Part shown: positions 1-64,000 of the stretch, piece by piece
How the letters are laid out: each line of letters opens with the position of its first letter
Numbering within the stretch: the stretch's first letter is position 1
Virus record (IMG/VR): IMGVR_UViG_3300029922_000017
Span: 32,001-96,000 of that record
DNA from: a virus
Reading direction: 5' to 3' (one strand)
DNA length: 64,000 nt
Made by a program: the position numbers and the translations under genes
The notes under the pieces: generated by a model
Databases searched by the model: none
Seen by the model: only the letters and a program-made list of their open reading frames with translations
Told to the model about the DNA's origin: nothing

Positions 1-488
1 TTTTCCGGAATATATTTGTCTAGCGATGTTAATTTATCCTTATCCAGTTTCTTTGTATGCATCATTCTATGATGATTGGGACATACATATGCCAAATTCC
101 AATGTTCATCTGCATTGTCTATTTTCTTTCCATTTATATGGTGAATATCACACGTCGATTCTTTCCATCCACAAATACAACACCCGATATTTAACCGTTT
201 AAGTATTTTACATGCAGTTCTAGAACTTACGCTTAAAATAGAATCAATTCTTCCTTTATGTTTTCCTATTGAACTATTGATTCCGTTTATACTTCTTTTT
301 TCTGGGTGTTTATCCCAATATCGTTTAAGTCCATGTCCTATATTTTGTTTTGCTGCATCTGACAGCTTTCGGTGTGAATTATTATATGTTGATGCACATG
401 ACAAACTACAAAACTTTCCTCTGTTATTACCAGTTGAATATTTCGTTTCAAATTCTTTATTACAATTTACGCAATTTAATGTATTCAT
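1..488 (-). CDS. HNH homing endonuclease (3'-truncated by window edge)
   Basis: Own translation from ATG 488: MNTLNCVNCNKEF...FCSLSC...CCICGW...DIHHING...NLAYVCPNHHRMMH; Zn-finger plus HNH motif; TATTTATA just upstream of ATG. Confidence 0.85.
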   Translation of the reverse strand, partial: MNTLNCVNCNKEFETKYSTGNNRGKFCSLSCASTYNNSHRKLSDAAKQNIGHGLKRYWDKHPEKRSINGINSSIGKHKGRIDSILSVSSRTACKILKRLNIGCCICGWKESTCDIHHINGKKIDNADEHWNLAYVCPNHHRMMHTKKLDKDKLTSLDKYIPE

Positions 489-662
489 ATACTATAAATA
501 TACGTGTAGTAGTCGAATCTATGATTTATTTTGTAAATTTTAACAGTTTTCCCCGCTACCCCTACGGAATAATCTTGCATATTAAAGTAATCTAACCTCA
601 ATTAGATACAGCCATTACTATGTTGACCGAGTTCACTCGCTCTGTGTTTATATAAACATACT

Positions 663-1334
663 TTAAAATTTATAGATTCTACCTTTCATCCATCCTTGAG
701 ATATATACAAGTCCAGTTCCTCTTTTTTTATCTTTTTATTTAATTTTTGTTTCGTTGAGTATATCCAACATGTTCCATATTGTGAATTTAATTTTCCTAT
801 TCTCTGAGATGCTTTTATTGATTGCTTATCCTTTGTTTCTTGAGTATGTTTACGACCAGACCAATGATGTCCATCTCGACTGAACTTCTCTTTTAAAGCG
901 GCTGACACTTTTATTTTCCACTCTTCCCATAATCCCTTCTCTATAAGATATTTCTTAACTTCCCTACCATTCCACAAATTTTGTTTTCCATGAGTTTCAT
1001 CTCCAATTCCCGGATATAAATTTTTACCAGTCGAATTTGCGTGTTCCCATGTTCCTTGACCTCCGAGAATAAGATTATATGTATTTTCAGATTCTACGAA
1101 TATAGCATTAACTATTTCTTTTTCTTTATCATACATTGCTTCGGAAGAATCGAATACAAATAAAATTTCTTTTTTAAAATTTTCAATCCCATATTTTGCA
1201 ATTGACCGTTTAAGTAAAGTGCCAGACCCAAGATATTCATCATTTATATTTTTTGTCTTGTGAATGCCAATATAAATTTTATTATTTATAATATTGGTAG
1301 TTTTATATACTGTATATTTATAGTTCGAGTCCAT
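663..1334 (-). CDS. GIY-YIG (Seg-like) homing endonuclease with NUMOD3 repeat
   Basis: YTVYKTTN...KIYIGIH...YLGSG motif; GRKHTQETK NUMOD3-like motif; start moved to ATG 1334, which follows TATTTATA. Confidence 0.9.
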   Translation of the reverse strand: MDSNYKYTVYKTTNIINNKIYIGIHKTKNINDEYLGSGTLLKRSIAKYGIENFKKEILFVFDSSEAMYDKEKEIVNAIFVESENTYNLILGGQGTWEHANSTGKNLYPGIGDETHGKQNLWNGREVKKYLIEKGLWEEWKIKVSAALKEKFSRDGHHWSGRKHTQETKDKQSIKASQRIGKLNSQYGTCWIYSTKQKLNKKIKKEELDLYISQGWMKGRIYKF

Positions 1335-1388
1335 GAATATAAATATGGACTCGAACATCGAAACTGTAATTTATTTTCGATTAATTTC

Positions 1389-1463
1389 TGGCTCCGAGGG
1401 CAGGTTCTGCCCCTGCACCATCTTTCTTAACAGGAAAGTGGACTACTGTTATCCCACCTCGGA
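1389..1463 (-). tRNA. tRNA-Asn(GTT), atypical T-loop
   Basis: Acceptor TCCGAGG/CCTCGGA-GCCA; anticodon arm CTTTC-CTGTTAA-GAAAG; T-loop GGCAGAA. Confidence 0.85.
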
Positions 1464-1500
1464 ATTAAAATGATTTTTTCATCTCTTCATTAAAAGAGGA

Positions 1501-1660
1501 AGGCCTCAATGACTGGACTCGAACCAATACCACGAACAGATATAGCCCGTGCGCTACCTACTATTAATAATTTCTGTGCTTACTTCATCATCCTTATTAC
1601 GTAATAATAGATGCCTTCATCCACATACTCGATACTAATAGCAATTACACCACATTGAGA
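1501..1660 (-). ncRNA. tRNA-like RNA with ~80-nt structured insertion in the D-loop
   Basis: Acceptor CTCAATG/CATTGAG; T-arm ATTGG-TTCGAGT-CCAGT; insert ~1561-1641 closed by CTATTAGTA/TATTAATAG; non-canonical anticodon loop; no CCA. Confidence 0.65.
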
Positions 1661-1666
1661 TTAAAT

Positions 1667-1738
1667 TGGTTCCTTATTCCGTGTCCCTTCCACGTCTCCG
1701 AAATTACGCATCATAGATAGTAGGGGCGTTAATAAGAA
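1667..1738 (-). ncRNA. Degenerate tRNA-sized RNA ending in ACCA
   Basis: Terminal stem TTCTTATT/AATAAGGA followed by ACCA; T-arm-like CGTG...CACG; no recognisable anticodon arm. Confidence 0.4.
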
Positions 1739-1970
1739 ATTGAATTACAAAATCATGTTACGGATAGCAGTTATACAGGAACACTGTTGTCCTACACATC
1801 AATGAGATTTCCGTGCTGTATCACACTCTCAAATGGATTTTGTAAATTGTTTTCTACTTTATAATGTAAAGGCTTACTCACCAGCAAACGAGGCCAGTGG
1901 TTGGGATTCCAACCCATTACAACCGTAGCATCAGCCGTTTTTTAGTTATCGGTTCATTACTAATAGAAAT

Positions 1971-2056
1971 TGGTGGATGCTAGGGACTTGAACCCTTTCT
2001 TTCAACTAAGTTATAGTTGATGTGCTTCCTTGGAATCTCACCTACACCAAGCAACC
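1971..2056 (-). ncRNA. tRNA-like RNA with non-canonical anticodon arm
   Basis: GGTTGCT/AGCATCC-ACCA acceptor; GGG-TTCAAGT-CCC T-arm; enlarged D-loop; TCAACTA-TAACT-TAGTTGA arm. Confidence 0.65.
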
Positions 2057-2062
2057 ATAAAT

Positions 2063-2140
2063 TGGTTTTGGACACAGATTTCATACTGTAAAAACTCCCC
2101 AACAGAGAGTGGTGTTATGAATATTAACACTAATCCAAAA
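2063..2140 (-). tRNA. Divergent tRNA-Asn(GTT)-like
   Basis: TTTTGGA/TCCAAAA-CCA; ACTCT-CTGTTGG-GGAGT arm; degenerate T-loop TATGAAAT. Confidence 0.55.
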
Positions 2141-2241
2141 TTTTAAACATCAACAGAAATATCAACACTTTTTATGATTGTAAACTCATAATCATATTGT
2201 AAACATTGAAGATTATGATAGTTTATTATTTTCAGTTTTGG

Positions 2242-2315
2242 TGGTGGAGAAAAAGAGAATCGAACTCTTATATACGAATTGCAAATCCGTCGTTCTACCA
2301 TTGAACTACTTCCCC
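2242..2315 (-). tRNA. tRNA-Cys(GCA)
   Basis: Cloverleaf with loop TTGCAAT; T-loop TTCGATT; 3' CCACCA. Confidence 0.9.
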
Positions 2316-2438
2316 ATTAAAAAATTATTATTTATTCTCCTTATTGGGGAAGAACCACGAATATTATACTATGATGAAAAACATGATAAAGTTTTCTCTT
2401 TATCCATACGGCATATGCCTATATAATATTAAATAAAT

Positions 2439-2508
2439 TGGAGCAAGAGAATAGGGTTGTCTATTATTTCCACTCGGATGAGTGGCGTTCTCATTAAACT
2501 ACTCATGC
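2439..2508 (-). tRNA. Degenerate tRNA-Gly-like RNA
   Basis: GCATGAG/CTCTTGC-TCCA acceptor; CCACTC-ATCC-GAGTGG collapsed anticodon loop; non-canonical T-loop. Confidence 0.55.
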
Positions 2509-2779
2509 ATAAATTGTCAGCCCGACGTGCGAGCCGATTTGAGCTACCTTTAGGTAAAGAGGTTCCGGCTTATTTTAATATCCGCCTCCCGATATTTTAT
2601 ATTAAATTACTTTTATTCAGTTAATAAAACCTTTGTAATTAAACAAGGTTGAAATTGTTATATTATATACTGAGTGGAGAGCATATAATAATTAAGTTAG
2701 TGTTGCCCACGGTTCGTATAGTCCACTATTCACATTATTCTAGGATTGAAGATTATCAATTCAATGATGCGTTATTAAA

Positions 2780-2854
2780 TGGTGGGGTCGGATGGATTTG
2801 AACCATCGTCTCTGCCCGCAATGGGCAGCATACTAAACACTATACGACAACCCC
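2780..2854 (-). tRNA. tRNA with non-canonical anticodon loop (CATTGCG)
   Basis: Good acceptor GGGGTTG/CGACCCC-ACCA and T-arm TTCAAAT; CTGCC-CATTGCG-GGCAG lacks U33 and purine 37. Confidence 0.75.
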
Positions 2855-2938
2855 ATAATAATTTTCATTTTTTAAAGTTGAAACTCTTAATAACATTGCA
2901 ATCATTGATGATTATACGTTTTTTAAGATTTTCATATT

Positions 2939-3014
2939 TGGTGCGGCAACGGAGATTCGAACTCCGACTTTTGATTTGGAAGACCAACATGCTACCGTTG
3001 AACATCACTACCGC
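2939..3014 (-). tRNA. tRNA-Gly(TCC)
   Basis: GCGGTAG...loop CTTCCAA...TTCGAAT...GCACCA. Confidence 0.9.
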
Positions 3015-3016
3015 AT

Positions 3017-3610
3017 TTAAATTTTAATATTATAATTTTTACACCATTTTCTTACTGCATTATCACTTACCCCGAATTTTTTCCCTATTTGTGTCATTGG
3101 AAGATTTTTAATCATTAATTCTAATTCGTTTTTTAATGGATGAACACATTTCCGTTGTCCATTAGCTCTACATTTATGAGAACAAAATTTTTGTTGAAAC
3201 GTTTTAGTATTAAATATTGAATTGCATGTTGGACATGTATGAGTATAATATTTTGGATTTGCAATATGTATTTTATTTTTCCAAGGAATGTTGGAAACTA
3301 TTAATTTTCTTCCGTCATAGTTATTTACTCTATTTAGAAATTCTTCGGTATTGTTATCTGCATGATGTATCATATGACAATTAGCACATAACAAATCACA
3401 CTTTTCTACTTCTGCCCAATACTTTTCCCAATTTGTCGTGATTGCGCTGGACAATCCAAATTCTTTTTGGGATGGGTCACGATGATGAAAATGAAATGCA
3501 GCTATGTTGCCACTCCACCCGCATCTTATGCATATTCCACCTTTTAATTTTACAGCTTCACGTTTTAATAGAAACCGTCTTATTTTTGTATTGTATGATG
3601 ATTTTGTCAT
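3017..3610 (-). CDS. HNH homing endonuclease with Zn-finger and C-terminal HTH
   Basis: GGICIRCG...FHFHHRDP...KCDLLCANCH; C-terminal IGKKFGVSDNAVRKW HTH; start ATG 3610 after TATTTATA. Confidence 0.9.
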   Translation of the reverse strand: MTKSSYNTKIRRFLLKREAVKLKGGICIRCGWSGNIAAFHFHHRDPSQKEFGLSSAITTNWEKYWAEVEKCDLLCANCHMIHHADNNTEEFLNRVNNYDGRKLIVSNIPWKNKIHIANPKYYTHTCPTCNSIFNTKTFQQKFCSHKCRANGQRKCVHPLKNELELMIKNLPMTQIGKKFGVSDNAVRKWCKNYNIKI

Positions 3611-3666
3611 ACCTATAAATATAGCTAAACAATAAAAGAATAGCAATTATTTTTAAGTTCGAATAA

Positions 3667-3739
3667 TGGTGCTCCCTACCGGAATCGAACCGATGTAACT
3701 TTCTCATCAAGAAGCGCACTACCACTGTGTTAAAGGAGC
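3667..3739 (-). tRNA. tRNA with degenerate anticodon arm (GAT-like loop on Thr-like body)
   Basis: GCTCCTT/AGGGAGC-ACCA; T-loop TTCGATT; anticodon arm TTC-TTGATGA-GAA weakly paired. Confidence 0.65.
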
Positions 3740-3747
3740 ATTGGAAT

Positions 3748-3822
3748 TGGTGCGCTTGCCGAGATTCGAACTCGGTTCCGACTGCTTAAGAGGCAGTGCT
3801 TCACCATCAAAGTTTCAGGCGC
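3748..3822 (-). tRNA. tRNA-Lys(CTT)
   Basis: CTGC-CTCTTAA-GCAG arm; full cloverleaf; CCA. Confidence 0.92.
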
Positions 3823-3832
3823 ATTAAAAAAT

Positions 3833-3907
3833 TGGTGCATCCATCCAGAGTTGAACTGAAATCCCAAGGGTAAAAGCCTTGTAGTCTACCGATTGACTTA
3901 TGAATGC
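3833..3907 (-). tRNA. tRNA-Lys(TTT)
   Basis: CAAGG-CTTTTAC-CCTTG arm; CCA. Confidence 0.9.
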
Positions 3908-3949
3908 ATAAATGTAAGTTTTTAATAAGATATTGACAAACTTACAAAG

Positions 3950-4195
3950 TTATTTTATGTGATTTTTTAGTAAATCTCCGGTCTTAATTAATTCCTCGGC
4001 AATATCACATTCCGATTTTTTACTACAAATTCGAGAACAATAAAGTTCTCGAATTAACCATCCATAATCATGAATAAACGATGATATGGCTTCATCTTTA
4101 TCATTTATTTTTCGTAAATATTTATGCTCATCCAGATGTTTTTGGATAACATCGATTTGAGTTTTCATGAATTCTGATAAGTGTTGGCAACTCAT
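3950..4195 (-). CDS. Hypothetical protein (Cys/His-rich)
   Basis: 81-aa ORF preceded by TATTTAT; lies within the tRNA array. Confidence 0.7.
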   Translation of the reverse strand: MSCQHLSEFMKTQIDVIQKHLDEHKYLRKINDKDEAISSFIHDYGWLIRELYCSRICSKKSECDIAEELIKTGDLLKNHIK

Positions 4196-4240
4196 ATTAA
4201 ATAAATATCAACCAGAATAAATGAAATATCAAGTTTTAAA

Positions 4241-4328
4241 TGGTCAGGCGGATGGGCGTCGAACCCACATGAAGCTTTCGCTACCAGATTCACAATCTGG
4301 GACATTAACCAATTATGCTACCAGCCTG
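4241..4328 (-). tRNA. tRNA-His(GTG) with long variable arm
   Basis: CCAGA-TTGTGAA-TCTGG; variable hairpin AGC-GAAA-GCT; discriminator A, no encoded G-1. Confidence 0.85.
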
Positions 4329-4339
4329 TTTATTTACTA

Positions 4340-4415
4340 TGGTAGTGCTGGCAGGAATCGAACCTAGCGTAGCTCATTTGAAGGACGAGCGAATCTACCA
4401 ATATTCTACAGCACC
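4340..4415 (-). tRNA. tRNA with TTC (Glu) anticodon and C33
   Basis: GGTGCTG/CAGCACT-ACCA; CTCGT-CCTTCAA-ATGAG arm. Confidence 0.75.
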
Positions 4416-4430
4416 ATTAAAAATATTCAA

Positions 4431-4516
4431 TGTTATAGTTGGATTCGAACCAACGAAGATATTTCTACCTTATCCCATACACGATGGGACAACTTCAACC
4501 ACTCGTTCATATACCA
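4431..4516 (-). tRNA. Class II (Tyr-like body) pseudo-tRNA with non-canonical loop
   Basis: T-arm GTTGG-TTCGAAT-CCAAC; long variable arm; TCCCAT-CGTGT-ATGGGA; no encoded CCA. Confidence 0.6.
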
Positions 4517-4560
4517 TTGATTTTTACAAATTTACTAGTTAACATTTCACTTTGTAAATT

Positions 4561-4653
4561 TGGCACCTCGTATTAGAATTGAACTAATATTAACGGAATG
4601 ATTACCGCATCTAATTTTGGAGATTAGTGCCTTACCGGTCGAGCCAACGAGGT
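4561..4653 (-). tRNA. tRNA-Trp(CCA) with long variable arm
   Basis: CTAAT-CTCCAAA-ATTAG; variable hairpin GCGG-TAATCATT-CCGT; ACCTCGT/ACGAGGT-GCCA. Confidence 0.85.
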
Positions 4654-4856
4654 ATTTAAAAAATTAATACTCTGATTAATCCGGCTCAGAGTAATTGAGG
4701 CCAAATAAACATCATAAGAGGTTTATTAAACGACATTTAACCCAATGTCTCCGAGGGAATTATTGCCATCATAATTAATTAGATTAAAATGGACTAGTAT
4801 TTTACCACGGCTATAATCGCAATGTCATAGCAATAGGACTTCTCCTAGAAGGTATA

Positions 4857-5471
4857 TTATAAATATTTTTTCAATTCTTCAATGCATTTGATTACATTTG
4901 CTTTTACTTCTTTTGCCGTGAATCTTACAATCGTCCAGCCTTGTGATTTACTAAATATATCACGACGAGCATCAATTTTTTTAATCTTTTCCGATGTATG
5001 AGTTCCACCATCAACTTCAACGTCTATTTTTTTATCTACAAACGCAAAATCGTATTCATAGATTCCATTTCTGAATGCATACGTCCATCCAGTTATATTA
5101 GATGCTATCAAAGCATTCTCAAAGACTTGTTCTGGATATGATTTTCTAGATGAATGATTTATCAAATATGGAACTTTATCAGGATGTTCTGTTAAATATT
5201 TAATTCTAGCTTCGGAAATTTTTTGCTTAGTTTCTTCGGAATGTTTTTTTAAACCTCGTCCATTTTTTCGGGATAATTTATTCGCTGCTGATGTATTTCG
5301 AGTTGATTTAAATCGTCCAGACCTTATTGCGTTAAATATTACTGATTGTCCTGCTCCAAAATACGACGATATTTCTCGCCAAGTATGCCCCGCATCATAG
5401 TAAGATTGGATTTCATTCCAGTCATATTTTGATTTGTTGTTATGTCTGTAATTCTGAGGGCGTCGGGGGAA
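4857..5471 (-). CDS. PD-(D/E)XK (Vsr/DUF559-like) homing endonuclease with HTH/NUMOD3; canonical start missing
   Basis: YEYDFAF...IDVEVDGGTH...DARRD...GWTIVRF; frame open to 5471 (DWNEIQSYYDAGHTWREI...KKHSEETKQKIS) with no in-frame ATG. Confidence 0.7.
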   Translation of the reverse strand, partial: FPRRPQNYRHNNKSKYDWNEIQSYYDAGHTWREISSYFGAGQSVIFNAIRSGRFKSTRNTSAANKLSRKNGRGLKKHSEETKQKISEARIKYLTEHPDKVPYLINHSSRKSYPEQVFENALIASNITGWTYAFRNGIYEYDFAFVDKKIDVEVDGGTHTSEKIKKIDARRDIFSKSQGWTIVRFTAKEVKANVIKCIEELKKYL

Positions 5472-5540
5472 TTAATCCCAATTTAAAAGCTGAATATTGA
5501 GTTTTAAGATTGAATATTTTCAACCATCTCCGGATATTGG

Positions 5541-5624
5541 TGGTGCTGCCGATGGGACTCGAACCCATGTTGTTTAAATACCGAGTTAAAAGCTCGGTCC
5601 AGTCGCCGCTATGGAAACGACAGC
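5541..5624 (-). tRNA. tRNA-Lys(TTT) with extended variable region
   Basis: CCGAG-CTTTTAA-CTCGG; ~12-nt variable region; T-loop TTCGAGT; CCACCA. Confidence 0.88.
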
Positions 5625-5942
5625 AAAAATTTATGTATCTCTCTACATCTGTCAAGCCTACGTCAAAGCGGGCTTTCGCTCTACAAATATGTTTTTATTG
5701 AAGATTTTAATCGGGAACCCTAAACAATTTAACCGGATTAAAATTGGAATGACATCATTCCCTGACTGCTATCGTCAAATCTCGGTCTGGGCTATTGACC
5801 CGCACCGCACGGAATATGGTGTTTCTTGGCACACCTACTACTCTAAGCCACTAAAATTCTAATCTTTTTATAGTGTTTCGGTATCTTTTTTACCGGACTC
5901 ACTCTTAACTTTCACTATCTTACCACATTATATTTAATTGTC

Positions 5943-6017
5943 AACAACAAACAACCGACCTTTTTTGGTCGGTTTATAAGTTTTTTATTTCTATTTCTTC
6001 TAACTTATATTCCGACC
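5943..6017 (-). terminator. Terminator with overlapping antiterminator (attenuator)
   Basis: AACCGACC-A6-GGTCGGTT + GTTTGTTGTT; alternative pairing GGTCGG-AA-TATAAGTT (6017-6002) with AACTTATA-AA-CCGACC (5982-5967). Confidence 0.75.
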
Positions 6018-6145
6018 TCGTGCTTTTTATCTTCCGCTCCTGCTAACCCGACAACTGTATTTCTATTATATGAATGGGAGCGGAGTGGTGCTACCCACTT
6101 AATTGTGGGGCAACTAAACTTCGGTTGTTTCATATTACTATTCAT
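6005..6145 (-). CDS. Putative attenuator leader peptide (46 aa)
   Basis: MNSNMKQPKFSCPTIKWVAPLRSHSYNRNTVVGLAGAEDKKHEVGI*; stop codon lies inside the antiterminator strand. Confidence 0.65.
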   Translation of the reverse strand: MNSNMKQPKFSCPTIKWVAPLRSHSYNRNTVVGLAGAEDKKHEVGI

Positions 6146-6221
6146 ACTAAATTATATATATCTTCGACTTTTACTTTTCTTTAAAATTTCTTAATAAATC
6201 TTTCATTAATTTATTATGTGA

Positions 6222-6818
6222 ACATTCTACACTATTTTCGGAGAATGTCAAGTTCTTTTTAAAATATCGGTTTTACCTAGTTACATCCCCGAAAGTTTTT
6301 TAACGCACTAGGACTGCGGTAATTCATTATTACTTGCCGTTCGTCAGAATTACAATTGAGAACGTGCCAGTCAATTTACATGGAAAACTGACAAACCAAA
6401 TTTAACTATATCGACATTCTACACTATTTTCTAAGAATGTCAAGTTCTTTTTTACTTTCGTCTGGAAATTCGATTTTAGCAAACATCGGCTTATATTCAA
6501 ATTCCCACATATACCAATCTATCATCTGCTTCTTCCAGAAATTTCTTAACATTCTCAACTTCACTATTACTTTCAATGTCATTCATATTACACTATTTTT
6601 TCTAAATGTCAACTACTTTTTTAAAAGTGATGTTAATTATAACCTTTGACCGAGGGTTGTGTTGTCGACTGATAAAATATGCTACTATCCAAATTCACAT
6701 ATTTCCTGCGGCTCCATAAATTACTTTGATAGTTCATTTGGACATTCCCTATCGTTTCACGCCGACACCAACTCTAATTAACAAAATGGATTATAGACTA
6801 TTTTTCGGATTTGTCAAG
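6222..6818 (-). promoter_or_regulatory. Four tandem sigma70-type promoters facing the tRNA array
   Basis: TTGACA-N17-TAGAAT/TAATAT/TATAAT-type elements at ~6224-6251, 6416-6443, 6586-6612 and 6791-6817; the first two are near-identical ~35-bp repeats. Confidence 0.75.
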
Positions 6819-7062
6819 AGATTTCAAATTATTTTTTAATTTTTCTTCGAAATACTTATCCTACTCATCTTCTCCTAACATATCAAACGAGTCAAACATA
6901 ACGTCCATGACACTTCTCCGTCTGCCATTCTCTTTAAATTTTTCCCAAGTTTCATCATTCATAAAATATTATCTCCCTCGTAATTTCTTACATTCTAAAT
7001 TGGCACTATTACATTCGCCGCCAAATCTTAAACATGCGATTGAAAACATAAAAAAGAGCAAT

Positions 7063-7488
7063 TCACTTCCACTCTCCTAACTCTATCAATGTGCTTTTAA
7101 TCTCTTGCCAATCGGTGGCTCCGACATAGCCACTTTTATCGTCTAAAAGTATATTGAAATAAAATTTTTGCGAGAAGTCACATAACTCCGTAGATTTACA
7201 CTCTGGATTTTCATTTATATAATGGAATTTTAAATCGTGCCGGCGCAAAATATCATTTATAGAGTCGGAATGGCTAGATGTCCATAATATAGTTTTATGT
7301 AAGTTGGACTTGTATAATACATCTAACACTTCTTTCGCTACTGGATATAACATTGCGCCCGAATTCATTCGATTATACTTGCCCTCGATTACCGTATCAT
7401 GCAAATCAATTGCCCAGTAAATTTTATTCCACTTACGGATTTCCTTCTGTTCAAACGTATGTTTGATTATGTCTCTAATTGATTTCAT
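7063..7488 (-). CDS. HAD-superfamily phosphatase-like protein
   Basis: WAIDLHDTV (DxxxT motif I), ILWTS (motif II), LLDDK (motif IV). Confidence 0.75.
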   Translation of the reverse strand: MKSIRDIIKHTFEQKEIRKWNKIYWAIDLHDTVIEGKYNRMNSGAMLYPVAKEVLDVLYKSNLHKTILWTSSHSDSINDILRRHDLKFHYINENPECKSTELCDFSQKFYFNILLDDKSGYVGATDWQEIKSTLIELGEWK

Positions 7489-7952
7489 ACTTTACTTATA
7501 TCTCCAATATCCAATAATCTCGGAACATCTATCCAATTATCAGTTACTATAGTATTGCTCAATTTTCCTTTGTAGGTATCTAAATCTTCAGCCGTAGGGG
7601 AAAATAAAATTTTAACTATATTTTCAGGAAGATGGAACATAACCTCCGGTCTATCATCAATAAAATGAGTTAGTTCCAGTGCTTTTGCAAATATAGATTT
7701 GTCTTTCCGCTCAAAACAAAAGTATAAATTTTCAAATGGAACATTAGTATTTTTTAAAACTTCATATTTTAATAACCATTCCTCGACGTGCCACTTCTGA
7801 ACTGAATTACATTTTGATATAAAATATATATTATCAAATCGGGAATGTAAATTTTTGATTACATCAAATGAATTTGGGGCTGGTTCATCTTTATTACCGG
7901 TTGCCCGATTTCCTTTAATTGTCCATCCAATATCAATTCCTAAGTTTCTCAT
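7485..7952 (-). CDS. HAD-like protein
   Basis: LGIDIGWTI, FISK, K...HFIDDR motifs; ATGA overlap with neighbours. Confidence 0.7.
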   Translation of the reverse strand: MRNLGIDIGWTIKGNRATGNKDEPAPNSFDVIKNLHSRFDNIYFISKCNSVQKWHVEEWLLKYEVLKNTNVPFENLYFCFERKDKSIFAKALELTHFIDDRPEVMFHLPENIVKILFSPTAEDLDTYKGKLSNTIVTDNWIDVPRLLDIGDISKV

Positions 7953-8278
7953 ACTTCAATATATTTAATCGGTATTCCAAGTTTAATTGCCAGTGCTATT
8001 TCTCCCGCCACGCCTTTTGATTTATCCCAACCTTCCATTTTAAGAACCCACAATTCATCACATTTCGGCAAGATAAGTTCTAAATAATTCTTCCAATAAT
8101 TCCAATCGGTTGGCAATTCATGAGCAACTGCCATTGGATGTGTGGCGGCAATTGGAGAATAAATGTAATGTCCATCCTTCATCAAATTTGCGGTCACTTC
8201 CATTACTTGTTCAAATCGTTGTCTTTGAACATCTATATCAGAATGTGAATAGGGCGATGCTAAATAGATTAATTTCAT
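7949..8278 (-). CDS. DUF1937 / nucleoside 2-deoxyribosyltransferase-like protein
   Basis: IYLASPYS...YSPI..TH...CDELWVL...GW..SKGV..EI..A...GIPI. Confidence 0.85.
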   Translation of the reverse strand: MKLIYLASPYSHSDIDVQRQRFEQVMEVTANLMKDGHYIYSPIAATHPMAVAHELPTDWNYWKNYLELILPKCDELWVLKMEGWDKSKGVAGEIALAIKLGIPIKYIEV

Positions 8279-8320
8279 TCTAAGGAGTATAACAGATATT
8301 TAGAATAAGTCAAGAAATTA

Positions 8321-8394
8321 TGGAGCGAGTGAAGGGAATCGGACCCTCGTATAAAGTTTGGAAAACTTCCATTCTACCATTGAATTACACTCGC
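8321..8394 (-). tRNA. tRNA-Gly(TCC)
   Basis: GCGAGTG/CACTCGC-TCCA; loop TTTCCAA. Confidence 0.9.
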
Positions 8395-8462
8395 TTTAAA
8401 TAGAGACTTCACAAGTCATGGTCTCTTTTCGAGATTGGGTAACTTGCCTCTAATCTCTGAAA

Positions 8463-8538
8463 TGGTAGCGATAATAGGAGTCGAACCTATATTGACAAAG
8501 CTTATGAGACTTCCGCATTACCATTATGCTATACCGCC
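8463..8538 (-). tRNA. tRNA-Met/Ile2 (CAT)
   Basis: Loop CTCATAA; T-loop TTCGACT; ACCA. Confidence 0.9.
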
Positions 8539-8556
8539 ATTAACTATAAATAGTGT

Positions 8557-9343
8557 TTACTTTTTCTTTTTTAGCGTTTTTCTTGCTTTTCTAAGCAATT
8601 CTGCTTTCTTTTTTTTAGAATATCCTGATACTCGTGTTCTTACAATGTCTGTTTCTTTAGACAGTCCATTTATGAAATCGATATTATCCCGAATTTGTTT
8701 AGTTGTTAATTTTCTCTCAACCAAATTTTCAGGTGGCTCTATTAACTGACGAGCATTAATTTCTCGAATTAATCTTTCCTTTTGAGCATCCGTCGCTCTT
8801 TGCATAGATGGAAAATATTTCGATTTCATGTTGATATAATATCAGATTTTAAATAAAAGTCAAGCAATATTATCAATTGCATCTTTTACCTTTTCAATGA
8901 TGGCATCATGCGTATCTTCAATAACATCCTGAAAATCATTGCTTAATTGACCAATTAAATCATTTACAATCTTCCATGTAAATTCTTGCCACTTTTGGCG
9001 GTCTTCATATGAAAGAGAATTTACTTCTGGGTAATGGGAATAATGTTCTTTCCAATTAATGTCAAAGGTTTTGCCGATGTTTGATAATTTATCCAGTGTT
9101 TCGTCGTATTTTTTATTCATGTTGATTTTTCCGAGACTCTTCTTCTAGGTATTTATTATAATCTTTTTTCCAAATATCTTCACCGAAAGTTTCTTCTATA
9201 AATTGACGTGGAGTTTTTTTAACTTTTAATGCATGTTTAACCAAGCATTCTATGTCATATGGGTCTCCCTCTTCAAATGCATCAAATCCAAGTAATTTTT
9301 TAGAAATTTTATTGCACTTGGATTTAAATAGTTGCTCCGTCAT
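8557..9343 (-). CDS. Three small hypothetical proteins (8557-8829, 8860-9120, 9113-9343)
   Basis: Co-oriented ORFs with phage-like codon usage; a TTGACT promoter overlaps the stop at 8860. Confidence 0.7.
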
Positions 9344-9476
9344 ATTTAATGTTGAGGAAATGTTATAACTTGCCGATTGTCCATATAAATATTATCCATA
9401 TCAAAATTATTATCGCCAGTTTTACATCCGGCTTCGGACAATAATATTAAAATTAATATGAAAAATAATAAAAAGT

Positions 9477-10361
9477 TCATAGGGGTGATGCTTTTCCGAT
9501 TTTAACATAAAACCGGTTCACCAATTCAATAATTTCATCGTTCAATCTCAATTTTGCTTTCTTAATTAATTTCGTCGGAATCGTTTCCGTGCCATAAAAT
9601 GCTTCGGCAATGGAACCGGCAATTGCTGCATTGGTATCAGTATCTCCGCCCAAATAAATTGCATTTCTAATTGCCGACTCATAATCCGTAGACTCCATAA
9701 AACATACCAATGCTTGAGGAGCAGTCACGTTACATCGAATAGAGGTCTTTGGAATTGCTCTTGCGTCTTCCACTGACATATCTAACATATGTCCAAATTG
9801 TTCTTCGACATATGCTTTAATTTCCTGCTTAGTCTTACCATGACGAGCCATCCAAATTGCACTAGTAATTGATTTTACTCCACGCTCAGATTCAGGAGAA
9901 TTATGAGTCTGTTGAATGCTTGAGATTGCCATTTTATACATGTTATCCATATTAGATTCGGGAAACCTAGAATAATACATAGCAATTGGGCTACACCGCA
10001 TCATACATCCATTAGCATAACTATTATTAACAGTATAATATTCGCTATCCTTGGTTTTAACCCATTCTTTAAATGCTCCACCATATCCTCTGTCTGGATA
10101 TTTTACTGCCCACATTTTATAAGATGCAGCGAAGTTAGGAAGTGCCAGTATATTGTCTGAATTTGGCATTATTATTGATAATATCGTTTCGGCAATTGCA
10201 CATGTCAATACAGTATCATCCGTAAAACGACTGTTAGAATAGAACATGTTAAAGTTCTTTGTGCCAACCGGACGTTTCGGGTATTGTGGGCTACTTTCAT
10301 ATACCGACCCTGCGATGTCGCCAATAATTGCTCCTATCATAGTTTTATTTCTTTCTTCCAA
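9477..10361 (-). CDS. ADP-ribosylglycohydrolase (DraG/ARH family)
   Basis: GAIIGDIAGS, FTDDT, SYANGCMMR, TH, GGDTDTNAAIAGSIAEA motifs. Confidence 0.95.
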   Translation of the reverse strand: MEERNKTMIGAIIGDIAGSVYESSPQYPKRPVGTKNFNMFYSNSRFTDDTVLTCAIAETILSIIMPNSDNILALPNFAASYKMWAVKYPDRGYGGAFKEWVKTKDSEYYTVNNSYANGCMMRCSPIAMYYSRFPESNMDNMYKMAISSIQQTHNSPESERGVKSITSAIWMARHGKTKQEIKAYVEEQFGHMLDMSVEDARAIPKTSIRCNVTAPQALVCFMESTDYESAIRNAIYLGGDTDTNAAIAGSIAEAFYGTETIPTKLIKKAKLRLNDEIIELVNRFYVKIGKASPL

Positions 10362-10548
10362 AAATATTTATATTTCATTCCTTCAATATCCGGTTTACAA
10401 TTAATACAATAATAATCTCCAGCTTTAATCGATTCCCATTGATATTCATTTAAAAATGAATTTTCTGGCTGTATCACTTCTTGTAATTCTAAATTGCAAC
10501 ATGGACATCTCATATTATTTTAATAATGTTATTGGTGCATATTCCGAA

Positions 10549-11652
10549 TCAATTAAATATTGGGGTTGGGTCTATTAAATCATTCCAATCAGATTTATTA
10601 TCGCCAACTTCTTCAAATGCACGATATATTCCATGTTTATATAATTCAATATGAAGCATGGAAGTGTTATGACCTTGGATGTCAGGTCTTTCTTTTCCTT
10701 CTTTAAGGACTCTCTTTACATTTCCTATAAAATCCCCAGATTTTAATTTCTTTCCAATTTTCATTCCAAAATCAATATCAATTTCACCATAACAAACTAC
10801 TCCGGATGCACCTTCTACTAAAACACATTTAGTATCATTCCACCACGGAGTTTGTTGAGAAGAACCAGTGAACTCTTCAATTCCTACTACGGTTCCAGAT
10901 TCAACTGCATATACGGATGCCCCATCATTGGTATATAAATCAACACCGGTATGAGTATGATGTTTTCTTTTTGTTAAAAATGCGCCGGGATGTCCTTTAA
11001 TTGGAATTCCAGAACAATTAGTGTTTTTCGAATCATCAAATCTCCAATGTAATGGGAAATGCCATTTCAATGAATTATTTACTTCTTTAACAATATCCGA
11101 AATATCAGCCAATGCTCCCATACCTTCCGTTTTGCAAGCCAACATTTTTGATTGTGGCATTACAATCTTATATCCCCAGTTGGTTAATTTATCCAAGTGT
11201 TCTTTAGTAACTGGATGTTCCCACATCGCTGTATTCGCAGCGCCGGCAATAATTAGGGGTCTATTCATATCCCACGCACGAACAACCGAGGTTAATAAGT
11301 TATCACATAATCCATTGGCAATTTTTCCCATTGTATTTAATGAACATGGGGCAATTACAAGTGCCGATGCTTGATTTCTTATATTAATATGAAGAACTCC
11401 ATCTCCAGTTTTCCACTTGCTAGTGATACGTCCTGTCGTTGGGTCTTGCCATTGCCATTCGTCGTCATCAACATAATAAATTCCACCTAGTTTTTCAACT
11501 AACAGTGCCAGTTCCAAGCAATCTATAAAATGTCTGGCTGAGTTAGTAATTATAGTATCGACTATAAAATGTTCACTCAATTGAGTGACCAGCTTCTTCC
11601 ATAATACAGTGGCAACGCTACCAGTCAATCCTAACAGTATTCGACGTTTCAT
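10549..11652 (-). CDS. HFCD flavoprotein (PPC decarboxylase/CoaC-like) fused to an M23 peptidase domain
   Basis: ILLGLTGSVA, LHI, APCSLNTMGKIANGLCDNLLT, NTAMW, LAC..EG.GAL; C-terminal HTGVDL...HIELY M23 motifs. Confidence 0.88.
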   Translation of the reverse strand: MKRRILLGLTGSVATVLWKKLVTQLSEHFIVDTIITNSARHFIDCLELALLVEKLGGIYYVDDDEWQWQDPTTGRITSKWKTGDGVLHINIRNQASALVIAPCSLNTMGKIANGLCDNLLTSVVRAWDMNRPLIIAGAANTAMWEHPVTKEHLDKLTNWGYKIVMPQSKMLACKTEGMGALADISDIVKEVNNSLKWHFPLHWRFDDSKNTNCSGIPIKGHPGAFLTKRKHHTHTGVDLYTNDGASVYAVESGTVVGIEEFTGSSQQTPWWNDTKCVLVEGASGVVCYGEIDIDFGMKIGKKLKSGDFIGNVKRVLKEGKERPDIQGHNTSMLHIELYKHGIYRAFEEVGDNKSDWNDLIDPTPIFN

Positions 11653-11727
11653 AATTGAAGTATAGCAGAATTTATGAAAAAGTCAATTATTTTCTTTTTC
11701 GTTTAACATGTAGTTGATTTCTATTAA

Positions 11728-12345
11728 ATGGATGTAATTTCTTGTTATAATGTTGTTCGGTTGGAAATTGAACAGTTGTATTTAAATAAATGTCGAGAAA
11801 ATCCAAATACTAATTACAATTTTGCGTATGATGCTAGACGACCTATGGCTGGCAAAAAACACACTCTAGAAGCCAGACTCAAAATTAGTAATGCTGTAAG
11901 TGGATGTGGAAACGGTATGTTTGGGAAATCTCCAACTATAGAGCATAGACAAAAAATAAGTAATTCTAATATGGGAAAAAATAAAGGAAATAAACATTAC
12001 AATTTTGGAAAACATTTAGACGAAGAACTTAGACGTAAAATAAGTAAATCAGGAACTGGATTAAAACGCACAGATGAAACTAAACAAAATATAAGTAAAG
12101 CATTAACGGGAAGAGTATTCACGTCCGAACATATACAAAAACTAAGAAATCCAAATATCAAACTTAGAGGAAGTAGTCATCCAAATTTTAACCCTACGAT
12201 TTACAATTTAAAAAATACTAGAACCAATGAAGAATTTCGAGGAACTAGGCATGATTTTATTGAAAAATATAACATTCCATCCGGAAGATGTTCGAAATTA
12301 CTAAATGGTAAAGTGCCAAGTATTAAAAAATGGATACTTATATAA
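11728..12345 (+). CDS. NUMOD3-repeat homing endonuclease remnant (GIY-YIG N-terminus absent)
   Basis: Multiple GKKHT.E.R.KIS repeats; only the E..YN tail of the GIY-YIG domain is present; antisense to neighbours. Confidence 0.7.
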   Translation: MDVISCYNVVRLEIEQLYLNKCRENPNTNYNFAYDARRPMAGKKHTLEARLKISNAVSGCGNGMFGKSPTIEHRQKISNSNMGKNKGNKHYNFGKHLDEELRRKISKSGTGLKRTDETKQNISKALTGRVFTSEHIQKLRNPNIKLRGSSHPNFNPTIYNLKNTRTNEEFRGTRHDFIEKYNIPSGRCSKLLNGKVPSIKKWILI

Positions 12346-12764
12346 TTTGTCAACTAATAAATGTCAATGCTCTCATCCACGTGGAATGTTCCGATTTTAG
12401 TCGGGATTGTCTTTTTAGTGGAGGTGAGGTCGGTTTATGGGCATTCCGGAAATGTAATATTGGGCATTTGCAATGTTCAATGTTCTGGAATAGTTTTTCT
12501 TGTTTTGTTGTCATGGTTAAAGAATACCACATAACAAGCCAAATAGATATAAGGTATTATACCCATGGATTTGGATATTCAATTTCCATCCTACGTTTCA
12601 TTTTTTTAATTATTTGGACAAGACCTTTGCGGTGAGACACTCTAACATCTTTAATATAATCTTCTTCTTTAATGAGTGGTATAATACGACAATATTCGTT
12701 TAATATATCATAGATAAATTCATATTCTACAGCAGTTAAACTTCCTTCGTCTTTATTTTTCATA

Positions 12765-13475
12765 TTATCTTTTTTCAACATAACATGGAATACGAGCATA
12801 TTCCAATGAATATTCTTTACACATCTCCAAGGCTTTTCTATGAGCAGAACAGGCTTCGTCAATGTTATCTGATTGTGCCAGTGCTTTTAATTTCTTTATC
12901 TTGTTAAATACGTCAAGAGTTACATTTTCATATATCAACGTCTCTAATTCAGGTTCGTTGGTCCCGCCGATGTCGTCTAACGAAGTATTATTTCGCAATT
13001 GTTGATTGACTGCGTGGCGAGTTGAATTGTGGGTCTCTTCGTAAATATCATTTAATGTCTGGCGCAAGTGAGCATCATTCTCAATAATATCATCTTCGGA
13101 TTTATAGGTCGAAGTCAAATATCCGTTTAAAATATCCCGCTGTTCATATAGTCGTTTTCCATATACTTTATCATCATTCGACTCTTGCAATAAAAAGTAT
13201 AACCAATTTAATATTGGAGTAGAACGAGCGGGGACAAATTTTCCATATGATGATAAAATCTGGTCGTCGTCCATTCCCTTGCTTCTTCCCTCGCTTAATA
13301 AATTTCGCTTTAATTTGTCCCCCTCCTCAATTTCTTTTTCATACTTTTGAGAATATGTTTGTGCCGAGGAGAGTATTTTAGTCTTAATTTCTTTTGTCTC
13401 TACCACTTTGGCGGCAAGACGTTTTTGAAAATTATCATTGTTTTTTAATAAACTGATTAGTGACGTGTTACTCAT
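12765..13475 (-). CDS. Hypothetical protein with DUF2786-like C-terminus; paralog of 16066-16761
   Basis: KIKKLKALA.S.N..EA.SA..KA..MCKEY; long identical blocks with the paralog (TPILNWLYFLL, YGK.LYEQRD.LN.YL.STYKSED). Confidence 0.8.
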   Translation of the reverse strand: MSNTSLISLLKNNDNFQKRLAAKVVETKEIKTKILSSAQTYSQKYEKEIEEGDKLKRNLLSEGRSKGMDDDQILSSYGKFVPARSTPILNWLYFLLQESNDDKVYGKRLYEQRDILNGYLTSTYKSEDDIIENDAHLRQTLNDIYEETHNSTRHAVNQQLRNNTSLDDIGGTNEPELETLIYENVTLDVFNKIKKLKALAQSDNIDEACSAHRKALEMCKEYSLEYARIPCYVEKR

Positions 13476-13490
13476 AATTTTATTTTTTTA

Positions 13491-13868
13491 TTATTGATTT
13501 TTTAATTTATTTACTAATACTTTGACATAATCAGAAACATATTTTGGTTCTTCTTGTTCCGGCATATCAATTGCACGAATATCATTCTCAATATATTCTA
13601 GATAATCTTTATATATTTCCGCCGCAATTGGGATTCTATCAAGAGGAAGATTATGATTCTCATTATATAAACATCGCACGATAGGTAGAATTGTGCCGCA
13701 GAACCATTCAGATCGAATTTGAGTTTCTTTATTCGCCGCTACTAATATGGATGCCATTGCTTCTAAATTGTCGGCACATTCTCCAATTGCTTCTGGCGAT
13801 AGTTCGTCTAATAATCCGGTTAAAGTCCACTTTCTTATATTTTCTTCTGTTGATCTGTATAACTTCAT
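13491..13868 (-). CDS. Small protein resembling major-capsid N-terminus; paralog of 16758-17132
   Basis: KWTLTGLLDEL...ADNLEAMA...ILPIVRCLY. Confidence 0.6.
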   Translation of the reverse strand: MKLYRSTEENIRKWTLTGLLDELSPEAIGECADNLEAMASILVAANKETQIRSEWFCGTILPIVRCLYNENHNLPLDRIPIAAEIYKDYLEYIENDIRAIDMPEQEEPKYVSDYVKVLVNKLKNQ

Positions 13869-13872
13869 AATT

Positions 13873-14625
13873 TTATTTTATTGGTTGAATTGTGCGGGTT
13901 AATTTTCCTTGATAGGAGATATATTTCTTCGGTATATTATCTAGCGTATAACATCCCAGCGATGAAAATGCAGGGTCTTGAAATAGTTTGATTTGTCGGT
14001 CTTTTAATAGTTTAGTCATATCGACTATGAAAACTGCAAACTCATTTATTTTAGGATAGAATCTATCATTATTAAATAATTCCTTTATTGCGGTCATATT
14101 GTAAGCAAGATATATTCTTTCGGGATGTGCCGCCATTTTATTTTGTGACTTTGGAACTAAACCGATATTTTCTATATTTTCACGACGTTGATACGGAGTT
14201 ATATGATAACCCACCTCATCTTGAAATTGCGACAATTCAATATCCTGAATATCTCTTATTGCTTCGAAGACAATGGTTATTCTATTTCCTCTATTTAGAT
14301 ATGAGATTAAATCTGCCGTAGTTGTGAATTTTTTATTGTCAGTTCCAAACCCAAATATCGTAAAATATGCTGGTTTCCATCCCCTGTTATTTGTTGATTT
14401 GATAATCCATTCAATTATATTAATATCAGTGTCTTCCGAATCTATTATACATAATATTCTATTATCTTGTTGTTCAAATCTAATAGTCGGATTTTTTATT
14501 CGTCTGTTTAATTCAATATTTAATCCTTCTACTGATTTGGTAATATCATGAGTCCAAATTAATCCCTCATCAAGTGATAATTCTTCATCATGTAATTCTT
14601 TTAATATATCGTTAAGTTTAATCAT
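13873..14625 (-). CDS. ADP-ribosyltransferase/KptA-fold-like protein with MIKLxDILKE N-terminus
   Basis: GYHITP...NIENIGLVP...RIYLA...FQDP...YTLDNIP. Confidence 0.6.
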   Translation of the reverse strand: MIKLNDILKELHDEELSLDEGLIWTHDITKSVEGLNIELNRRIKNPTIRFEQQDNRILCIIDSEDTDINIIEWIIKSTNNRGWKPAYFTIFGFGTDNKKFTTTADLISYLNRGNRITIVFEAIRDIQDIELSQFQDEVGYHITPYQRRENIENIGLVPKSQNKMAAHPERIYLAYNMTAIKELFNNDRFYPKINEFAVFIVDMTKLLKDRQIKLFQDPAFSSLGCYTLDNIPKKYISYQGKLTRTIQPIK

Positions 14626-15055
14626 GTTGATTATTTAAATCTTTGTGAAATTCATATTGTTCGGAACATTGAAAACAATTTCCTATAACCGTTAACTTAT
14701 ATTTACATAAAGGAAAACCGGCATATTTACATTTAAATTCAGTATCAATATATTCAATGACGCCAGAGAATTCGTATTTAAATGGGATATTATCTCCAAT
14801 TACAGTTGAAAAATATCCACTAACAATATCTCCTTCGTAAATTTCGACATTGTTAATATCAGTAAGTCCAATATACTGTTGCAATATAACATTATCATCA
14901 TATAAATCGTTGGCTTTATCATACAACTTACCATCTAATCCAATAAATATTTTTGAGTTCGGATGATATGTAAATTCACCATAGAATGAATTCCATACTC
15001 GAAACTTAATATTTCTTGATTGAGTTGGGTATTTATATTCTGAAATCTCTTTCAT
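14618..15055 (-). CDS. YopX family protein
   Basis: IKFRVWN...LQQYIGLTDINNVEIYEGDIV...VIGN. Confidence 0.9.
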   Translation of the reverse strand: MKEISEYKYPTQSRNIKFRVWNSFYGEFTYHPNSKIFIGLDGKLYDKANDLYDDNVILQQYIGLTDINNVEIYEGDIVSGYFSTVIGDNIPFKYEFSGVIEYIDTEFKCKYAGFPLCKYKLTVIGNCFQCSEQYEFHKDLNNQHD

Positions 15056-15176
15056 TATTCGTTTAATTTGGTTGCTGGTGTAAGGGCAAATTTTAATAGA
15101 TTCTTGGGCTTCTCGAAGGTAATTGGGATATCATCAAACATTGTGAATTCCGTTCCATTATCCAATTCGGCAAATG

Positions 15177-16050
15177 TTATATTCTTGTTTTATATTCGTT
15201 AAATATACTTAATATTCGACTCCAACGGTCTTCTGCTTCCAATTCCATTGCAACTACTTGTTTAATGGCAGCAATAAAATTAGATTTATTTTCGCTATCA
15301 TTATCCAATCTTTCAATTTCCATGTCTGCTTTGATATTACCATAATCAGTTATAATAAATTGTTCTTGAATATTATTTCCACTATATACTAGTAATGATA
15401 TACTAAATATAGGAGAGCCACTTAATATACATTCGTTCATTTGCTTTTCAATTGTGTTATAAGAAAACTCAAGACAATCTCCGGCAACTGGTGATTCTGA
15501 CAATGTAGCACCATCACCAAATACAGTAATAGTTTTAGTTACTTTACTACGAAGATATTTTAAAATCTCTTCCTTGGTGCCCGTTTTAATTGTTATTTCA
15601 TTCATAATTTTTTAATCTTTCTAAGGCTACTATGTCTAACTCAATATTTTTCTTTTTTTCCGATAAATAAATTTCAGATTCTGAAAAATCAAGTTGCAGT
15701 CCCAATTCTTTACATCGTTCAATCAATGGAATAAACCATTCTTCATCGGAGCAACTATAATCAAACGATCTTCCATGTGATATATTAATTCTCCCCGACC
15801 ACCAACTTAAATAAACGTCTCCAAAACAATATTGATGGTATTTTTCAATGGTTAAATCATCTAATTTTTTCTTAAATTCTGCATCATCACATTTATCATC
15901 GCAATATACAATATGGTTTAACCAAGAAACCTTAAATATACAATTCTTTCGAATTATAGGAAGAATAAGTTTTAAATTTTCCTCTCGTTCTCGATCTCTT
16001 AAAGAGATTATGTCTCGCTTTAGTTGTGCTATTTTATCAGTGGTTAACAT
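15177..16050 (-). CDS. Two hypothetical proteins (15177-15605, 15598-16050)
   Basis: Overlapping co-oriented ORFs. Confidence 0.7.
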
Positions 16051-16065
16051 AATTATTGTTGATAA

Positions 16066-16761
16066 TTAATAAGATGGAATTTTATCAAATTCTAAATTAT
16101 ACCGCTTACATAATTCTTTACATTTAATGAAAGCTGAAGATGCTTCTTCGACGTTTGAGTTATGAACTGCAAGTTTTTTTAATTTTTTTACAGTTGAAAA
16201 TTGTTCTAATGTTAAATTTCCATAAATGATCTCGGCTAAATCAGGTTCATTAGTTTCTCCAATATCATCCACCGTAGTATTGGCTCTTAACAATCGGTTA
16301 ATATCTTCTCGATTATGACAACTTTTGGTTTCTTCATATATTTCGGTGAGAGTGTGTCTTAATTGATCGTCATTTTCAATAATTTCATCTTCGGATTTAT
16401 ACGTCGATTGTAAATAATTGTTTAATTTATCACGTTGTTCGTATAGTTTTTTTCCATAGAAAGTATCATCATCCGATTCACGTAATAGAAAATATAACCA
16501 GTTTAATATTGGCGTTTGGCGAGTTGGAAAAAATCCCTTACCAAAAAAACACTCTTCCTCGGTTTTTCCTTGCCGGGTGCCTTCCGATAGGAGATTTCTC
16601 CTCAACTGTTCCCCTTCTTCGATTTCTTTATCATATTTCTGAGAATAGGTTTGGGCGGCTGATAAAATTTTAGTTTTATCTTCTTTTACCTCGTTGACTT
16701 TTTTAGCAAGTCTCGCTTGGAAATTTTCATCCTTTATTAAATTTATCAGTGATAGACTCAT
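16066..16761 (-). CDS. DUF2786-like protein; paralog of 12765-13475
   Basis: Shared sequence blocks with the paralog. Confidence 0.8.
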   Translation of the reverse strand: MSLSLINLIKDENFQARLAKKVNEVKEDKTKILSAAQTYSQKYDKEIEEGEQLRRNLLSEGTRQGKTEEECFFGKGFFPTRQTPILNWLYFLLRESDDDTFYGKKLYEQRDKLNNYLQSTYKSEDEIIENDDQLRHTLTEIYEETKSCHNREDINRLLRANTTVDDIGETNEPDLAEIIYGNLTLEQFSTVKKLKKLAVHNSNVEEASSAFIKCKELCKRYNLEFDKIPSY

Positions 16762-17132
16762 AATTTTATTTTATCTAATAGTTGTTTAACATAATTGTAA
16801 CAATAATTTACTTCATAATCCAATCCGGTGTAGTATTCGTCTTTATAGTCTTTATATGGAATGCCAATTATATAATTTGTAAAATCGTTATATAAAAATT
16901 CTGCCGTAGGTATTTGTGTCAAAGTTAATTGATTATCTTCATTATATACCGATCTCATTATTGGTATGACACATCTGGCGAAAAATTCAGAATCGGGCGT
17001 TGTTTCAACTGTGTTTTTTACACATAATTGAGTTATCGCTTCCAGATTATTGGCACAGTGTTCGATTTTATCATCGGTTAAATAATCCAATAATCCGGTT
17101 TGCTTCCATTTTGTAATTATGTTATTATTCAT
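16758..17132 (-). CDS. Capsid-N-terminus-like small protein; paralog of 13491-13868
   Basis: KWKQTGLLDYL...ANNLEAI...VIPIMRSVY. Confidence 0.6.
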   Translation of the reverse strand: MNNNIITKWKQTGLLDYLTDDKIEHCANNLEAITQLCVKNTVETTPDSEFFARCVIPIMRSVYNEDNQLTLTQIPTAEFLYNDFTNYIIGIPYKDYKDEYYTGLDYEVNYCYNYVKQLLDKIKL

Positions 17133-17170
17133 ATCAATTATTATAGTTTATTTTAAATCAAATGTAAACT

Positions 17171-18271
17171 TTATTTATTTTCGACAAATTCATATAAAGC
17201 TTTTGCTGCCTGTAAAACCTCACTAACAAATTCTTCGGTCTTAACCTGCCCGCATTTCGTAAGTTTAACGATTTCTGTGGCCGTATCTACTAGAGAAAGA
17301 CGAATCTCATATGCATTTTTGTTCTTGATAATAACAGGTTCATTGGAATTTGACAATTTCACGTTATGAGGTGAAGATTTCTCCGATTTAAATTCTTCTT
17401 TATTAGTTATTCCGGCCAAATATTTAAATCTATCCTTAGCCCCATTCAATTCAAGTGTTCCATCCTTAACTTTAACATCGATAGGCTCGGCTTCAACTAA
17501 TAATTCTCCGTTAATCGATACAGGAACTCCAATAGTATTAATAGGTTCCGGATGAATTACCGCATTAAATAATCTAATTTTTACAGGTTCGTCCAAGTCT
17601 TTACCCGATTCCGCTGTATATTCCGATTTTAATTCTGAATATAAAGTATCAACCTCAACTGAACTCAATCCATACTTATTGCATTCTTTCTTTGTTATAG
17701 GAGCACTTGATTTTTTAGTCAAAAACCACAATTCAAAATCTTTAGTAGAATCCATTTTAACAATGGAATGTTCTCGGATAATGTTAGGATTATTTAATTT
17801 ATCTAATTGTTTATTAATAATTTCTATATCTGCCGTTGGTAATTTAGATAAAAATACAGGTTGTTCCGTAGCAAATGCCACATTTAAAAGGGTGGCACCC
17901 TCAACCGATACGTAAGCAGGATAAGTCTTCATATTTTCATGGAAATTTTTATAAATGTCAATACTGGCCGTAACAGTATTATTTTTTCTATCATCTAATG
18001 ATTCAATGAAATTTGACATATCTTCTTCTGCCGAATACTTATTAATGGAAGAACTTAATGTGGTTAATTTTTTATTAAAATCATCATTGAATTTATCATA
18101 GTTAAAATTACAGTATTCTTGAGAGTTATCATTTTTAGCTACTACTTCTAATACTTTCATAGCTTCATCGTAAGGATTTATATATGACATTGTAATTTCA
18201 GATTTTGGAAATTTGTCAATAGAAGAAGTTGTTGACAACGCAACGGTATGTTTTTTAGAACCTTTTTTCAT
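17171..18271 (-). CDS. Hypothetical protein (366 aa)
   Basis: Long ORF; C-terminal NAYEIRLSLV...EVLQAAKALYEFVE helix pair. Confidence 0.8.
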   Translation of the reverse strand: MKKGSKKHTVALSTTSSIDKFPKSEITMSYINPYDEAMKVLEVVAKNDNSQEYCNFNYDKFNDDFNKKLTTLSSSINKYSAEEDMSNFIESLDDRKNNTVTASIDIYKNFHENMKTYPAYVSVEGATLLNVAFATEQPVFLSKLPTADIEIINKQLDKLNNPNIIREHSIVKMDSTKDFELWFLTKKSSAPITKKECNKYGLSSVEVDTLYSELKSEYTAESGKDLDEPVKIRLFNAVIHPEPINTIGVPVSINGELLVEAEPIDVKVKDGTLELNGAKDRFKYLAGITNKEEFKSEKSSPHNVKLSNSNEPVIIKNKNAYEIRLSLVDTATEIVKLTKCGQVKTEEFVSEVLQAAKALYEFVENK

Positions 18272-18433
18272 ATTTAATGTGTGTATGTGTAAGTTGAACG
18301 GTATTGTTCAATCTTAACTATACATATCACTAAAAATAGAAAACCCCTAAATTATTTATCGTTGGCATTGCCAAACTCATGTCGGAGTTAGCATCGTGGT
18401 TGAATTGTAATATTTTAAATATATTATCACACT

Positions 18434-19745
18434 CATGAACTACCCATCCCCTAAAGGAGATGGGTTTCCTCTTTCATCCAACTCTTTTTGAGTTGTCCAG
18501 AGGCTACTTCGGGTTGTCCCAACCCTAGTTTTTTGATATTGTTTGCTGCTAAAATGTCTCTGTCATGTGTTACTTTACACATCGGACAAGTCCATTCTCT
18601 ATCTTTCAAAGTTAGAGAATGATTTATGTATCCACAAGAACATAATTTGGATGATGGTTCAAATCGTCCAATTTGGATGAAGTTCTTTCCATACCAATCA
18701 CATTTGTATTTCAAAATGTTGGTAAACGAATTCCATCCTACATCAGCAATTTGTTGATGTCTCATTTTTTCAAGGAAACGATATTCGTCTCTTTCATCAA
18801 CATCTTTATTTTCCATCATATCCTTTGTAGATAGAGTTTCCATACAAATTGTCTTCACTTGGTTATCGTGTGTCAACTTATGACTTAACTTGTGGTGGAA
18901 ATCTTTTCTACAATTGGTTATTTTTTCGTGTGTTTTAGCAACCTTTATTCTTTGTTTGTTTCTATTATTACTTCCTTTTGTTTTCTTTGATAATTGTCGT
19001 TGTTGTTTCTTGAGTTTTTTGAGAAATCGTTTTAATGGTTTAGGATTTTCAATCTTTTCTCCGTTGGAGAATGTAGCAAAGTGTTTCAATCCCAAATCAA
19101 TTCCAATGGTTGTTTTTTCATTTACTTTTGGATTGGATGGAAGTTCTTTCCCATCTTCAACCAAAATAGAAATGAAGTATTTGCCTGTGGTAGTTCGTGA
19201 GACATAAGACGAAGATATGTCTCCCTCAAATTGTCTGTCAAAGACACACGTAATTCCTCCAAGGAACTTTGGAATGATTACTTTTCCTTTTTCAAAATCC
19301 ACTTTAGTATTTTGTGGAATACGAAACTTTTGGTCATTCCTCTTACATTTGAATTTTGGATATGCTACTTTCTTTTTGAAAAATGAAGTGTATGCTTTAT
19401 CCAAATCCTCAAGTTTGGACTGGATAGAAAGAGAACCGACTTCGGCAAGCCAAGGTTGTTCACCCTTCTTCATTTTTGGAAGTTCTGCTTGAAGTTCGTA
19501 TCTTGAGAGATTTGTTTTATCTTTTTGGTAGGCTTCCATTTTCTTACCTAATGCCCAATTCCACACAAATCTTACACATCCAAAATGCTTCTCCAAAAGA
19601 ACTTTTTGTTCCTTGTTTGGATATATCCTATATTTGAATGCTCGTATCACAACAATACATATCATTGACTTTTAGAAAACATCAACTTATTTTCTAAATT
19701 GTGTCAATTCATCCCACCCGCTAAAGCAAGTGGGATTTCTTGCCA
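18434..19745 (-). mobile_element. IS200/IS605-family (IS1341-type, tnpB-only) element
   Basis: Subterminal hairpins with CTTTAG loops at ~19710-19736 (left) and ~18442-18465 (right, ending GGTAGTTCA); no tnpA. Confidence 0.85.
18451..19665 (-). CDS. tnpB: RNA-guided endonuclease TnpB
   Basis: HTH_OrfB N-terminus (AFKYRIYP...HFGCVRFVWN), RuvC D (IGIDLG), E (CMETL), D (DRDILAA), Zn finger. Confidence 0.95.
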   Translation of the reverse strand: MICIVVIRAFKYRIYPNKEQKVLLEKHFGCVRFVWNWALGKKMEAYQKDKTNLSRYELQAELPKMKKGEQPWLAEVGSLSIQSKLEDLDKAYTSFFKKKVAYPKFKCKRNDQKFRIPQNTKVDFEKGKVIIPKFLGGITCVFDRQFEGDISSSYVSRTTTGKYFISILVEDGKELPSNPKVNEKTTIGIDLGLKHFATFSNGEKIENPKPLKRFLKKLKKQQRQLSKKTKGSNNRNKQRIKVAKTHEKITNCRKDFHHKLSHKLTHDNQVKTICMETLSTKDMMENKDVDERDEYRFLEKMRHQQIADVGWNSFTNILKYKCDWYGKNFIQIGRFEPSSKLCSCGYINHSLTLKDREWTCPMCKVTHDRDILAANNIKKLGLGQPEVASGQLKKSWMKEETHLL

Positions 19746-19809
19746 CGAAGTCGTTAAAATTTGCCAATTAAAAAAATAATTAAAGATTTTTTATGTTTTT
19801 CGTAAAGTC

Positions 19810-20089
19810 GTGAATATGTTGCAGTATAAGAGTGATTGGAACGGAAAGAATTTTCTAAAAATAGGAAGATTCGAACCATCCAGTAAAATGTGTAGTAAGT
19901 GTGGATATACTAATCATAATCTATTATTGAGTGATAGAGAATGGGAATGTCCAATTTGCAATACTAATCACGATAGAGATGTGAATGCAGCTAATAATAT
20001 ATTAGACTTTTCATTTCCTAAAACGGAGTTTTTAAAGGGTAGGAATTACCCTATTGAAACTCAACTGCTTTAGTAGTTGGGTAGTTCAC
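19810..20089 (+). pseudogene. tnpB: TnpB C-terminal fragment with its own IS right end
   Basis: MLQYKSDWNGK...FEPSSKMCSKCG...DRDVNAANNI; right-end hairpin with CTTTAG loop ending GGTAGTTCAC. Confidence 0.85.
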
Positions 20090-22746
20090 GACGCCATCTG
20101 CAAATCATCATTCCCATATGCTCCCATGTAAGTTGCGTCATAATCATTTATAATATAATTTAATAATGAGGTTAGTGTTGGTAGATGTTTGACACTTCCC
20201 GATTTAAAATCTATACGAACACTGAAATTGGGATTTATGAGAATGGAGTCGGAATTAATTTTATTATGGTATTTATTATTGGAAGTATTCCATATAAATC
20301 CCTTCTCGGTCAAATATTGTTCATTGGTAGGACTTAATTTTTTACCGCCTACTTTTCCAGTTGATTGTTTATTGGTTGGAACTGGTGTTTTCCCAATAAA
20401 TCCATTGTCATCATAATTATCGGCTATATATTGGGTCATATCATTAATTGGCTTACTCAATTTAATTCCGGCAAATTGTGCCGATACCAATACTGATTTA
20501 TCATTATTAAAGAATGTAACGGTATCATTATTCTTTCTATGTTTATAATAAGTTATACCGCCATTATTTAATACTTCAAATCCACGGGACACCATTCCCA
20601 TTTCATCTCCATCCGTTAAACGTATGGATTTTGGAGGTGTATTCAATCCAACGTGTAGAGTATAATCTGAACTTGAGGTTGAATTTGGAGGAATGACCGA
20701 TGGTTTTTTAGTATACATCTGGGCAGTTGTAGAAGTTGTGCCTCCATATATATTGGACGCATATGTATTTCCGCCATAATATGGGTCCCAATTACCATTA
20801 ACATCATAATGTCCTTTGGTGTGTTGGTCGGGACTCGCCTTCTGTGTAAGAATGGGCGTTGACGGAGGGGGCGGATTTAAACTATAGTCTGCATTATGTA
20901 TTTGTGTCGGTGTTAATGTATGAAATTTTAATTCGGTATTTTTCTCGGAACATCTCTTGAATAAGTCGTCAAAGTTATTAAATGTCTCTATATACGCCAT
21001 ATCATATCTAATTCCAATTGCATATGTCCCATCAGTAAATGCCGCCGCAGTTAGCATTTTCGGTTCGGCATTACCATCCGTATCTACGACATTAAAATTG
21101 GCAAATTCCAGTCGTTCGAAATCCGATGGGCGAATATTAATGGTTAAAAATTTAAGTTTTTGTTCTTTTGTAAAGTCAGTGACGGCTCGACGAGCGGCAT
21201 ACATCGTATATCGAGGCAATTTTGTAATATTGTCACCATGTTCTTTTTTAAATTTTTCAATTGCTTCATTAAAATCATGGAACACCTGTGCATCGGAGTC
21301 ATCGTCTGTGTTTATAGTTATGATGTTATTTTCGTGAATTTTTAAGTTATATTTTAGTATTTTAATTTGGTTGTCTTTATTTTTATATTTCACGCTGGCA
21401 CTATAATTCGTCCCATCCATGGTATTAAAATCTAAAGAGTCTAATATTTTTTTCTGCTCCGGAGTGGCGTGTATAGCAGGTGAATTTATATATTCTTCCA
21501 TCTTTCGCTCATCTTCCGGATTACCCGGTAAATATACCAAACACCTATTGATTAATTGTTTTATAACGGGCGAAACATCTTCCAAATATCTGGCAACGTG
21601 AGTTACTCTGGCACGTCTATCCAAATCCCGTTGAGGAATAAATAACCCTCCCTTATTTAACATAGGACCGGAATTATGTGCTAAATCATAAATGTGGTCA
21701 ATAGCAGCCGATATTTTTTCGTAATTATGAGATTGTAATTCGGGCATTAACTTAATAAAGGCAGTCGCTCCAGTTCCCCATGCTGGTCCACCATACGAAC
21801 TTTCGCTCCATGCAATTTTGGAATAGGCATTTTCAATGTCTTTCCAAGTTAGTTTGGAGTTATTAATTGCATGATTTATTTTAGCCACCACTTTTGAACT
21901 TATCTGTCCACCAACCGAATAATCATCCTCGGTTAATAGACATATTTCGTTTATGAAATTCTCATTTGTGCTTTCCGAGTCCCAGAAGGGGTCATATTTT
22001 TTCCAGTAATCATCTTCGGTGTCATCGGTTGGTTCTGCATCGGAAAGTTCTGGGTCTTCTTCCGGTTTATATTCATTATCTGGTTTAGGTTCGATTTTGT
22101 CTAGGTCATCGGTAGCATCTGGTTCTTTTTCGGGTTCTTCCGGCTCCGGAACATCTCCAGTGCCAACATAATTATTATCATACAATGCGGAGAACTTCAG
22201 GAGTCGTTTGACCGACTCTTCTTGTCCTGTCATACTCGGCAAATATGTTTTTACAAGTTTATTAAACCTTTCTTTTGAAATTGTCGTTTTGTTTGGTTGT
22301 TTTTCCAGATAAATTGTATTTCTAAATGATAGCCATTGATGTGATTTATTAAAAATATGCCTTAACTCTTGGACTAATGCCATTCTCAAATATCCTGACA
22401 ACTTGGTTCCCAATATTTTTGTAACTTGTTCGAATACGTCATCAATAATAACTCTTAATTTATGAGGAGCAATTTTACCACCCATCATAGGATATTCAAC
22501 ATCATCCCAATTTGTCCCCGCCGCAAATCCAGCACCAAAATTCGGGTCGGTCTTTGCTGCATGGACTTTTGCACCGGTTGACATGGGGAGTGGCGTTCCA
22601 AGAATACGATGTAAGTATTCCATGGCATAAAAATCGTAAAATATACGTTTGGAAGCAGTAGTATCACCCGTTTTCAGGAGATTTATTTTCGGAGGTGTAT
22701 ATCGCAATCTCTCAACCAAGAGAGAGGCTAACAAAATTCGACTCAT
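20086..22746 (-). CDS. Large multidomain protein, probably virion/head-associated
   Basis: 886 aa; MSRILLASLLVE start after TATTTATA; acidic linker; YGGPAW...IDHIYDLAHNSG..LNK segment; C-terminal repeats. Confidence 0.7.
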   Translation of the reverse strand: MSRILLASLLVERLRYTPPKINLLKTGDTTASKRIFYDFYAMEYLHRILGTPLPMSTGAKVHAAKTDPNFGAGFAAGTNWDDVEYPMMGGKIAPHKLRVIIDDVFEQVTKILGTKLSGYLRMALVQELRHIFNKSHQWLSFRNTIYLEKQPNKTTISKERFNKLVKTYLPSMTGQEESVKRLLKFSALYDNNYVGTGDVPEPEEPEKEPDATDDLDKIEPKPDNEYKPEEDPELSDAEPTDDTEDDYWKKYDPFWDSESTNENFINEICLLTEDDYSVGGQISSKVVAKINHAINNSKLTWKDIENAYSKIAWSESSYGGPAWGTGATAFIKLMPELQSHNYEKISAAIDHIYDLAHNSGPMLNKGGLFIPQRDLDRRARVTHVARYLEDVSPVIKQLINRCLVYLPGNPEDERKMEEYINSPAIHATPEQKKILDSLDFNTMDGTNYSASVKYKNKDNQIKILKYNLKIHENNIITINTDDDSDAQVFHDFNEAIEKFKKEHGDNITKLPRYTMYAARRAVTDFTKEQKLKFLTINIRPSDFERLEFANFNVVDTDGNAEPKMLTAAAFTDGTYAIGIRYDMAYIETFNNFDDLFKRCSEKNTELKFHTLTPTQIHNADYSLNPPPPSTPILTQKASPDQHTKGHYDVNGNWDPYYGGNTYASNIYGGTTSTTAQMYTKKPSVIPPNSTSSSDYTLHVGLNTPPKSIRLTDGDEMGMVSRGFEVLNNGGITYYKHRKNNDTVTFFNNDKSVLVSAQFAGIKLSKPINDMTQYIADNYDDNGFIGKTPVPTNKQSTGKVGGKKLSPTNEQYLTEKGFIWNTSNNKYHNKINSDSILINPNFSVRIDFKSGSVKHLPTLTSLLNYIINDYDATYMGAYGNDDLQMAS

Positions 22747-22787
22747 GATTATAAATATGAGATTAAAAGCAAAAACCCATCATAAAA

Positions 22788-23192
22788 TGGTGGAAATGCT
22801 CGGAATTGAACCGAGGTCTTGAATACTAATTCATAACGATACTACATGGTTATTTCATTTTAATTTAATCTTGATTTTTTTAATGAACAATACATTTCAA
22901 GCATTGATAATTTATTGAGTTATCAACGATCATATAATTTTAACTATATGCGGTTTACTCACTATTAGAGCAATAAGAATTTTAATGAGTATCCAGTCTT
23001 ATTTCGGCAACTAGACCAATTCTAATTCGGGCGTATTGATTTCTTCATTCAGAAAGAATGAAAAATCCAACGCTGCAATCTGCGCTAGGCGGTTTGCATT
23101 TGGTTTTTAATTATATTTTTAACGAGGCCATATAATAAACCCTCCCCATGCATCGTTATGTCAAAGAATTCGGTCGATACCATTACATTCCC
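22788..23192 (-). ncRNA. ssrA: tmRNA
   Basis: GGGAATG/CATTTCC-ACCA acceptor with G3-U70; GGTATCGAC 5' motif; T-arm CTCGG-TTCAATT-CCGAG; helix CATAACGAT/ATCGTTATG; tag ORF 23097-23011. Confidence 0.93.
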
Positions 23193-23579
23193 ATTAACAT
23201 TAATAACTATAACAAAATTTGGCTAAACTGTCAATTAAATTTAATCCCAAAACAGAATATTGGGGATAATAAGTCATATAATAGTTTAAAATAAGTTCGT
23301 AGTTCATAGTTCAACTTTCCATTTATCAATTGCCTTTACCACCTTTTTTAATTCTCTCATCTTTCGTTTTGCCGGTATATATCGAAGGTCAGCCTCAACA
23401 GTGTCCATGTAATCTTCGGTGATTTCCTTGAGTTTTATCAAGAGTTCTTTTTTATCTTTTTCAAATGGCATCATAACGTGTGTGTAGTATAACCGACTTA
23501 AATATAAATAGCAACCTCTTTTATCAAATTTAAATAATTCTTGACTTCTCCCGATAAATCTATATACTTTCACAAAATT

Positions 23580-23810
23580 ATGAATAATACACCAGACCAA
23601 ACACTCAACCCATACAAGTCCAAATTTAAACTCATCTGTGCATCTAAATGTAAAAAGTATGCGTTGGAGTCGGCGAAAGTTAATCGACCCACCAACAACT
23701 TTACCAGAGTATCCCATGAATTTTTGGTTTCGTGTGAGAATGCCTTGCGGCAAATCATCGACTCCAAGGTGAAGTCACACCCATCCAAGGGAAAAACTTT
23801 AATGCAATGA
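23580..23810 (+). CDS. Bacterial-type histone-fold protein lacking helix 3
   Basis: LICASKCKKYALE...TRVSHEFLVSCENALRQIIDSKVKSHPSKGKTL (a1-L1 RVS-a2-L2 KT); own TTGACT-N17-TATACT promoter at 23541. Confidence 0.7.
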   Translation: MNNTPDQTLNPYKSKFKLICASKCKKYALESAKVNRPTNNFTRVSHEFLVSCENALRQIIDSKVKSHPSKGKTLMQ

Positions 23811-24331
23811 AAATACTGGTATTGTTATCGGTGGGTTTTTTAACTGCGTGTTCCTCGGTTAAATATGATAATTCAATTTTTCATTATAGCGTTCCCCAAG
23901 AACACCAGCCAAATTGTGTAGTTGGGGCGTTTTGCATGTATGCAAATGAGATGTTAAATGTCAAAACCTCTCCGTTATATTGGCAAACCAACAAACTGAC
24001 AAAATTGGAAGGGACTGGAGTTGAATTGGAAAATATTATACCGGCATGGAACCGAGTGTTTATAAATTCGCCGTTAACTTGCATATATGACTCGAAAAAT
24101 TCCGATTTAAATATACATATAACCTTTAAACGGCCTTATATGTGGATTGGAAAATATAGCGGTGGCTATCATGCTTGTTTGATATATTTTCAATCCAACT
24201 CAGTAACCTATAAACATTTTATATATTATCCATTGGAACATACTAATTATATGGTGACAGTAGATTATATATCTTTCTTTACCAATACGCTCCAAATTTA
24301 TGATATCATCGGAACAACTAACAAAAATTAA
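23807..24331 (+). CDS. Lipoprotein with C39/papain-like peptidase signature
   Basis: Lipobox LTAC; QEHQPNCVV (Q..C) and GYHACLI (H). Confidence 0.55.
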   Translation: MKILVLLSVGFLTACSSVKYDNSIFHYSVPQEHQPNCVVGAFCMYANEMLNVKTSPLYWQTNKLTKLEGTGVELENIIPAWNRVFINSPLTCIYDSKNSDLNIHITFKRPYMWIGKYSGGYHACLIYFQSNSVTYKHFIYYPLEHTNYMVTVDYISFFTNTLQIYDIIGTTNKN

Positions 24332-24975
24332 CTCTAAATTTCCATGGTCAAACTGTATATCGGTGTTTCAATTGGGGGATGACTCTGTCAAATGGAACTT
24401 GATAGTTAAAATTCAGAATTCGATGGGGCATTTTGAATGTCTATTATATCTTAATAAATTATCAGGTGTATTGGGCGGAAAATCTCATGCCTTGGCGACC
24501 ATCGAAGACCGGATGTTGGCCTTATACGAATTTAGCACCGCATGAACATGTTATGGATAATTTGCGGCGGCATATTTATTTATTTAATTATTTATAATAA
24601 ATAATCATATTTATAAATATGATTATTTGTTTAACCCTATCAATTTTAATATCCGTGATATTGGTCAGGCAGTATTATACGAATAAAATAAGAAAACTTA
24701 AAATTTGCAAATTTAATAATGCTTGCACAAAATACAATAAGAAAGATACTTCCGAAGCCTTAAAAACGAGTAATTCAGTTAATTATATCTGACCAAGATA
24801 CCTCTCCTCAATACGATTTAGAACTTCAATCCGCCGTTTTTTCGGCCTCCGGCAAACGCCGATAACTTTTCAATATAATAAGTCGGCTCACCCAATCGAT
24901 AGTAAAATAATAGATATTACTCCCAAGCGGCATAAAATACCATGGCTATGATTATCCATAAAAATATCGGCATAA

Positions 24976-25880
24976 TCAAAGAGTCTTAATTTCGGAACCA
25001 GTAATAGGAAAATGACCATCCAATGGAATATTCCCTGCGGCATCATGAATTGAAGTATTGAAGTTACTGATAATTTCTATATTTCCACCACCAACATCCA
25101 GAGACCAATCAGATTTTGCATAAGAACCAATACGTTTCGTAGTATTGATATCGGCGGCATTACAATACGACATAGTAATATTGTTATTGGGGAATATAGA
25201 GTCATCAACTACCACACTTGAAGTATTTATCTTACATAACTCATCGGTTGGACTATTGACATAACTAAAAGCCGTCAATTGAAAATCATTGGAAGCAGAC
25301 GCTTGAAGGGATGCCGAGGCCAATATGAGCAAATCATCCACCTTTTTCTTATAATACCTCAATAAGTCATTTTTATTCTTATAATCCTTGTTGGTAGAAT
25401 AGTATTTCGCAACGTTGTTCCGTTGTGCCGCCTTCCGTTCTGCTTCGGTATGATATTTTTTTGCTCTTCCCATAGGTTAATCTCGTGATTTTAAGTTCCA
25501 ATAGTCAATTAGACCAATTATAATTATAACCGATAACAGTATTTGTATTATATCATGAGTAGTCATGCGATATAGTTATCCCATACCAACAACCACAATC
25601 GATAAATTTTTTTTCGTAATTTTTTCAATGACGACCTTATTACATGAAAAAGCATACCATTAAAACCCATATTTTACAAGTTATTTTATAATTTAGATAA
25701 TGTAAATGGTTGATTGAGAGAGCCACTATCAGTAGAAGATATCCCATTAACCTGTTCATGATACCGCTCTTTATTTTTATTATTAATATCATCCCGATTC
25801 TTCCAGTAATACTTCATTTGTCTTTGTTTTCTGGCTTCGTCTTGTTGTTCTTTAGTTGTATATTTTTTAGTTCTTCCCAT
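24976..25880 (-). CDS. Two proteins sharing an MGRxKKYxT...A N-terminal motif (24976-25473, 25686-25880)
   Basis: MGRAKKYHTEAERKAAQR vs MGRTKKYTTKEQQDEARKQR. Confidence 0.65.
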
Positions 25881-25888
25881 AGTTTTAT

Positions 25889-26509
25889 TTAGGTTATATG
25901 TTGTTTTAAAATTGCAGGTATGTTATTTAAATCTTTATATGAAATTCGCAATAGTTTAATGTTATTTTTTATGGCATATTCATCTTTAAGCTTGTCGTGT
26001 AATTTTAATCTAGCCAATTTATCATCAGATATTATATGGCCTTTAATGTTATTACATCCAAAATGCTGTTGTCCATCAAATTCTATTAGTAAGTTATGAT
26101 ATGGAATATAGAAATCATATTTTAGTGGTCTATTCATATCACTTCTAAGAGTGTCAAATGTCTGTTGTGATTTATGTGCTATTTTATTAATACTTAAATA
26201 TGTAGAAATAGCCAATTCGCCTTTAGATAATTGACAGATAGGACATCCCTGAGAATTGAATATATGATTTTCTGGAGTTTTCCAAAAATAACTATCATGT
26301 TTAATACATTTAATCTGGATACTCTTCTTGCTTCCTATATACGTCGAATCCGAGTAATCATATAAATCACCATGTATTTTTCTGGCTCTAATAATGAACT
26401 CGTTGAGAGTTAATTTTTCGCCGCCAAAATTTCCATTATGTAGTTTATAATTTCGTCTTCTATTACATTGTCTACATTCGCACTTGAGAATTGTTTTTAT
26501 ATTGCTCAT
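25889..26509 (-). CDS. Homing endonuclease (DUF723-like Zn module + Vsr-like PD-(D/E)XK)
   Basis: FIIRARKIHGDLYDYS...IKCIKH...GCPIC; SKGE...YDFY...IEFDGQQH...D..K..YA...IKLLRI. Confidence 0.88.
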   Translation of the reverse strand: MSNIKTILKCECRQCNRRRNYKLHNGNFGGEKLTLNEFIIRARKIHGDLYDYSDSTYIGSKKSIQIKCIKHDSYFWKTPENHIFNSQGCPICQLSKGELAISTYLSINKIAHKSQQTFDTLRSDMNRPLKYDFYIPYHNLLIEFDGQQHFGCNNIKGHIISDDKLARLKLHDKLKDEYAIKNNIKLLRISYKDLNNIPAILKQHIT

Positions 26510-27688
26510 AATATATAAATATATTGAGGTAGAATAAAAGTAGTATAAATAAATTTTATTTTCCAGATTTTTTAGTATATAACCTAATTAGACCTAAATT
26601 CTAACCTATTAAAATCTTTATTTCGAGTTATTTCATTCTACATATATTCTACTTTTATTTTATCTAAAAGTGATTTGCGAATAGTGAATATATAGGGGCC
26701 GGCTGGTGCCACCCCCACCTTCTTTCGACCAGAAGCAACCCTAATATACCAATACGGGTAGGGTATCCTATTTTAATCCTACTATATAGGGTAAGTGGTT
26801 ACATTATTATACTTACTATAAGGTAAAATAAAAAACGCATCAAATGATTATTCACTTGACACGTTGTTTGAATTGTGCTAGGTGATTAGACTATGCCGAT
26901 TAAGTTAATGTAATTGGGGTTATTAGTTTCGGGAATATACTTGTCTTCTTCCCGACAAAAGCCAGTGGTCAAACCTTGTCGCATTTGATTAATTGTCTCC
27001 GCAATTTCGGCATGGACTTGTGACATTAGGGAAAGCAATTCCCGTTGAATGGACTTGGATTTAACTGGCATATAATCCATTTCGACACCGGCTAATGTAT
27101 TGTCCACCGTTTCAATTAAAAACGTGTCTAATGTGGCGTCTTGCTCGTTTAATGCGGCATTGGCTTCCGCTTCCGCTTTCATGTCGTCTTCCGCTTTCAA
27201 TTGGGTGACAATATCCAATTGCGGATTGGCAACCGGATAATTCTTGCCGAATTGTGATTTGACTTTGTTTTTTGAACCTTTAGGGCGTGACATATGTTTA
27301 TTTTGTTATGTTGTTGACTACTTTGAAAGTGTGCCGGAAAGTATATTAAAAGTCAATTAAATAATTGGATTAAAAAAATCCAAAATATCATAGGCAATGT
27401 AATTGTCCATTTCAATTCCACGCCAGACGTTATTGCCATCGGCCTTTTCCGACAAAAGGCTATTTTGCCGGGCAATTTCCTTATCCAACATTAACCAAGC
27501 TGCCGGTTTCAGGATTTTAGCCCACTGGATTGCTTGGCGAGCCTGAATGATTAAGCCGGAAGTTTTATCAAAATTGGGGACGTTTGTGTTATTCATATGT
27601 TGGTTAAAGAATAGGTTATTTTTATTAAAAAGTCAAATTTATTTTGAATTATTTTGTAGGTTAGTTTCTCCCCTACTTTTTAATTGAC

Positions 27689-28171
27689 TTATGCCGGCGG
27701 TTGGATTAGGAAAAACTTGGAACGGGGACGGCAGCATTCACGATTTTTATCCTCGACATTTGACAAAGTGATTTTGCCGACAAGTCCCGATTTGAACATC
27801 AGCACACTAACCACCGTGTAAATCGTCGCATCGGGGTAACGGTCAAAGCCGAATTGTTCCCGGACAGCTTCAATAATTTCGGAAATAAACATTGATTGTG
27901 CAATGGCCATGTTGCGGAGCGGCGTGGTAGCAACATCAGCCGCAAAAACGGCATTGTTATTTTGGAGAATATCAATGACAAGATTTTCAATGCCGTTGAC
28001 GCCTGTCTTAACATTCACATAGTGATTGCGATAAACGAGCGGCACGTTTTTATCATTGAAAATGTTATTGTTTTCTTGCGCATTGTCAATCAGGCCAGTG
28101 GCAAGAGTAGCAATGAATGATTTTTTGGACTGTTTAGCTTTGGACTTGGCGGTTGTTAATGTTGTATTCAT
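27689..28171 (-). CDS. Winged-helix-like DNA-binding protein
   Basis: C-terminal FISEIIEAVREQF...ATIYTVVSVL..SGLVGKI...RPRSKFFL. Confidence 0.5.
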   Translation of the reverse strand: MNTTLTTAKSKAKQSKKSFIATLATGLIDNAQENNNIFNDKNVPLVYRNHYVNVKTGVNGIENLVIDILQNNNAVFAADVATTPLRNMAIAQSMFISEIIEAVREQFGFDRYPDATIYTVVSVLMFKSGLVGKITLSNVEDKNRECCRPRSKFFLIQPPA

Positions 28172-28362
28172 ATGTTGGCTAAAGAATAAACTATTCTAGT
28201 TACTTTGCAAGGAAATAAATAAAAAAATACAAACTATTTACGATATCGTTAAAACATTGGAAAGTAAGTATAACATTCGTATTACTGGTTGGCTCGGTGA
28301 AAATAGGCAATAAAAAATCTCCTAAACCTTTCGGAATAGGAGACTTGGAAATTTACCGGAGA

Positions 28363-28665
28363 TTAGGACTTGGCAAATTCAACCTTGTCAAACCCGTTGT
28401 AGTTACGGAACTTCTTCTGGAACAAGGCATTCGGGGCGATGGGCTGGTTCGGCAGCAATCCTTCATTGCCAGCCGCAATCACGAAGGTTGACTTGAACTG
28501 GATTTTTTCGGACTTGATGGCGTTGATAATGTTTTCAACGGTGGCAGTCTTGTTCTTGCCAGCCACGATTCCGGCTTGCTTGGCCACGTTACGCAATTCG
28601 GCTTGCGTCATAGTGCGGAGGGAGATGAAAGCGATGGCAGTGGAGTTGTTATTGATTTTGGTCAT
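28363..28665 (-). CDS. Rho-N/SAP-like small protein; paralog of 33342-33653
   Basis: MTQAELRNVAKQAGI..GKNK; shared GLLPNQP....LFQKKFRNYN. Confidence 0.7.
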   Translation of the reverse strand: MTKINNNSTAIAFISLRTMTQAELRNVAKQAGIVAGKNKTATVENIINAIKSEKIQFKSTFVIAAGNEGLLPNQPIAPNALFQKKFRNYNGFDKVEFAKS

Positions 28666-30442
28666 ATGTTTTTGTTTTTTGTTGTTAATGTTGACTGACA
28701 AGAAAGAATATATAGATTTTAATTAAAATGTCAAATGATTTCGTCAAATTTAATCCAGATTGTTGTATCGGTCTGGTCGGGTTGGTCGGATAAAGTTTAA
28801 TTTTCATAATTGAAATTATAGGGATTTTCAGATTAATTGCAAGATAATTCGTAAATTATTTTTTGAAGTTTTCAATTGACAATAGTATCTATAATATTCG
28901 AGTCTCTCTCGGTGAAAGTGACCCAGTAAAAATAAAACTCCCGCTGCCATTTCTGACAACGGGAGACAACATTGCATAAGCATGGTCAACCGACCTTTGT
29001 TTTTTGATAGCCTGTTCCCGTGACAATCCTCGACGTTTCCAGTTTGGTTTTCTTGCCATGGGAATAGTATATCTATTTGAAATGGAATGTCAACCCCAAA
29101 ATTATTCCAAAATCCACTGTGCCATTTCCTTGCCATTCTCAAACACAAAAATTCGGTGGCGAGGATAATTGTGGGACACATACTCCAACGCCGTCTTAAC
29201 CGATAAGAAAGACGATGTATAGTAACATAATTTAGTCGTGTTTTCCAAATTTTGGTTTGCGTTTATAGACTTTTTTTGATTCGAGTCTCTTTGTTACGGG
29301 ATTAAGCAAACCCCAAAATTTCCTTATCTTGATTGGCATTGGTTGTTTCATATATTGATATAAATATATCAATTTCCCCGGAAATGTCAAATCTTATTTA
29401 TTACCAATCCAAGGGGTAACGTGGTAAAGCGTCAACCACAATCCACCAATGACATAACCGATATGGTTAGAATTTCCATTACCATCATCAATATACATTT
29501 TAGAGACGTGTTGCCGACCAATTACAGAACAGAGAGACTTACGGGGATATTTACCAAGATTAAGATACCGCTTACCGTATTGGTCAACTGCAATGATTTG
29601 TGTTGTCATATTTAAGAGTATATCTATTTTAATAGAAATGTCAATGAGAAATTGGATTAAATTCTTCGGACACACAAAATGATTCATCTCCGTTTCTGGC
29701 ATAACCAAAATCATCCAACTCTAATTCAGGGAAAATTGTTCTGAAATAATTGATTGCATCCTTGATATAGAGGCAAGTATGTTCTTCCAAGACTTTATTG
29801 CCACTCTGCCAATTACCAATTGGATACAATTTAAGGAGTAGAAATTTCTTCATATGTTGATAAAGAGTATGGAGATTTTTATCTAAATGTCAAATAGAAT
29901 TACGGTTTTCCTGATACTCCTTATAGCGAGCAACGGCAATTTCAACGTCATCCCTATGAATTTCCATTGAATGATAATCCTTGCTATTGCCTTTAATTCG
30001 CAATCCTTCACCAAGCATGGGATATTCATCCTTCCAATTCTGACAAAAGTAACGGCTGGCATATTGACATTGTTGCCCCCATCTGTTTGCGAGCAACATC
30101 ACCAAAATCTACAAAATCATTCATATGAAAGAATATACCTATTTATATTTTAATTGCAAGGATTATTTCAAACTATTTTCTATTCTCGAATGACGAATAG
30201 TAACTCGAATATTATAGATACTATTTCAAAAAACGAAGTCTCTTCCTCACCTTCCGCATTTAGTATACTAAATTCAATTAGAAATAGCAACAACAAATCT
30301 CACTTATTTTACACTCGACTTTATATTTATATTCATAGCGTAGAAAACTATTAACAATTTGCAATTCCCTAATAAGTTCTTCAAATAAGAATTCTACGCT
30401 TATCTTATTAGGGAATTTGCTTTGCAAAAGCGTAGAAAACTT

Positions 30443-30931
30443 ATGTCATATAAAAATAAAGAAGATGCTAAAGCATTTCACAGAAGATATTATTTAGCCC
30501 ATAGAGAAGAAGCTTTACTGAAAAGTAAAGCGTGGAGAACTAACAATCCAGAATTAGCCGCAAAGCAAAAAAGAGAACATCATATTAAAAATCGTGAAGT
30601 ATTACTGGCAAAAGCTGCTATTTACAGAAAAAACAATAGAGAAACTTTATTGGAAAAGAGCAGATTAAGAAGACAGAAAAAACTTGACAATTTAGGATTT
30701 TCTGGTATAGAACACTGTGAAATTTGTGGCCGTAATAAATCGGAATTTAAGAAAGGATTAGCAGTTGACCATTGCCATGAGACCGGAAAAATACGGGGAT
30801 TATTATGTTATTTATGTAATACTAATCTATGAAGATATAGTGATAATATCAAATTATTAGAGAAGTCAATTAACTATCTTAAAAAGCATAATACTCCACA
30901 AGAAACTAATCCAGTGGAGTATTATATTTGA
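30443..30931 (+). pseudogene. Endonuclease VII-type HNH with premature TGA
   Basis: CEICG...LAVDHCHETGKIRGLLCYLCNTNL*RYSDNIKLLEKSINYL; TGA 30830-30832 replaces the conserved Gly. Confidence 0.8.
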
Positions 30932-30934
30932 GAT

Positions 30935-31471
30935 TTACCGTTTAACCACAATTAGTCCCCTCGCCCGCAATTTTTGAATGTTGTTAAGCGTAACTGTGCG
31001 GACAACTGGCTTAAACTCGTTAAGGGCAGAACTAGCGTAGAAATAAGGCTTTAGGGCATCATAATCAATCCGCTTTCCAGTTTCATCAAAATATCCCGTT
31101 TCTTCCGTTTTCTTGGACTTGGAAGGATAATAAAACAGATAAAACTTTCCATCATCTTTGGTTTTATTAACCCGAATTGGGGTCATTTTTCCGTCGGGCA
31201 TATAAGGAGCGTGCCAAGAATCCGCCGGAATGTATTCAACTTCACTTGCGGCAACGCCAAGCAATGCTGCTGTCTTTTTTTCTACGGCACGCTTGTAATC
31301 TATATTCAACCATCCTTTAACTATGGCCCGTTTAATAACGCCTTTGAAAGGACAAGTCTTTTTCAATGTCGGCTCGGTAATTGTTTCGGCTGAAAAGAAT
31401 TGACTATTGGTTCCGATACCAGTGAGAAAATCCACCATTGAAGGAACGGACATTTTAAGAGTTGTTTTCAT
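30935..31471 (-). CDS. Hypothetical early protein
   Basis: Long ORF with own promoter. Confidence 0.75.
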   Translation of the reverse strand: MKTTLKMSVPSMVDFLTGIGTNSQFFSAETITEPTLKKTCPFKGVIKRAIVKGWLNIDYKRAVEKKTAALLGVAASEVEYIPADSWHAPYMPDGKMTPIRVNKTKDDGKFYLFYYPSKSKKTEETGYFDETGKRIDYDALKPYFYASSALNEFKPVVRTVTLNNIQKLRARGLIVVKR

Positions 31472-32494
31472 ATGTTGTTTTTTGTTAATGTTAATTGTTA
31501 CTGACAAAGGAGAGTATAGAGATTTTTATCTTAAAGTCAAAAAGAAAATGGATTTATTTTAATTTATCCATATTTTGCCATTTATAGACAGTTTCACAAA
31601 ATTCATAATTAAAATCCCGCATATAGCAAATGCCCTGAAAAAATCCAATATGGTTACTCAAACCCCATGCCAGACTTTTCGGTGAATCTGCTAATGCAAT
31701 GGCAGACTTTTGGCAACCCGAATCAATGTAAGCAATCAATTCTTCAAGAGTGCAAGTTTTGTAATTCATATGTTGATAGAAGTATATCTATTTTTATACT
31801 AAAGTCAATTACGATCTATGGAAAAATTAATTCCATTTTTATTCCATCTTGATTTATGCCAGTCATTATGAACAATTTCAAGACATAACTCGAATGTGAA
31901 AATGTTAATGGTAGTTATTACATTGTAATAATCCCAGTTACAATGAAAGCCAAACCATTCATATTCATACCGATTGCAAACTAATGCCCACGGCCATTTT
32001 GGATTGTGAAATAATGTTTTCATATGTTTCTAAAGTATATCTATTTTAATTCAAATGTCAAATAAATTTCAAATTATTTACTTTAATGATATTATAGTAA
32101 CTCGAATGTGATATTTACTTGTCGGTGAAAATAACAATAAAATTGCCGATACCTTTTTCAAGATACCGGCAACCAACATATGACCACCACCGGAATAAAC
32201 AAAAGGGAATTTAGGTAAATCAATCGTGTGATTATTATACAAATTGCCGGTGAATAGTCAACGAATTTCGTCAGGAAATACAAAAATAGCAGTGCCAGCG
32301 TGTAATTCTTTACAATCTTCCAAAAGATTTACTGCGAGATTTCCGCTCTGACAATAATCTACAAAGGTGCCAACTCCCTTATGAGCAGGATTGTTGTCCA
32401 ACTCAAATCGAATGACATCACCTTTAACGTAATTAGTTTTCATATTGGTATTATATTTAAACTCGGTGAGAAGTCAAGAAATTAAATTTTGTTC

Positions 32495-32735
32495 GGATTT
32501 CACTGAACCTAACTTACTAGGTTGTTCCAAGGGTAGAGACAAGTCGAACTCTACATTTTCCCCAACGGGCTATTTTCCCATTAAATTACCTCGTCTATCG
32601 AACGTGGGAACTCATAGGGAAATTACTCCTATGAAACCACTTTCACTGGCCGTGTGAAATTATAAGTCACGCTTGAGTTTTCCGTTTGCGAAACATCCAC
32701 TTGACACGGATTAAATTGGAAGCCTCAGTAAAGAT
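32495..32735 (-). ncRNA. Candidate structured RNA (~240 nt)
   Basis: Own promoter; ends pair (TTTACTGAG/TTCAGTGAA, TTCCAA/TTGGAA); hairpins TCATAGG/CCTATGA, TTTCAC/GTGAAA, GTAGAG/CTCTAC; only a 26-codon ORF. Confidence 0.45.
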
Positions 32736-33341
32736 TTTAATTTTCATACTTTAAGTATATCTATTTTAGGTTGAATGTCAATCCAATTAAATTATTTGTC
32801 CCAGTAATAAAAGTATTCACCACCGGCTTCCGTCACTGTGTGGAGATAAACCCGATATAAAATTCTGCCATTGGCATTTGTGCCGACGACTTCGGGGTTA
32901 TTCAATGCCTCTTGATTGGCATTGTTGACGTTCTTTTCGTCACTACAACCGGCAAAGAATATCATTGCCGCCAGAAATAGAGCTAATCCAATGGCAAGTT
33001 TCATTTAATCGAGACGAATAGTTTTTTCATGTGTGAGTATTATACAGAGTTTTGATTGATTGTCAAGTGTGGGGATTAAATCCATGTTTATCAAAATATC
33101 CAGCCAATCCTTCGCCGGGCCGACGAACCGTGGTTGGACGATTGCCGCCGACGGTAGCCAATATGATGATAAACGAATTCATGTAAAGAGTATATCTATT
33201 TTAATACAAATGTCAACATTTATTTTTCGACCAAGAAGACCAATAGTAACTCGAATATTATATATACTATTTGGAAAAAATAAAACAAAAATCCACTTGA
33301 CTTTTTGGGTATTAGTCAAGTGGGTTGAAACTGTTTATTGA

Positions 33342-33653
33342 TTAGGCAATCGCCTTTTCAACCTTGTCGCCAGTGCCTTTGATGCCGTTCCGGTTGTAGT
33401 TGCGGAACTTCTTCTGGAACAGAGTGTTTTCACACACCGGCTGGTTCGGCAGCAATCCATTGCCCTTGCCGATGATGCCGGTAATCTTGAACTGGACACT
33501 GCCGATGGCAATGGCAGCGAGGATGTTCGAGCGGGTGTTGCTGGCCGACTTGCCAATCTGCAAACCGGACTGCTTGGCGATGCCATTCAATTCGGCACGG
33601 GTGAGGGTGTCGAGGAACATTTCGGCGAAGGAGAGTTCATTGCTGGTGTTCAT
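33342..33653 (-). CDS. Rho-N/SAP-like small protein; paralog of 28363-28665
   Basis: LTRAELNGIAKQSGL; GC-rich codon usage. Confidence 0.7.
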   Translation of the reverse strand: MNTSNELSFAEMFLDTLTRAELNGIAKQSGLQIGKSASNTRSNILAAIAIGSVQFKITGIIGKGNGLLPNQPVCENTLFQKKFRNYNRNGIKGTGDKVEKAIA

Positions 33654-34328
33654 AGTTTTGTTTTTTGTTTTGTTTTAGTTGTTACTTACAAGAAAGAGTA
33701 TATCTATTTTTAATTGAATGTCAAATCTTTATTTATATTCCCAGACAACTTCCTGATACTGCTTGCCGTCTTGGGATTGTTTGATAATGTGGAGATTAGC
33801 CTTGTTCAATTGAGAAAATTCAATGGCATCTTCCAATCCTTGATGGTGGACTGGAAAATCAGTAGTCCCAAATTCAGTGGTGACGGCGTAATTGATATTC
33901 ATATGATTATTATACTTATTGGCTTGCAAATGTCAATTAAATTTCACTGCAACATGAAAATCCATTAATGTAAATGGACAATTCTTCAAGTAGAGTTTTT
34001 CGGGGACAGCTATCAATTGACACCATGATTGACACAGTGTTATGAATTTTGTCATAGGTAATGGCATCATTCGAGAATAGATAGAACCGGAAATATGACC
34101 CCATACCCTTTTTAAGAGCAGCAAATTCAACGTCAGTCAATTCAATATACCAAGAATGTTTTTTCATATTTTTCATATAAGAGAGTATATCTATTTTTAT
34201 ACAAATGTCAATGATTTATTTTTGCCGGATTGTTATCAAGTAACTCGAACAATATAACCAGTCAACCAAGTATTAAAAAACCTCACTTATCTTTGCTATC
34301 AGATAAGTGAGATTGTTATTGACTTTCG

Positions 34329-35387
34329 TTAAATTGCCGCCAGCAACTTGCGACCCCGTTCCTCAATTGCCGGAAGTGCATCACGGTCGGTGGTCAACAG
34401 ATTGTAAAATTCCGACTTGCTATCGGCATTGTTGCCAAATTCCGATGAAGCAAACCGGCGACCAAACGGAGTCTTGGCAGTTGCCGAGCCGTGAGTCAGC
34501 AATTGAGTGTAGGCATTGAGCAAATCAAATTCAGTCTGCCCACGATTGGCAATCCCGTTAGTGTGCAAGTGAACCAATTCCTTCACGGTGTTTTCACCAC
34601 GAGTGGACATTTTCAACTTGTCGCCAGCCTCAATTTCAGGCGTAATGAAACCAGCGAAAATTTCCTTGGCACGATTTTCGTTGCATTCATTGGCAGCAAG
34701 GCCATCCATCGCCGCCTTAAACACCGCAGCCATGCCAACAGCCTTTTCCACTTCGCCCTTGGACGCTTCCAAGCGGTCAGAAAAATTCTTGGTTGCCCGT
34801 TCGTGAAACAGAATTTTACCCGATGCACGAGAGAGAGATATCGTGTTCCAGCAAACCGGCAAGATGCTGGAGAGTTCGCATTGCGGCGACACAGACCTGT
34901 CCAATCCACCGGAAAAATTCAACTGGAAATTAGACTGGCGACCATCGCCAACCGTCATTGATTTCAGTTCGGAAAGAGTGACGCCGATAAACCAGAACGA
35001 GCGATTCCAGAGCATACCGATACTGGAAACATCGTAATTGGTTCCGGCCAATTCACCAGCAACCCATGCCCACGCTTCACGAGGCGTAAAGAGAATGTAA
35101 GTTCCCCGCTTGTCCTTTTCCTTGGCTTCACATCCGGCTTCCGTTTCGTCAACAATCGTCTCACCACAGAAAGGGGGAGCGACGGGCAGCATATCATCCA
35201 TGGACACCGGCACATGGAATTTACGGTTGCCAAACACCACTTCCTTGCCGCCATAGAAAAACAGCGGCATGGCTTTGATTTCAGGAAAATCTTCCAGCTT
35301 GGGCTTCCCAATCTTGGTCAGCTTGTGCCATGCCTGTGTTTCGGCAATTTGAAAATCACGTTTCGGGTTATAGATGCCATGTGACAT
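34329..35387 (-). CDS. DUF932-family protein
   Basis: MSHG...AWHKL N-terminus; VCWNTISL; G.TEFDLLNAYTQ. Confidence 0.85.
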   Translation of the reverse strand: MSHGIYNPKRDFQIAETQAWHKLTKIGKPKLEDFPEIKAMPLFFYGGKEVVFGNRKFHVPVSMDDMLPVAPPFCGETIVDETEAGCEAKEKDKRGTYILFTPREAWAWVAGELAGTNYDVSSIGMLWNRSFWFIGVTLSELKSMTVGDGRQSNFQLNFSGGLDRSVSPQCELSSILPVCWNTISLSRASGKILFHERATKNFSDRLEASKGEVEKAVGMAAVFKAAMDGLAANECNENRAKEIFAGFITPEIEAGDKLKMSTRGENTVKELVHLHTNGIANRGQTEFDLLNAYTQLLTHGSATAKTPFGRRFASSEFGNNADSKSEFYNLLTTDRDALPAIEERGRKLLAAI

Positions 35388-35563
35388 AATGTTTTTGTGT
35401 TAATTGTTTTTGATGTTTGTTACCAACAAGAAAGAATATACGCTTTTATTTTAATTTGTAAAGGTTTATTTTGTTTTATTTTCATCTAGTTCTAATTATG
35501 TCCAATTTCTGGACACCTTCTGTCCAGTGGAATAACTATAACCTTCGTCTTACTCTCGGAAAT

Positions 35564-35589
35564 AAAAAACTCCCCTTTCGGGGAGTTAG
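35564..35589 (-). terminator. Intrinsic terminator
   Basis: AACTCCCC-GAAA-GGGGAGTT-TTTT on minus strand. Confidence 0.85.
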
Positions 35590-35611
35590 TTGATTTTGAA
35601 TTGATTGTCAA

Positions 35612-35902
35612 TTACTTCTTGCCCTTTTTCTCGGCAAGTGCCGCAGTCGGATTTTCCGTTGTCAGTGCGGCCAGCTTCTTACGCTGGTTGGTCGAGCCAT
35701 TGGGAATAAGCGACTTCACTTTGTCGGCATGGGACAAGGCAGCGTATTCCGCATTGCGATTTTGTGCCTCAATCCGCTTTGCGTCCCGCTTCATATGAAG
35801 GATGCGGCTGGAATAGCCATTGGTTTTCAACTTGCCAATGTGCTTATTGGCCGAAGTGCCGAGTGATGCCGATTTGGTTTGGGGGTATTTTTGTGTGCTC
35901 AT
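35612..35902 (-). CDS. Small basic hypothetical protein
   Basis: K/R-rich ORF between promoter and terminator. Confidence 0.7.
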   Translation of the reverse strand: MSTQKYPQTKSASLGTSANKHIGKLKTNGYSSRILHMKRDAKRIEAQNRNAEYAALSHADKVKSLIPNGSTNQRKKLAALTTENPTAALAEKKGKK

Positions 35903-37688
35903 AAAAGTATTATATAGATTGTTTATTGATTGTCAATGAACATTTACAAAAATATCAGAATGTTCACCGTCATTCCAAGGGTCGTTATCAACCTTAAAAT
36001 TCAACTCTGTTTTAATAGTGTAATAGGTCGACCTCGTAATTTGAACTGGGTTGCCATTGATAACAATCACCGGAACAAGTTTCCCGTCGTGGCGCAACCG
36101 AAGTTTCTTTTCGCCCTTGCGATGCTGCCGAGTGGTTGAAACGGTAACATTAACTCGGTCTTTCACATTGGGATAATACTTGATAAAGATGCTATTACAT
36201 AAGGTTATACCTTCCCTGGAATACCAGGAACTTCCGTAGTGGTTGGATACCCGTTTCAATTTAAATGTTTTTGTCATATGCAAACATTATAGAGATTATA
36301 TTTCCAAAGTCAACGGGAAATTTATTTTCTTTTTCAGTTGCTATTTATAGTGTAGAATGTATATTGTATGGCATATGAAAATTTCACCAACTACTCAACT
36401 TGAATTGATGAAGATGCGTCGTCGGGTAAATATTTGGACGATACTTATGATTGTTTTTTGGTTGACTTTTTGAATTGGATAGGTATAATAATATCAATAT
36501 GAAAAATAAACAATACACTCTCGGCAACGTCACCTACGGATATTCCCTTCAATCAAAGAAGTGGGAATTCAAGATTAATGATTTTACGTTTTTAACAGCC
36601 TTGAATGGTGGTGGTAAGGTCGGTGAAACCGTGGCAAGACTTATTGAGGCTGGATATGTTCGACTTCAAAAGAAAGGCGAGGTTGGAATTGATGGATTGG
36701 CAAGGGCAAATATCAACTTGGCGATTGCTCGACACAATGCGAAGCAACTTGTCGGCAGAGATTAATAAAATATTCTTAACTATGATTTAATTTCATTGCA
36801 TTTATATTTTTATCAACCCACTGAACATTCCCTTCAACATACCCCTTTAATGGGTCTATTCTATCTAATGAAACATTATATCGTTTATATCAATGGAATT
36901 GAGTGTGATGAATTGATTAAAGCATCCAATCACAATGCCGCCGAAAAGAAAGCGGTGAATTGATATGAAAAAATATATTCAATGGTTTGATGATAAGACT
37001 AAGGCAATTCCAGTCACTTCCGAGCCTTTAGTCGGTGAGTTTGGAGATGAATTAATGGATTTCCAAGATTGGGAGCGATTAGGATTTAGAGTTATGGATT
37101 GGATGGATAAATATCCAAACGGAAAAATCATTTATATCTGGCTATAAATAATCTGACTTGCGGTGAAATTGATATGACTAAACAAGAAAATATTAAAATT
37201 GCTGGCGAAGTAATTAATTTGCTCCGAAAGAATGGAATTGTGATTGAAAGTCCATACGATGTTGAAAATTGGGCTGAGGAATGGTTAACCAATCATTCCA
37301 ATCTTTTTGAGACTAAAATGTTCAAAGAAGAATAAATTTGACTTGTTGGTGAAATTCTGCTATCTTATTGGTATTATGAATGAAATATATCAATGGCAGT
37401 TTAAAAATGGCAGCAAGACACCTTTGGAATTTACCACCTTTCCATTTGCGTTTCGTGCAATGTATAACCTAGTCCGGCAAGGAATTGATGCGGGGAAACC
37501 TGTTGATACTTCTGGATTTGTGATTGTAGGACCTAAAAATCCAAGGGGTGAGCGTGTGAGATATGGTTATTTTGCCGCTCTTGAGCTTGCTCGTTCCGGT
37601 GGCCTTTTGAACCAAGAGGGTTACATAAATGGTAAGGAATTCAAGAAAAAGTTTTGACAATCAATAAACAATCAGTATAATCTTTTAT

Positions 37689-38156
37689 ATGAATAAAATA
37701 CAAATCCCCGAAGGCTGGTATCAACTCAATCCCGAAGAACGGGTTCGTGAAGGCGATAAATTTTTCCGCCCCTCATTTGGTGAATGGGAGCTATCTGGAA
37801 ATTATCCCAGCGGACAGCAATCCACTGAATATGTTTATATTCGCAATGGTTCACCCCCTACCCCGTTCAAGATTGGCGATAAGGTTGAAGTTTCTGGCAA
37901 AACCGGAGTAATTCATGGTGAACGCACATATCTGAAAGCTGGTTTTGGATACAGTATCAAGTTTGATGAAGCGATTGAAAATAAAGACTTGGGGCATCTT
38001 TATGTTATTTCTATTCGGGAAGACCTTATCAAACATCAAGAAAAGCCAATTATGGCGGCTGGTTATGAAGTCAAATTTGAATCTGGTCAAATCAAGGTTG
38101 GTTGCCAGACCATTTCAAATGAAGTCGTGAAACAAATTGCGGCCAAGTTGAAATAA
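37689..38156 (+). CDS. VGCQ-family paralog 1
   Basis: C-terminal IKVGCQTI shared with 47296, 48040 and 53016. Confidence 0.75.
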   Translation: MNKIQIPEGWYQLNPEERVREGDKFFRPSFGEWELSGNYPSGQQSTEYVYIRNGSPPTPFKIGDKVEVSGKTGVIHGERTYLKAGFGYSIKFDEAIENKDLGHLYVISIREDLIKHQEKPIMAAGYEVKFESGQIKVGCQTISNEVVKQIAAKLK

Positions 38157-38301
38157 CATTTGACTTTTGGTTTTTAGTTGATATATTAGTTTCAGTTGAT
38201 AGCAATATCACAATATCACAATTCGCCAATTGCCGCAGATGCATCTGCTAATTTAAGAGAAAATACCAACGTTGTTGGAGAATGGTAAAGCGAAGATTTT
38301 C

Positions 38302-38376
38302 GGGAGTGTAGCTCAGAGAAAGAGCACCTAACGTGGAGTTAGGAGGTCGCAGGTTCAAGTCCTGCCACTCCCACCA
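38302..38376 (+). tRNA. tRNA-Pro(TGG)-like with G33
   Basis: GGGAGTG/CACTCCC-ACCA; CCTAA-CGTGGAG-TTAGG; T-loop TTCAAGT. Confidence 0.8.
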
Positions 38377-38516
38377 GTTTTTAGAATTCGGATTAACAGT
38401 CAAACCGTTCGGCTACGCAAATAGACCGATAAACAATACTGGTATCATTTTGCGATGATATGTCCAATTAACTAGATTTCGATAGTGGAAGTGGCTCTAT
38501 CGGATGAATATTTTAC

Positions 38517-38672
38517 GGATAGGTCGATGTGCGAGGTGAGAGTCCTCACGAAAGATGTAATGGAAGGTTTGCATGAGTAATGTCAGTGGCATTAATTAAC
38601 TTGACACGAAAGTAATAATTGAGTAGTTATATTCAGTAGAAAACATGGGTTAGAGTCCCGTGCTATCCACCA
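38517..38672 (+). ncRNA. 156-nt RNA with tRNA-like ends and two T-loop-like hairpins
   Basis: GGATAG/CTATCC-ACCA; ATGGG-TTAGAGT-CCCGT; internal GAGG-TGAGAGT-CCTC. Confidence 0.65.
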
Positions 38673-38675
38673 ATT

Positions 38676-38899
38676 TGATTGAAGGATGTTGTGCTAAAAC
38701 CACATCATTTAAAGAGTAGGATTAGACCGGATTAATTGGAATGAAATCCCATATCAAGCCAATTAACATAGTCGGTCATAATGTGATAGTAGTAGTGACA
38801 TGACATGGATGAGATGGGCTACTACCGTGTCTTTAATGAATTAACAGTTGAGGCGAAGTATCACAAATCCTTTTGGCTTAGATATGCACACTTCAATCA
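38676..38899 (+). ncRNA. Unnamed structured RNA (~224 nt)
   Basis: Closing stem TGATTGAAG/CTTCAATCA; GACCGG..TTAATTGG/CCAATTAA..TCGGTC; GTAGTAG/CTACTAC; followed by U-tract. Confidence 0.6.
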
Positions 38900-41129
38900 T
38901 TTTTTCTTTTCTATGAGAGTAATTATAATACTACAGTTACTTACTGATAAAAATAATCATTGACAATTAAATAAAAATATCTATAATCTCTTTTATGAAT
39001 TACTATTACATCAAATTTACCAGATGGAACGAAACATTGGGAGATGAAACTGTTTATGTTCTATTGGAAACTAAAATGGATTATCCCAATTGTGACTTGG
39101 TAAAATTTGAAGCTGCTCAATGGAAAGCATTCTGGAAGCAATATCCTCAATGGGAATGTAAATATAATTCCAAACATCTTCCACAAACTAATCTTGAAAA
39201 ACTTGGAAATTATTGGTCAACTCCCTCGGCTGGAAGGATACATCGAGTCAAATGGACTACTAAAATAGAAGAATTAAAATTGTGTTGACATTTAGATATA
39301 AATCTATATTCTTATTGATATATGAGACTCTACTTTTCAAGACAAGACAAAGATAAAAAGCAAGTGTGGCAGCTTGGAAATTTGCATGTTATTTCCAACA
39401 ATCATATGATTTTCTATGCCGACAAACCATTTACCTGCATATTAAATACAGGAGAATTTAGCGGGGATGTCTTGGAATTGAATATTGATAAATGGTTTAT
39501 GGATTTTAATCAACTTACAATTCAAGGATATGTAAGAGTAGGCGGAAAAAATCAAGATAATAATAGGTTTGGAGTGGATGCTTATTCATTTTATCAAACA
39601 ATACCGGCGGAATAACTTGACAAATAGATTAAAATCTATATCTTAATACTATGAAATACATCGAACATTTCTATATTCCCGGTTTGAGTGGATATGATAT
39701 TTCAATCAAACATGGGTCATATCAAGAAGCAGCATTGAATGGTATTTTCTATTTGAAATTCCTCAATATGGTGGATACCCTATGTTTGATGATGTATATA
39801 ACACTCATCAAATTGAAGATATGATTAATTCCGTATTTACATGGACATGAGAGAATACATTGAAGATGCCATCATTATTCTCCGGCTTATAAACGGAAAA
39901 CAATGGGCAAGTGAATATGTTCGATTGAGAATGGAATTTCACCGGCTGCATGGTCATGGATTGATCCAATCCACTTGGCACGGAGTTGATTTCTTCGATA
40001 ACGTATTGAAAGAATTGAACGGTGAAGATGTCGGTGAACCCAAAGGTGAATTTAGAAACAATTTTAAAAAACTCATTGACTTTGGTAAACAATAAAGTAT
40101 AATAATTTATATGAATGAAAAATCTTTTAGTCACGTTTGCCGACATGGAACTGTATTTACTGCCACTCGCTGTGATTTTCGGGGTGGGGTGGTAGTCAGT
40201 CACGTTCCCAAGAAAGAATTGCTGGCTATGGACATGGCTGAAATGATTGGGTATCATGCCGGTGTCATTCATCCCTTACTCAATGGGTTTCGAGGGTATG
40301 ACTGTATTTCATTTGACTTTCGCAAGTGACTGGGTATAATAGCTTATATGAAAATCAAACTTGAACTAGATACTTCCGAGTTTCTATCCAACAAAATATG
40401 GTTTAAATGGATTGGAATATGTATCTTAATTGGTGTTTTTTCTCGCCTTATCACAATCGGTGAAATTCAATATTGGCTGGTGGCATTCTCTCTTATCATC
40501 TTGGCCGATTTGAAACTTAATCCATCTAAAGCATGAATAAAGATATTCCGCCCAATTCAGATACATTAGAGAAAATTCCATTTGAAAAAACAATTCCCGA
40601 TGTATCTTGGTATCGCCATAATACATGGGAAAAAGGGCATTACAAGCGATTTCGTCATTATATGACCATGAGCCAAAATATTGACGGGTTTGAATTCTTT
40701 AATACTATCGGTGAAAACTAATATGACCAAAGAAGAACGTAAGAAATATCTCATGTCCAAGCACATTGATATGAATGACCCTATCGGTGAATTGCCAACT
40801 TCAATTGTTGACATTGAAGATGAATTGTCGGTGAATGATGGCTATCAGGAACATCAAAAAACAGCCACAAAGAAATTGACAAGTGACGAATAATTGATAT
40901 ACTTTTTATATGAAACATAACATTGAATTGGACGGAAAGAAATACGTATTGGATGCCGAACGTGCTATTGCCCTTGGGGTTCTTGCCACGCAAACATATC
41001 GTTATAGTGATGTGAAGCAAGGAGATGTCTTTACTATTGGTGAAGTTAAGGATTTGAAGAAGGAAAGAAGTTGACATCTGATAATAAAACGGTATAATGA
41101 GTTTTAGTTAATTGCATATTTGGTGGAAT

Positions 41130-41215
41130 GGCGATGTGGAGAAATTTGGTAAACTCAGCATTCTTAAAAAGTGCCGGCTAACGCCTTGTGGATTCGACTT
41201 CCACCATCGCCACCA
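41130..41215 (+). tRNA. tRNA-Leu(TAA)
   Basis: GCATT-CTTAAAA-AGTGC; variable arm GGC-TAAC-GCC; ACCA; downstream terminator. Confidence 0.92.
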
Positions 41216-41574
41216 ATTTCGAGCGGGATGGATTAACTTCCGCCCGCTTTTTTCTTGCCCTTAAGAGTAAGTATAACATATTAGATACTTATCTTATTCT
41301 TCTTCATAGGAAGATAATAAACTTTTTATTTGACTTCTATATAAAAATAGATATACTCTTTTATATTTATATGAAAAAGAAAAAATTGCCGGTCGTAACC
41401 TACGAAACTGTCATTACCATTAATGGCAAGGAACATGTTCAATCTTCAACTTCTTACACAGAGTCAGTCGGTGAAGCAATTACCGAGGGATGGTTGGAAA
41501 ATAAAGCATCCGAAATTATCGAATATATCAATGAAAACGATTGACATTTAATAAACAATCTCTATCATAAGCAT

Positions 41575-42120
41575 ATGATTACATTACAGGAACGGTTTAC
41601 ATCTGGAGTTGGTGGATTTGTTCCGCCATTGAATTACATTCAACTTACTCGAAATGATAAGGTAGCGGTCTATCAACGATCACATTCGGATGGAACTATA
41701 AAAGATTTTGAGACATTCCTCATAAAAATTCTCCCAAAAGGGACACAAGTATTTCAAACAACGACCGAAGATGATGAAGAAAAATATGCGGCAACATCGT
41801 CATTTGGACGTATTGCTTGGTCATTTCACGGAACGAACGGTAAGCAAGCCGCAATTAATAAATTCAATGAATTGAATACGGCTCAAGCGGTGAAAGATGA
41901 TGAGGAAACTAATGAAAGTGAAGTTACAAATTCTAATACTACGTTTATTTTTCCGGTTGGTAAATTTTCCACGAAAGACTTTGCCGAAACCAATCATTGT
42001 GAGTATATTACTGCCTCGTTGTTTATCAAGTCTGCGGTGAATGATGGCACAATTAAATCCGCCGGTTCGGAACGTAGAAATGTCAAAGGAAAAGCAACTA
42101 ATCTCTTTGAGAAAGTTTAA
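41575..42120 (+). CDS. Hypothetical protein with C-terminal wHTH-like segment
   Basis: FSTKDFAE...ITASLFIKSAVNDGTIK...KGKATNLF. Confidence 0.65.
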   Translation: MITLQERFTSGVGGFVPPLNYIQLTRNDKVAVYQRSHSDGTIKDFETFLIKILPKGTQVFQTTTEDDEEKYAATSSFGRIAWSFHGTNGKQAAINKFNELNTAQAVKDDEETNESEVTNSNTTFIFPVGKFSTKDFAETNHCEYITASLFIKSAVNDGTIKSAGSERRNVKGKATNLFEKV

Positions 42121-42355
42121 TTATGAAATCAATTCCAAAAGTTGGTGAATGTATTAAATACGTTGAATCGTTGGGATATAAGTTTGATTCATACATTAAA
42201 GGTAGTGGATATTTCTTTCGTATAATCCGACCCGAAACTCGTCCTCCCCATAATTGGGAAATGACGTGGACACTTAATGAAATGCGAAATGCGGTGAAAA
42301 ATGGTTGTTAATTTTATTGACTCTTCGGTGAAAATGTAGTATATTTATTCTTGTT

Positions 42356-42425
42356 GGTGCCAATTGTCTAGAGTAATTTCTTTATAAGAAATAAGTTCTT
42401 GGTTAGAATCCAAGTAGCACTACCA
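42356..42425 (+). tRNA. tRNA-Ile(TAT)-like with reduced D-arm
   Basis: ATTTC-TTTATAA-GAAAT; CTTGG-TTAGAAT-CCAAG; ACCA. Confidence 0.6.
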
Positions 42426-42433
42426 ATTTTGAT

Positions 42434-42509
42434 GGCTCTATGGTGAAATTGAATATCACATGGCTCTTCTAAAGCTATATTCCGGGTTTAAATCCCGGTG
42501 GAGCCACCA
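42434..42509 (+). tRNA. tRNA-Arg(TCT)
   Basis: TGGCT-CTTCTAA-AGCTA; GGCTCTA/TGGAGCC-ACCA. Confidence 0.88.
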
Positions 42510-42546
42510 CTACTACCATTTTTAATTTGTTCTTTTATAATTTGAT

Positions 42547-42828
42547 TGGCCTGAAGCTTAAATCTTTGTATAAGCTCTCGACTCATTGAAATTGGTGACT
42601 TTCTAGGGAAACCTAGATTGAAAATTGTGTAAATTCGGTGAACGGTTTAATATCCCAACGCCGAGCGAAATCTAGTAATAGAGACGTGTAGAGACTATAA
42701 TCACATACCGTAAGATTTTATCACGGTAAAGGCATAGTCCAGCCCACAAATACATATTATGTAGCGGCGAAAGTCGTAGAAGGGACGAATCGAAGGATAG
42801 CCGGGACGAGTGCCGGCCAGGCCAACCA
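42547..42828 (+). tRNA. tRNA-Met(CAT) interrupted by a group I intron
   Basis: Exons 42547-42586 and 42788-42828 join to TCGA-CTCATAA-TCGA; acceptor TGGCCTG/CAGGCCA-ACCA. Confidence 0.88.
42587..42787 (+). ncRNA. Group I intron (201 nt, no ORF)
   Basis: P AAATTCGGTGAA, Q AACGCCGAGC, R GTAGAGACTAT, S GGCATAGTCC; 5' exon ends in U, intron ends in G. Confidence 0.9.
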
Positions 42829-42835
42829 ATTTAAT

Positions 42836-42975
42836 TTTGAAAGTGACACGGTAAATGTCCTAGAGACAACGAGAGTAGAATATTCAATGGCTAATGGACT
42901 GCTGTTACTCTGTTAAGAAACCCGTAAATGCTCAGTCCATAAGGGCATCGCAATTAAACGTTCGACACTTTCGAA
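42836..42975 (+). ncRNA. Unnamed structured RNA (~140 nt)
   Basis: Closing stem TTTGAAAGTG/CACTTTCGAA; GAGTAG/TTACTC; crossing ATGGACTG/CAGTCCAT pairing. Confidence 0.5.
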
Positions 42976-44657
42976 TCTTTTCTATTGACTTCTAATTAAA
43001 TATAGATATACTCTTTTATATGAAACATAAAACGATTGATGAATTTACTGGCCCGCCGGCTGGCACCTTTAAGAAATTCTTAAATATGAAAAAAATTAAA
43101 GCATTACAACTCCTGCAAAAGTCATATTCCCAATCCATTGAAGAAAATGGCGATGTTGATAGAATTGAATTTCAAGGTGGCGTTGAAGAGATGTCATTTG
43201 ATATTAATTCAATTGCCGTTTCTCTTTATACCGACAATGAAACTTGTATTTTTGAATATCATTTCACCAAACAGAATTTGATTGATGCCAAGATTGAAAA
43301 GCATAAAATCACTCTTAAAGATGTAGATGATAATGAAGTTGGTATCTTTTGTTATCATTCTGTGCCGTGTGAATTGTAAAATTATTTGACATTTACGGGA
43401 AACGTGGTAATATTTATTCTTATATGGCAAAAAAGAAATCCAACAATAACGAACCGGAGAAAGTTCCTTCACCTAATCAGGTTAATCCGTCACATGAAAT
43501 GGATGAATTGGCTAAACAAGGAACTGCTCTATTAACTCCTGCTGATGAAATTCCTATTCCAGTTAAGCCGGTGGTAGTTGATGAGAAAAACATTTATGTT
43601 CGTGCTAAAAAAGTTATGTATGATGCTATGCCGCAATGGCGCAGAATAGAGTTGGATAAGATGTTTGAACGTAAAGACTTTGATAATAGACATTACGCTC
43701 AATTCATCAAGGACCTGAATGTAAAGGCTCAATGGATTGAAGCGGATGATGAAGAAAAAGCAAAGAAAGCATTGACTCCAGTTAAGAAATAAGTATAATA
43801 CCAATATGAAGAAACCATACGTTTTGCCAACCATTGCATCGCAAGAAACGGAAATTAAACTCCTCAAAGAATTGCTTTATATTTCGATTGAAGCATTGCG
43901 AGAGTGGTCAAATGATGAAAGTTCTGACCTGAAAGAAGTTGACAGGGCAATCAAGGAAAACGAAATCAATTTTAATAGTTAATTTGGGGGTCAGTCTTGG
44001 GGTTGGATTAACGGTAGAGTATTAATTTATTCTACCGTTTTTTATTTCTATCGGTCTTCCTAAGTATCTATAATGAAATACTTACCATCCGTCGGTGAGA
44101 CTCGGTGAATTTGGTGTCCTATTTTGATACAATAAATAAATCAAAATTCATTTGACATCTATTAAAAAATAGATATATTGATGTATATGAAAAATACAAA
44201 TCTTGAAATTGCCGTGTATGATTTAGTTGGTGCTATCAAACAAATTTGTTTAGGAAGCATTGAATATGTTGTTATTAACGACTCTGTTATTTCTTTAATT
44301 TATAATTGGAATAGCCATAATGCCGATATTAAAATTGATGTTGTCAATGAAACGAATAATTGGAATAGGATTAAAGACGAAATTATTAATCAATAAACAT
44401 TTGACATTTAATATTAAATAGATATACTCTTGTATATGAAAAACAAATTCCCAATTGGTAGTGAAGTAACTGCAACTCCGAAAGACGGAGATTTTGCCAA
44501 CGAATTCACCGGTATTGTTGTTAGTCACAATAAAGGATACATTCAAGTCCGTGACCAAGATGATAATGTATTTGATTGTGATGAAATTCAATTGACTTTG
44601 GAATAAAAATTGATATACTCAATTTATAGTTAAAACAAAAAACAAAACAAAACAAAC

Positions 44658-45119
44658 ATGAAAAACAAAAACAAAAAGAACGAAGTTCGTGGCGTCGGTC
44701 GTCCCTCCGCTACGATTAACTACCCCAACCGTAAATTCACCTTTTCCGATTTGAAGGCTGAAAATACTCACGTTACACCGCTCTGCCTCCGCAAGCATCT
44801 GGAAAAGGATGCGTTGCTCGGCAAGAAGTCGCTGATTGTGAAGTTGGACGAAAAGCGTCCCACTGAAAGCGGCAAGGGTCGCAAGCTCGAAGTGTATCAA
44901 AAGCGTTCCCGTCAGGGTATTGGCTCGGTTGCCAAGACGGTTAAGCCGGTGACGAAGACCGTCACTGTGCCGGTGGTGGCGATTGCTACCCCTGCGGCTG
45001 ATACTATCCCCATCCCTACCCCCACGGTGGAGACGGCTACGATTGCAGTTTCGCCCACGTCGCCCGAAATTAAGGCTCTGGCCGATGAATTGATTGGCAA
45101 GACTCCGGCAGTTGCCTAA
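44658..45119 (+). CDS. Basic DNA-binding protein (GRP motif + wHTH-like) with Thr/Ala/Pro-rich tail
   Basis: GVGRPS...FTFSDLK...LCLRKHL...GKGRKLEVY; GC-rich codons; terminator 45136-45170. Confidence 0.6.
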   Translation: MKNKNKKNEVRGVGRPSATINYPNRKFTFSDLKAENTHVTPLCLRKHLEKDALLGKKSLIVKLDEKRPTESGKGRKLEVYQKRSRQGIGSVAKTVKPVTKTVTVPVVAIATPAADTIPIPTPTVETATIAVSPTSPEIKALADELIGKTPAVA

Positions 45120-45500
45120 ACAAGTAAATTACATTAAAACGCTACTCTTAAATGGGTAGCGTTTTTTATTTGACATTTGTATTAATATAGATATACTCTT
45201 ACCCATGAATATTGACCTATCTAAAATAACAGATATTGAATTTGACGGGATTGACCATAAAGATTATCCTGAATATTGTAACGCATATATTAATAAAGCG
45301 TCAATTGAGATTACCCTACAAGAATATAATCTCTGTCAGGGTAGCAATCAAGTTTCCTATGATGGAAGATATTACAGAAACTTGACTGATACCGAATTGG
45401 AATATATTCAGGATAATCATGGAGATTGGGTTTATGAAAAACTTTGGAATTTTATTCATTAACATTTGACATTAGAATAAAAATAGATATACTCTCTTAT

Positions 45501-46301
45501 ATGAAACTATTAAATGTTGGCACCGACTCTAAAACAATCAAAGGTGAAGTGTTTGGTTATTACACTGCTATCTTATATCTTGCACCGGCCAATGAAAGCG
45601 GTGAAATTAATACTTGCCCCAATGCTTCAAATGGTTGTAAATCCGCTTGTCTCTACAATTCAGGATTGGCTGGGGTATTTCCTACCATTAAAGAAGCAAG
45701 AATTAATAAAACTAAATTCTTTGTTGAAAATCGCCAAGGATTTATGGAAACTTTGATCGGTGATATTAATAAATTAATTGCTATGTCAAAGCGTGACCAG
45801 ATGACTGGTGTTGTGAGACTTAATGGCACGTCGGACCTTGCTTGGGAAAGTATTAAGATTAATGGTAAAAATATCATGGAGCATTTTCCTGATATTACCT
45901 TCTATGATTATACAAAGTCTATTTCTCGTATGATGCGTTTTCTTAAAGGTCAATTTCCTAAAAATTATTATTTGACTTTTAGCCGGAGTGAAGATAATTA
46001 TGAAAGTTGCCGGAAAGTTTTGCGGAATGGTGGCAACGTCGCCGCTGTATTTCTCAAAAATCTGCCGGAAAAATTCATGGGTAAAACGGTTATTGTTGGT
46101 GATGATAGCGATTTGCGCTTTAATGATTTGAAGAATGTTATTGTCGGCTTAACGGAAAAGGGAAGTAAAGCCAAAAAAGATAAATCGGGATTTGTTATTA
46201 AGGTGGCATTGAATAAATTGAAAGTTGCTGGTTTTGTGGATTATTCTACGCCCCTGAAATTCAGCATGAAAAAGAACGGAATTCAATTGACAGTTGCCTA
46301 A
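45501..46301 (+). CDS. Gp88-like (radical-SAM-related) phage protein
   Basis: LYLAPA...NTCP.AS.GC..ACL; VRLNGTSDL; FYDYTK; NYYLTFSRSE; GDDSDLRF. Confidence 0.85.
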   Translation: MKLLNVGTDSKTIKGEVFGYYTAILYLAPANESGEINTCPNASNGCKSACLYNSGLAGVFPTIKEARINKTKFFVENRQGFMETLIGDINKLIAMSKRDQMTGVVRLNGTSDLAWESIKINGKNIMEHFPDITFYDYTKSISRMMRFLKGQFPKNYYLTFSRSEDNYESCRKVLRNGGNVAAVFLKNLPEKFMGKTVIVGDDSDLRFNDLKNVIVGLTEKGSKAKKDKSGFVIKVALNKLKVAGFVDYSTPLKFSMKKNGIQLTVA

Positions 46302-47295
46302 CAATCAATATACTAATTTTATGATTAAAACCAACGAAAAATATTACCGGTATCTTTACAAGCTACAAAATAGCGGTGAAACCAATATGTTTGGAGCCGG
46401 ACAATTTCTCCGTGATACATTTGGAATTGACCGTAAAGAGGCAACAGAAATATTGACTTACTGGATGCAAAATTACGAAGAAATTGCCAAAGAATTACAC
46501 ATTGACATTTAACAAACTATCAATATATTAATCATATGAAAATTAAATTGCCGGAAGGCCATGAATGGCGGGAAGCACAATCGGCAAGTTCAAATGAAAC
46601 CTTATTCATTTGTAAAGTGTGCCAAGCATCATTTACCCATGATATGATTGATAACTCAACTCAATTTGAAGATGGTATTAATGATGACTGCGGTGAAAAT
46701 GAAGAGCAAGAGTGCGTATGAAATATAAATCTCTTAAATCATTTACTCTAGCGGTGAACAAGATGGCTCGTCAAGATTGGAGAGTTCATCACGATTTTCC
46801 GGAAAGAATGATGGAATATTATTGGGAACAGAATTATACTCCTCGTCAAGTATTAACTCAATTGGCTACGGATGCCGAAATGGAAAATGCAGCAGAAGCG
46901 AGAATGTCTTAATTTATGTATAACTACACACTTGAAAATGGGAAGTTTCCAGACTTGACCGAAAAACAATTTTTATACTTGTTTAATATTGGCGGATTGA
47001 TATACTCGGTTGGCTATGGACATTGTAAATTTGCCGATGGAGTTTGCTATACTGATATTGAGCTGGCACTGAAAGGAATTCCCAATGACTAAAAATTATA
47101 TTATTGTCGGTGAAATGACTGGTCATGAAACTGCCCTATACTGGGGTAACAATTGGGAATGGATTGAAGATTTTAGTAAAGCTCAGAAATGGACAGATGA
47201 AGTTCTCCGTTTGGAATTGCCAATTGGTGCTACTGGCTGCATGGAATTAACTGAATTCGATTGACAAACAATAAAAAATAAATATACTCTTAAAT

Positions 47296-47688
47296 ATGAA
47301 CAATAATTACGACAATATCTATATCGAAGTTAGCAACAATACAGAATGTTTGGCGGCGATGCTCTTGCTATCAAAACTTTCAGGTAAAGAAATTAATGAG
47401 ACCTCACTTGACGCTGCGATTAATAATTGGTCATTCTATAATTTTGTAACCATTACTGGTGGAAATGTGGTTAGGAAAGTAGATTCTTATTCTGCCAAGA
47501 AGATTGTTTCTTTCAAAGAAATTGGAAATCTTGATGTGCTCATAAACGCAAAGGTAGAAGTTAAATTAAATTCTACTTATACCGCTATCGTAACCAACGA
47601 TACTGTTGAAGTTGGTTGTCAGAAGTTTCCTATCTCCATCATTGACGAATTGGTGAAAGCCCGTAAAACGGTGCTTGACAACAAGTAA
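47296..47688 (+). CDS. VGCQ-family paralog 2
   Basis: VKLNSTYTAIV...VEVGCQKFP. Confidence 0.75.
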   Translation: MNNNYDNIYIEVSNNTECLAAMLLLSKLSGKEINETSLDAAINNWSFYNFVTITGGNVVRKVDSYSAKKIVSFKEIGNLDVLINAKVEVKLNSTYTAIVTNDTVEVGCQKFPISIIDELVKARKTVLDNK

Positions 47689-47733
47689 AATTTAAGTATA
47701 ATTCAAACATAACAAAAAACAAAAAACAAAAAT

Positions 47734-48033
47734 ATGGAAAACATTATCTATCAACGCACTCGTGACCGTAAGAATAACCCAAATGGGGTTGTGATTGCTA
47801 TGAAACTTAAAAATGGCAAGGGAGTTAAATTTGGATGGAGTAAGGCCAATTTTAAGGCTGGCGACAAGTTTAACCTTCAAGAAGGTTTGCGACTGGCTAC
47901 TCAACGTGCCATTAAGGGTAGCACCAAGGAAATTCCACACTCTATTCAGAATGATTATACCGATATGGTAAATAGGTCCGTAAGATACTTTTTTAAGGGG
48001 ACATCGGTGAAAGTTGTTCCTGTCAAATCTTAA
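47734..48033 (+). CDS. Small phage protein with G.S....D.F...G..LA..RA motif
   Basis: VKFGWSKANFKAGDKFNLQEGLRLATQRA. Confidence 0.6.
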   Translation: MENIIYQRTRDRKNNPNGVVIAMKLKNGKGVKFGWSKANFKAGDKFNLQEGLRLATQRAIKGSTKEIPHSIQNDYTDMVNRSVRYFFKGTSVKVVPVKS

Positions 48034-48039
48034 ATTAAT

Positions 48040-48399
48040 ATGAACTCAAATAAATATGACATGGTCATCGGAACGTCAAATGTTGCCGAAAAATTGGCAC
48101 TTGGAGCCTTGCTCAAGTCGCTCGGTGAACCTACCCATTCAAAGTCGTTTGACCCCGCTACTACCGATGCTAGATATCTCAGTGTAAAGTTTATCACTGG
48201 AGAATGGGTGGGAAGTAGTTCGCAGTCTACCATTACATTTTCCGACTTCATTAAAGCCGAATTTAGAAGTAAAAAAACAACTGTAAAGTTGAATTCGGAA
48301 TATTCTGCGGAATATATTGATGGTAGTGATTTTGTGACGGTTGGATGTCAGAAGTTTCCGGTGTCGGTGATTAAAGAACTGGCCTCAAAACTTTCTTGA
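48040..48399 (+). CDS. VGCQ-family paralog 3
   Basis: VKLNSEYSAEY...VTVGCQKFP. Confidence 0.75.
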   Translation: MNSNKYDMVIGTSNVAEKLALGALLKSLGEPTHSKSFDPATTDARYLSVKFITGEWVGSSSQSTITFSDFIKAEFRSKKTTVKLNSEYSAEYIDGSDFVTVGCQKFPVSVIKELASKLS

Positions 48400-48840
48400 A
48401 AAAGTATTTGACAATTATTGGAAATCTGATATATTGTCTCTGTTGGTCGGTGAAAAGGCAAAAGTAGTTAAACAGGATAAGTAAGATTGCAAGCCCTTCA
48501 ATCTTTACCAATAATTAAAATTTGTGTAACAAAAACGGCGTGACTGTCGCTTACAAAAAACAAATATATCCACTAGTCAGGATATACAACGGGACATTTG
48601 ATATTAGTCTCGTCGGAACGGAAGTAATTAGCCTAATCCGAATTATAAAAGAACGGTTTTTATGAGCAAGTTTTTTCCATAGGAAATAAAACTGCTTTTT
48701 AAAGAAAAGTAGTGTAGTTTATGATAGAAAAACTCCTATGGAGTTCTACATTATAATAGGTTTACTATTTCCTACTGAAAATAAAAAAGCGGTGTTTTAC
48801 GGTATTTTTTGTCCGAGTAATTCAAAAATACCATTAATTT

Positions 48841-48914
48841 TGCAGATTGTTGTAATCCGGTAACATATGAGGCTCATAACTTCATGTTCACGTTCAAATC
48901 GTGGTCTGCTACCA
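48841..48914 (+). tRNA. tRNA-Met(CAT), initiator-like
   Basis: TGAGG-CTCATAA-CTTCA; unpaired 1:72; T-loop TTCAAAT; ACCA. Confidence 0.85.
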
Positions 48915-49449
48915 TTTTTCCAAATTGTTCCTCTACAAATTTTGGGTTGTATTTCCCCATATCTTTAATGATATATGGAGTATATCCCATTTTCTTAATT
49001 TCTTCAATTTTAATATTATCTCTATTTTGAACTTGTTTAACCGAATGTTTTTTTGTTATTTTTTCATAGTGCCATTTACCATTCCACAATATTGCCAATT
49101 TATAATCAGGAAGTATAACATCAGCATCCCAATCGTTAAACATTGGTTCGTTGGTCAATACAGTCTTAAATTGTTTCTTACATAATTCGGAAAAATAAAT
49201 TTCATTTTTACTTCGCCTACTTTCAACTTGAACTTTAATCGAGTTCCTACCCATACGGGTATAGTGACCATTAGATTTCATACTATCAACTATACATTTT
49301 CGACAAGTTTGCTTCAATCTAATAGAACGTCGGAGTTTTGCCCATTTTTTATATTCCATAACACTATTACAAATAGGGCAGTTTTTTCTAAATGGTGGAA
49401 AGTGTTTGGTTAATGTTGCTCGAATTTTTTCTTTAGTTGTATCAGTCAT
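48874..49449 (-). CDS. PD-(D/E)XK homing endonuclease with Zn finger
   Basis: CPIC..CRKC; SKNE...WDADVILP...AILWNGKWHY...RD..K; C-terminus overlaps tRNA antisense. Confidence 0.8.
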   Translation of the reverse strand: MTDTTKEKIRATLTKHFPPFRKNCPICNSVMEYKKWAKLRRSIRLKQTCRKCIVDSMKSNGHYTRMGRNSIKVQVESRRSKNEIYFSELCKKQFKTVLTNEPMFNDWDADVILPDYKLAILWNGKWHYEKITKKHSVKQVQNRDNIKIEEIKKMGYTPYIIKDMGKYNPKFVEEQFGKMVADHDLNVNMKL

Positions 49450-49534
49450 ACATATAAATATATAACCACCGACCTTTACGTTGAAAAATCTTTAAATATT
49501 ATTTGACAAATAAAAAATTTCTGATAGTATGTTG

Positions 49535-49618
49535 GTGTTATTAGGTGTTCATCTAGTGGAAGGATACCGTGCCATCCAGCCGGTTACGGGAGTTCGATTC
49601 TCTCATGCTTAATGACAT
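49535..49618 (+). ncRNA. tRNA-like RNA with broken anticodon arm and extended acceptor stem
   Basis: GGGAG-TTCGATT-CTCTC T-arm; D-loop TAGTGGAAG; GTGTTATTAGGTG/TGCTTAATGACAT stem; own promoter at 49503. Confidence 0.6.
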
Positions 49619-49872
49619 ATTAATTTTGGTTTCTCGTAAGAGATTATCCAAATCTATGAATGAAGTCCCATTGAGGTGTATCGCAATGGAATAAATTGAA
49701 GGATAAATCAGATATTAACTAGGCTCCTTCACTAGCTGAAATAGATTAAAAACAGTCTATTAATACCTTGTATAAGGAATTATATTAATGGACACCATTT
49801 AAGCCGGTAATTAATTTTGATTGATATTTCATACTATCAATAAGATTTAGTTACTGGCTTTTTAATTTTACT

Positions 49873-50316
49873 ATGAATTCTGATATTATAATCTATTCGG
49901 ATGGTTCTTGTTCACCCAACCCTGGTATTGGAGCATGGTGTTGTATTATTAAATTTAATGGTAATGAATTAATACAGACTGGAACCGAATTAAAATCTAC
50001 TAATAATCGAATGGAAATAATGGGTATCTATCAATGTTTAAAACAAATTGTGAAGTATGGATATAAGAATATTAAAATAGTAAGTGATAGTAAATATCTT
50101 GGATATGGATTACGATTTAACAGTATCCGATTAAATAAAGCAAAAACTCCTAATTTAGATATATGGGTTCCCCTTCATAAAATAAAGAAAGATAATAATC
50201 TAAAAATTAGATGTGAATGGATTAAAGGTCATATGGGACATATTGAGAATGAAAGATGTGATAAAATAGCTACTCAAGTAAGAAATGAATTTAAGCGGCA
50301 ACAGTCTTTATTATAG
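49873..50316 (+). CDS. rnhA: Ribonuclease HI
   Basis: IYSDGSCSPNPG.G, TNNRME, SDSKY, WIKGH.G...NERCD. Confidence 0.95.
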   Translation: MNSDIIIYSDGSCSPNPGIGAWCCIIKFNGNELIQTGTELKSTNNRMEIMGIYQCLKQIVKYGYKNIKIVSDSKYLGYGLRFNSIRLNKAKTPNLDIWVPLHKIKKDNNLKIRCEWIKGHMGHIENERCDKIATQVRNEFKRQQSLL

Positions 50317-50892
50317 TAATAATCTTTCCAAAACCTCCCCACCCTCCATAACATTATGGAAGTTGGAGGAGGCACACCGTAAGACTTAGTTTATCCTTGA
50401 CTCTTACCATTATTAAAATAATGTCCCTCGCAAGGTATAGTTTTATTTCAAGTCGAACTTTACTAGCCAAGCTATCGCTGTCTTTGTGTTTGTGATGATA
50501 TAATTATCCACTACTAGCAACTGGCTTCTCAGCTTCTTAACGACATTCGATTAATAACACTCAAGCTTCATTTAAATTCAGTCCACTTGATAGTATCTGT
50601 CGTATCTAAACAACATATTATAATCGAGAGTTTATTGTTATAGGATTGCCCTCTGTCCTACTAGTTCATTCCAACTATTAAGTATTTAATTGAGTAATTG
50701 TAAAGTTATAATTAGTTAAGTATAAAAATAAAAAATTGCGTATTTTTGTTGATTAATTGCTTAAAAGAATCGAATGATAGAAGACCAAAAATACGCAAAT
50801 TCAAATTAAATCATTCAACAATTCTTTTAAGCAAATATACATATATGTTAGAAATTCTAAAATACAAAAAATCTTAAATTATTTTTGACTTA

Positions 50893-51273
50893 TTATAGTT
50901 TAACCATTCCAGTTGAAGTAGAATAATAGACATCAGTAATACCAAACCGTTTAATTATGGATTGGCAACCTCCACATGGTTTACTCATGGCAATCTGTCC
51001 TTCATTATTGTGCCGGATAACAATCATAGAATATTTTGATAAATCATCCTGTTGCATTTTCAAACAACTGTCCAATTCTGCGTGAATTCCAACCGTCTCA
51101 GTATGGTAAGGATGATATTTATTGAAGGGATGAGTGCGATTTTTATTAAATCCAATCTTTACTATTTTACCCTTAAACACAATAAAAGCTACATGACAAC
51201 TCCGCATTGATTGAACCGTAGGATGGAGAGCTTTAGCAATATCAATGGCTCGGTTTAATGTTCTCAAATTCAT
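50893..51273 (-). CDS. Cytidine/dCMP deaminase-like protein
   Basis: HAE and SKPCGGC motifs; VYYST. Confidence 0.88.
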   Translation of the reverse strand: MNLRTLNRAIDIAKALHPTVQSMRSCHVAFIVFKGKIVKIGFNKNRTHPFNKYHPYHTETVGIHAELDSCLKMQQDDLSKYSMIVIRHNNEGQIAMSKPCGGCQSIIKRFGITDVYYSTSTGMVKL

Positions 51274-51303
51274 ATAAAAAGTATATGAATATAATACTAA
51301 ATG

Positions 51304-51822
51304 TCAATTATTATAATTGGGAATCGTATGGGAAGCAATTGGCTTGAATAAGGAAGTAGAAAAGAATGCAACTAATTTTACTTGTGAATGTGCGGCATCT
51401 TTACGGAACTTCATTTCCCAACCAGTTCCTTGTTGGTCATTGGGATTAGCATCAGCTAAAGCCAATAGTTCTTTAGCCTTAGTCTTAATTTCCGCAGCAT
51501 TGAATATATTTAGCTTACCATGTCTATCAACGACAATATATAATTGAGCCTTGGATTGTAAGTCTCTACCTTCAATATCTCTATCCCAATCCTTGATTAT
51601 CTCATAGATTATGTCAGACCCCGATTCCCGTTGTTTCAATTGAAAGGATAACTTACCACCGGCTTTAGGAAGAATGAAGCCATCAATTTTATCCTTCATG
51701 TCATTTTGAGTAGTGGGTTCTTGTATATTATACCCTTTACTCCGAAGAAAATCAATAATTTCTAATTCTCGACTCTTACCAAGAGTAACTCTAGTATTAT
51801 AATCAGTTACAGTGTTTAACAT
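51304..51822 (-). CDS. PD-(D/E)XK nuclease-fold protein
   Basis: GKSRE...DMKDKIDGF...SFQLK; TATTTATA promoter. Confidence 0.55.
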   Translation of the reverse strand: MLNTVTDYNTRVTLGKSRELEIIDFLRSKGYNIQEPTTQNDMKDKIDGFILPKAGGKLSFQLKQRESGSDIIYEIIKDWDRDIEGRDLQSKAQLYIVVDRHGKLNIFNAAEIKTKAKELLALADANPNDQQGTGWEMKFRKDAAHSQVKLVAFFSTSLFKPIASHTIPNYNN

Positions 51823-52347
51823 AGATATAAATATACCTATTAATTATTAAATGTCAATGTTTATGATGCTTGCCGCAACCACAATTGTCATTGTGCATAT
51901 CTTTATTGGGAGATTTCTTCATATTATGAAGATATAAGTCTAATACTACCCCAATACCAATTACCAACACAACAACAATATCAAGAATAATATCTTTCAT
52001 AATAACAATATAAGATTTAGAGATGGATATAACTCAAAAGGATGGAAACTACTTGGTTAAGTGGGCAGTGTATTTTTGTTGTATAATTTCAAATGCTTCT
52101 TGCGGTTTATTATTCCTAGTGTATCCCATAACTTCAACTTCACATTTAGGATTGTTACAATATAACGACATTCCATATGAAATATCATTTGGATGAAAAA
52201 CATCACCAGTCTGGATTGCTAATTGGATATTGCATATAGGGCAAATATAATTCATATTTAAGATTATACTTGTTTTAGTTCCATTGTCAAATAAAAAATG
52301 CCGAAGAAATTAATCCTCGGCATCTTCGAGTAATCCATCGCTAAATC

Positions 52348-52983
52348 TTAATCAAGATAACCCTTATCAATTATCACTTTACCAATCATCTTGGATTTGA
52401 GAAACTTCTTATATCCAGCCCTACCATTAGCATTATTCTCAATTCCTTCAATGAAGTTTGGATTTTGCTTAACAATCTTAACTTTCCGCCAAAGATAATC
52501 CAAAATTCCATAATAATTCTTATGGGGATATTGAAAACGGGCAATATCATCCATCTTGATGAAATGACCTTGGGCATCCCGCTTTAACTTCAAATGACTG
52601 TCATTACCGTAGATACGATTAGCCGCTTTCTTAATCCAGTTAGGAGCCTTCGGCAAATCATTCAAATTATCAAATGTCTTACCTTTAACGGTAACGGAAC
52701 CCTTTGCCTTATGACACCAACCATGACATTTCTTAATTGGAGTCGTTTTAGGAGCCTTGCCGAAAGTGGCAACCAAATTAAGATTGGACGGTTGTTTCCA
52801 ACCAACAATTTGACCAGTCACAATATCAATGGTCAAATCAACATAATCACCCGACACATCTTCCCCGAACCAACTAGGAACATACCCATCATGGAGTCTG
52901 CCAATTTGCTTACCAGTCTCATCATGGAGACTGGCAAACAGTAAGTTGGAACATTTAGCACTAATTTTAAGAGTTGTATTCAT
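52348..52983 (-). CDS. Two-domain phage protein with WYL-like C-terminus
   Basis: DGYVP...GDYVDLTIDI.TGQI N-domain; FQY...WRKV...IEG...YKKF..SKM. Confidence 0.55.
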   Translation of the reverse strand: MNTTLKISAKCSNLLFASLHDETGKQIGRLHDGYVPSWFGEDVSGDYVDLTIDIVTGQIVGWKQPSNLNLVATFGKAPKTTPIKKCHGWCHKAKGSVTVKGKTFDNLNDLPKAPNWIKKAANRIYGNDSHLKLKRDAQGHFIKMDDIARFQYPHKNYYGILDYLWRKVKIVKQNPNFIEGIENNANGRAGYKKFLKSKMIGKVIIDKGYLD

Positions 52984-53015
52984 ATACGAGTATTATACTG
53001 ATTTTAGATTGATTG

Positions 53016-53486
53016 TCAAATACTATCGTGAGCCTTTACAATTTCCTTGATAACATCATAAGGAAACGTCTGACAACCAACTTTGACATCATCCTTGGAA
53101 ACAATAGCGGCATAATTGCCATTCAACTTGACTTCCTTGGTCTTCGGCCTCGGCTTAATATAATCTTCACGAAAAGTGAATAAATCAAATTCATTCCGAA
53201 ATCCGGCCATGAAGTTCGAAACTATGAATGATTTTTCAAATTTAATCAAATATCCATAGCCAGTATTAAGAAAAATTCGGGGACTATGAATTGTTCCATT
53301 ATAACCATCAACCACAACTTCATCCCCAATTTTATAGGCTGGATTGACCTCAGTTGCAACTTTGCGAATATATTGGTATCCATTGGCTTGGTGCCAATTA
53401 TTACTCACCATCCACTTTCCATCATAATACTTATCCCCTTCGAGGACGGTTTCATTTCGTTCGAGTTCTCTCCAACCGGTAGGTAT
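53016..53486 (-). CDS. VGCQ-family paralog 4; original start apparently deleted
   Basis: Frame extends to IPTGWRELERNETVLEGDKYY, matching IPEGWYQLNPEERVREGDKF of 37689, but has no ATG there. Confidence 0.65.
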   Translation of the reverse strand: MPTGWRELERNETVLEGDKYYDGKWMVSNNWHQANGYQYIRKVATEVNPAYKIGDEVVVDGYNGTIHSPRIFLNTGYGYLIKFEKSFIVSNFMAGFRNEFDLFTFREDYIKPRPKTKEVKLNGNYAAIVSKDDVKVGCQTFPYDVIKEIVKAHDSI

Positions 53487-55062
53487 GTTTTGTTAAATGT
53501 CAAATTAATTTTTTGGCTGGTTTTCCCAACAATCCATAACGTGCTCAATTTCAGTGAAAGTTAATGATTGATAATCACATAGTGTCAAAACTGGTTCGCC
53601 ACAACTTTCCACCACACCACCAACTTGGCGGTTGGCGGAATAAATAATCATACCATCCTTAACTTTTTCACAGTAGATATTCATAAATTGTTAAACTCTG
53701 GAATATTCATACAAATTCAAATGCTGGACAAATTCATCATGGGTTCGCAAGGGAGCATTGTAGCAACTAGACGGATTGCCGCTAACACCCCCAAAAATAT
53801 ATTTATGCTCCATGTGAACTGGAATTCTAATAACTGTGCAGACATCTCCAGAGTCTTTATATTGGAACATTTGACCAGCCTCGACGGAAGTAATTAATGG
53901 ATTGCCATATTTGGATTGACACTGGTATTCAACTTTATATTCGGTCATATGAGAATTATATAGATTTAAGCGGCAATGTCAATAATCAAAGTGAATTAAA
54001 ACCTTATCATGTTCTTCCCGAATACCCATAGTATAAAACCAACATTCCAATGCACTATTACTATGGGGAAATTCAACATCGCCAACTTCATAATCAACAT
54101 ATGTCCCATTATGAGGATGTAAATCCATATTCCTACAATATTCATTTATATCATCCCACAATTCTGCTGGCATCACCGTATGTTCAATAATCGGATATGT
54201 CTTTAATTTATTCATAAATTATACAGAAATAAATTCAACTTCAAGCGGATACCCATCCCTACCGGCGAACTTTCTCCGCATCTCTGGAGTGTCATTATAC
54301 TGTGTAGCTTTGGCGGCATCCATTGTAATAAACCCATGGCAACCATTCCGTATGTGATATATGCCGGTAGCCTTACAACGAACAATCATTTTCTTCATAT
54401 TCAAATCATTCTATCCATTATAGATTAAAAGTCAAATACAAAATAATTCAAATAAACTATTGACTAAAATCTAAAATCTGGTATTCTATTGGTGTGAGGC
54501 GACCCACAAGGCTCCGGAAGGGAGTTCCGCCTGCACTAATCACTTTAACGTTATAGTAATAAGAGTAACTATAATGCTATAATTACATAATATCGTTAAA
54601 GAATTTCTATAAAATAATACAAATTATAGGCAGTAAGGTCGGTGAAAATAAGTATTATTATATACATTATGGTCGGTGAAAACAGGTATAAAAATAACGA
54701 TAATAATAGAATGTAATTATAATAACATTGAATAGCTGTATTTTATAATAACGATAATATTTTTATATATTTTATACTTGGTAGGAGCGGTGAAAATAGC
54801 CTTATAATATTAGAAAAGGAAATAGATATATAGGCCAAATGAATGATATTTCTTAATATAAATTACTGTTATCGGTGAATTTGGCGTCAATTTATAGGTA
54901 ATTTTTATTTTTATATATTATTTTTATGTTATCACTATGAACACCACATATATAGATAATATTCTCTATTAAGAATAATATAAATAAGCTAATAATAAAC
55001 CTTATTTTTATAATCTGACCATCCATTTTCCAACAGATTTTTCCCCTTAATATTTAATAAGA

Positions 55063-55464
55063 TTAAGGCTCAAACTTACCCGTTGCTACTAATAGGGCAT
55101 CGGCTAATTGGGCAGGAGTTTGTTTTAATGCTTTAAACATATTATCAATCTCATCATCCTCCCGACTAAACAGAGACTTCATTATTTTTCTACGAATAGG
55201 TCTATCTTGTTTTTGAATGATGGGGAGGATAGCATCATATGAGGAATAATAACTAGGAAGGAAAGGAATATATCTAATATTTCCATTGGGTAGTTTAGTA
55301 GAAAGTTTGGAGCCGACACTTAACCAGTAGGCTCTTTGGATTTCATCTCTGGGTTTAGCTAGCTTTATATTTTCTCCGGTAGAATTTTCCCACACTTCAT
55401 AACCATCAAATAGGGCTAGAGTATATATTTTCTGTTCTAAGAGGGCATCTGATATTTTAGTCAT
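55063..55464 (-). CDS. Phage ABA-sandwich-like hypothetical protein
   Basis: PSYYSSYDAILPIIQK...TPAQLADALLVA. Confidence 0.5.
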   Translation of the reverse strand: MTKISDALLEQKIYTLALFDGYEVWENSTGENIKLAKPRDEIQRAYWLSVGSKLSTKLPNGNIRYIPFLPSYYSSYDAILPIIQKQDRPIRRKIMKSLFSREDDEIDNMFKALKQTPAQLADALLVATGKFEP

Positions 55465-57862
55465 AAAATATTTATTATCTTATTTATATTCTGATAAGAG
55501 TGTCTGTAATACTTTAGGTATTCCTCGAAGGAAGGCTTTATCTAAAAGTATTAGATACCTTTTATATTCTTTATTGGTAAGGTTGCCGCCGTTTCTTTTG
55601 TCCATTAGGACTTCATATTCTTTTTCTTCTTCGGGATTCATAATTATAAGATAAATTTTATTAAGATACATCAATCAATGTAATATGCCATCCGTAGTAA
55701 GACTATTCCAATTACTACAAATATGATTATTAATGATATATCCATAATATTTATTAGCTTATTTCTATTCCTTCTAATTGGTCTTTCTTACAGACACTAC
55801 ATACGGTATCATCTGCTGCCACGTGTCCTTTACAGAATCTACAAGGGTAACATAAGGGGAGTCCCATTAATGAGAATTCTTCATCTTTACAGATATAACA
55901 ATTTGCATCATAAACATCGGAGCCGCTTCTTAGTTCAGGATGTTCTAATCCTTGGGTGAGCATCCAATAACAAGGGTCATTTTTTTGCAAAGGTTTACTC
56001 ATATAAATTAGTTTATTTTTGTATAATAAAAGCTATACCGGCTCCTAGTGCTATTAGTATCACTATCCATCCAATATAATTTTCGGCTGATGTCATGTTC
56101 TTTACTATGCCGCCATTAATATTCCAATTCGGAACTTTTTAACACCCTAACAAGTTTAATACCATCACACAAAACAGTTCCAATCGGAGTTGTTCCAATC
56201 ACCGGCCAAACACGGTTTCGAATATCAAAAACATATTCATTATTCCAAAAATCCATCACTATTCCAACCGGAGTAATGTGGGTTGGAATTGATTTATAAT
56301 CGCCACATGACACTCCAACAGCTTCGGCTTCGGCAATAACGACATTTCCGCTTTCCAATTCAGGTTCGGAAATATATCGGAGGGCATTCTCTAAACTCGA
56401 AAATGCAAATAACTTTCCAAATTTGGGATAGGTATAGTTTGTGCGGCTATATCGGAGACATGGAATTGAATTTTTTTCAACTCTAATTTCAGTATAGCTT
56501 TTAAGATAAGAATATAGTTTCTTATTGTGCCGAGCGAGTAATTTATATACTTTAGTTGTGTTCATATTTAATTTTTATTCTGTTTAGTTGCCACCACCGA
56601 TGCCAGTCCTAACATTGCCAGTTTTGGTTGATTATAAATCATACCAGCCAAAAAACTAACCCATCCAAGATAAAACCCAATGGTAATCATAATTGAGAAT
56701 ATATCAGATATAGATTGATTGTCAAGCAATAACGGGGGATGCCGGAACAAAATCAACGACTGCCTCACTCGGATATTCACGGTTCCATGCACGTTTCACG
56801 CCTTCAATCGTCAATTTAAACGATTTCCCATCTTTAACCCGTTCACCGACAACCGGAAACTTATGGGAACGAGTATTCAGTCCACGGATAGTAAAGCGTT
56901 CACCATTGACATATGTAATTTCTTTGTTAAGCATATCCGGTTTAAGTCCATAAGATAGGGCATAAACATTAAATTGTGAAGCGTGTGGGCTAGTTTTAAT
57001 GACTGTCCCATCCGGTGCAACTTGTGAAACTGCGCCTTGAAACTTAAACGTGGCAGTGTTAGCATCAAATCTGGCTCCATTATAATTCAATGAAATGCCA
57101 TATTTATCCTCAACGGTTTTCAATGCGATTTTCAAATCAGCCGCAATGAATTTCAGGTTGGTTCTATCGAATGAGTTAATTTTCATATTTGAGAGTATAT
57201 TGATTTTAGATTGATTGTCAATCTTTATTTTCTTCGGGTTCATTTTTGTCGAGAAATGATACACAGTAAATATCGCCACCACTCGACTCGGTCACTGTTT
57301 CTTCACAGTGGGAGCAACTACTATAATATTCCATATTATATTTCTTGGCTAATTTAATTAATTCCTGCTCGAATTTTTTGTTCATGGTTGAGAGTATATT
57401 GATTTTAGATTAAATGTCAAGGGCTATTTACGGTATCGTTAAAATATTAAAATAATGATATTCTGAATAATAAAACATAATAAATACAAATCCTCGGTGA
57501 AAATGCCGCTTTTAAAATAAGTTGATTGTTTTAATACTATAAGGTATTATATTACCAATGGATAATAAACGTGAAATAAGTAGATTATTATTGGAAGCAT
57601 TACAACTTCTGGATAATAGCAGACTCTTGAATAAGAGCGTATCGTTCACCAATAAATTGATAGATGAGTTAAATATCGAGGAGAATATTGATGATATTAA
57701 AATATATCATCAATCAAAGATATTGTGGAGCCGCCTTAAAATAGATTATCAAGAACTGATTAAAATTGAAACGGAGTATGAAGTCATACGATTGAAAGTA
57801 AATAAATTAGGCCGAGAAGTATTGCCTCCCCTAGAGCCATCGGAACCAATGGACTTTGAATT

Positions 57863-59224
57863 TTAAATCCAGGTCGTTCCGTTATAAACTGTAGTGTGGT
57901 GGGTGGTAAAGTTATATGCCAGCAGTCCTTCCTCTGGTGAACTGATAGTCGTGTGGTCTGGCAATTGATATCCATTGGAACTACGGGTAGTTCCAGCAAC
58001 ATCCAATTCATAATATGGTGTTGGAGTTCCCACTCCTAACTTATTAGGAACAGAGGCATTACCGTTTGTTAAACACCCTATTACAAGTCCACCGTAATTA
58101 AAATCATAGATACCACAGCTATACTCACCATTTACCAAAGGGTCGGTCACTAACCCAACGTGTTGCGTGGTGCTAATAACCTGAATAATGGCTTGAACCG
58201 AACTAACACTTTTAGCAACTATACCGCCATTTCCTAAAGAAGTATTAAAATAAGTATTGCCCCAGTAGTCACTTGAAATCCAATTTTGGCCACCATTATA
58301 GAATAAATTGCCAGTAAAATTAATGTCACCAGCAACATCCAAGGTATATTGTGGGTTACTTGTTCCAATACCTACATATCCACCACTGGAATTTAGATAT
58401 GAATTATTTCCATTAGTTCCAATGTAATAGGTTTCATTCTTGTCCGATATATTACCATTACTTTCTACTACAAAACCACCATTAGCCACAGAAACAAACA
58501 AATTACCAGTCTGAATCTGTAGGTTTGTATTACCATAGCCGTCATCTAGTTGAAGATAGTTGGCATTTACATAAGCACTATTACCTATTATACCACTAAC
58601 ATCCAAGTTATATTGTGGGTTATTTGTTCCAATACCTACATATCCACCATTGTTATTTAGATATGAGTTGTCACCATTTGCACCAATGTAATAATCATTT
58701 GAGCTATTACCAATATCTCCATTAACATCTAATGTGAACTGGGGATTGAATTGATTAATACCAACCAAACTCGCAGACAATAGGACATTACCTTGGATGC
58801 CACCAGTTTGGACATGGCCGCTGCCAGCATTTATATTTACATTTCCTCCATTGCCAAGGACTCCAACTCCACTGTTGAGGTTTAAATTGTTTCCAATTAT
58901 ATTCGTCGCAGCCGAAATGTTTAGGTCGGTTATATGGGGTGATGAAATATTGTTAACTGTAATATTTGAAATATAAGAATTGCTGCCGGTGACATAGGAT
59001 GCACTAATGGAGCTTGTTACTAGAGTTGGTGGAACATATCCAATTAAATAACTGGAGGTTACTGAATAGCTAGAACTAACTGCCACATTAGAACTTATTG
59101 CGTTTGACGCAGTAACATTTAAAAGTGACACTATACTACCAGTTCCGTTAGTAATAGTATTATCAGAATTTAGACTTACGACCGTTTGAAATGATTGGCT
59201 TACTGGTTGATTGAATAGGTTCAT
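57863..59224 (-). CDS. Tail-fibre/virion beta-repeat protein
   Basis: Repeats GYVGIGT.NPQY.LDV.G.I (4 copies); SSSYS/SASY low-complexity N-terminus. Confidence 0.75.
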   Translation of the reverse strand: MNLFNQPVSQSFQTVVSLNSDNTITNGTGSIVSLLNVTASNAISSNVAVSSSYSVTSSYLIGYVPPTLVTSSISASYVTGSNSYISNITVNNISSPHITDLNISAATNIIGNNLNLNSGVGVLGNGGNVNINAGSGHVQTGGIQGNVLLSASLVGINQFNPQFTLDVNGDIGNSSNDYYIGANGDNSYLNNNGGYVGIGTNNPQYNLDVSGIIGNSAYVNANYLQLDDGYGNTNLQIQTGNLFVSVANGGFVVESNGNISDKNETYYIGTNGNNSYLNSSGGYVGIGTSNPQYTLDVAGDINFTGNLFYNGGQNWISSDYWGNTYFNTSLGNGGIVAKSVSSVQAIIQVISTTQHVGLVTDPLVNGEYSCGIYDFNYGGLVIGCLTNGNASVPNKLGVGTPTPYYELDVAGTTRSSNGYQLPDHTTISSPEEGLLAYNFTTHHTTVYNGTTWI

Positions 59225-59507
59225 AATATATTATAGGGAGTTCCATGGTAATGAAATAGTATTCCACGTCTGAGAAATGTTATTCCAAAACGTAGATGGG
59301 TCGACTGGAGTTGGTGGAATAAATTCACCTCCACCGCCAATATCACCACAAAAATCATCATCAGTAACAATATTAACCTGAAATTTCTTTCCGTTTATTA
59401 TATGTATTACTTGACGCATAGATGATACTTATAAATATAAAAAAATATTGATTATTACTAAAATTGTTTATATTTATATAAGAAGATTAACAACCAAACA
59501 CCAATTT

Positions 59508-59798
59508 ATGATAACACCAACAAGCGGCTCAATCACCACAACTCCACAAACATTTGATGGCATCTGGCTCTCAAATATTCAAATCAATGCCCCAACACCA
59601 GTCGGCAAGATTTCGGCTAATATAAGAGCCATACCGTTTAATAGTGCGTCTGGCTCCTTAGCACCAATTAATTATGCTAAGAATATATTCATTCCTGATA
59701 TTATGACACTGGCCGCAAGTAGTTCACTAGCAGCAAATGCCATGGGAGCCATGTTCAATTTTATACAGGACTACGTTGTGAGTAAATCTATATTTTAA
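59508..59798 (+). CDS. Small virion-associated hypothetical protein
   Basis: S/T/A-rich ORF after TATTTATA; bidirectional terminator 59810-59855. Confidence 0.55.
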   Translation: MITPTSGSITTTPQTFDGIWLSNIQINAPTPVGKISANIRAIPFNSASGSLAPINYAKNIFIPDIMTLAASSSLAANAMGAMFNFIQDYVVSKSIF

Positions 59799-60262
59799 TA
59801 ATTGGAAGATAAGCAACAAAAAACCCACCTGATTTGGTGGGTTTTTTGTTGCTTAATAATTAAATTTACTTGTCTGGCTTGGTTTAGACCAGAGATAATT
59901 TGAAGTGTCTTTTGTCCATCCATTAGCAATTAGATACTTCTCCATGGCTGCAACGGCGACATTAAATAATTCAGTGTTGGTATTCATATTTTGAAAGGGG
60001 TGTAGATTTTCCACTATATTTCCATACTATTTTTCGAGGGTGGTCTCGATATACGTTTCTTTTAGATGCCACCGCCATTTCAACGGCGGCACGAAACCCT
60101 TGGTCATTGTCAGGAAACAAAAACTCGGCGGCGTGAACAGTTACTAAATATTTCATAGTTGGAGTGTATCTATTTTAAATTAAATGTCAATGATTTTCTT
60201 TTACATCTACTTTCGTCAATACTTCATACGTCGCAGGATTGACGTGCATTGCGACAAATCTA

Positions 60263-61360
60263 TCACTTTTTTGTAACCTGATAAAGTAATTTCATCAACT
60301 GATTTCTATCTAAAGACTTTCCATCAAGCAAGGTAAACACCATACCGGAACGATTGTTATTTTCCCCACCATAGCTAGATATGATACGCTGTGCCTGTTC
60401 ACGGCGAGTTGGTAAGGTTTTAATAGAATCAATAAAATTATTCATTCCATTGACAATTTTTAATACGTCTTTATACCCATCTATAATCGTTGATATAAAT
60501 CCCCGGACCATGGTAAAGCACTCGTAATCAAATTTTTGAACCAATTGAGTCTCAAACTCTTGATATGATGGCATACCGAATTCAAAAAATAATTCAACGG
60601 TATTTTCAAAGGTGGCTTCCGACTTAAAACGATGAAGTTTTAAATATTGAAATGCTTTGGATTTATGTATAAATTGGTCTTTACTAGAATAAATACAAAC
60701 TCCCTCCCGGTTCTCCCACTTCTCAACATTAAAAACTAGGTCAGTAATGTCATTAAAAGTATAGGTTTCGGGACGTAACAATCCTAAATTTTTAGCAATT
60801 AAATCTAAATCAGATTGCGTCCAATAGGAGTAATCGGAATGATTGACAATACCAATTAAAGTAAATTTTGGGATGTCGCCATACGATAACACAATCCTAT
60901 TGAGTGGGGAGGTCCACTCAAAGATATAAGACCTATCCCAAGTAGGAGTAGTATTCATATCTATTTTAGGAAGTATTTCCGATTTAAATATCTCTATTTC
61001 ATGCCCATTTAATTCCATGTTAGTAGCATCTACTGAACCACGGGTGCGAATTATATAATTATCTTTATAAGAAGTTACAGACAATAATGACCCGTCAAGT
61101 TTTTCAACCACTGTGCAACCTTTCAACGAAGACGGCGGCGGAAATATATCGGGCTTTTCTCCCAGATTTGTAAATTTTTTAAATCCGGCAGAAATTAATT
61201 CCCCATTATGATTCCATAAAGAAGACCGATAAATTACATTATCTTTGGTCCAAACAGCACCAATCTGTTTCGGATTTACAAGATAACACAATTCGCCGTT
61301 AATTATGTGTTCGTTGCAATAAAATTGTTCTCGGTCTATTTGAGAGATGTCGATTTTCAT
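60263..61360 (-). CDS. RNA ligase, T4 Rnl1-like
   Basis: Nucleotidyltransferase motifs: KKFTNLGE, EKLDGSL (I), YIFE (III), REGVCI (IV), HKSK..QY (V). Confidence 0.9.
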   Translation of the reverse strand: MKIDISQIDREQFYCNEHIINGELCYLVNPKQIGAVWTKDNVIYRSSLWNHNGELISAGFKKFTNLGEKPDIFPPPSSLKGCTVVEKLDGSLLSVTSYKDNYIIRTRGSVDATNMELNGHEIEIFKSEILPKIDMNTTPTWDRSYIFEWTSPLNRIVLSYGDIPKFTLIGIVNHSDYSYWTQSDLDLIAKNLGLLRPETYTFNDITDLVFNVEKWENREGVCIYSSKDQFIHKSKAFQYLKLHRFKSEATFENTVELFFEFGMPSYQEFETQLVQKFDYECFTMVRGFISTIIDGYKDVLKIVNGMNNFIDSIKTLPTRREQAQRIISSYGGENNNRSGMVFTLLDGKSLDRNQLMKLLYQVTKK

Positions 61361-61406
61361 TTGATAGAGTGTATCAAATTATAGATGAAAGTCAAGATGT
61401 TATTTG

Positions 61407-63544
61407 TTAACGAGTATTAGTCCAACGTGAAACCCGTTTAAGTCTGCCAGTTTTTGGGTCAAGTTCTCGTCTAATATCTTTGAAATAATTCAAATAATGA
61501 ATTGGATTTTTATGACTGCTCCACGTTTTAATGAATTTCATAGCATCTGTTTGGCGTTCAAAAAAGAGTGAAAAAGAAACGCCGGACTTGCAATTATATT
61601 CATCCGTTCCAACTGCCCATCCCTGTTTATGCCCATCCCGCTCATGTATTCTATCTTTAATGTTATCGGTAAGCCATTGCATCACTTCCGGTTTTAGCCG
61701 TTGAGTATCATATTCTCTAAGACGCAATGCAGTTTCTCCATCTAACTCAACTTCATCAATTAGATTAAGCCAATCAGGTTCGTGGTCGTCATAATAACTT
61801 TTACCTATAGGAACCATATCAATAGATACAATCACCCGACAATTATATTGACCACCCCAATTAGAATCTGAACACCAACAATGATTAATTAAAACATTCA
61901 TAAATTAAGAAAATTGGGATAGAAATTCATTTACGGAACTTTTATCTAAATCAAAGAATTTATCTTCATCTTCAACCCAAAAATAATTTCCATCACATTT
62001 AATCCCAATAGGAGTCCTATGATGATTTCTAAGTCCTAAACGTTTATTCTCCTTTACAATTTCAACATATCCAGAAACGTCTATAAACTTTCCTTTAACT
62101 GTTTTAATTTTAGTAATCATATTTCAACTATATCTAAATTTTATTATTTGTCAAGCGGGTAATGTGGAAATATAAGTCCAAACGTCTCTATCCGTATTAT
62201 ACCAGCACAAATCTCTCCATTTCGAGGTATATTTAGCAGTATTATAAGGTCTCCGAACACTTAATTTAGCATCTTGAGGGAATTTTCGACTTGGAATATA
62301 CGTCCATTCTTCATCATTAAATATAAGTTTATTCATATTTTATGTCTGAACTAGATTTGTTAGGTTGTAATAATGACAATACGGACAAAATAATGCAATT
62401 TTATTGCCTCTATTGGTTATCGTAACATATTGACGAGTATTAAATAATCCCTCACAATTCCCACAGATTGCCGTTAATTTTGGATTTCCCCATGAACATA
62501 TACTCCAACCCGATACGCTAATCGCATTTGTATATTTCTCAATTTTCATATGCTAATTCAATTTCTTAGTTAGCCAACCTTGTTTAGTATTTCTATAGAT
62601 AAAATGACCAAATCTAAGTCTCCATTGACGAATTGGGATAAAATTGTTGATATGTTTATTAATTCGGAATAATAGCGGCTTACGCTGAAAATCTTTAATT
62701 TTACTTTCAATATTCCGGCATTTAAAACAGATTAATGTATTGTCATCATCCAAGACTGCCCAATGTGATAATCGTTTAGGATTGCAATTGTTCTGAACAA
62801 CTAGTTTACATTCACACCGAGAACAATGTTTATTAATCTGGAATAGTTGTTTCTTTAAATCAAATTTGATACTCATGTTGTAAAGAAGTATATTGATTAT
62901 CAATCAGGAGTCAACTAGTTTCTCGAATTTCTTTCATGCTGCCCAAAATTTTATTGGCAAATGCTTCCAATTCATCGGCATCTCTAAATTTAATAATGGT
63001 GTTATCACCTATAAATACCAAGAGGCATTCTTCATAAACATCCCCATCAGAATCATGTAAATTTTTAGAAAATGAATATTCCATACTATTCTTTTTTTAT
63101 TTCTTATATTCCAGAGTATATCGATACTTCTTCGTTCAATTTTCGCCTATCTTCTTTCATTTCATCTAATAATCTAAATCTATAGGCGGCAAATCCACAT
63201 TCAAGACCGGTATCAGCCCTTTTACAACTATATCCAACTAATTCTAGAGTTTGGCAGATGCCTTGTAAGGTTGGTCCAGATGTATTGAAGCCCTTAATTA
63301 CATATACTTTTCCGACCACTGGCCAATGTGGATATACATCATAAAAGTCTCTAGAACCCATCTTTTCAGTTCTTGATGGCTCAATGCAAACAACTTTATC
63401 TCCACTAAAATCATTTCCAATTGAAAATATATGACAATATCCTAATCCATCATAATACGAATTGCACCGATAACAATAATAAACATTTCGATTGGTTAGC
63501 ACAAATATAAACAAAAGTATCAATGAAACGGTTATTATAATCAT
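61407..63544 (-). other. Run of small hypothetical ORFs
   Basis: Co-oriented ORFs, several with CxxC pairs. Confidence 0.6.
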
Positions 63545-63547
63545 AAG

Positions 63548-64000
63548 TTAATTACCATACCAGTGAACATCATCCACTGATGGATTATTAATAGTTACTG
63601 GCTTAGTTGGGTCATAATTACAGATATAAACATCAATTCCACTATTTTCAAATACTACTTCAATCATTTTTTCAATGATTGAATAGTTTGCTCCACCCAA
63701 GGCAGAGCCTATAAACTTTGGTAAAGCGCACGATTTTAATCCAAGTGTTACCATATTGTTTTTGATTGCCTCCAATCCAATATAGAAGGCTTCATAGTTC
63801 GTCTGTCTTTCAAAGACACCAACGTTAAATTGCCCATAGAGATTGTATATATAACGACCATCTTTTTTGGACTGTGCAACACTATATGTTCCTAATTTTT
63901 TAGGGTCTGATTTAGCTGTTTTTAAATCTGCGTCATATGCTTCGGGGTAATTTCGTCTCATAATACCCGCAAGTCCTCCCCAACAACCAGTTAAGCAATT
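63548..64000 (-). CDS. Macrodomain protein (Poa1p/Tk.4-like), 5'-partial
   Basis: NC....GGLAGIMRRNYPEA; IYNLYGQ; LPKFIGSALGGANY. Confidence 0.88.
   Translation of the reverse strand, partial: NCLTGCWGGLAGIMRRNYPEAYDADLKTAKSDPKKLGTYSVAQSKKDGRYIYNLYGQFNVGVFERQTNYEAFYIGLEAIKNNMVTLGLKSCALPKFIGSALGGANYSIIEKMIEVVFENSGIDVYICNYDPTKPVTINNPSVDDVHWYGN

What the first reader, a model, noticed from the sequence alone, without database searches (positions are those of the whole stretch)
1501..1660. tRNA-like RNA carrying an ~80-nt structured insertion in the D-loop
Seen: a tRNA scaffold (acceptor CTCAATG/CATTGAG, canonical TTCGAGT T-loop) is split in the D-loop (…GGTGTAATTG | GTAGCGC…) by an insert closed by a 9-bp stem, with an internal hairpin (CATC-TATTATTACGTAATAAG-GATG). 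It is too short for a group I intron and is not in the anticodon loop. Inference: a tRNA scaffold displaying an RNA domain, or a non-canonical intron needing endonuclease plus ligase (an Rnl1-like ligase is encoded at 60263).
Basis: partly seen in the sequence, partly recalled or inferred. Interest (0 to 1): 0.65.

Follow-up and report, generated by a model that had tools for sequence, protein, structure and literature searches.

The report
Phage tRNA-like gene with D-loop insert
A large peat phage carries, inside its tRNA gene array, one tRNA-shaped gene whose D-loop is interrupted by about 81 extra bases; it has no relatives elsewhere, so it may be a working oddity or a broken tRNA, but related phages hold a separate, clearly conserved family of tRNAs with a folded domain at almost the same spot.

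Summary
On the minus strand, window 1659..1502 forms a cloverleaf with canonical spacing: a 7-bp acceptor stem, U8, a 4-bp D-stem, a 5-7-bp anticodon stem and a standard T-arm. An 81-84-nt hairpin sits in the D-loop. Standard detectors miss it.

It is an orphan. I found no homolog in the phage's own 139-kb record, in four related jumbo-phage records, or in pattern scans of the viral and genome collections. The insert folds no better than shuffled sequence (z -1.4). The anticodon loop lacks U33 and a purine at 37, and CCA is not encoded. A second register (class-II-like, anticodon AAU) cannot be excluded; it also puts the insert in the D-loop.

No splicing endonuclease or RtcB was found, and the insert has no bulge-helix-bulge, so the intron idea lacks support.

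Related phages carry four distinct 184-186-nt tRNAs with a conserved, covarying 108-110-nt domain between U20 and A21. Rfam has no match to it. The candidate's insert is not homologous to that domain.

Best reading (0.42): a processed ~158-nt tRNA-like RNA that keeps the extra arm. Main rival (0.33): a disrupted pseudo-tRNA.

The parts
1502..1659 (-). Whole tRNA-like gene (158 nt, through the encoded CC; the next base is T, so CCA is not encoded).
   Evidence: Sequence; fold; my scan. ARAGORN reports it only with the intron option at a lowered threshold. It does not report it at default, nor with introns at the default threshold. Rfam gives no tRNA hit.
1653..1659 (-). Acceptor stem 5' strand (CTCAATG), followed by U8 G9 at 1652-1651.
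   Evidence: Pairs 7 of 7 Watson-Crick with 1505-1511.
1642..1650 (-). D-stem 5' strand GTGT (1650-1647) and the 5' part of the D-loop, AATTG (1646-1642).
   Evidence: The same TGGTG.AATTG start is seen in this phage's tRNA-Arg genes.
1561..1641 (-). 81-nt insert. It is 84 nt (1641-1558) if bounded by comparison with the 8-nt D-loop of the relatives' tRNA-Ile(UAU). Closing stem: 1641-1633 with 1569-1561.
   Evidence: Coordinates; fold. It is unique in the 139-kb record. Its fold is not more stable than shuffles.
1589..1613 (-). Central hairpin of the insert (CATC...GATG, with a palindromic core and an ACGT loop).
1551..1560 (-). 3' part of the D-loop, TAGGTA, which holds the only contiguous GG (candidate G18 G19). 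It is followed by the D-stem 3' strand GCGC (1554-1551).
   Evidence: register A, -38.3 kcal/mol, close to the MFE of -38.6.
1533..1549 (-). Anticodon arm in register A: stem CGGGC/GTTCG (extendable to 7 bp) and loop TATATCT. This gives anticodon UAU with A33 and C37. In register C the same hairpin would be a long variable arm.
   Evidence: It resembles the anticodon region of the relatives' tRNA-Ile(UAU) genes.
1505..1528 (-). T-arm (ATTGG / TTCGAGT / CCAGT) and acceptor stem 3' strand (CATTGAG). The discriminator G is at 1504.
   Evidence: It shares 17 identical nucleotides with the T-arm and acceptor region of this phage's tRNA-Leu(UAG).
1561..1579 (-). Alternative register C elements: a second possible D-stem partner GCAC (1579-1576) and the anticodon-like loop TTAATAG (1567-1561, anticodon AAU).
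   Evidence: ARAGORN on deletion variants prefers this register: aat 100 versus tat 25 at 107%, and the only 3 calls at 110%. The constrained fold is -33.5 kcal/mol.
60263..61360 (-). Rnl1-like RNA ligase gene.
   Evidence: PF09511 at E = 7e-11. Present in 3 of 5 related records.

Best explanation
This is a non-canonical tRNA-like gene derived from a tRNA of the phage's own array. Its closest relatives are the tRNA-Ile(UAU)-type genes of related phages and the phage's own tRNA-Leu(UAG). An 81-84-nt hairpin sits in the length-variable 5' part of the D-loop, just before the GG that docks on the T-loop.

Inferred mechanism:
- It is transcribed with the neighbouring tRNAs.
- It is cut out by RNase P and 3' processing, which need only the intact acceptor/T-arm.
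- It is completed by a CCA-adding enzyme.
- The insert stays in the mature ~158-nt RNA as an extra arm projecting from the elbow.

The anticodon loop lacks U33 and a purine at 37, and the elbow is encumbered. So the RNA more likely acts as a tRNA mimic (a partner, decoy or substrate for a tRNA-binding factor) than as a routine decoder.

Shown: the anatomy, its place in the array, and the existence of conserved D-loop domains in the relatives' tRNAs. Inferred: transcription, processing, retention of the insert, and any function.
For: Anatomy:
- All four stems are intact, with canonical spacing 7/2/4/loop/4/1/5/7/5/4/5/7/5/7.
- Register A is essentially the minimum-free-energy fold (-38.3 versus -38.6 kcal/mol).
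- The flanks AATTG and GTA together equal the 8-nt D-loop of the 95-nt tRNA-Ile(UAU) genes of relatives G001 and G004. The insert is therefore a clean interruption.
- A15-U48, U8-A14 and a contiguous GG remain available (the tertiary-pair rules are recalled).
- The interior is more tRNA-like than 40 of 40 shuffles.

Context:
- The gene lies 38 nt upstream of tRNA-Asn, on the same strand as 13 neighbouring tRNA genes.

Precedent for retained D-loop domains in this phage clade:
- Four distinct 184-186-nt tRNAs carry a 108-110-nt domain between U20 and A21.
- In that family 98.1% of cells are paired, and 20 of 52 pairs show changes on both sides. 0 of 500 shuffles reach this, and slid controls give 35-43% paired. 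That alignment was fitted to the model.
- All four encode CCA.

Related genes also have odd anticodon loops:
- The G001/G004 tRNA-Ile(UAU) genes also lack U33.
Against: - It is an orphan. I found no homolog, so there is no conservation or covariation for the insert.
- The insert's fold is no better than chance.
- The R1 model of the relatives' family scores the candidate at 27.5 bits. Plain tRNAs without any insert score 20-62 bits, so the two inserts are not homologous.
- The anticodon loop lacks U33 and R37.
- CCA is not encoded, whereas 29 of 36 ARAGORN tRNAs in this record encode it.
- Contigs from four other peat samples are identical across the gene wherever they cover it. They therefore say nothing about selection.
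- Homing endonuclease genes and degenerate tRNA-like remnants surround the gene.
Confidence: 0.42

Rival explanations
1. It is a pseudogene. A tRNA gene was disrupted by an insertion or an unequal rearrangement in a region rich in homing endonucleases, and it is now without function. The stems are intact only because the event is recent.
For: - Orphan status: no homolog found.
- Non-canonical anticodon loop, and no encoded CCA (29 of 36 others encode it).
- No Rfam tRNA hit even at E = 10.
- The insert is no more stable than shuffles.
- Homing endonuclease genes lie close by: GIY-YIG at 663-1358, HNH at 3017-3646 and 3-488, and DUF559 at 4857-5165.
- Other degenerate tRNA-like pieces lie next to it at 1971-2056 and 2063-2139.
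- A relative shows a tRNA 5' fragment duplicated around an ORF (L217:15947-16204).
- A near-duplicate of the D-loop end plus D-stem 3' strand (GTAAGCACA at 1583-1575 and GTAGCGCA at 1557-1550) hints at an internal rearrangement.
Against: - All four stems and the T-loop are perfect.
- The insert lies exactly in a D-loop site that tolerates extra length, and it is closed by its own helix, which spares the tRNA core.
- No other copy of the insert exists that would mark a mobile element.
- Relatives prove that D-loop domains can be selected in tRNAs.
Confidence: 0.33
2. It is an intron. The insert is removed from the precursor and the halves are joined to give a 74-77-nt tRNA. Removal would be by an unknown endonuclease plus the phage Rnl1-like ligase, or by self-cleavage.
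For: - In-silico removal leaves a D-loop equal to that of the relatives' tRNA-Ile(UAU) genes.
- ARAGORN calls tRNAs in many deletion variants: 137 as Ile(tat) and 221 as Ile(aat), out of 1897.
- An Rnl1-like ligase is encoded. It is present in both records that carry a tRNA with a D-loop insert (G000, G002).
Against: - There is no bulge-helix-bulge; the closing helix is continuous.
- No splicing endonuclease and no RtcB in any of the 5 records.
- No Rfam ribozyme or group I intron match at E up to 10. By recall, 81 nt is far below group I size.
- The ligase is also in G003, where no interrupted tRNA was found.
- The product would still have a defective anticodon loop in register A.
Confidence: 0.12
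3. The cloverleaf has a different register (register C). The D-stem partner is GCAC (1579-1576), the anticodon arm has loop TTAATAG (anticodon AAU), and the hairpin at 1551-1531 is a long variable arm. The D-loop insert is then only 58 nt (1641-1584). This changes the anatomy, not the kind of object.
For: - ARAGORN scores this register highest: aat 100 versus tat 25 at 107%, and the only 3 calls at 110%.
- The loop has U33 and A37.
- The loop nearly equals TTAATAA and CTAATAA of the relatives' tRNAs with D-loop inserts.
- Relatives have class-II-like tRNA-Ile genes of 93-95 nt.
- MAFFT aligns their variable arm to this hairpin.
Against: - It is about 5 kcal/mol less stable than register A.
- The anticodon stem has only 3 A-U pairs, 1 G-U pair and an A-G mismatch.
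- There are two extra bases after position 26.
- It destroys the 9-12-bp closing helix.
Confidence: 0.25

Closest known systems
tRNAs with a D-loop domain in related jumbo phages (found here; no published name known to me): L026:5478-5661 (= L027), L022:7379-7563 (= L005), L036:5646-5831, L006:12808-12993
   Same: - Same phage clade, with tmRNA, ADP-ribosylglycohydrolase and a large tRNA array.
- A tRNA body with a large insert in the D-loop.
- Missed by ARAGORN and Rfam when full-length (0 of 4 called).
- Odd anticodon loops.
   Different: - Their insert is 108-110 nt, branched, and strongly conserved and covarying.
- It lies after G18 G19 U20, whereas the candidate's insert lies before the GG.
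- They encode CCA.
- The candidate scores only 27.5 bits on their model, like plain tRNAs, so it is not a member.
Archaeal and eukaryal non-canonical tRNA introns at D-loop and D-arm positions, cut at bulge-helix-bulge motifs (PMC3241643, PMC3978253, PMC4090602: search listings and abstracts only)
   Same: An intervening sequence at a non-anticodon position of a tRNA gene.
   Different: - No bulge-helix-bulge.
- No splicing endonuclease gene in any of 5 records.
- The host is bacterial, judged from the phage-encoded tmRNA.
Group I introns in bacterial and phage tRNA genes
   Same: They interrupt a tRNA gene in a bacterial setting. One likely example was seen in passing at L359:2050-2314.
   Different: By recall, they sit in the anticodon loop and are about 200 nt or longer. 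There is no Rfam group I match here.
Irregular and class-II-like tRNAs and allo-tRNAs in phage and Acidobacteria tRNA polycistrons (Mukai et al., PMC5389517: abstract and passages read)
   Same: Polycistrons of irregular tRNAs in phages and soil bacteria. This window also holds His, Trp and Lys tRNAs of 84-93 nt with long variable arms.
   Different: Those variants change the acceptor/T-stem lengths or the variable arm. In the passages I read, none has a D-loop insertion.
tRNA-like stable RNAs in phage tRNA clusters (T4 species 1 and 2 RNAs) and tRNA mimics such as YrlA or tmRNA. Recalled from memory, not checked here.
   Same: RNAs longer than tRNAs that are co-located or processed with tRNAs through a tRNA-like end.
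   Different: No sequence or Rfam relation was found. Their extra parts are not D-loop inserts.

Membership tests
Canonical tRNA (Rfam RF00005 / ARAGORN) | Scores above the model threshold as one contiguous cloverleaf. | tested here: not met
   No RF00005 hit at the gathering threshold, at E up to 5 in 9 kb, or at E up to 10 in 181 nt. ARAGORN at default does not report it.
Canonical tRNA (Rfam RF00005 / ARAGORN) | 7-bp acceptor stem, U8, 4-bp D-stem, 5-bp anticodon stem, 5-bp T-stem and a TTCRANY T-loop. | tested here: met
   Read directly and reproduced by the MFE fold.
Canonical tRNA (Rfam RF00005 / ARAGORN) | 7-nt anticodon loop with U33 and a purine at 37. | tested here: not met
   Register A has loop TATATCT (A33, C37). 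Register C would meet this feature, but with a poor stem.
Bulge-helix-bulge (archaeal-type) tRNA intron | Two 3-nt bulges separated by a 4-bp helix at the exon-intron borders. | tested here: not met
   The borders lie in a continuous 9-12-bp helix.
Bulge-helix-bulge (archaeal-type) tRNA intron | A splicing endonuclease is available. | tested here: not met
   PF01974 found in 0 of 5 phage records; the control rang in 4 archaea. The host genome is unknown.
Group I intron | Match to the Rfam group I model and its core. | tested here: not met
   No hit at E up to 10.
Relatives' D-loop-domain tRNA family (model R1) | Model score well above that of plain tRNAs. Members score 168-219 bits; plain tRNAs score 20-62. 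| tested here: not met
   27.5 bits.
C/D-box RNA | C and D boxes with a significant model match. | tested here: not met
   Only SNORD24 and sR30 at E = 8.5 and 2.6, far below their gathering scores. No CUGA D box in the insert.
Miniature mobile element (MITE-like) | Several copies with terminal inverted repeats. | tested here: not met
   A 9-bp imperfect inverted repeat exists. There is no second copy in 139 kb of the phage's own record or in the relatives' loci.

The most novel reading that the evidence does not exclude
Jumbo phages of this peat and freshwater clade make a previously undescribed kind of RNA: tRNAs whose D-loop carries an added folded domain that stays in the mature molecule. 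One conserved 108-110-nt version exists in four relatives. The window's gene would be a second, independently acquired example. The added arm would give a tRNA body a new task, for instance binding a phage or host factor, or escaping or decoying tRNA-targeting defences. Alternatively it would define a new bacterial-world tRNA intron type at the D-loop.
Probability: 0.3. Interest if true: 0.8.

Novelty: new variant of a known kind. Interest (0 to 1): 0.52.

Why it matters
As far as I could find, large additions in the D-loop of bacterial-world tRNAs are not on record. Four literature searches and one paper read in passages turned up none, and Rfam 15 has no family matching either the candidate or the relatives' D-loop domain.

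If such RNAs are made and kept, phage tRNA arrays are a source of tRNA-scaffolded functional RNAs. That would bear on phage-host conflict over tRNAs, and on natural precedents for tRNA scaffolds used in RNA engineering.

It also matters for annotation. Standard tRNA finders miss these genes entirely. They missed the candidate, 4 of 4 relatives' family members, and a tRNA-Asn at 1392-1463.

For the window's gene alone the stakes are lower, because it may be a dead tRNA.

Tried and rejected
- **Expression data.** No RNA holder is listed among the 17 public runs, all peat or soil DNA, so expression and splicing could not be examined.
- **Population variation.** I laid contigs from 4 DNA runs on 1350-2350. 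They are identical to the window wherever they cover the gene, with no joint that skips the insert and no indels. This gives no population signal either way.
- **ARAGORN's own reading.** It proposes an 80-nt intron at the 5' edge of the anticodon loop, Tyr(ata). I rejected it: the constrained fold is -23.1 kcal/mol against -38.3, the D-stem is made of 3 G-U pairs, and the D-loop has no GG.
- **Homolog searches, all empty.**
  - The 3' 21-mer found 0 matches in the viral collection and 0 in genome contigs.
  - blastn against INPHARED phages hit only a tRNA-Ala.
  - BLAST against five related records gave a best E of 0.11.
  - BLAST against all fetched loci found nothing.
  - A gapped D-arm/T-arm pattern found 56 stretches, 0 of them with 7 of 7 acceptor pairing.
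  - Neighbours of 78 relatives of the adjacent GIY-YIG endonuclease held nothing.
- **Earlier notes of this scan.** Nothing to show.
- **C/D-box or K-turn idea.** It came from the GGATGA and GATGATGA motifs. The Rfam hits are insignificant and there is no D box.
- **Sarcin-ricin-like motif.** A possible pairing of AGUA (1584-1581) opposite GAA (1618-1616) is only a recalled consensus seen by eye.
- **MITE idea.** No second copy.
- **Terminator-like call.** The scan flagged 1551-1531, but that is the anticodon hairpin itself.
- **More members of the relatives' family.** Three pattern scans plus a model search found only the two IMG/VR records already known. Genome contigs gave 0.
- **A second long tRNA-like type in relatives** (L036:5837-5991 and L006:12999-13149). 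The two sequences show no clear relation to the candidate.

Full report
**Setting**

The window is bases 32001-96000 of a 138,917-nt IMG/VR virus record, estimated 39% complete. DNA runs from peat metagenomes hold it. It encodes a tmRNA at 22788-23192 (-). Across the whole record ARAGORN finds 36 tRNA genes, 32 of them in one minus-strand array.

Homing endonuclease genes are scattered through the array:
- GIY-YIG at 663-1358.
- HNH at 3017-3646 and 3-488.
- DUF559 at 4857-5165.

The finding lies in this array, 38 nt upstream of a tRNA-Asn at 1463-1392. That tRNA-Asn was only seen in the permissive Rfam run (46 bits).

**The observation**

Read on the minus strand, window 1659..1502 has these parts:
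- A 7-bp Watson-Crick acceptor stem.
- U8 G9.
- D-stem GTGT paired with GCGC.
- A 5-bp anticodon stem, extendable to 7 bp, with a 7-nt loop.
- A 4-nt variable loop.
- A T-arm with loop TTCGAGT.
- Discriminator G, then CC.

Between AATTG and TAGGTA of the D-loop lie 81 nt (1641-1561). They are closed by a 9-bp helix, which extends to 12 bp with G-U pairs. The unconstrained fold gives exactly this picture.

Standard detectors miss the gene:
- ARAGORN at default does not report it.
- ARAGORN with introns at the default threshold does not report it.
- Rfam does not report it at the gathering threshold, at E up to 5, or at E up to 10 on the 181-nt stretch alone.

**Chance controls**

Acceptor pairing alone is weak evidence. 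My scan for a T-arm plus a 7-bp acceptor stem plus U8 at 60-260 nt gave 24 hits in the record. Two were long: the candidate (155 nt) and a 204-nt hit that looks like chance. In 378 kb of other phage tRNA regions, about 20 long hits arose from adjacent tRNAs or by chance.

The interior, however, is more tRNA-like than random. Of 1897 in-silico deletion variants, ARAGORN called 478 at the default threshold and 130 at 107%. This exceeds all 40 interior shuffles, whose maxima were 325 and 24.

Folding energy is unremarkable. The whole RNA has z = -1.22 and the insert alone has z = -1.37. So the interrupted tRNA is real, but the insert being 'structured' is not demonstrated.

**Which cloverleaf**

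Three registers were compared under constraints:
- **Register A** (D-stem partner GCGC, anticodon loop TATATCT): -38.3 kcal/mol, against an MFE of -38.6.
- **Register C** (D-stem partner GCAC at 1579-1576, loop TTAATAG, and the 1551-1531 hairpin as a long variable arm): -33.5 kcal/mol.
- **ARAGORN's anticodon-loop intron**: -23.1 kcal/mol. I rejected this one.

Register A has canonical spacing and places UAU at positions 34-36, but with A33 and C37. Register C has U33 and A37, and ARAGORN prefers it. Its anticodon stem is poor, though, and it breaks the closing helix.

Both A and C put the insert in the D-loop. I favour A, at roughly 2:1.

**Origin**

The nearest tRNAs to the body are the 93-95-nt, class-II-like tRNA-Ile(UAU) genes of relatives: L201:9168-9262, L209:11466-11560 (-) and L186:5582-5674 (-).
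- The G001 and G004 genes have the D-loop AATTGGTA. This equals the candidate's flanks AATTG plus GTA.
- They share the run CGCACGG.CTATA with the candidate.
- They also lack U33.

The T-arm and acceptor 3' strand share 17 identical bases with this phage's own tRNA-Leu(UAG). The phage also has a canonical tRNA-Ile(UAU) at record position c[20656-20730], which ARAGORN mislabels as Tyr(ata).

**No homolog**

- The insert is unique in the 139-kb record.
- BLAST found nothing in five related records (best E 0.11).
- BLAST found nothing in any fetched locus.
- Exact and gapped pattern scans of the viral and genome collections were empty or gave only adjacent tRNAs.
- Contigs from four other peat samples are identical across the gene, with no insert-free form.
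- No RNA run is listed.

**An unexpected parallel**

Relatives were reached through the ADP-ribosylglycohydrolase gene, at 55-72% identity. They carry tRNAs of 184-186 nt with a 108-110-nt branched domain exactly between U20 and A21 of the D-loop. The four distinct members are:
- L026:5478-5661 (= L027).
- L022:7379-7563 (= L005).
- L036:5646-5831.
- L006:12808-12993.

What supports this family:
- RNAalifold on two members gave 15 compensatory pairs.
- A covariance model (R1) then found the other two at 168 bits.
- On the four sequences, 98.1% of cells pair and 20 of 52 pairs change on both sides. 0 of 500 shuffles reach this, and slid controls give 35-43%. The alignment was fitted to the model, and n = 4.
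- Removing the domain in silico turns 4 of 4 into ARAGORN tRNAs: Ile(aat) twice, Leu(caa) and Leu(taa). 0 of 4 are called at full length.
- All four encode CCA.
- Rfam has no match for the domain.
- Pattern scans found it nowhere else.
- Of five whole records, only G002 has it.

The candidate scores 27.5 bits on R1, within the 20-62-bit range of plain tRNAs. Its insert is a simple rod rather than a branched domain, and it lies before the GG rather than after U20. It is therefore an analogue of this family, not a member.

**The intron idea**

The Rnl1-like ligase is real (PF09511, E = 7e-11). It occurs in G000, G002 and G003, but not in G001 or G004. So both records with tRNAs carrying a D-loop insert have it, and so does one record without any. 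With n = 5 this is not informative.

Against the intron idea:
- No splicing endonuclease and no RtcB in any of the 5 records.
- No bulge-helix-bulge.
- No ribozyme or group I match.

**Verdict**

| Reading | Confidence |
|---|---|
| Non-canonical tRNA-like gene whose D-loop hairpin is retained in a processed ~158-nt RNA; more likely a tRNA mimic than a decoder | 0.42 |
| Recently disrupted pseudo-tRNA | 0.33 |
| Intron | 0.12 |

The evidence for function is indirect: intact stems, a clean insertion at a length-tolerant D-loop site, and a selected precedent in relatives. The evidence against is also real: orphan status, a defective anticodon loop, no encoded CCA (29 of 36 others encode it), and no excess fold stability.

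**Literature**

Four searches (listings and abstracts only) and passages of PMC5389517 gave no description of D-loop insertions in phage or bacterial tRNAs. Irregular tRNA polycistrons in phages and Acidobacteria are known (PMC5389517). Supplements were not consulted.

Noticed in passing
L026:5478-5661, L027:13122-13305, L022:7379-7563 (= L005, L076), L036:5646-5831, L006:12808-12993 (= G002:240207-240392 -): A family of 184-186-nt tRNAs with a conserved, covarying 108-110-nt branched domain between U20 and A21 of the D-loop. CCA is encoded. The anticodon loops are CTAATAA, TTAATAA, CCTCAAAAA and CCTTAAAAA. There is no Rfam match, and it was found only in this phage clade.
   Followed up: yes
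L036:5837-5991 and L006:12999-13149: A second long tRNA-like type (151 and 147 nt plus CCA) lies directly after the D-loop-domain tRNA. The two share the motifs GGAAAGTCAAA and GGG.TGTAAA. Their structure is not resolved from two sequences.
   Followed up: partly
L006:12691-12745 and 12748-12802; also weak hits at L026:5337-5391, L009:11651-11705, L029:1805-1859, L037:1522-1576: 55-nt elements made only of an acceptor stem, a short linker, a T-arm and CCA. They look like minihelices and sit inside the tRNA arrays.
   Followed up: no
window 1392-1463 (-): tRNA-Asn(GTT) with a non-canonical T-loop (GGCAGAA). It was missed by ARAGORN and by the Rfam gathering run over 64 kb, and found at 46 bits in the permissive run.
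   Followed up: partly
window 1971-2056 (-) and 2063-2139 (-): Further degenerate tRNA-like sequences. The first ends in CCACCA, has an 18-nt D-loop with the same GTGT/GCAC D-stem, and has a 7-bp anticodon-like stem. Neither is called by ARAGORN or Rfam.
   Followed up: partly
window 1866-1972 (-) versus L007:19383-19492: An element that directly follows a tRNA 3' end in both phages. About 57% of columns are identical, including AAAAAACGGC and a T-arm-like hairpin whose stem differs in a compensatory way. BLAST did not find it significant.
   Followed up: partly
window 4241-4328, 4429-4517, 4561-4653, 5541-5624 (-); record c[21982-22070]: His, His, Trp, Lys and Cys tRNAs of 84-93 nt with long variable arms. 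This is class-II-like architecture for amino acids that normally use class I tRNAs, and may relate to the allo-tRNA-like irregular tRNAs of PMC5389517.
   Followed up: no
L201:9168-9262, L209:11466-11560 (-), L186:5582-5674 (-): Class-II-like tRNA-Ile(UAU) genes of 93-95 nt in three related phages, lying outside the main arrays. The G001 and G004 copies have C33.
   Followed up: partly
L026:6546-6970 and L036:8181-8645: GOLLD RNA (173 and 163 bits) lies inside the relatives' tRNA arrays. None reached the threshold in the window.
   Followed up: no
L002, L003, L004, L005, L006, L009, L010 (e.g. L002:11768-11842): Amber-suppressor tRNA(CTA) lies just downstream of the ADP-ribosylglycohydrolase gene in relatives, hinting at TAG recoding there. 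None was seen in the window's own record.
   Followed up: no
L217:10942-11056 and L217:15947-16204: A 115-nt tRNA-like gene with a ~40-nt hairpin in the anticodon region, and a tRNA 5' fragment duplicated around an ORF.
   Followed up: partly
window 1319-1360: A perfect long inverted repeat containing TTCGAGTCCAT on both arms lies directly after tRNA-Asn and before the GIY-YIG endonuclease gene.
   Followed up: no
window 18451-19665 (-): A TnpB / IS605 OrfB-like gene (PF01385, PF07282) inside the phage.
   Followed up: no
window 42356-42425 (+) and record c[15748-15826]: Two more tRNA-like sequences that ARAGORN does not list. The first scores 24 bits on R1 and lies next to tRNA-Arg; the second is a 79-nt hit of my scan that ends in CCA.
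   Followed up: no
window 50893-51273 (-): A small cytidine/deoxycytidylate deaminase-like ORF (PF00383, E = 5e-5, below the cut-off). It is of possible interest given the tRNA genes with A34 anticodons in this clade.
   Followed up: no

Follow-up and report, generated by a model that had tools for sequence, protein, structure and literature searches.

Introduction

The classical ribosome-mediated attenuators are the trp, his, thr, and leu leaders of enterobacteria. Phage tRNA arrays are now viewed as a counter-measure to host tRNA-cleaving defences, and, to our knowledge, the control of their expression is largely unexplored. A literature search, judged by titles and the openings of abstracts, returned no description of attenuation ahead of phage tRNA genes.

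In the vmlR leader of Bacillus subtilis, a ribosome that stalls on an upstream ORF is reported to cause antitermination, and generally compromised protein synthesis induces the system (PMC9226507). This leader also has an anti-antiterminator layer and NusG-dependent pausing, responds to specific antibiotics, and has a protein gene under its control (PMC9226507). The Sinorhizobium meliloti trpL attenuator is reported to yield the sRNA rnTrpL and a trans-acting leader peptide, peTrpL (PMC7298713, PMC7968998). For tRNA-Tyr of the T5-like phage SP15, strong promoters directly before the phage tRNA genes are described (PMC11555353).

Here, we describe a unit on the minus strand of a virus genome. 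The window, which is the whole stretch of DNA analyzed, comprises 64,000 nucleotides and represents bases 32001-96000 of a 138.9-kb IMG/VR virus record. Positions are those of the window unless stated otherwise, and all features of the unit lie on its minus strand. The original prediction had interpreted the unit as an attenuator whose leader ORF samples the whole tRNA pool and gates a tRNA array directly downstream. We tentatively favour a generic ribosome-mediated attenuator, which would add to downstream expression rather than gate it. The ORF family of eight, the non-chance competing helix, the preference of the naked RNA, and the flip under a ribosome mask are new here.

Comparison with known systems

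Like the trp, his, thr, and leu leaders, the phage locus has a short ORF, predicted to be translated, ahead of an intrinsic terminator, and its antiterminator helix shares a strand with the terminator. In our model, as in those leaders, a ribosome terminating at the stop codon masks the 5' arm of the antiterminator, and a stall further upstream frees it. Unlike those leaders, the phage ORF lacks a codon run for a single amino acid, and its peptide of 46 residues has a conserved sequence. The terminator is also separated from the downstream genes by a strong promoter, and these are phage RNA and tRNA genes, not a biosynthetic operon. The unit further differs from the trp and his leaders in its 1:2 pairing; we found no convincing 1:2-type helix, so the untranslated RNA is predicted to read through and not to terminate.

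The resemblance to vmlR is that stalling on a small ORF would pick the antiterminator over an intrinsic terminator, with general translation stress and not one amino acid as the signal (PMC9226507). None of the extra vmlR-type features (anti-antiterminator, NusG-dependent pausing, and antibiotic response) was found in the phage unit. S. meliloti trpL is a precedent in which the terminated transcript and the leader peptide are each functional (PMC7298713, PMC7968998), which would make a conserved peptide and an attenuator reconcilable at the phage locus. That element is bacterial and Trp-specific (PMC7298713, PMC7968998), whereas a trans role of the phage peptide or RNA is only hypothetical. 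As in the SP15 account, strong promoters stand ahead of tRNA genes, and the tRNA-rich region is interspersed with small ORFs (PMC11555353). The SP15 work covers promoter strength and describes no attenuation (PMC11555353); by analogy, the case supports the view that phage tRNA supply may not need to be gated.

Two other classes were rejected. An Rfam search of positions 1-12000 at E <= 1 returned tRNAs and two chance-level matches only, with no T-box riboswitch among them, and the internal loop of the phage antiterminator is a symmetric AA/AA one, in place of the bulge of the T-box model. A hok-like type I toxin mRNA was discarded, as the peptide is hydrophilic with a longest apolar run of about 7 residues.

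Genome setting and anatomy of the unit

Near-identical DNA to the window was confined to peat metagenomes (24/24 runs among the matches listed), and no DNA relative of the phage was found among 50,697 deposited phage records. Since CheckV rated the completeness of the 138.9-kb record at 39%, we take the phage to be a jumbo phage. The leading reading of the element is that of a self-contained early transcription unit in an uncultivated peat jumbo phage.

In total, 36 tRNA genes are present in the record, and 32 of them lie on the minus strand, spread over genome positions 10802-40538 (~30 kb). The unit occupies genome positions 37953-38145, with two of these 32 genes upstream. The other 30 are downstream. 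This corrects the placement of the array in the original prediction, since the first of these genes does not directly adjoin the terminator.

Four sigma70-like promoters precede the ORF. P1 (6790-6817) reads TTGACA-16-TATAAT and matches the consensus at 12/12 positions, whereas P2 (6585-6612) matches at 10/12. P3 (6416-6443) and P4 (6224-6251) match at 11/12 positions each and have a 39-nt repeat in common (window 6452-6414 vs. 6260-6222, 95% identity), inside which P3 lies. P4 is the closest to the ORF, and its transcript is expected to start near 6217. The promoters are near the E. coli consensus; P5 and the site at 5655-5628 (see below) are consensus matches, not mapped starts. No terminator-like site was found on the minus strand between 6817 and 5974. 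Four promoters feed a single terminator.

The ORF (6005-6145, stop included), assigned by homology and codon score, has 46 sense codons and belongs to a small family of eight proteins. A TATAAT element (6151-6156) stands 5 nt before its ATG, which is a start context typical of the phage's genes. An inner hairpin of 8 bp (6033-6084; 6084-6077 with 6040-6033) lies within the ORF, and its loop corresponds to a variable, indel-rich segment of the peptide. The 5' arm of this hairpin is also a triplet of rare codons, CTC CGC TCC (6077-6085), which encodes the invariant L21 R22 S23.

The TAA stop codon (6007-6005) lies inside region 2 (6002-6017), the 16-nt 5' arm of the antiterminator, which covers codons 43-46 and the stop. 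Region 3 (5967-5982) is the 3' arm of the antiterminator and ends in 8 nt that double as the 5' arm of the terminator. Regions 2 and 3 pair over 6+8 bp around a 2x2 AA/AA internal loop. The terminator (5943-5974) consists of a hairpin (5974-5953; -13.4 kcal/mol alone) with an 8-bp stem, five G-C pairs, and an A6 loop, followed by a U-rich tail. After the 8-pair stem and the loop of 6, this tail reads GTTTGTTGTT, so the site has the G+C-rich stem and the U tract of an intrinsic (Rho-independent) terminator. Promoter P5 (5917-5944; TTGACA-16-TAAGAT with a TG, extended -10; 10/12 matches) abuts the terminator tail.

The original prediction had named the four upstream promoters, the inner hairpin, the 14-bp competing helix that contains the stop codon and overlaps the 5' arm of the terminator, and the promoter after the terminator, and all of them were found at the positions that it gave. 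Its count of 46 sense codons, 34 distinct codons, and all 20 amino acids in the ORF was also confirmed.

The ORF and its protein family

An exhaustive search of 1.84 billion representative proteins resulted in three small homologues and two artefacts, and a profile search enlarged the family to eight members, the window's own protein included. Two long repeat proteins, P0023 (3932 aa) and P0025 (1915 aa), were rejected as relatives because a weak match (E 0.001-0.004 per copy) was summed over many copies. The seven homologues comprise 44-57 aa with 56-84% identity, and the alignment of the eight members has 17 invariant columns. The start position is common to all eight, the stop falls 5 residues after an AEDKK motif in five of the seven homologues, and the indels are in frame and restricted to residues 25-35. 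A protein database displays intact ORFs only, so the conservation evidence carries an ascertainment bias; despite this bias, the shared start and stop ends argue for a translated frame. On these alignments, the 46-codon ORF is a real, conserved gene family, and the ORF of the original prediction is supported by seven homologues conserved in their start and mostly in their stop.

Shine-Dalgarno-like motifs precede 10/173 long ORFs, which is the background level. The missing Shine-Dalgarno motif was, therefore, rejected as an argument against translation of the ORF, since the phage's genes generally have none. The motif TATA[ACT]T occurs 3-9 nt before the start in 47/173 long ORFs, against 3.5% of all ATGs. 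The codon score of the ORF (0.058 per codon) is in the 20th percentile of coding windows and is exceeded by 6% of spurious small ORFs. As its start context is gene-like and its codon score falls among those of coding windows, translation of the ORF is predicted from its sequence.

Such features are also expected for an ordinary, highly expressed small early gene whose 46-aa protein acts in trans and which regulates nothing. This explanation ranks close behind the attenuator, and we consider it quite possible. Besides the typical start context and the coding-range codon score, it draws on a peptide whose conserved blocks do not all fall on RNA stems; F10, S11, H24, D39, and K40 are conserved outside the predicted stems. 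In a mere leader, such conservation would be unusual; it agrees with a functional small protein and counts against the attenuator.

Weak evidence against the plain gene, since small phage proteins are often without known family relatives, is that the peptide has no Pfam or PHROG family (two members matched one Pfam model at E = 0.039, short of any threshold) and no usable match in the Atlas. Another point against it is that AlphaFold, run on the eight sequences, gave a mean pLDDT of 60.1 with no secondary structure and was uninformative on the fold. The phage's own genome contains no paralogue of the peptide. Among cultured phages, there was no DNA match; the peptide had two matches at E = 4 only, and the neighbouring protein had one match at 30%.

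Codon and amino-acid composition

A complete set of 20 amino acids occurs in 1.7% of the 46-codon windows taken from long ORFs of the phage. Random open sequences of 46 codons have it in 1.7-2.7% of cases, and it is present in 2/184 small ATG ORFs of the genome. The complete set in the ORF is rare but not extreme, and it is the only unusual compositional property of the ORF. The mean number of distinct codons in 46-codon windows of long ORFs is 27.5, and 0.65% of them reach the 34 observed here. However, the peptide together with the genome codon usage predicts 32.2 +/- 1.9 distinct codons (P(>=34)=0.26), so the codon diversity is not a codon-level signal and loses its proposed role as a sensing signature. 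The peptide accounts for this diversity, as the plain gene would have it. The 18 G/C-ending codons, counted as many in the original prediction, are ordinary given the peptide and codon usage (P=0.21). The idea that G/C-ending codons sit in RNA stems was rejected (9/26 paired vs. 9/20 unpaired codons, p = 0.55).

The original prediction had gone further and treated the leader as selected for every amino acid, such that a shortage of any charged tRNA opens the array. Six of the eight family members (44-49 residues) keep all 20 amino acids, compared with 1.7% of long-ORF windows, and the copy in the window has shifted its Trp from column 9 to 17, by which its set stays complete. The switch geometry would also serve such a sensor as well as a generic attenuator. 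Against this, what keeps the set complete is a conserved stretch of sequence (C12, W9, Y26, I15) and not a shuffled composition. Losses at single-copy residues number four across the family; two of them, that of Ile in P0031 and that of Cys in P0032, have no compensation, and no compensating event other than the Trp move was seen. Sensitivity would be weak with one codon per amino acid, and all Glu and Asp codons (38, 39, and 43) lie on or past the border of the stall zone that frees region 2. Codon diversity without excess and downstream genes with promoters of their own likewise speak against it. With a residue order conserved in 17 invariant columns, two incomplete members, and no control-codon run, the view of a leader shaped to sample the whole tRNA pool was not upheld, and we regard it as very improbable. 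The all-20 composition is a by-product of the conserved peptide sequence, not a sampling device.

In the sensing zone, no control-codon run for one amino acid was found, and the sole oddity is the Leu-Arg-Ser rare triplet. Within their synonymous families, CTC, CGC, and TCC have usages of 0.06, 0.08, and 0.14, respectively. Triplets as rare as CTC-CGC-TCC were found at 5/21239 positions and in 11/1793 46-codon windows of long ORFs. Their placement at the invariant L-R-S favours the attenuator; as the triplet is also an arm of the inner hairpin, the cause of the rare codons is ambiguous.

RNA folding and predicted switch

All switch evidence comes from equilibrium folding of one sequence, in which the ribosome was modelled as a 30-nt mask on the transcript; the masks are a model, not a measurement. 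The duplex of regions 2 and 3 has -17.6 kcal/mol, compared with -7.55 +/- 1.79 for dinucleotide shuffles, and was reached by 1/2000 of them. The competing helix is beyond chance. Locally, the antiterminator (-16.1 kcal/mol) and the A-U hairpin plus terminator (-16.8 kcal/mol) differ by 0.7 kcal/mol, so the competition described in the original prediction is present and near-isoenergetic. In the naked transcript at the decision point, the probability of the terminator was 0.007-0.010 and that of the antiterminator 0.80. The two helices share a strand and are mutually exclusive, as in attenuators.

With the mask placed so that the A site was at codon 40 or beyond (>=40) or at the stop, the terminator formed with 8/8 pairs. 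With the mask at five tested positions in codons 17-36, on four modelled transcripts, the antiterminator formed with 14/14 pairs. The position of the ribosome, therefore, selects the helix in silico, which agrees with the flip anticipated in the original prediction.

The helix depends on codon choice, because only 18/1000 synonymous recodings keep it. The fold of the ORF plus tail was also lower in the native sequence (-56.1 kcal/mol) than in recodings (-45.5 +/- 4.1 kcal/mol; z = -2.57), with 2/500 as low. These results (1/2000 shuffles, 18/1000 recodings, and the flip under masks) support the attenuator. In the plain-gene explanation, the hairpin across the stop would serve the 3' end or stability, or be left over from a duplication of the terminator arm, and the terminator would always work because the ORF would always be translated. 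That explanation leaves a codon-dependent helix sequestering the 5' arm of the terminator unexplained (1/2000 shuffles, 18/1000 recodings); a plain gene offers little reason for a selected helix under which the terminator stays hidden until a ribosome covers the final codons.

By the strength of its upstream competitor, this terminator ranks second among the genome's 25 terminator-like hairpins. Competitors that reach -13.8 kcal/mol are present at 3/25 of these hairpins, so the feature is not unique, which weakens the attenuator. The terminator at 32141-32174 likewise has a strong upstream competitor, a point in favour of the plain gene. A 10-nt perfect complement between codons 6-9 and the 3' arm of the terminator was rejected as a second lock, being within chance (324/2000 shuffles). 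A hok-like 5'-3' fold-back was discarded likewise, with its long-range complement within chance (324/2000 shuffles).

The transcript 6217-5940 folds at -61.3 kcal/mol (z = -5.7), and 0/200 shuffles were as low. This stability counts in favour of the attenuator, and it also suits a structured non-coding RNA of ~265 nt, from promoter to terminator, with an incidental ORF. The arms of the inner hairpin in invariant blocks, the indel-rich segment as its loop, and a neighbouring unit that also resembles a stable RNA point in the same direction. However, the frame is open from a common start in all eight members, the stop position is kept in five of the seven homologues, and the indels are in frame (subject to the ascertainment bias of a protein database); the substitutions also look protein-like, and there is no Rfam family. 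Taken alone, the ORF is no more strongly structured than its synonymous recodings (z = -0.57), which counts against the non-coding RNA and the attenuator alike. We consider the non-coding RNA improbable.

Downstream region and tRNA genes

The first downstream tRNA lies at 5624. Between this tRNA and the terminator, there are two promoters and a folded unit of ~290 nt (z = -3.5), from which a 162-nt contig (5658-5819) was recovered in a peat metatranscriptome run. One of the promoters is P5; the other is a promoter-like site at 5655-5628, ahead of the first tRNA. In an attenuator, the regulated genes would have no promoter of their own; here, they are preceded by the consensus matches at 5944-5917 and 5655-5628. 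With a near-consensus extended -10 promoter at the terminator, a further one at 5655-5628, and two tRNAs upstream of the unit, the claim that the unit gates the tRNA array is not supported.

As the strong promoter follows right after the U tract, the layout looks like insulation between units, and read-through has little to regulate. The two strong promoters, thus, count against the attenuator, and a terminator that directly adjoins the following promoter, a layout known from insulated early units in series, favours the plain gene. The attenuator, for its part, is supported by the 30 of 32 minus-strand tRNA genes downstream and by the lack of a terminator between the four promoters and the terminator of the ORF; the absence of both a control-codon run and a convincing 1:2-type helix weakens it.

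In a stronger version, which we regard as rather unlikely, the phage would use the unit to monitor translation status ahead of its region of 30 tRNA genes. In this version, when ribosomes finish the ORF, transcription from the four strong early promoters would halt at the terminator; when they are unable to finish, the stop-codon helix would form and all transcription would pass into the tRNA genes. Host anticodon nucleases, starvation, or a lack of tRNAs for the Leu-Arg-Ser rare triplet may act as triggers. The phage carries tRNA-Arg(ACG) and tRNA-Ser(GGA), which would read two of the three rare triplet codons, so such a loop would be self-correcting. In a variant of the monitor, the conserved block K6-H24 would be an arrest peptide that stalls the ribosome at the rare triplet.

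Proposed mechanism

The generic ribosome-mediated attenuator, our tentative preference, is based on the anatomy of the unit, on its conserved ORF, on a competing helix beyond chance, and on the switch seen in silico. From up to four consensus-like promoters, transcription would run through a conserved 46-codon gene to an intrinsic terminator. In untranslated RNA, the 14-bp helix is predicted to out-compete the terminator, so the terminator is predicted to need a ribosome at the end of the ORF in order to form. Completed translation would, thus, lead to termination, and a ribosome that fails to reach the last codons, for any cause, would allow read-through. Possible causes of a stall are a shortage of tRNA or amino acids, a translation shut-off by host defences, and slow decoding at CTC-CGC-TCC. 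Read-through from the upstream promoters would then supplement the downstream RNA and tRNA genes, which have promoters themselves. For this mechanism, we infer translation of the ORF, coupling of ribosome and polymerase, and any physiological effect.

If the switch works, the unit would be a phage example of coupling the transcription of RNA genes to the state of the translation machinery, and a compact, portable sensor of translation stress. If it fails, what is left is a phage protein of 46 aa, conserved and very strongly promoted, beside tRNA genes.

Related loci and variation in peat samples

Scans of public collections for the DNA of the peptide homologues gave empty or false matches, and this DNA was not found. 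Three loci were rejected as related; L005 (a transposase-like ORF) and L006 and L007 (an oxidoreductase-like gene) are chance pattern matches without tRNAs. Five records (L003, L004, and L008-L010) are relatives through the neighbouring proteins, with 30-52% identity. No tRNAs lay near the 155-aa homologue, and the peptide family had no match in these five records, four of which are fragments, so the result is uninformative.

In the peat sequencing runs X23, X5, X7, and X9, the DNA contigs over the 46-codon ORF are identical to the window and thus provide no variation. The one RNA run yielded no contig across the ORF unit, which carries no weight because absence cannot be read from contigs. 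One diverged contig (run X5, record 5) matches positions 6004-6042 only. Upstream of this match, 30 loose letters, read by hand in the frame of the ORF, are open and resemble the middle segment of the family, which is a weak hint on which no conclusion rests.

Folded unit downstream of the terminator

The region after the intrinsic terminator of the 46-codon ORF holds a separate unit at 5625-5912 on the minus strand, between two predicted promoters, one abutting the terminator tail (5944-5917) and one before the first downstream tRNA (5655-5628). With a folding energy of -73.5 kcal/mol (z = -3.5), the unit is strongly structured; no Rfam family matched it. Among the contigs of a metatranscriptome run from peat, one of 162 nt (depth 12.6) is an exact match to positions 5658-5819, and it is the sole contig of that run on the surrounding 1.1-kb stretch. 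The contig possibly derives from DNA carry-over in the RNA library. Stable small RNAs occur in the tRNA clusters of other phages, and the unit, especially 5658-5819, may be such an RNA.

Upstream of the 46-codon ORF, the sigma70-like promoters P3 and P4 are contained in a 39-nt direct repeat with 95% identity (6452-6414 and 6260-6222, minus strand). The roughly 165 nt between the two copies contained no minus-strand ORF of at least 25 aa.

Second terminator with a competitor

A second terminator (32141-32174, minus strand; upstream region to 32260) has an even stronger competitor, an upstream segment able to pair with a terminator hairpin arm, at -16.3 kcal/mol. The competing segment is directly preceded by a 61-aa ORF. 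Because this segment falls within the spacer of a predicted internal promoter (TTGACT-17-TATAAT), the competitor would be carried only by transcripts begun upstream and would be absent from those of the internal promoter.

Start-codon context in the whole phage genome

Across the whole phage record, the genes lack a Shine-Dalgarno, since such motifs precede 10 of the 173 long ORFs, which is the background level. In 27% of the same ORFs a TATA[ACT]T element lies before the start codon. The element, frequently in the form GATATACTC, ends 3-9 nt from the start codon (mode 7). This context suggests phage-type promoters giving leaderless or very short-leader mRNAs.

tRNA calls, HNH-like ORFs and a transposase

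Four ARAGORN calls on the minus strand, two tRNA-His (4241-4328, 88 nt; 4429-4517, 89 nt), one tRNA-Trp (4561-4653, 93 nt), and one tRNA-Lys (5541-5624, 84 nt), have lengths typical of long-variable-arm tRNAs. Another tRNA (1392-1463, minus strand) was identified by Rfam with 46 bits, without an ARAGORN call. Outside the window, ARAGORN labelled a tRNA with anticodon ATA as Tyr (genome positions 20656-20730).

Amid the tRNA genes lie an HNH endonuclease ORF (3017-3646) and a weaker HNH-like ORF (4857-5165), both on the minus strand. The phage record also includes a full-length minus-strand transposase (18451-19665; phrog_506, E = 5e-121).

Follow-up and report, generated by a model that had tools for sequence, protein, structure and literature searches.

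Small basic phage proteins related to alpha3 histones: a family with a predicted two-helix histone fold

Background

The histones of bacteria and of their viruses are a young field of study, with HBb (Bd0055) of Bdellovibrio bacteriovorus characterised in 2023-2024. Bd0055, with its single-turn alpha3, is a member of the alpha3 histone family, which is defined by a strongly shortened alpha3 (PMC11390915, PMC11317129), down to 3-4 residues; in the alpha3-truncated histones, alpha2 is also 4-5 residues shorter than in nucleosomal histones (PMC11390915). The RxTxxxxD motif, which braces loop L2, is common to the nucleosomal, face-to-face and bacterial-dimer histones (PMC11317129, PMC11390915), and in the HBb crystal (HBb-DNA_1) the DNA phosphates are contacted by K12, T23, S24, K52 and T53 (PMC11317129). 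Bacterial histones have been reported in few phyla only, and the bacterial dimer group consists of closely related sequences that are exclusive to bacteria (PMC11390915).

Phage alpha3 histone-fold proteins have so far been catalogued solely in silico (PMC11390915, PMC13681535). The "phage histones" of Schwab et al. 2024 (A0A2E7QIQ9; PMC11390915), from tailed phages, have an alpha3-type fold without RxTxxxD and carry a C-terminal alpha-helical tetramerisation domain; DNA bridging has been proposed for these proteins. By HMM mining, Liu et al. (hLife 2025, PMC13681535; 10.1101/2024.12.06.627149) delineated four clusters of small Caudoviricetes proteins of the alpha3 type, namely, the face-to-face-like VFFHFPs, with a Lys-enriched N-terminal tail of 5-40 aa and a predicted tetrameric state, the BBVHFPs, with a C-terminal helix, the VHHHFPs, with a 7-residue C-terminal loop, and the VTTHFPs, with a long C-terminal helix (PMC13681535). 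Set against these descriptions, the family that we describe here, typified by the protein P0001, is a variant.

Results and discussion

The gene and its family

The window, by which we mean the whole stretch of 64,000 nucleotides that was analysed, is one part (positions 32,001 to 96,000) of a 138,917-base IMG/VR virus record, IMGVR_UViG_3300029922_000017. The record encodes rIIA, rIIB, an NAD-dependent ligase, thymidylate synthase and homing endonucleases, in agreement with an earlier reading of the sequence alone (hereinafter, the sequence-only reading), which took the protein to be phage-encoded, and P0001 is the product of a large uncultured peat phage. The sequencing runs listed as containing the stretch are peat metagenome DNA runs, with no RNA runs among them. 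Among the 15 best rows listed, the rIIA of the peat phage is at most 28% identical to that of any isolate, and P0001 itself had no match, by DNA or by tblastn, in the INPHARED phage collection.

The ATG at 23580 is a likelier start than the TTG at 23541 because the Met column at this position is nearly invariant in the alignment of 88 relatives; the TTG would therefore be the beginning of a -35-like hexamer (Table 1) rather than a start codon. Read from this ATG, the ORF yields the 76-aa protein that had been reported previously, with the last sense codon ending at 23807, a pI of 9.85 and a net charge of +9. On sequence grounds, the coding frame is confirmed by 88 relatives at E<=0.01 and by 949 cluster representatives (50% identity) at E<=0.001.

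Table 1. Features of the P0001 locus (positions in the window; residue numbers from the ATG)
Feature	Positions	Strand	Basis or remark
Whole ORF	23541..23810	+	ORF finder; 89 aa counted from TTG
76-aa histone-fold protein (P0001), CDS	23580..23810, including stop 23808-23810	+	in-frame ATG, relatives, profile match
Sigma-70-type promoter-like site	-35 TTGACT 23541-23546; 16-nt spacer; -10 TATACT 23563-23568	+	10/12 consensus matches
N-terminal tail, residues 1-20	23580..23639	+	pLDDT 56 (residues 1-10) and 79 (11-20)
Helix alpha1, residues 21-35	23640..23684	+	AlphaFold model; K25 is K or R in 221/222
Loop L1, residues 36-45	23685..23714	+	6-residue insertion vs HTkC; near-invariant F41, R43, V44, S45
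Helix alpha2, residues 46-66 (dimerisation helix)	23715..23777	+	model; predicted antiparallel crossing at residue 56
Loop L2 and C-terminus, residues 67-76	23778..23807	+	signature H-P-S-x-G-K-T-L; no alpha3 after
Downstream 174-aa ORF	23807..24331	+	ATG overlaps the stop of the histone-fold gene (ATGA)

The P0001 family is big and almost phage-only. Its members, mostly 57-64 aa in length, occur on many unrelated phage contigs of widely differing composition and are strongly basic, with a median pI of 10.0, a median net charge of +8 and a pI >9 in 99.5% of the 218 members that matched a motif search (the column counts given below use 222 sequences). In a scan of 185,579 species genomes with patterns derived from the 88-member alignment, a single locus emerged among 98 pattern matches, and this locus is itself phage DNA; because the patterns were narrow, the scan weakly indicates that the family is absent from cellular genomes.

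As a single sequence, P0001 matched nothing in Pfam or PHROGs, histone families included; nor did any family of these two collections, again including the histones, match the 88 and 79 members scanned, for which Pfam gave scattered chance hits only. In BFVD, two uncharacterised "uncultured Caudovirales" proteins were retrieved (E 0.027 and 0.13), both without annotation, and the ESM Atlas contains viral clusters without a name, 63-64 aa long and scoring 0.94-0.95. A cluster at rank 27 in the Atlas (score 0.85) has PF00808 on 17% of its members and is a lead only.

Relationship to the alpha3 histones

When compared with the PDB, a diverse 79-member profile of the family matched HTkC, the face-to-face histone of the archaeon Thermococcus kodakarensis (9F2C; Schwab et al. 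2024, PMC11390915), with an E-value of 3.3e-6 (30.4 bits; profile positions 6-63 against 2-54 of the 59 residues in the chain); the next match had an E-value of 0.95, leaving HTkC as the sole meaningful match among solved proteins. The narrower 88-member profile reached HTkC at E 0.33, and the best match of the single-sequence search, the TAF1 bromodomain (E 0.55), was discarded as noise. The profile match is significant and shows, in silico, the homology of the P0001 family with the alpha3 histones; the sequence-only reading had likewise called the protein a histone relative. The likeness to Bd0055 in particular was not supported: at the level of sequence, the detectable relative is HTkC instead of Bd0055, and neither HBb nor HLp was matched at E<=10 in the PDB searches with the single sequence, the 88-member profile or the 79-member profile. 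Nor was the nearly gap-free alignment with Bd0055 that had been proposed; in the structural alignment, residues 15-76 of the model (62 positions) and 2-56 of 8FVX (55 positions) have 54 positions aligned.

The AF2 model of P0001 is a helix-loop-helix-loop structure (pLDDT 83.5). Foldseek placed HTkC and HBb at ranks 1-5 (TM by target 0.65-0.68, rmsd 2.1-2.8 Å, 27% identity), although the E-values, 0.5-2.4, are weak in absolute terms. In a search against 48,161 chains, HTkC came first (Z 5.1, rmsd 1.9 Å, 53 aligned), HLp and HBb had Z 4.7, and the first 17 rows were all histone-fold proteins, although a Z of about 5 is common for small helical models.

A homodimer of P0001 was predicted with an ipSAE of 0.71 (three runs: 0.71, 0.73 and 0.68), compared with 0.00 for the best control; at least 97% of the contacts agreed between the runs, and the pLDDT of the partner was at least 75. 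Among proteins of known structure, 20 of 30 pairs and 1 of 23 single chains also reached the mark that this prediction passes, counts that are only rough because a custom alignment was used, and the complex predictor may reproduce solved histone dimers that it has memorised. The predicted contacts join alpha2 to alpha2 and alpha2 to alpha1 (56:56, 52:60, and residues 60/64 against 27/28/31 of the partner), and L1 (39-45), L2 (71-76) and residues 16-20 of the N-terminal tail lie within the interface. The predicted arrangement is an antiparallel alpha2 "handshake" homodimer, so that the sequence-only reading survives, in silico, the fold-based refutation that it had set itself. The family also includes a natural tandem doublet (P0226). 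Its model comprises two such units (pLDDT 85.0, pTM 0.76) and resembles in fold the histone doublets of viruses and archaea: the 11 highest Foldseek rows are all doublets of this type or single-chain histone pairs, led by Melbournevirus 9cvt_D (E 0.057), and the rmsd of the doublet's matches is 6-9 Å.

A predicted histone fold without the alpha3 stub and the Arg-Asp clamp

The histone-fold elements alpha1, L1, alpha2 and L2 are all present in the model, with 21 residues in alpha2, whereas the third helix is absent. The model contains only the two helices, so the absence of helix 3 noted before holds, as does the statement that the protein stops right after L2: in 183 of 218 members, the chain ends 0-1 residue past G-x-T-[LIFV] and in 201 within 3 residues (2 in P0001). 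The residues of the two loops that had been singled out, RVS in L1 and KT in L2, are near-invariant. In L1, the counts among the 222 sequences are 199 for R36, 217 for F41, 219 for R43, 213 for V44 and 191 for S45; in L2, they are 167 for H67, 217 for P68, 211 for S69, 220 for G71, 187 for K72, 221 for T73 and 220 for L or I at position 74. Accordingly, the K-T of L2 and the alpha1 Lys of the bacterial dimer histones are retained (K or R at position 25 in 221). The N-terminal tail, which in P0001 comprises some 20 residues, three of them Lys, varies among the relatives in length and sequence, and its residues 1-10 are modelled with low confidence.

A shortened alpha3 might seem to be a peculiarity of P0001, but strong shortening defines the published alpha3 histone family, Bd0055 included. 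What sets the P0001 family apart is the loss of even this stub of alpha3, together with that of the Arg-Asp clamp. The reduction goes beyond the 3-4 residues of alpha3 in the definition of that family, and neither RxTxxxxD nor RKTxxxD is found in the P0001 family: the position of the Arg is occupied by Gly in 220 of 222 sequences, the Thr is kept in 221, and the chain stops before the position of the Asp. As far as the published descriptions considered here extend, this is the most reduced histone fold.

The nature of this reduction emerges from the comparison with HTkC, which ranks first among the structural matches (Z 5.1-5.2, rmsd 1.9 Å, 53 aligned). HTkC, at about 59 aa, is similar in size to the 57-64 aa core of the family, and the two share K-x-V-K in alpha1 (the K-x-K-V-K stretch of HTkC aligns with alpha1 of the family), R-V-S in L1 and G-(R)-K-T-L in L2. 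HTkC, however, has the R of RxT followed by five residues beyond K-T-L, a part that comprises the alpha3 stub and the clamp Asp of the motif (PMC11390915), whereas the family has Gly in place of the Arg and ends 0-1 residue after K-T-L. Conversely, a 6-residue insertion before L1 distinguishes the family; it appears as a single gap in the alignment and matches the insert described in the sequence-only reading. Furthermore, the archaeal protein is a tetramer, and the modelling of the phage protein covered the dimer. The tetramer residues R48 and N52 in the logo of the face-to-face histones, which form a torus-shaped tetramer, map to S66 and K70 via the HTkC alignment and are not kept: the S66 column contains S in 81, R in 44, A in 23, Q in 20 and T in 17 of the 222 sequences, and the K70 column K in 147, V in 28, I in 16, R in 11 and L in 5, with Asn outside the five commonest residues.

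HBb (8FVX, 8CMP, 9EZZ and 9F0E; Z 4.5-4.7, rmsd 2.0-2.3 Å, 52-55 aligned, 27-29% identity) resembles P0001 in having K-T in L2, a Ser in L1 and a dimeric state, predicted in the case of P0001, and serves as the working model of how DNA would be bent or coated. By contrast, P0001 lacks the R51-D58 clamp, the one-turn alpha3 and the DNA-contacting R57 in alpha3 that are all present in HBb (PMC11317129), the L1 region of the P0001 family is longer, and HBb is a bacterial chromosomal protein whereas the P0001 family is phage-borne.

Among the catalogued phage proteins, the "phage histones" of Schwab et al. also lack RxTxxxD (PMC11390915), but the C-terminal helical domain that they carry is absent from P0001, which has no sequence beyond L2, and 183 of 218 relatives likewise end after L2. 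The variable tail of the P0001 family and its nearness to HTkC are reminiscent of the VFFHFPs (PMC13681535). The description given by Liu et al., in the part that serves for comparison here, makes no mention of HPSxGKTL, of complete alpha3 loss or of an L1 insertion, and the family is compared with their clusters by description only. Their set counts 289 non-redundant (539 total) Caudoviricetes proteins (PMC13681535), against the 949 representatives at 50% identity found here.

Promoter and genomic context

The promoter-like site ends 11 nt before the ATG of the P0001 gene, a position that would give the transcript a leader just a few nucleotides long, with the putative transcription start placed from the site itself. 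Promoter-like sites as such occur about as often as expected by chance (17 found against 16.1 expected from shuffles), but 9 of the relatives' 26 distinct upstream regions carry a like site that ends 6-12 nt before the ATG, compared with 19 of 684 control ORF regions (Fisher p 1.2e-7), where the loci of the relatives come from two related clades and the control ORF starts were set mechanically to the most upstream start codon. The dedicated sigma70 promoter assigned to the gene by the sequence-only reading therefore has a counterpart in the DNA, ordinary when taken alone but enriched in its placement among the relatives.

The 174-aa ORF downstream is probably co-transcribed with the histone-fold gene. 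In the translated sequence, its N-terminus reads like a lipoprotein signal peptide (L-T-A-C); it had no match in Pfam and only weak ones in PHROGs, and it is not conserved beside the relatives of P0001. Synteny between this locus and those of the relatives is almost nil, and we found no HU-family gene in the 139-kb record. The neighbours in the window are uninformative about a DNA role, the overlapping partner being lipoprotein-like. Elsewhere, a family-B DNA polymerase is encoded within 6 kb in 13 of 39 related viral loci; in the 11 loci that were mapped, it precedes the family gene by 1-3 genes and shares its strand, and clamp-loader-like, Mom, macro and YopX genes occur close by. The relatives adjacent to such polymerases are on contigs of 30-190 kb. 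At locus L044, the family gene is located directly 3' of a polymerase processivity factor, and a large terminase gene is about 2 kb off.

Possible functions

Taken together, these observations make it probable that P0001 is a small, basic, two-helix histone-fold protein that forms a handshake dimer, binds DNA and acts early in infection as a nucleoid-associated protein of the phage; DNA binding, early expression and the biological role are inferred. Under this hypothesis, two alpha1-L1-alpha2-L2 chains would interlock antiparallel along alpha2, creating a face on which K25 of alpha1 and R43-S45 in L1 of one chain adjoin K72-T73 in L2 of the other. The dimer would contact the DNA backbone irrespective of sequence, bending or coating the DNA as has been shown for HBb. 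L2 may not be held in the DNA-binding shape because the RxTxxxxD brace is absent; the His-Pro-Ser-x-Gly stretch before K-T probably takes the place of the Arg-Asp clamp and the alpha3 stub in this capacity. Given the near-consensus sigma-70 promoter with almost no leader, the host RNA polymerase probably makes the protein early and in quantity. The target could be replicating phage DNA, to be organised or shielded, the host nucleoid, or both, and the DNA coating or protection that had been suggested from the sequence is a reasonable inference.

We regard as doubtful a more specific scenario under which P0001 is the type of a very large, phage-restricted lineage (roughly 950 clusters at 50% identity) of clamp-less, two-helix, "half-open" histones. 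Expressed within minutes of infection from host promoters with nearly no leader, these would coat DNA, forming a phage chromatin that either protects the incoming or replicating genome against host nucleases or silences the host nucleoid, with L2 braced by His-Pro-Ser in a DNA-binding geometry unlike that of HBb.

Among the alternatives, we consider unlikely a non-DNA-binding histone fold that acts as an adaptor in protein-protein interactions or RNA binding (TAF-like, CENP-S/X-like or SOS-type), the loss of the clamp and alpha3 then reflecting a change of function. TAF4, TAF12 and other non-nucleosomal folds score in the same range as HBb (Z 4.5-4.8), the RxTxxxxD motif is lost, and both the uninformative context in the window and the co-oriented, overlapping lipoprotein-like gene speak for such a role. 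Nevertheless, the near-invariant residues are those at the histone DNA-contact positions (R-x-S in L1, K-T in L2 and the Lys of alpha1), the pI exceeds 9 in nearly all members, and the conserved neighbours, where there are any, are replication genes.

Slightly less likely again, in our estimate, is a histone-fold dimer that is packaged in the capsid with the genome or expressed late, when it would compact DNA for packaging. The histone doublets of giant viruses are virion components. Such doublets are among the best matches of P0226, the fold, the predicted dimer and the charge fit a packaging role equally well, and the L044 locus has its terminase gene close by. Against this, a host-type promoter with almost no leader, found in about a third of the upstream regions, fits early expression; the synteny, where present, is with replication genes rather than head genes; and the vicinity of the histone-fold gene in this window yielded neither head genes nor packaging genes.

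The suggestion, made in the sequence-only reading, of a dominant-negative of a host histone, that is, a poison subunit that forms dead-end heterodimers, is highly improbable. A retained dimerisation helix without alpha3 and the clamp is the shape to be expected of a capping subunit, but a strong homodimer is predicted, the tandem doublets imply that members naturally pair with themselves, the family occurs on many unrelated and differing phage contigs whereas bacterial histones are reported from few phyla (PMC11390915), and the sole locus in the 185,579 species genomes is phage DNA. Finally, a chance ORF or a shadow of an opposite-strand gene (149-aa ORF, 23304..23753, minus strand, overlapping) can be practically dismissed: the shortness of the P0001 ORF and the presence of long ORFs on the opposite strand speak for it, but the plus-frame protein is the one matched by the 949 representatives, its invariant positions persist across about 40% identity, and the minus-strand ORF most likely begins at a later ATG, outside the histone-fold gene.

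As a nucleoid-associated protein of the phage, P0001 would have a functional analogue in the HU-type protein TF1. This small, basic dimer bends DNA and is produced by SPO1, a large lytic phage of Bacillus, to act on the genome of the phage itself; the analogy is functional only, the HU/IHF fold being unrelated. If P0001 binds DNA, a histone-type member would join the phage DNA-architectural proteins, and P0001, with its simple putative early promoter, provides a specific candidate for a nucleoid protein of phage origin. The family, abundant and tiny as it is and absent from Pfam and PHROGs, provides a natural test of the contribution of the alpha3 stub and the Arg-Asp clamp to DNA binding and merits a dedicated family model, by which its members would cease to be listed as hypothetical in phage genomes.

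Fusions

Two apparent fusions of family members were rejected: P0235 reads like a frameshifted WGR/DNA-ligase gene running into the next gene, and in P0174 the DPBB domain lies behind a signal-peptide-like stretch, so that this protein is probably a read-through. P0152, by contrast, combines the family sequence with a WLM protease domain (E 1.4e-18) in one fused protein.

The gene and its phage

The open reading frame with the histone-like gene contains an in-frame ATG at 23580 that gives the 76-residue protein P0001, the product already picked out in a sequence-only reading of the window. We take this codon as the start because the corresponding Met column is nearly invariant in an alignment of 88 relatives; accordingly, the upstream TTG at 23541 is assigned to a promoter-like site. 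The N-terminus encoded by the overlapping 174-aa ORF reads like a lipoprotein signal, and Pfam and PHROG scans returned no family for that ORF.

Features of the window referred to in the text
Feature	Coordinates	Strand	Remarks
ORF with the histone-like gene	23541..23810	+	89 aa from TTG (ORF finder)
Promoter-like site	from 23541, ending 11 nt 5' of ATG 23580		TTGACT-16 nt-TATACT, read from the sequence
Codons of C20, C24, C52	23637-23639, 23649-23651, 23733-23735	+
174-aa ORF	23807-24331	+	ATG overlaps the histone gene stop (ATGA)
886-aa ORF, upstream of the histone gene	20086-22746	-	no Pfam match; weak phrog_20946, E 2e-4
TnpB/IS605 OrfB-type gene, adjoining the 886-aa ORF	18451-19665	-	PF01385, PF12323, PF07282
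tRNA genes, first group	2242-8538	-	17 genes in the two groups
tRNA genes, second group	38302-48913	+
367-aa ORF	10549-11652	-	Flavoprotein (PF02441, E 2.4e-28) and Peptidase_M23 (E 6.1e-7)
G+C peak	34001-36000		0.439 vs about 0.33-0.36 in the rest
DUF932 gene	34329-35387		352 aa

The window corresponds to bases 32001-96000 of an IMG/VR virus record. This parent record (138,917 bases; 39% complete according to CheckV) encodes rIIA, rIIB, an NAD-dependent ligase, thymidylate synthase and homing endonucleases, along with a T4-type RNA ligase, a TnpB-like gene and an ADP-ribosylglycohydrolase. Among the best 15 matches listed, no isolate has an rIIA more than 28% identical to the one encoded here, and the window stretch occurs in peat metagenome DNA runs. 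Together, the gene content, the distant rIIA and the peat runs indicate a large uncultured tailed phage. The histone-like gene is present in a single copy in this 139-kb record, where no HU-family gene was found.

Relationship to histones

Used alone, P0001 matched no Pfam or PHROG family and yielded only noise against the PDB. The profile of the 88 relatives brought up the archaeal face-to-face histone HTkC at E 0.33, short of significance, and the profile of 79 diverse representatives recovered the same chain (9F2C) at E 3.3e-6 and 30.4 bits, with one further row at E 0.95. The latter alignment has a single 6-residue gap and places profile positions 6-63 on residues 2-54 of the 59-residue chain. 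According to the available text of PMC11390915, 9F2C is a crystal structure from Thermococcus kodakarensis, whose alpha3-truncated histone is of the face-to-face type.

The AlphaFold2 model of P0001 (pLDDT 83.5, pTM 0.60) contains helices at 21-35 and 46-66, followed by loop only. A Foldseek search of the PDB with this model gave no match at E<=0.001; its first five ranks were HTkC and four entries of HBb, the Bd0055 protein of Bdellovibrio (E 0.52-2.4; TM by target 0.65-0.68, rmsd 2.1-2.8 A over 59 columns, 27% identity), and another bacterial histone, HLp, stood at rank 8. Structural re-alignment gave Z 5.2 for HTkC (rmsd 1.9 A, 53 aligned residues) and Z 4.5-4.6 for HBb and HLp. Moreover, a Foldseek-independent search of 48,161 chains placed HTkC at the top (Z 5.1), and the first 17 rows were all histone-fold chains. 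Z values near 5 fall in the range that the alignment tool rates common; what carries weight here is not Z but that the sequence profile and the composition of the structural lists point the same way, and we consider it highly likely that the family is a relative of the histones in fold and by homology.

Histone-fold proteins of phages have already been published, so this kind of protein is known. Schwab et al. (2024; PMC11390915) give the definition of alpha3 histones and set up 'phage histones' as a category, and Liu et al. (preprint 2024, hLife 2025; PMC13681535) report 289 non-redundant histone-fold proteins of Caudoviricetes, grouped into seven clusters that, in the available text, include face-to-face-like forms with N-terminal tails and Bd0055-like forms. 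Compared by description, the present family may overlap their VFFHFP cluster.

Conserved and lost residues

The available text of PMC11390915 counts as alpha3 histones those whose alpha3 measures 3-4 residues, and has the RxTxxxxD / RKTxxxD motif kept in face-to-face and bacterial-dimer histones. In HBb, the clamp consists of R51 and D58, alpha3 is a single turn, and R57 within it touches DNA (PMC11317129, also available in part). By contrast, Gly replaces the clamp Arg in 220 of the 222 aligned sequences of the phage family, and the chain stops short of the clamp Asp position. Of the 218 members that matched the motif (among 234 fetched proteins), 183 end 0-1 residue past G-x-T-[LIFV] which, with a model devoid of alpha3, agrees with the initial claim that the protein ends right after L2. 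The claimed insert before L1 was likewise recovered, as the gap in the profile alignment, with 6 extra residues between alpha1 and L1 compared with HTkC and R36 in 199/222 sequences, and the RVS and KT loops are family-wide (L1: R43 219/222, V44 213/222, S45 191/222; L2: K72 187/222, T73 221/222). However, the supposedly nearly gap-free alignment with Bd0055 did not hold: HBb was reached by no sequence search, and 62 model positions span 55 chain positions in the structural alignment.

A basic residue at position 25 of alpha1 (K/R, 221/222) and a signature before G-K-T (H67 167/222, P68 217/222, S69 211/222) are also conserved. The basic residue at 25 and the kept L1 and L2 residues match the kinds of positions that touch DNA phosphates in HBb, as described in the available text of PMC11317129. 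Unlike in face-to-face histones, the positions aligned to their tetramer residues are not conserved as Arg/Asn, and the C-terminal tetramerisation helix ascribed to 'phage histones' in the available text of PMC11390915 is missing. The family is strongly basic (median pI 10.0, median net charge +8; pI >9 in 99.5% of 218 members), with P0001 at pI 9.85 and +9. For several features we found no description in the available texts on alpha3 and phage histones: a total absence of alpha3 and clamp, a chain ending in HPSxGKTL, the insertion at L1, a family this large and the promoter arrangement. A full-text literature search returned no experimental study of any phage alpha3-type histone.

Predicted dimer and natural doublets

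Complex prediction for two copies of P0001 with the alignment of 88 relatives (three runs, 3 controls) gave a median ipSAE of 0.71 (0.71, 0.73, 0.68) compared with 0.00 in the best control; the runs share at least 97% of contacts, with partner pLDDT of at least 75. In calibration, which is rough here as our own alignment was used, the mark was reached by 20 of 30 solved pairs and 1 of 23 solved single chains. The two alpha2 helices are predicted to cross at 56:56, with alpha2 (52-64) on the partner's alpha1 (24-35) and with L1 (39-45) and L2 (71-76) inside the interface. These predicted contacts make up a histone handshake, the arrangement against which the sequence-only reading proposed to check the protein, although, as the tool warns, a pass may stem from likeness to solved histone dimers.

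Support independent of the complex prediction comes from tandem doublets that occur naturally in the family, P0101 (161 aa) and P0226 (140 aa). The model of P0226, folded from an alignment of both doublets and 50 singles picked from 150 listed profile matches, has pLDDT 85.0, pTM 0.76 and two helix-loop-helix units, with short bridges in all four loops. Foldseek returned 145 matches at E<=10 and 0 at E<=0.001 for this model. Histone doublets or histone pairs on a single chain fill its first 11 rows, among them the SOS histone domain, Melbournevirus 9cvt_D (E 0.057) and M. kandleri HMk (E 0.9). With rmsd values of 6-9 A for these rows, the likeness is coarse. Four other relatives of 99-114 aa (P0161, P0175, P0176, P0191) match the profile in two pieces, as if a segment had been inserted in or after alpha2.

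Cysteines occupy positions 20, 24 and 52 together in 76/222 sequences, and these columns co-vary, with N/V/(I, V or L) in most non-Cys members. In the predicted dimer, both chains have residues 19-24 and 52-56 near the two-fold axis, so the six cysteines could come together at the axis, be it as a variant of packing, as a disulfide or as a metal site.

Distribution and genomic context

Of 89 candidates in the homologue search with P0001, 88 passed E<=0.01; these proteins are metagenomic throughout and 62-112 aa long. A profile search of 1.84 billion representatives detected 949 cluster representatives at E<=0.001 (165 at E<=1e-10, 3 at E<=1e-30), and most of the 150 matches listed are 57-64 aa in length. 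The 82 matches of a pattern scan of IMG/VR resolved into 39 loci with a relative, on contigs of 4.8 to 365 kb; a script read a complete ORF from ATG in 33 of them, detected no ATG in five and picked the wrong frame in one (L024). The C-terminal end is HPS[KI]GKTL plus 1-7 residues in 38 of the 39. Among 185,579 cellular species (one genome each), 98 pattern matches contained a single confirmed locus, which represents phage DNA inside a MAG since it adjoins a large terminase and a polymerase processivity factor; with these narrow scan patterns, rarity of the family in cellular genomes is weakly shown.

The neighbours within the window are uninformative on function, and relatives of just two window ORFs, both 1-2.5 kb downstream, occur close to the histone genes in two other viral loci (L002 and L004). 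A family-B DNA polymerase (PF00136, E 1.5e-32) is encoded at most 6 kb away in 13/39 viral loci, 1-3 genes upstream on the same strand in 11 mapped loci of these 13 (an overlap filter removed the other two), with Mom, macro-domain, clamp-loader-like and YopX genes downstream; in the remaining loci, the gene lies within runs of small co-directional genes. In the metagenomic protein P0152 (191 aa), a WLM metalloprotease (PF08325, E 1.4e-18) is fused N-terminally to a family member. WLM/Wss1-type proteases act on DNA-protein crosslinks, and the fusion, a single case that may be a gene-calling artefact, would fit a DNA-binding module. In another relative, P0174, the histone fold continues without a break into a stretch that resembles a signal peptide, followed by a DPBB (RlpA-like) domain; a secreted-protein gene thus lies directly 3' in two unrelated cases, counting the 174-aa ORF, which may be coincidence.

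Expression and possible function

The promoter test covered 34 starts, that is, the window and 33 loci with a clean ATG (L006-L009, L017 and L024 were left out), with 26 distinct 60-nt upstream regions. TTGACN-N15-18-TAnnnT, ending 6-12 nt 5' of the ATG, is present in 9 of the 26, compared with 19/684 control regions 5' of other ORFs from these loci (Fisher p 1.2e-7), where the nine fall in two related clades and the start codons of the controls were assigned mechanically. A -10 box so near the ATG implies a leader of few nucleotides and, from general knowledge of sigma-70, we infer a near-leaderless transcript made by the host polymerase, probably early. In keeping with this, Shine-Dalgarno-like 4-mers precede only 3/61 window ATG-ORFs of at least 100 aa, with starts set mechanically, a share below the 7.6% of random positions; initiation in the phage and, presumably, in its host seems not to depend on SD sequences.

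We propose that P0001 is a homodimeric histone fold without a clamp that would grip the DNA backbone non-specifically via alpha1 and the paired L1/L2 loops and would bend or coat DNA, and that the phage would have it produced early and in large amounts as a nucleoid-type protein of its own. Taken as a whole, this mechanism appears rather more plausible than not; DNA binding as such is probable, and a role in organising or shielding phage DNA, or in acting on the host nucleoid, is a tentative suggestion. An adaptor role without DNA binding seems unlikely for a family so basic and with these loop residues conserved, and a protein made late for condensing DNA or packaged in the virion, at odds with the probably early promoter, seems slightly less likely still. 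That P0001 is a poison subunit against a host histone is very improbable, and a spurious ORF is practically dismissed by the size of the family.

Elsewhere in the window, the two tRNA groups are oppositely oriented and include unusually long calls (two tRNA-His of 88 and 89 nt, tRNA-Trp of 93 nt, tRNA-Lys of 84 nt). The 367-aa ORF has an unusual domain pairing, of which the PHROGs match covers the endolysin-like M23 part only. The G+C peak overlies the DUF932 gene, and a DUF932 gene also adjoins the histone-like gene in another viral locus (L019).

Follow-up and report, generated by a model that had tools for sequence, protein, structure and literature searches.

Words of DNA that carry a direction, such as Chi, KOPS, and nick sites, show which machines track a chromosome, and few of them are recorded in phages. 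The question raised by this locus is why one heptamer, CGGTGAA, should crowd onto a single strand in part of a giant phage genome, and what kind of reader it serves. The window analyzed here is a 64-kb stretch, positions 32,001-96,000 of a 138,917-bp (138.9 kb) contig of a giant phage from peat. The original prediction was that about 34 plus-strand copies lie between 28.3 and 57.5 kb, with few in reverse and none on the plus strand in 1-28 kb. Exact counting bore this out, giving 34 copies on the plus strand and 5 on the minus strand (at 9179 and at the four zone positions listed below). All 34 plus-strand copies fell within 28,295-57,501, and none occurred on the plus strand in positions 1-28,200 and 57,600-64,000.

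When set against background models, as had been proposed, the zone held 34 plus- and 4 minus-strand copies where a first-order model expects 1.36-1.4 per strand, while 100 dinucleotide shuffles of the whole window gave 5.49 ± 2.46 copies for both strands summed, with a maximum of 12. CGGTGAA was the top-ranked 7-mer of the window, the top 8-mers being TCGGTGAA and CGGTGAAA. The whole contig contained 37 plus- and 11 minus-strand copies, and 34 of the 37 lay inside the 29-kb zone. The four minus-strand copies in the zone are at background level and stand outside the signal. The arrangement is as follows.

27689..28171, minus strand: left-boundary gene, 160 aa
28295..57501, plus strand: word zone, 34 copies of CGGTGAA (K-CGGTGAA-W)
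28.2-36.3 kb: block B, genes and early-type promoters on the minus strand, 5 plus- and 1 minus-strand copies
28295..32254, plus strand: five block B copies, at 28295, 28910, 31680, 32123, 32248
36.3-48.6 kb (36300..48600), plus strand: block C, small-gene cassettes, 24 plus- and 2 minus-strand copies, 19 in coding sequence
36621..37167, plus strand: three copies opening block C, at 36621, 36953, 37161
40020..42642, plus strand: densest cluster, 12 copies in 2.6 kb, at 40020, 40032, 40458, 40709, 40785, 40829, 41469, 41888, 42035, 42292, 42326, 42636
44103..45605, plus strand: two copies, 44103 intergenic and 45599 within the GP88-family gene 45501-46301
46374..48454, plus strand: second cluster, 7 copies in 2.1 kb, at 46374, 46691, 46752, 47108, 48005, 48123, 48448
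48.6-57.6 kb: block D, transcribed on the minus strand, 5 plus- and 1 minus-strand copies
54640..54879, plus strand: four copies in 240 bp, at 54640, 54674, 54788, 54873, in an AT-rich, ORF-free spacer of minus-strand block D
35963..56848, minus strand: four minus-strand copies in the zone, at 35963, 39938, 44505, 56842 (4 observed, 1.36 expected)
57495..57501, plus strand: last zone copy, 56 nt upstream of the plus-strand gene 57558-57866
57558..57866, plus strand: right-boundary gene, 102 aa, ortholog of 49880-50134 in the relative G004

The left-boundary gene matched nothing in Pfam or PHROG, and the right-boundary gene gave no family match.

The word proved to be exact. It extends to K-CGGTGAA-W (position -1, T in 22 and G in 10 copies; position +8, A in 20 and T in 8), and no conservation was seen in the flanks of the 34 plus-strand copies beyond these two positions. 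None of its 21 single-letter variants was enriched or polarised. Nor does it behave as a tandem repeat with long common flanks, 19 copies surviving a strict flank-dissimilarity filter. The plus-strand copies are clustered beyond random scatter (11 gaps below 150 nt where 5.0 are expected, P 0.003; coefficient of variation of the gaps 1.55, P 0.002). Short spacings had a best period of 10.4-10.9 nt over the whole 5-16 nt scan, a phasing of about 10.5 nt that is weak (Rayleigh p 0.02-0.035, or 0.08-0.10 allowing for the period scan; n = 12-24). Same-strand pairs 9-12 nt apart occurred once in the studied phage (40020/40032) and twice in the more distant relative G012.

Copies lie both inside genes and between them, as had been noted at the outset. 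In 34 hand-called CDS, 19 coding copies were found, compared with 1.94 ± 1.38 (maximum 7) under 2000 synonymous shuffles. Of the Gly-Glu pairs in these CDS, 18/24 were spelt GGTGAA, and 12 of these 18 were preceded by a C-ending codon (background 16.5%). The excess thus persisted after the codon and dipeptide correction that might have removed it, and a codon artefact was rejected. Polarity did not follow the coding strand either. The minus-strand-transcribed blocks B and D had 10 plus- and 2 minus-strand copies, with about 0.8 expected per strand (scaled), so that the predicted persistence of polarity across the orientation switch at 36.3 kb holds, plus-strand copies prevailing on both sides of it and in block D. 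In block B, copies 28910 and 31680 are antisense within promoter-led minus-strand genes, 32248 sits inside the spacer of a minus-strand promoter, 32123 inside a minus-strand short ORF or UTR, and 28295 just past a minus-strand terminator-like hairpin; in block C, where each cassette is headed by TTGACA-N16-TATACT/TATAAT-N6-7-ATG, copy 42326 falls inside the spacer of a plus-strand promoter. The distance from the word to promoters was not fixed in the studied phage or in G004. A promoter, Shine-Dalgarno, or other transcript-linked element was therefore rejected, given that neither the -10/-35 boxes nor start codons stand at a fixed distance and that orientation does not follow the genes. The density was higher where the word is sense (24 in 12.3 kb) than elsewhere (10 in 17.1 kb), which we tentatively attribute to codon constraints. 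The copies had also been described as confined to the early region; they are indeed concentrated in a zone of early-type genes, but early promoters as such do not bring the word with them, since 4-12 kb of the window has 18 early-type promoter matches on the minus strand and yet 0 plus- and 1 minus-strand copies.

Two relatives carry CGGTGA(A) on the same relative strand, namely G004 (complete, 354 kb) and G012. In G004, 19 plus- and 1 minus-strand copies of CGGTGAA were found in 19.2-49.8 kb and 9 on each strand in the remaining ~323 kb, its dense stretch of 20 kb holding 16/0 where 1.64 ± 1.39 are expected. G012 had 36 versus 5 copies, with 26/1 in 20.5 kb against 2.33 ± 1.47 expected. Co-orientation in the three phages is accordingly 34:4, 19:1, and 36:5. 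Their word zones (~30 kb) are syntenic and collinear and begin beside the same left-boundary gene, which lies 124 nt (studied phage), 185 nt (G004), and 252 nt (G012) from the adjoining copy. The last zone copy is conserved in G004 (49798), upstream of the right-boundary ortholog. In the G004 spacer syntenic with the four-copy spacer, one copy was present, at 46518. Individual copies, in turn, appear and vanish via synonymous codon changes: at aligned coding positions, the studied phage and G004 have 6 copies each at 11 positions, only one of which is shared (41888), and at the unshared positions the same residues are spelt by other codons. What selection maintains is therefore the density and direction of the word and not its individual sites. 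Of one gene that is inverted in G012, the G012 version bears two sense copies and that of the studied phage none, and polarity is preserved across this inversion. Beyond these three phages, the next relatives lacked the one-strand word (immuto 7/1; Mel-JY01 33/33; LR756508 45/14, control 46/17), and other plus-strand coding regions of G004 (170-180 and 240-270 kb) had 0 copies.

The predicted DNA-level, strand-polarised signal has thus withstood codon correction, is independent of the coding strand, and is kept in two relatives. CGGTGAA is an orientation code at the DNA level, an exact word that a conserved ~30-kb zone of small early-type genes carries densely on one absolute strand, whichever way its genes are transcribed. 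The code extends over a clade of T4-related giant phages with genomes of ~350 kb. Selection clearly maintains the signal, and a one-strand word points to an enzyme that reads direction along the zone. The case is clean and statistically extreme, and it is replicated by nature in three giant phages that have diverged deeply, with sharp syntenic boundaries and demonstrable turnover. Considering that phages with G+C contents of 30.5%, 34%, and 43.5% and protein identities of only 39-58% have this core word in common, the reader is more likely to be a protein travelling with the clade than a host enzyme. The nearest cultured relatives of the G004 large terminase (TerL), each with ~49% identity, come from phages of Flavobacterium and Microcystis, which belong to different phyla, and judging from such sequence comparison the hosts of the word-bearing phages probably differ. 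G004 assembles as a circle, and its TerL, encoded ~73 kb from the word zone, is of the T4 type, which, by the established correlation with end type, suggests headful packaging with permuted ends; the proposal that the word marks first-entering DNA is disfavored, as no fixed leading end would be expected.

What nick words do in phages has stayed unsettled for decades. By analogy with T5, tf, and phiKMV, our tentative preference is that the copies may be programmed single-strand nick sites of a clade-encoded, strand-specific endonuclease, a reading that we regard as quite possible though short of probable. Such an enzyme would cut the plus strand at the copies and leave it interrupted over the zone, with every 3'-OH end pointing rightward, and, speculatively, strand-displacement synthesis, clamp loading, or recombination could start at the nicks. 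CGGTGAA has the form that this demands, an exact asymmetric word on one strand, independent of transcription, with minus-strand copies near the expected number. In the available sections of PMC3517423, all 14 nicks of phage tf lie in an exact 9-mer on the top strand only, and T5 and phiKMV-like phages likewise nick one strand at set words, which are read by a phage-specific system and whose function is called enigmatic. Like CGGTGAA, these words are exact, short, asymmetric, dispersed, flank-free, one-stranded, and independent of transcription units; unlike it, they are spread along the genome and the nicks themselves have been observed, whereas CGGTGAA is restricted to ~9% of the genome, is known from sequence alone, reaches a far higher density (12 copies within 2.6 kb at its highest), and occurs, in G004, together with a T4-type terminase. 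Those sections hold no precedent for nick words restricted to 9% of a genome.

Several observations weigh against the nick reading. Cutting at both copies of pairs 9-12 nt apart would free short oligonucleotides, the ~10.5-nt phasing fits a protein on one duplex face at least as well, and turnover of positions with density maintained is Chi behavior too. Family searches identified no nickase, the zone and boundary proteins being orphans, and those HNH and GIY-YIG genes that do occur resemble mobile homing enzymes. A nicking or loading role for the word would mean that it delimits a functional chromosome domain in T4-related giant phages.

A Chi-like role comes next and appears doubtful, though worth weighing. 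A host RecBCD/AddAB-type helicase-nuclease moving leftward through the zone would meet CGGTGAA from its 3' side and swap degradation for recombination, so that the zone is protected or recombination or cyclisation promoted, as in phages LLS, MD8, and P1. The signature fits well, since the word is exact, short, G-rich, co-oriented, regionally clustered, the commonest of its length, and turning over in position; the ~30-kb zone is within the reach given for Bacteroides AddAB in the part of PMC2887965 available (14 kb on average, up to 40 kb); and no UvrD-family helicase was found in G004, which therefore has no AddAB-like machine of its own. As far as PMC12315714 is available, Chi in LLS, MD8, and P1 is strongly co-oriented (20/23; 32 vs 0) and clustered terminally, and shares with CGGTGAA its rank as commonest word of its length, its turnover, and an excess beyond codon usage. 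However, those words are the known Chi of a known host beside a defined DNA end (PMC12315714), whereas the CGGTGAA zone lies within a circular map, and the T4-type terminase far off implies permuted ends and no fixed entry point. Furthermore, G004 encodes its own RecA/UvsX-type recombinase, unlike the lambdoid phages that combine no Rec module with many Chi. A Chi shared by hosts in different phyla is doubtful, and so is one shared over such a range of G+C and protein identity. Two scans of genome contigs did not find the host of the studied phage, and two bacterial genomes, neither a credible host, had no CGGTGAA excess (34/32 vs control 67/55; 382/416 vs 359/359). Were the word Chi-like, it would reveal the Chi of a host group (possibly Bacteroidota) and provide a new host prediction for uncultured phages.

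We regard as rather unlikely, too, that the copies are polar loading or guide sites of the KOPS type for a DNA-tracking machine encoded by the clade or by the host (a translocase, clamp loader, helicase, or condensin-like complex) that needs direction along the zone, for instance to begin unidirectional replication or to move DNA. KOPS and SpoIIIE recognition sequences are likewise short words in which direction, not position, is informative, and whose density and co-orientation are selected over long stretches, just as only 1/11 aligned positions is shared here. The absolute polarity, the sharp conserved boundaries, the clustering, and a best spacing period expected for binding on one duplex face agree with such sites, and conservation across phages of differing G+C suits a clade-encoded reader. 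On the other hand, no candidate tracking protein was found, and the phasing is non-significant after correction. The KOPS and SpoIIIE words of bacterial chromosomes are chromosome-wide, follow the replication arms, and accept degenerate positions, as is true of the guide words of known translocases, whereas CGGTGAA tolerates none; we know of no KOPS-like example in phages. With similar reserve, the zone may be viewed as a phage-encoded "direction-marked" domain, in which a clade-specific tracking machine would load on the duplex or nicked word and move one way. Replication or recombination could then run unidirectionally from many dispersed entries, or the 350-kb genome could be reeled past a fixed point. 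If true, this would be the first KOPS-like orientation code in a virus, independent of host Chi and packaging ends.

It is very unlikely that the copies are static sites of a sequence-specific duplex DNA-binding protein (repressor, nucleoid-type, or protective) coating the zone without tracking. Clustering, weak helical phasing, and a palindromic element adjoining several G004 copies agree with such a protein, but it leaves unexplained why one-strand polarity should extend across 30 kb and survive a gene inversion, and operator-type sites are usually degenerate or symmetric, while CGGTGAA is exact and asymmetric.

Finally, a signal at the RNA level is extremely unlikely. In this reading, CGGUGAA in plus-strand transcripts (early mRNAs of block C and small plus-strand RNAs elsewhere) would be the target of an RNA-binding protein or endoribonuclease, or would help weakly in ribosome binding. 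In its favor, block C has 24 of the 34 copies in sense orientation, the ATG of three promoter-less genes follows the word at 5-7 nt (36953, 37161, 40709), the four-copy cluster 54640-54873 is downstream of a promoter-like plus-strand site (54460-54487), and copy 48448 begins 13 nt past the -10 box of a strong plus-strand promoter, but the block B copies have the antisense or minus-strand contexts described above, canonical plus-strand promoters are not enriched upstream of minus-block copies (3/10 in the studied phage, 1/9 in G004, background 12-14%), the sense strand of the minus-strand blocks is not enriched (2 copies), the word as plus-strand RNA is not preferentially unpaired (0.39 vs 0.345 in composition-matched controls, p 0.23), an ATG follows at 5-7 nt in 4/34 copies against ~2 expected (estimated from base composition), and the two plus-strand coding regions of G004 named above are empty of it. 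Strongly one-stranded heptamers were also observed in the early regions of two other GP88-carrying phages, L057 and L046 (15 vs 0 and 11 vs 0). Unlike CGGTGAA, which has neither fixed flanks nor a fixed distance, these are promoter parts, with invariant flanks, a fixed distance to the -10 box and ATG, and an orientation that follows the genes.

Exact counting returned 34 copies of CGGTGAA on the + strand of the window versus five on the - strand, and all 34 of the former lay within 28,295-57,501 (hereafter the zone), in good agreement with the original prediction of about 34 + copies at 28.3-57.5 kb and none noticed on + in 1-28 kb. The proposed enrichment over chance was likewise borne out in the exact k-mer count, as a first-order model gave an expectation of approximately 1.4 copies per strand in the zone; dinucleotide shuffles of the window (n = 100) contained 5.49 ± 2.46 copies with both strands summed (maximum 12). 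CGGTGAA ranked first among the 7-mers of the window, the top 8-mers being this word plus one base, and in the whole contig (138,917 bp; 37 + and 11 - copies), of which the window forms bases 32,001-96,000, 34 of the 37 + copies fell in the 29-kb zone. Alignment of the 34 copies revealed T (22) or G (10) at position -1 and A (20) or T (8) at position +8, and no other conservation within 45 nt on either side. The copies thus do not belong to a longer repeat; such repeats as were detected in the zone are the early-promoter cassettes. None of the 21 single-substitution variants was enriched or polarised in the zone (best, 7 vs 7), indicating that all seven letters matter. The copies were more clustered than expected from random scatter (11 gaps shorter than 150 nt vs 5.0 expected, P = 0.003). 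The short spacings pooled over three phages gave a best period of 10.4-10.9 nt, which was not significant once the period scan was allowed for (P = 0.08-0.10).

The contig carries rIIA, rIIB, an NAD-dependent ligase, an RNA ligase and homing endonucleases, with 17 tRNA genes in the window, and its CheckV completeness of 39% corresponds to a genome of about 350 kb. Phage sequence was found in 24 public sequencing runs, all peat metagenomes (assembled contigs), with no RNA dataset among the runs listed. In the four of these 24 runs that were compared, the phage was near-clonal: 20 kb contained five variant positions, all of them outside copies of the word. No Shine-Dalgarno sequence precedes the genes of this genome. 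Most small genes of the zone are headed by a promoter cassette of great uniformity (TTGACA, 16 nt, TATACT or TATAAT, 6-7 nt, ATG), counted 29 times on + and 32 times on -, which by abutting the start codon implies leaderless or near-leaderless mRNAs; judged from this promoter type, the zone genes would be early. The complement of the cassette's -35 region reads AATGTCAA, a sequence counted 25 vs 9 times in the window. An Rfam search of the zone returned two tRNAs and nothing else, family searches of the zone and boundary proteins left them mostly orphans, megablast of the central block (block C) against phage records gave no match, and a pattern search of viral contigs for the cassette gave none. 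A metagenome scan recovered only the lineage of the related contig G001.

Transcription blocks and example promoter cassettes of the zone (cassettes from 28,000-58,000)
28.2-36.3 kb, block B, transcribed on -
36.3-48.6 kb, block C, transcribed on +
48.6-57.6 kb, block D, transcribed on -
34172-34220, promoter cassette
44385-44443, promoter cassette
45450-45508, promoter cassette

A codon or dipeptide artefact, set beforehand as a refuting explanation, was assessed on 34 hand-called block C genes (9,132 nt), whose coding sequences contain 19 copies. Synonymous-codon shuffling that kept the proteins and the codon usage of the block (n = 2000) yielded 1.94 ± 1.38 copies and never more than 7, and codon-order shuffling yielded 1.26, so that such an artefact was ruled out. 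The coding copies occupy two frames (12 xxC-GGT-GAA and 7 xCG-GTG-AAx), both of which avoid an in-frame TGA. Among the 24 Gly-Glu pairs of these genes, 18 are written GGTGAA, and a C-ending codon precedes 12 of these 18 against a background of 16.5%.

The polarity, too, proved independent of the coding strand, as had been proposed: blocks B and D, transcribed on -, hold ten + and two - copies, with about 0.8 expected per strand. In block B, the + copies are placed as follows.

Placement of + copies of the word in block B
28295, +, immediately past a terminator-like hairpin of the - strand
28910, +, antisense within a promoter-led - gene
31680, +, antisense within a promoter-led - gene
32123, +, within a short ORF or UTR of the - strand
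32248, +, within a promoter spacer on the - strand

Taken together with the shuffling result, neither coding content nor coding direction, the two ways in which the original prediction could have failed, accounts for the word. A promoter element was rejected as well, since neither our phage nor its relative G004 showed a preferred distance from copy to nearest + promoter, and a canonical + promoter lies within 40 nt upstream of only 3 of 10 copies in the - blocks of ours and 1 of 9 in those of G004 (12% and 14% for random positions). A Shine-Dalgarno-like element would account for three to four copies at most, in a genome whose genes lack one. A hairpin-loop context was also rejected, the word in + RNA being no more unpaired than in composition-matched controls (p = 0.23); its complement was somewhat less paired than such controls (0.597 vs 0.449, p = 2e-4).

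The decisive evidence is the same word zone in two relatives. G004 (IMGVR_UViG_3300031884_000002; 353,772 bp, CheckV 100% complete) was reached via rIIA, which is 52% identical to ours; although classed as 'linear', the record has bases 1-175 recurring at 353,598-353,772, and this overlap of about 175 bp identifies it as a circular assembly. Its genome holds 28 + and 10 - copies, distributed as 19 + and 1 - in a zone at 19,220-49,804 versus 9 + and 9 - in the remaining ~323 kb; 20 kb of the zone contain 16 + and no - copies against 1.64 ± 1.39 expected. The extended word is that of our phage (G or T at -1 in 17/20, A at +8 in 15/20), and the two zones are collinear with the same genes at both bounds, that of G004 also covering - blocks plus one + block. 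The + strand coding regions of G004 at 170-180 and 240-270 kb have no copies. Outside its main zone, a smaller second group (5 + and 0 -) lies at 113,695-129,171 among many + strand ORFs. A palindromic CTTATACTGGTATAAG-like element, which could be an operator or hairpin, directly precedes several of the copies that G004 has in its - strand block (20,930-20,956; 26,010-26,061; 31,225-31,275), and a weaker one occurs at our left-boundary copy (28,270-28,294).

G012 (IMGVR_UViG_3300019487_000029; 65,620 bp, 19% complete, 43.5% G+C) was found by aligning one zone protein with 18 database homologues of 56-98% identity, on contigs of up to 60 kb; in G012 the anchor protein is 39% identical. This contig evidently begins inside the zone, with TCGGTGA at 36 vs 5 copies and 31 of the 36 within its first 22 kb; over 20.5 kb, 26 vs 1 copies were counted against 2.33 ± 1.47 expected. 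When the contig is flipped to put the word on +, the gene order of its left flank is collinear with that in our phage, and the ortholog of our left-boundary gene (27689-28171) stops 252 nt short of the first zone copy, compared with 124 nt in ours and 185 nt to the adjoining copy in G004. Our - strand gene at 51304-51822, which has no copy, has an inverted homologue in G012 with two sense-strand copies.

Beyond the clade of these three phages, none of the relatives compared has the zone. It is absent from G001 (5/4 copies on the two strands), Flavobacterium phage immuto (7/1, scattered), Microcystis phage Mel-JY01 (33/33) or LR756508 (45/14, vs 46/17 for a control word), and 80 loci anchored on a GP88-family gene (1.13 Mb) held 73 + and 63 - copies. 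Two further related contigs, G005 (6/8) and G006 (5/6), are fragments that, judged by synteny, probably stop before the zone. Candidate analogues were rejected: the skewed words TGGCACC and GACTTGA of G001, which has only two zone genes, are tandem coding repeats, and TTCCCCG and AAACCGA, from other phages with GP88, are constant components of promoters. Two GP88-carrying loci, L057 (whole locus) and L046 (1,000-6,200), have their own long promoter consensuses, TTAATTAAAACCGAAnTATAAT-N7-ATG and TACACTTTCCCCGyCATG, which end at a leaderless ATG and generate strand-biased heptamers (15 vs 0 and 11 vs 0), a warning that polar words are often mere promoters.

To follow the turnover of copies, nine pairs of orthologous genes from our phage and G004 were aligned codon by codon. 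Six copies from each mapped to 11 aligned positions, only one of which is shared (our 41888 = G004 36075); at the others the residues are the same or similar and the word is spelt in one phage only, as in a Thr-Val-Lys written ACG GTG AAA in G004 and ACG GTT AAG in ours. Selection thus acts on the number and direction of copies in the zone and not on particular sites. The few intergenic copies kept in position are both zone-boundary copies and those in an AT-rich spacer of block D. Together, these results show that a conserved domain carries an exact asymmetric word on a single absolute strand, that selection maintains its density and direction, and that the word is independent of transcription; the comparison of sequences lends the zone unusually strong support. 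The literature matches listed gave no account of such a one-strand word zone, the literal word occurring only in primers.

Words of this sort have two known precedents in phages, Chi clusters and programmed nick sites. In phage tf, all 14 nicks are described as lying within a 9-mer present on the top strand only, and T5 and phiKMV-like phages are nicked on one strand too (PMC3517423). By analogy, we tentatively favor, at less than even confidence, the reading that the word may mark nick sites of a clade-encoded enzyme. However, no candidate nicking enzyme was found among the zone proteins, confinement to one zone is without precedent as far as the account in PMC3517423 goes, and copies 9-12 nt apart would be awkward if both were cut.

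A Chi-like word for a host helicase-nuclease, the other known kind, is rather unlikely. The same core word recurs across phages of 30.5%, 34% and 43.5% G+C with protein identities of 39-58%, and the closest cultured TerL relatives of G004, both about 49% identical, infect different phyla, which makes a shared host enzyme doubtful. Moreover, the TerL of G004 is of T4 type and lies ~73 kb from its zone; as TerL type is described as correlating with end type, permuted ends with no fixed entry point are suggested. G004 also encodes its own RecA/UvsX-type recombinase (200,866-203,221), matched as two segments separated by about 1.5 kb (model positions 62-261 and 3-64), which suggests an intron, intein or homing-endonuclease insertion. 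Host searches of genome contigs gave no match by ligase and, by transposase, only 30-34% relatives in two MAGs; related ligase clusters are viral or from Bdellovibrionota and Bacteroidota, and so point to no single host.

That a tracking machine uses the copies as polar loading or guide sites is about as unlikely as the Chi reading, static binding sites are improbable, and, apart from the RNA reading that follows, the rest of the probability goes to something else. A signal read at the RNA level on + transcripts is very improbable: the word stands 5-7 nt before the ATG of three promoter-less genes and a + promoter-like site precedes the cluster of four copies at 54.6-54.9 kb, but these points involve few copies. 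That site (TTGACT, 16 nt, TG, TATTCT) and, after it, a self-complementary stretch rich in G+C and without an Rfam match (54494-54540) lie within 54,460-54,560 of an ORF-free 660-bp spacer; the interval is a candidate small RNA locus just upstream of the cluster.

Elsewhere in the window, a 75-nt inverted repeat (77% complementary; 47,557-47,631 and 53,061-53,135) reveals two paralogous genes that run in opposite directions, 47296-47688 (+) and 53016-53411 (-), neither of which contains a copy of the word. An IS605/TnpB-type transposase gene lies at 18,451-19,665 (PHROG 506, E = 5e-121), the nearest bacterial copies found being only 30-34% identical. In all four peat runs compared, contigs pass from 33235 directly to 34954 except for 20 different bases in between, and thus a form without this segment exists; the segment is high in G+C (0.44), holds the 5' half of a DUF932 gene (34329-35387) and is probably a mobile insertion.
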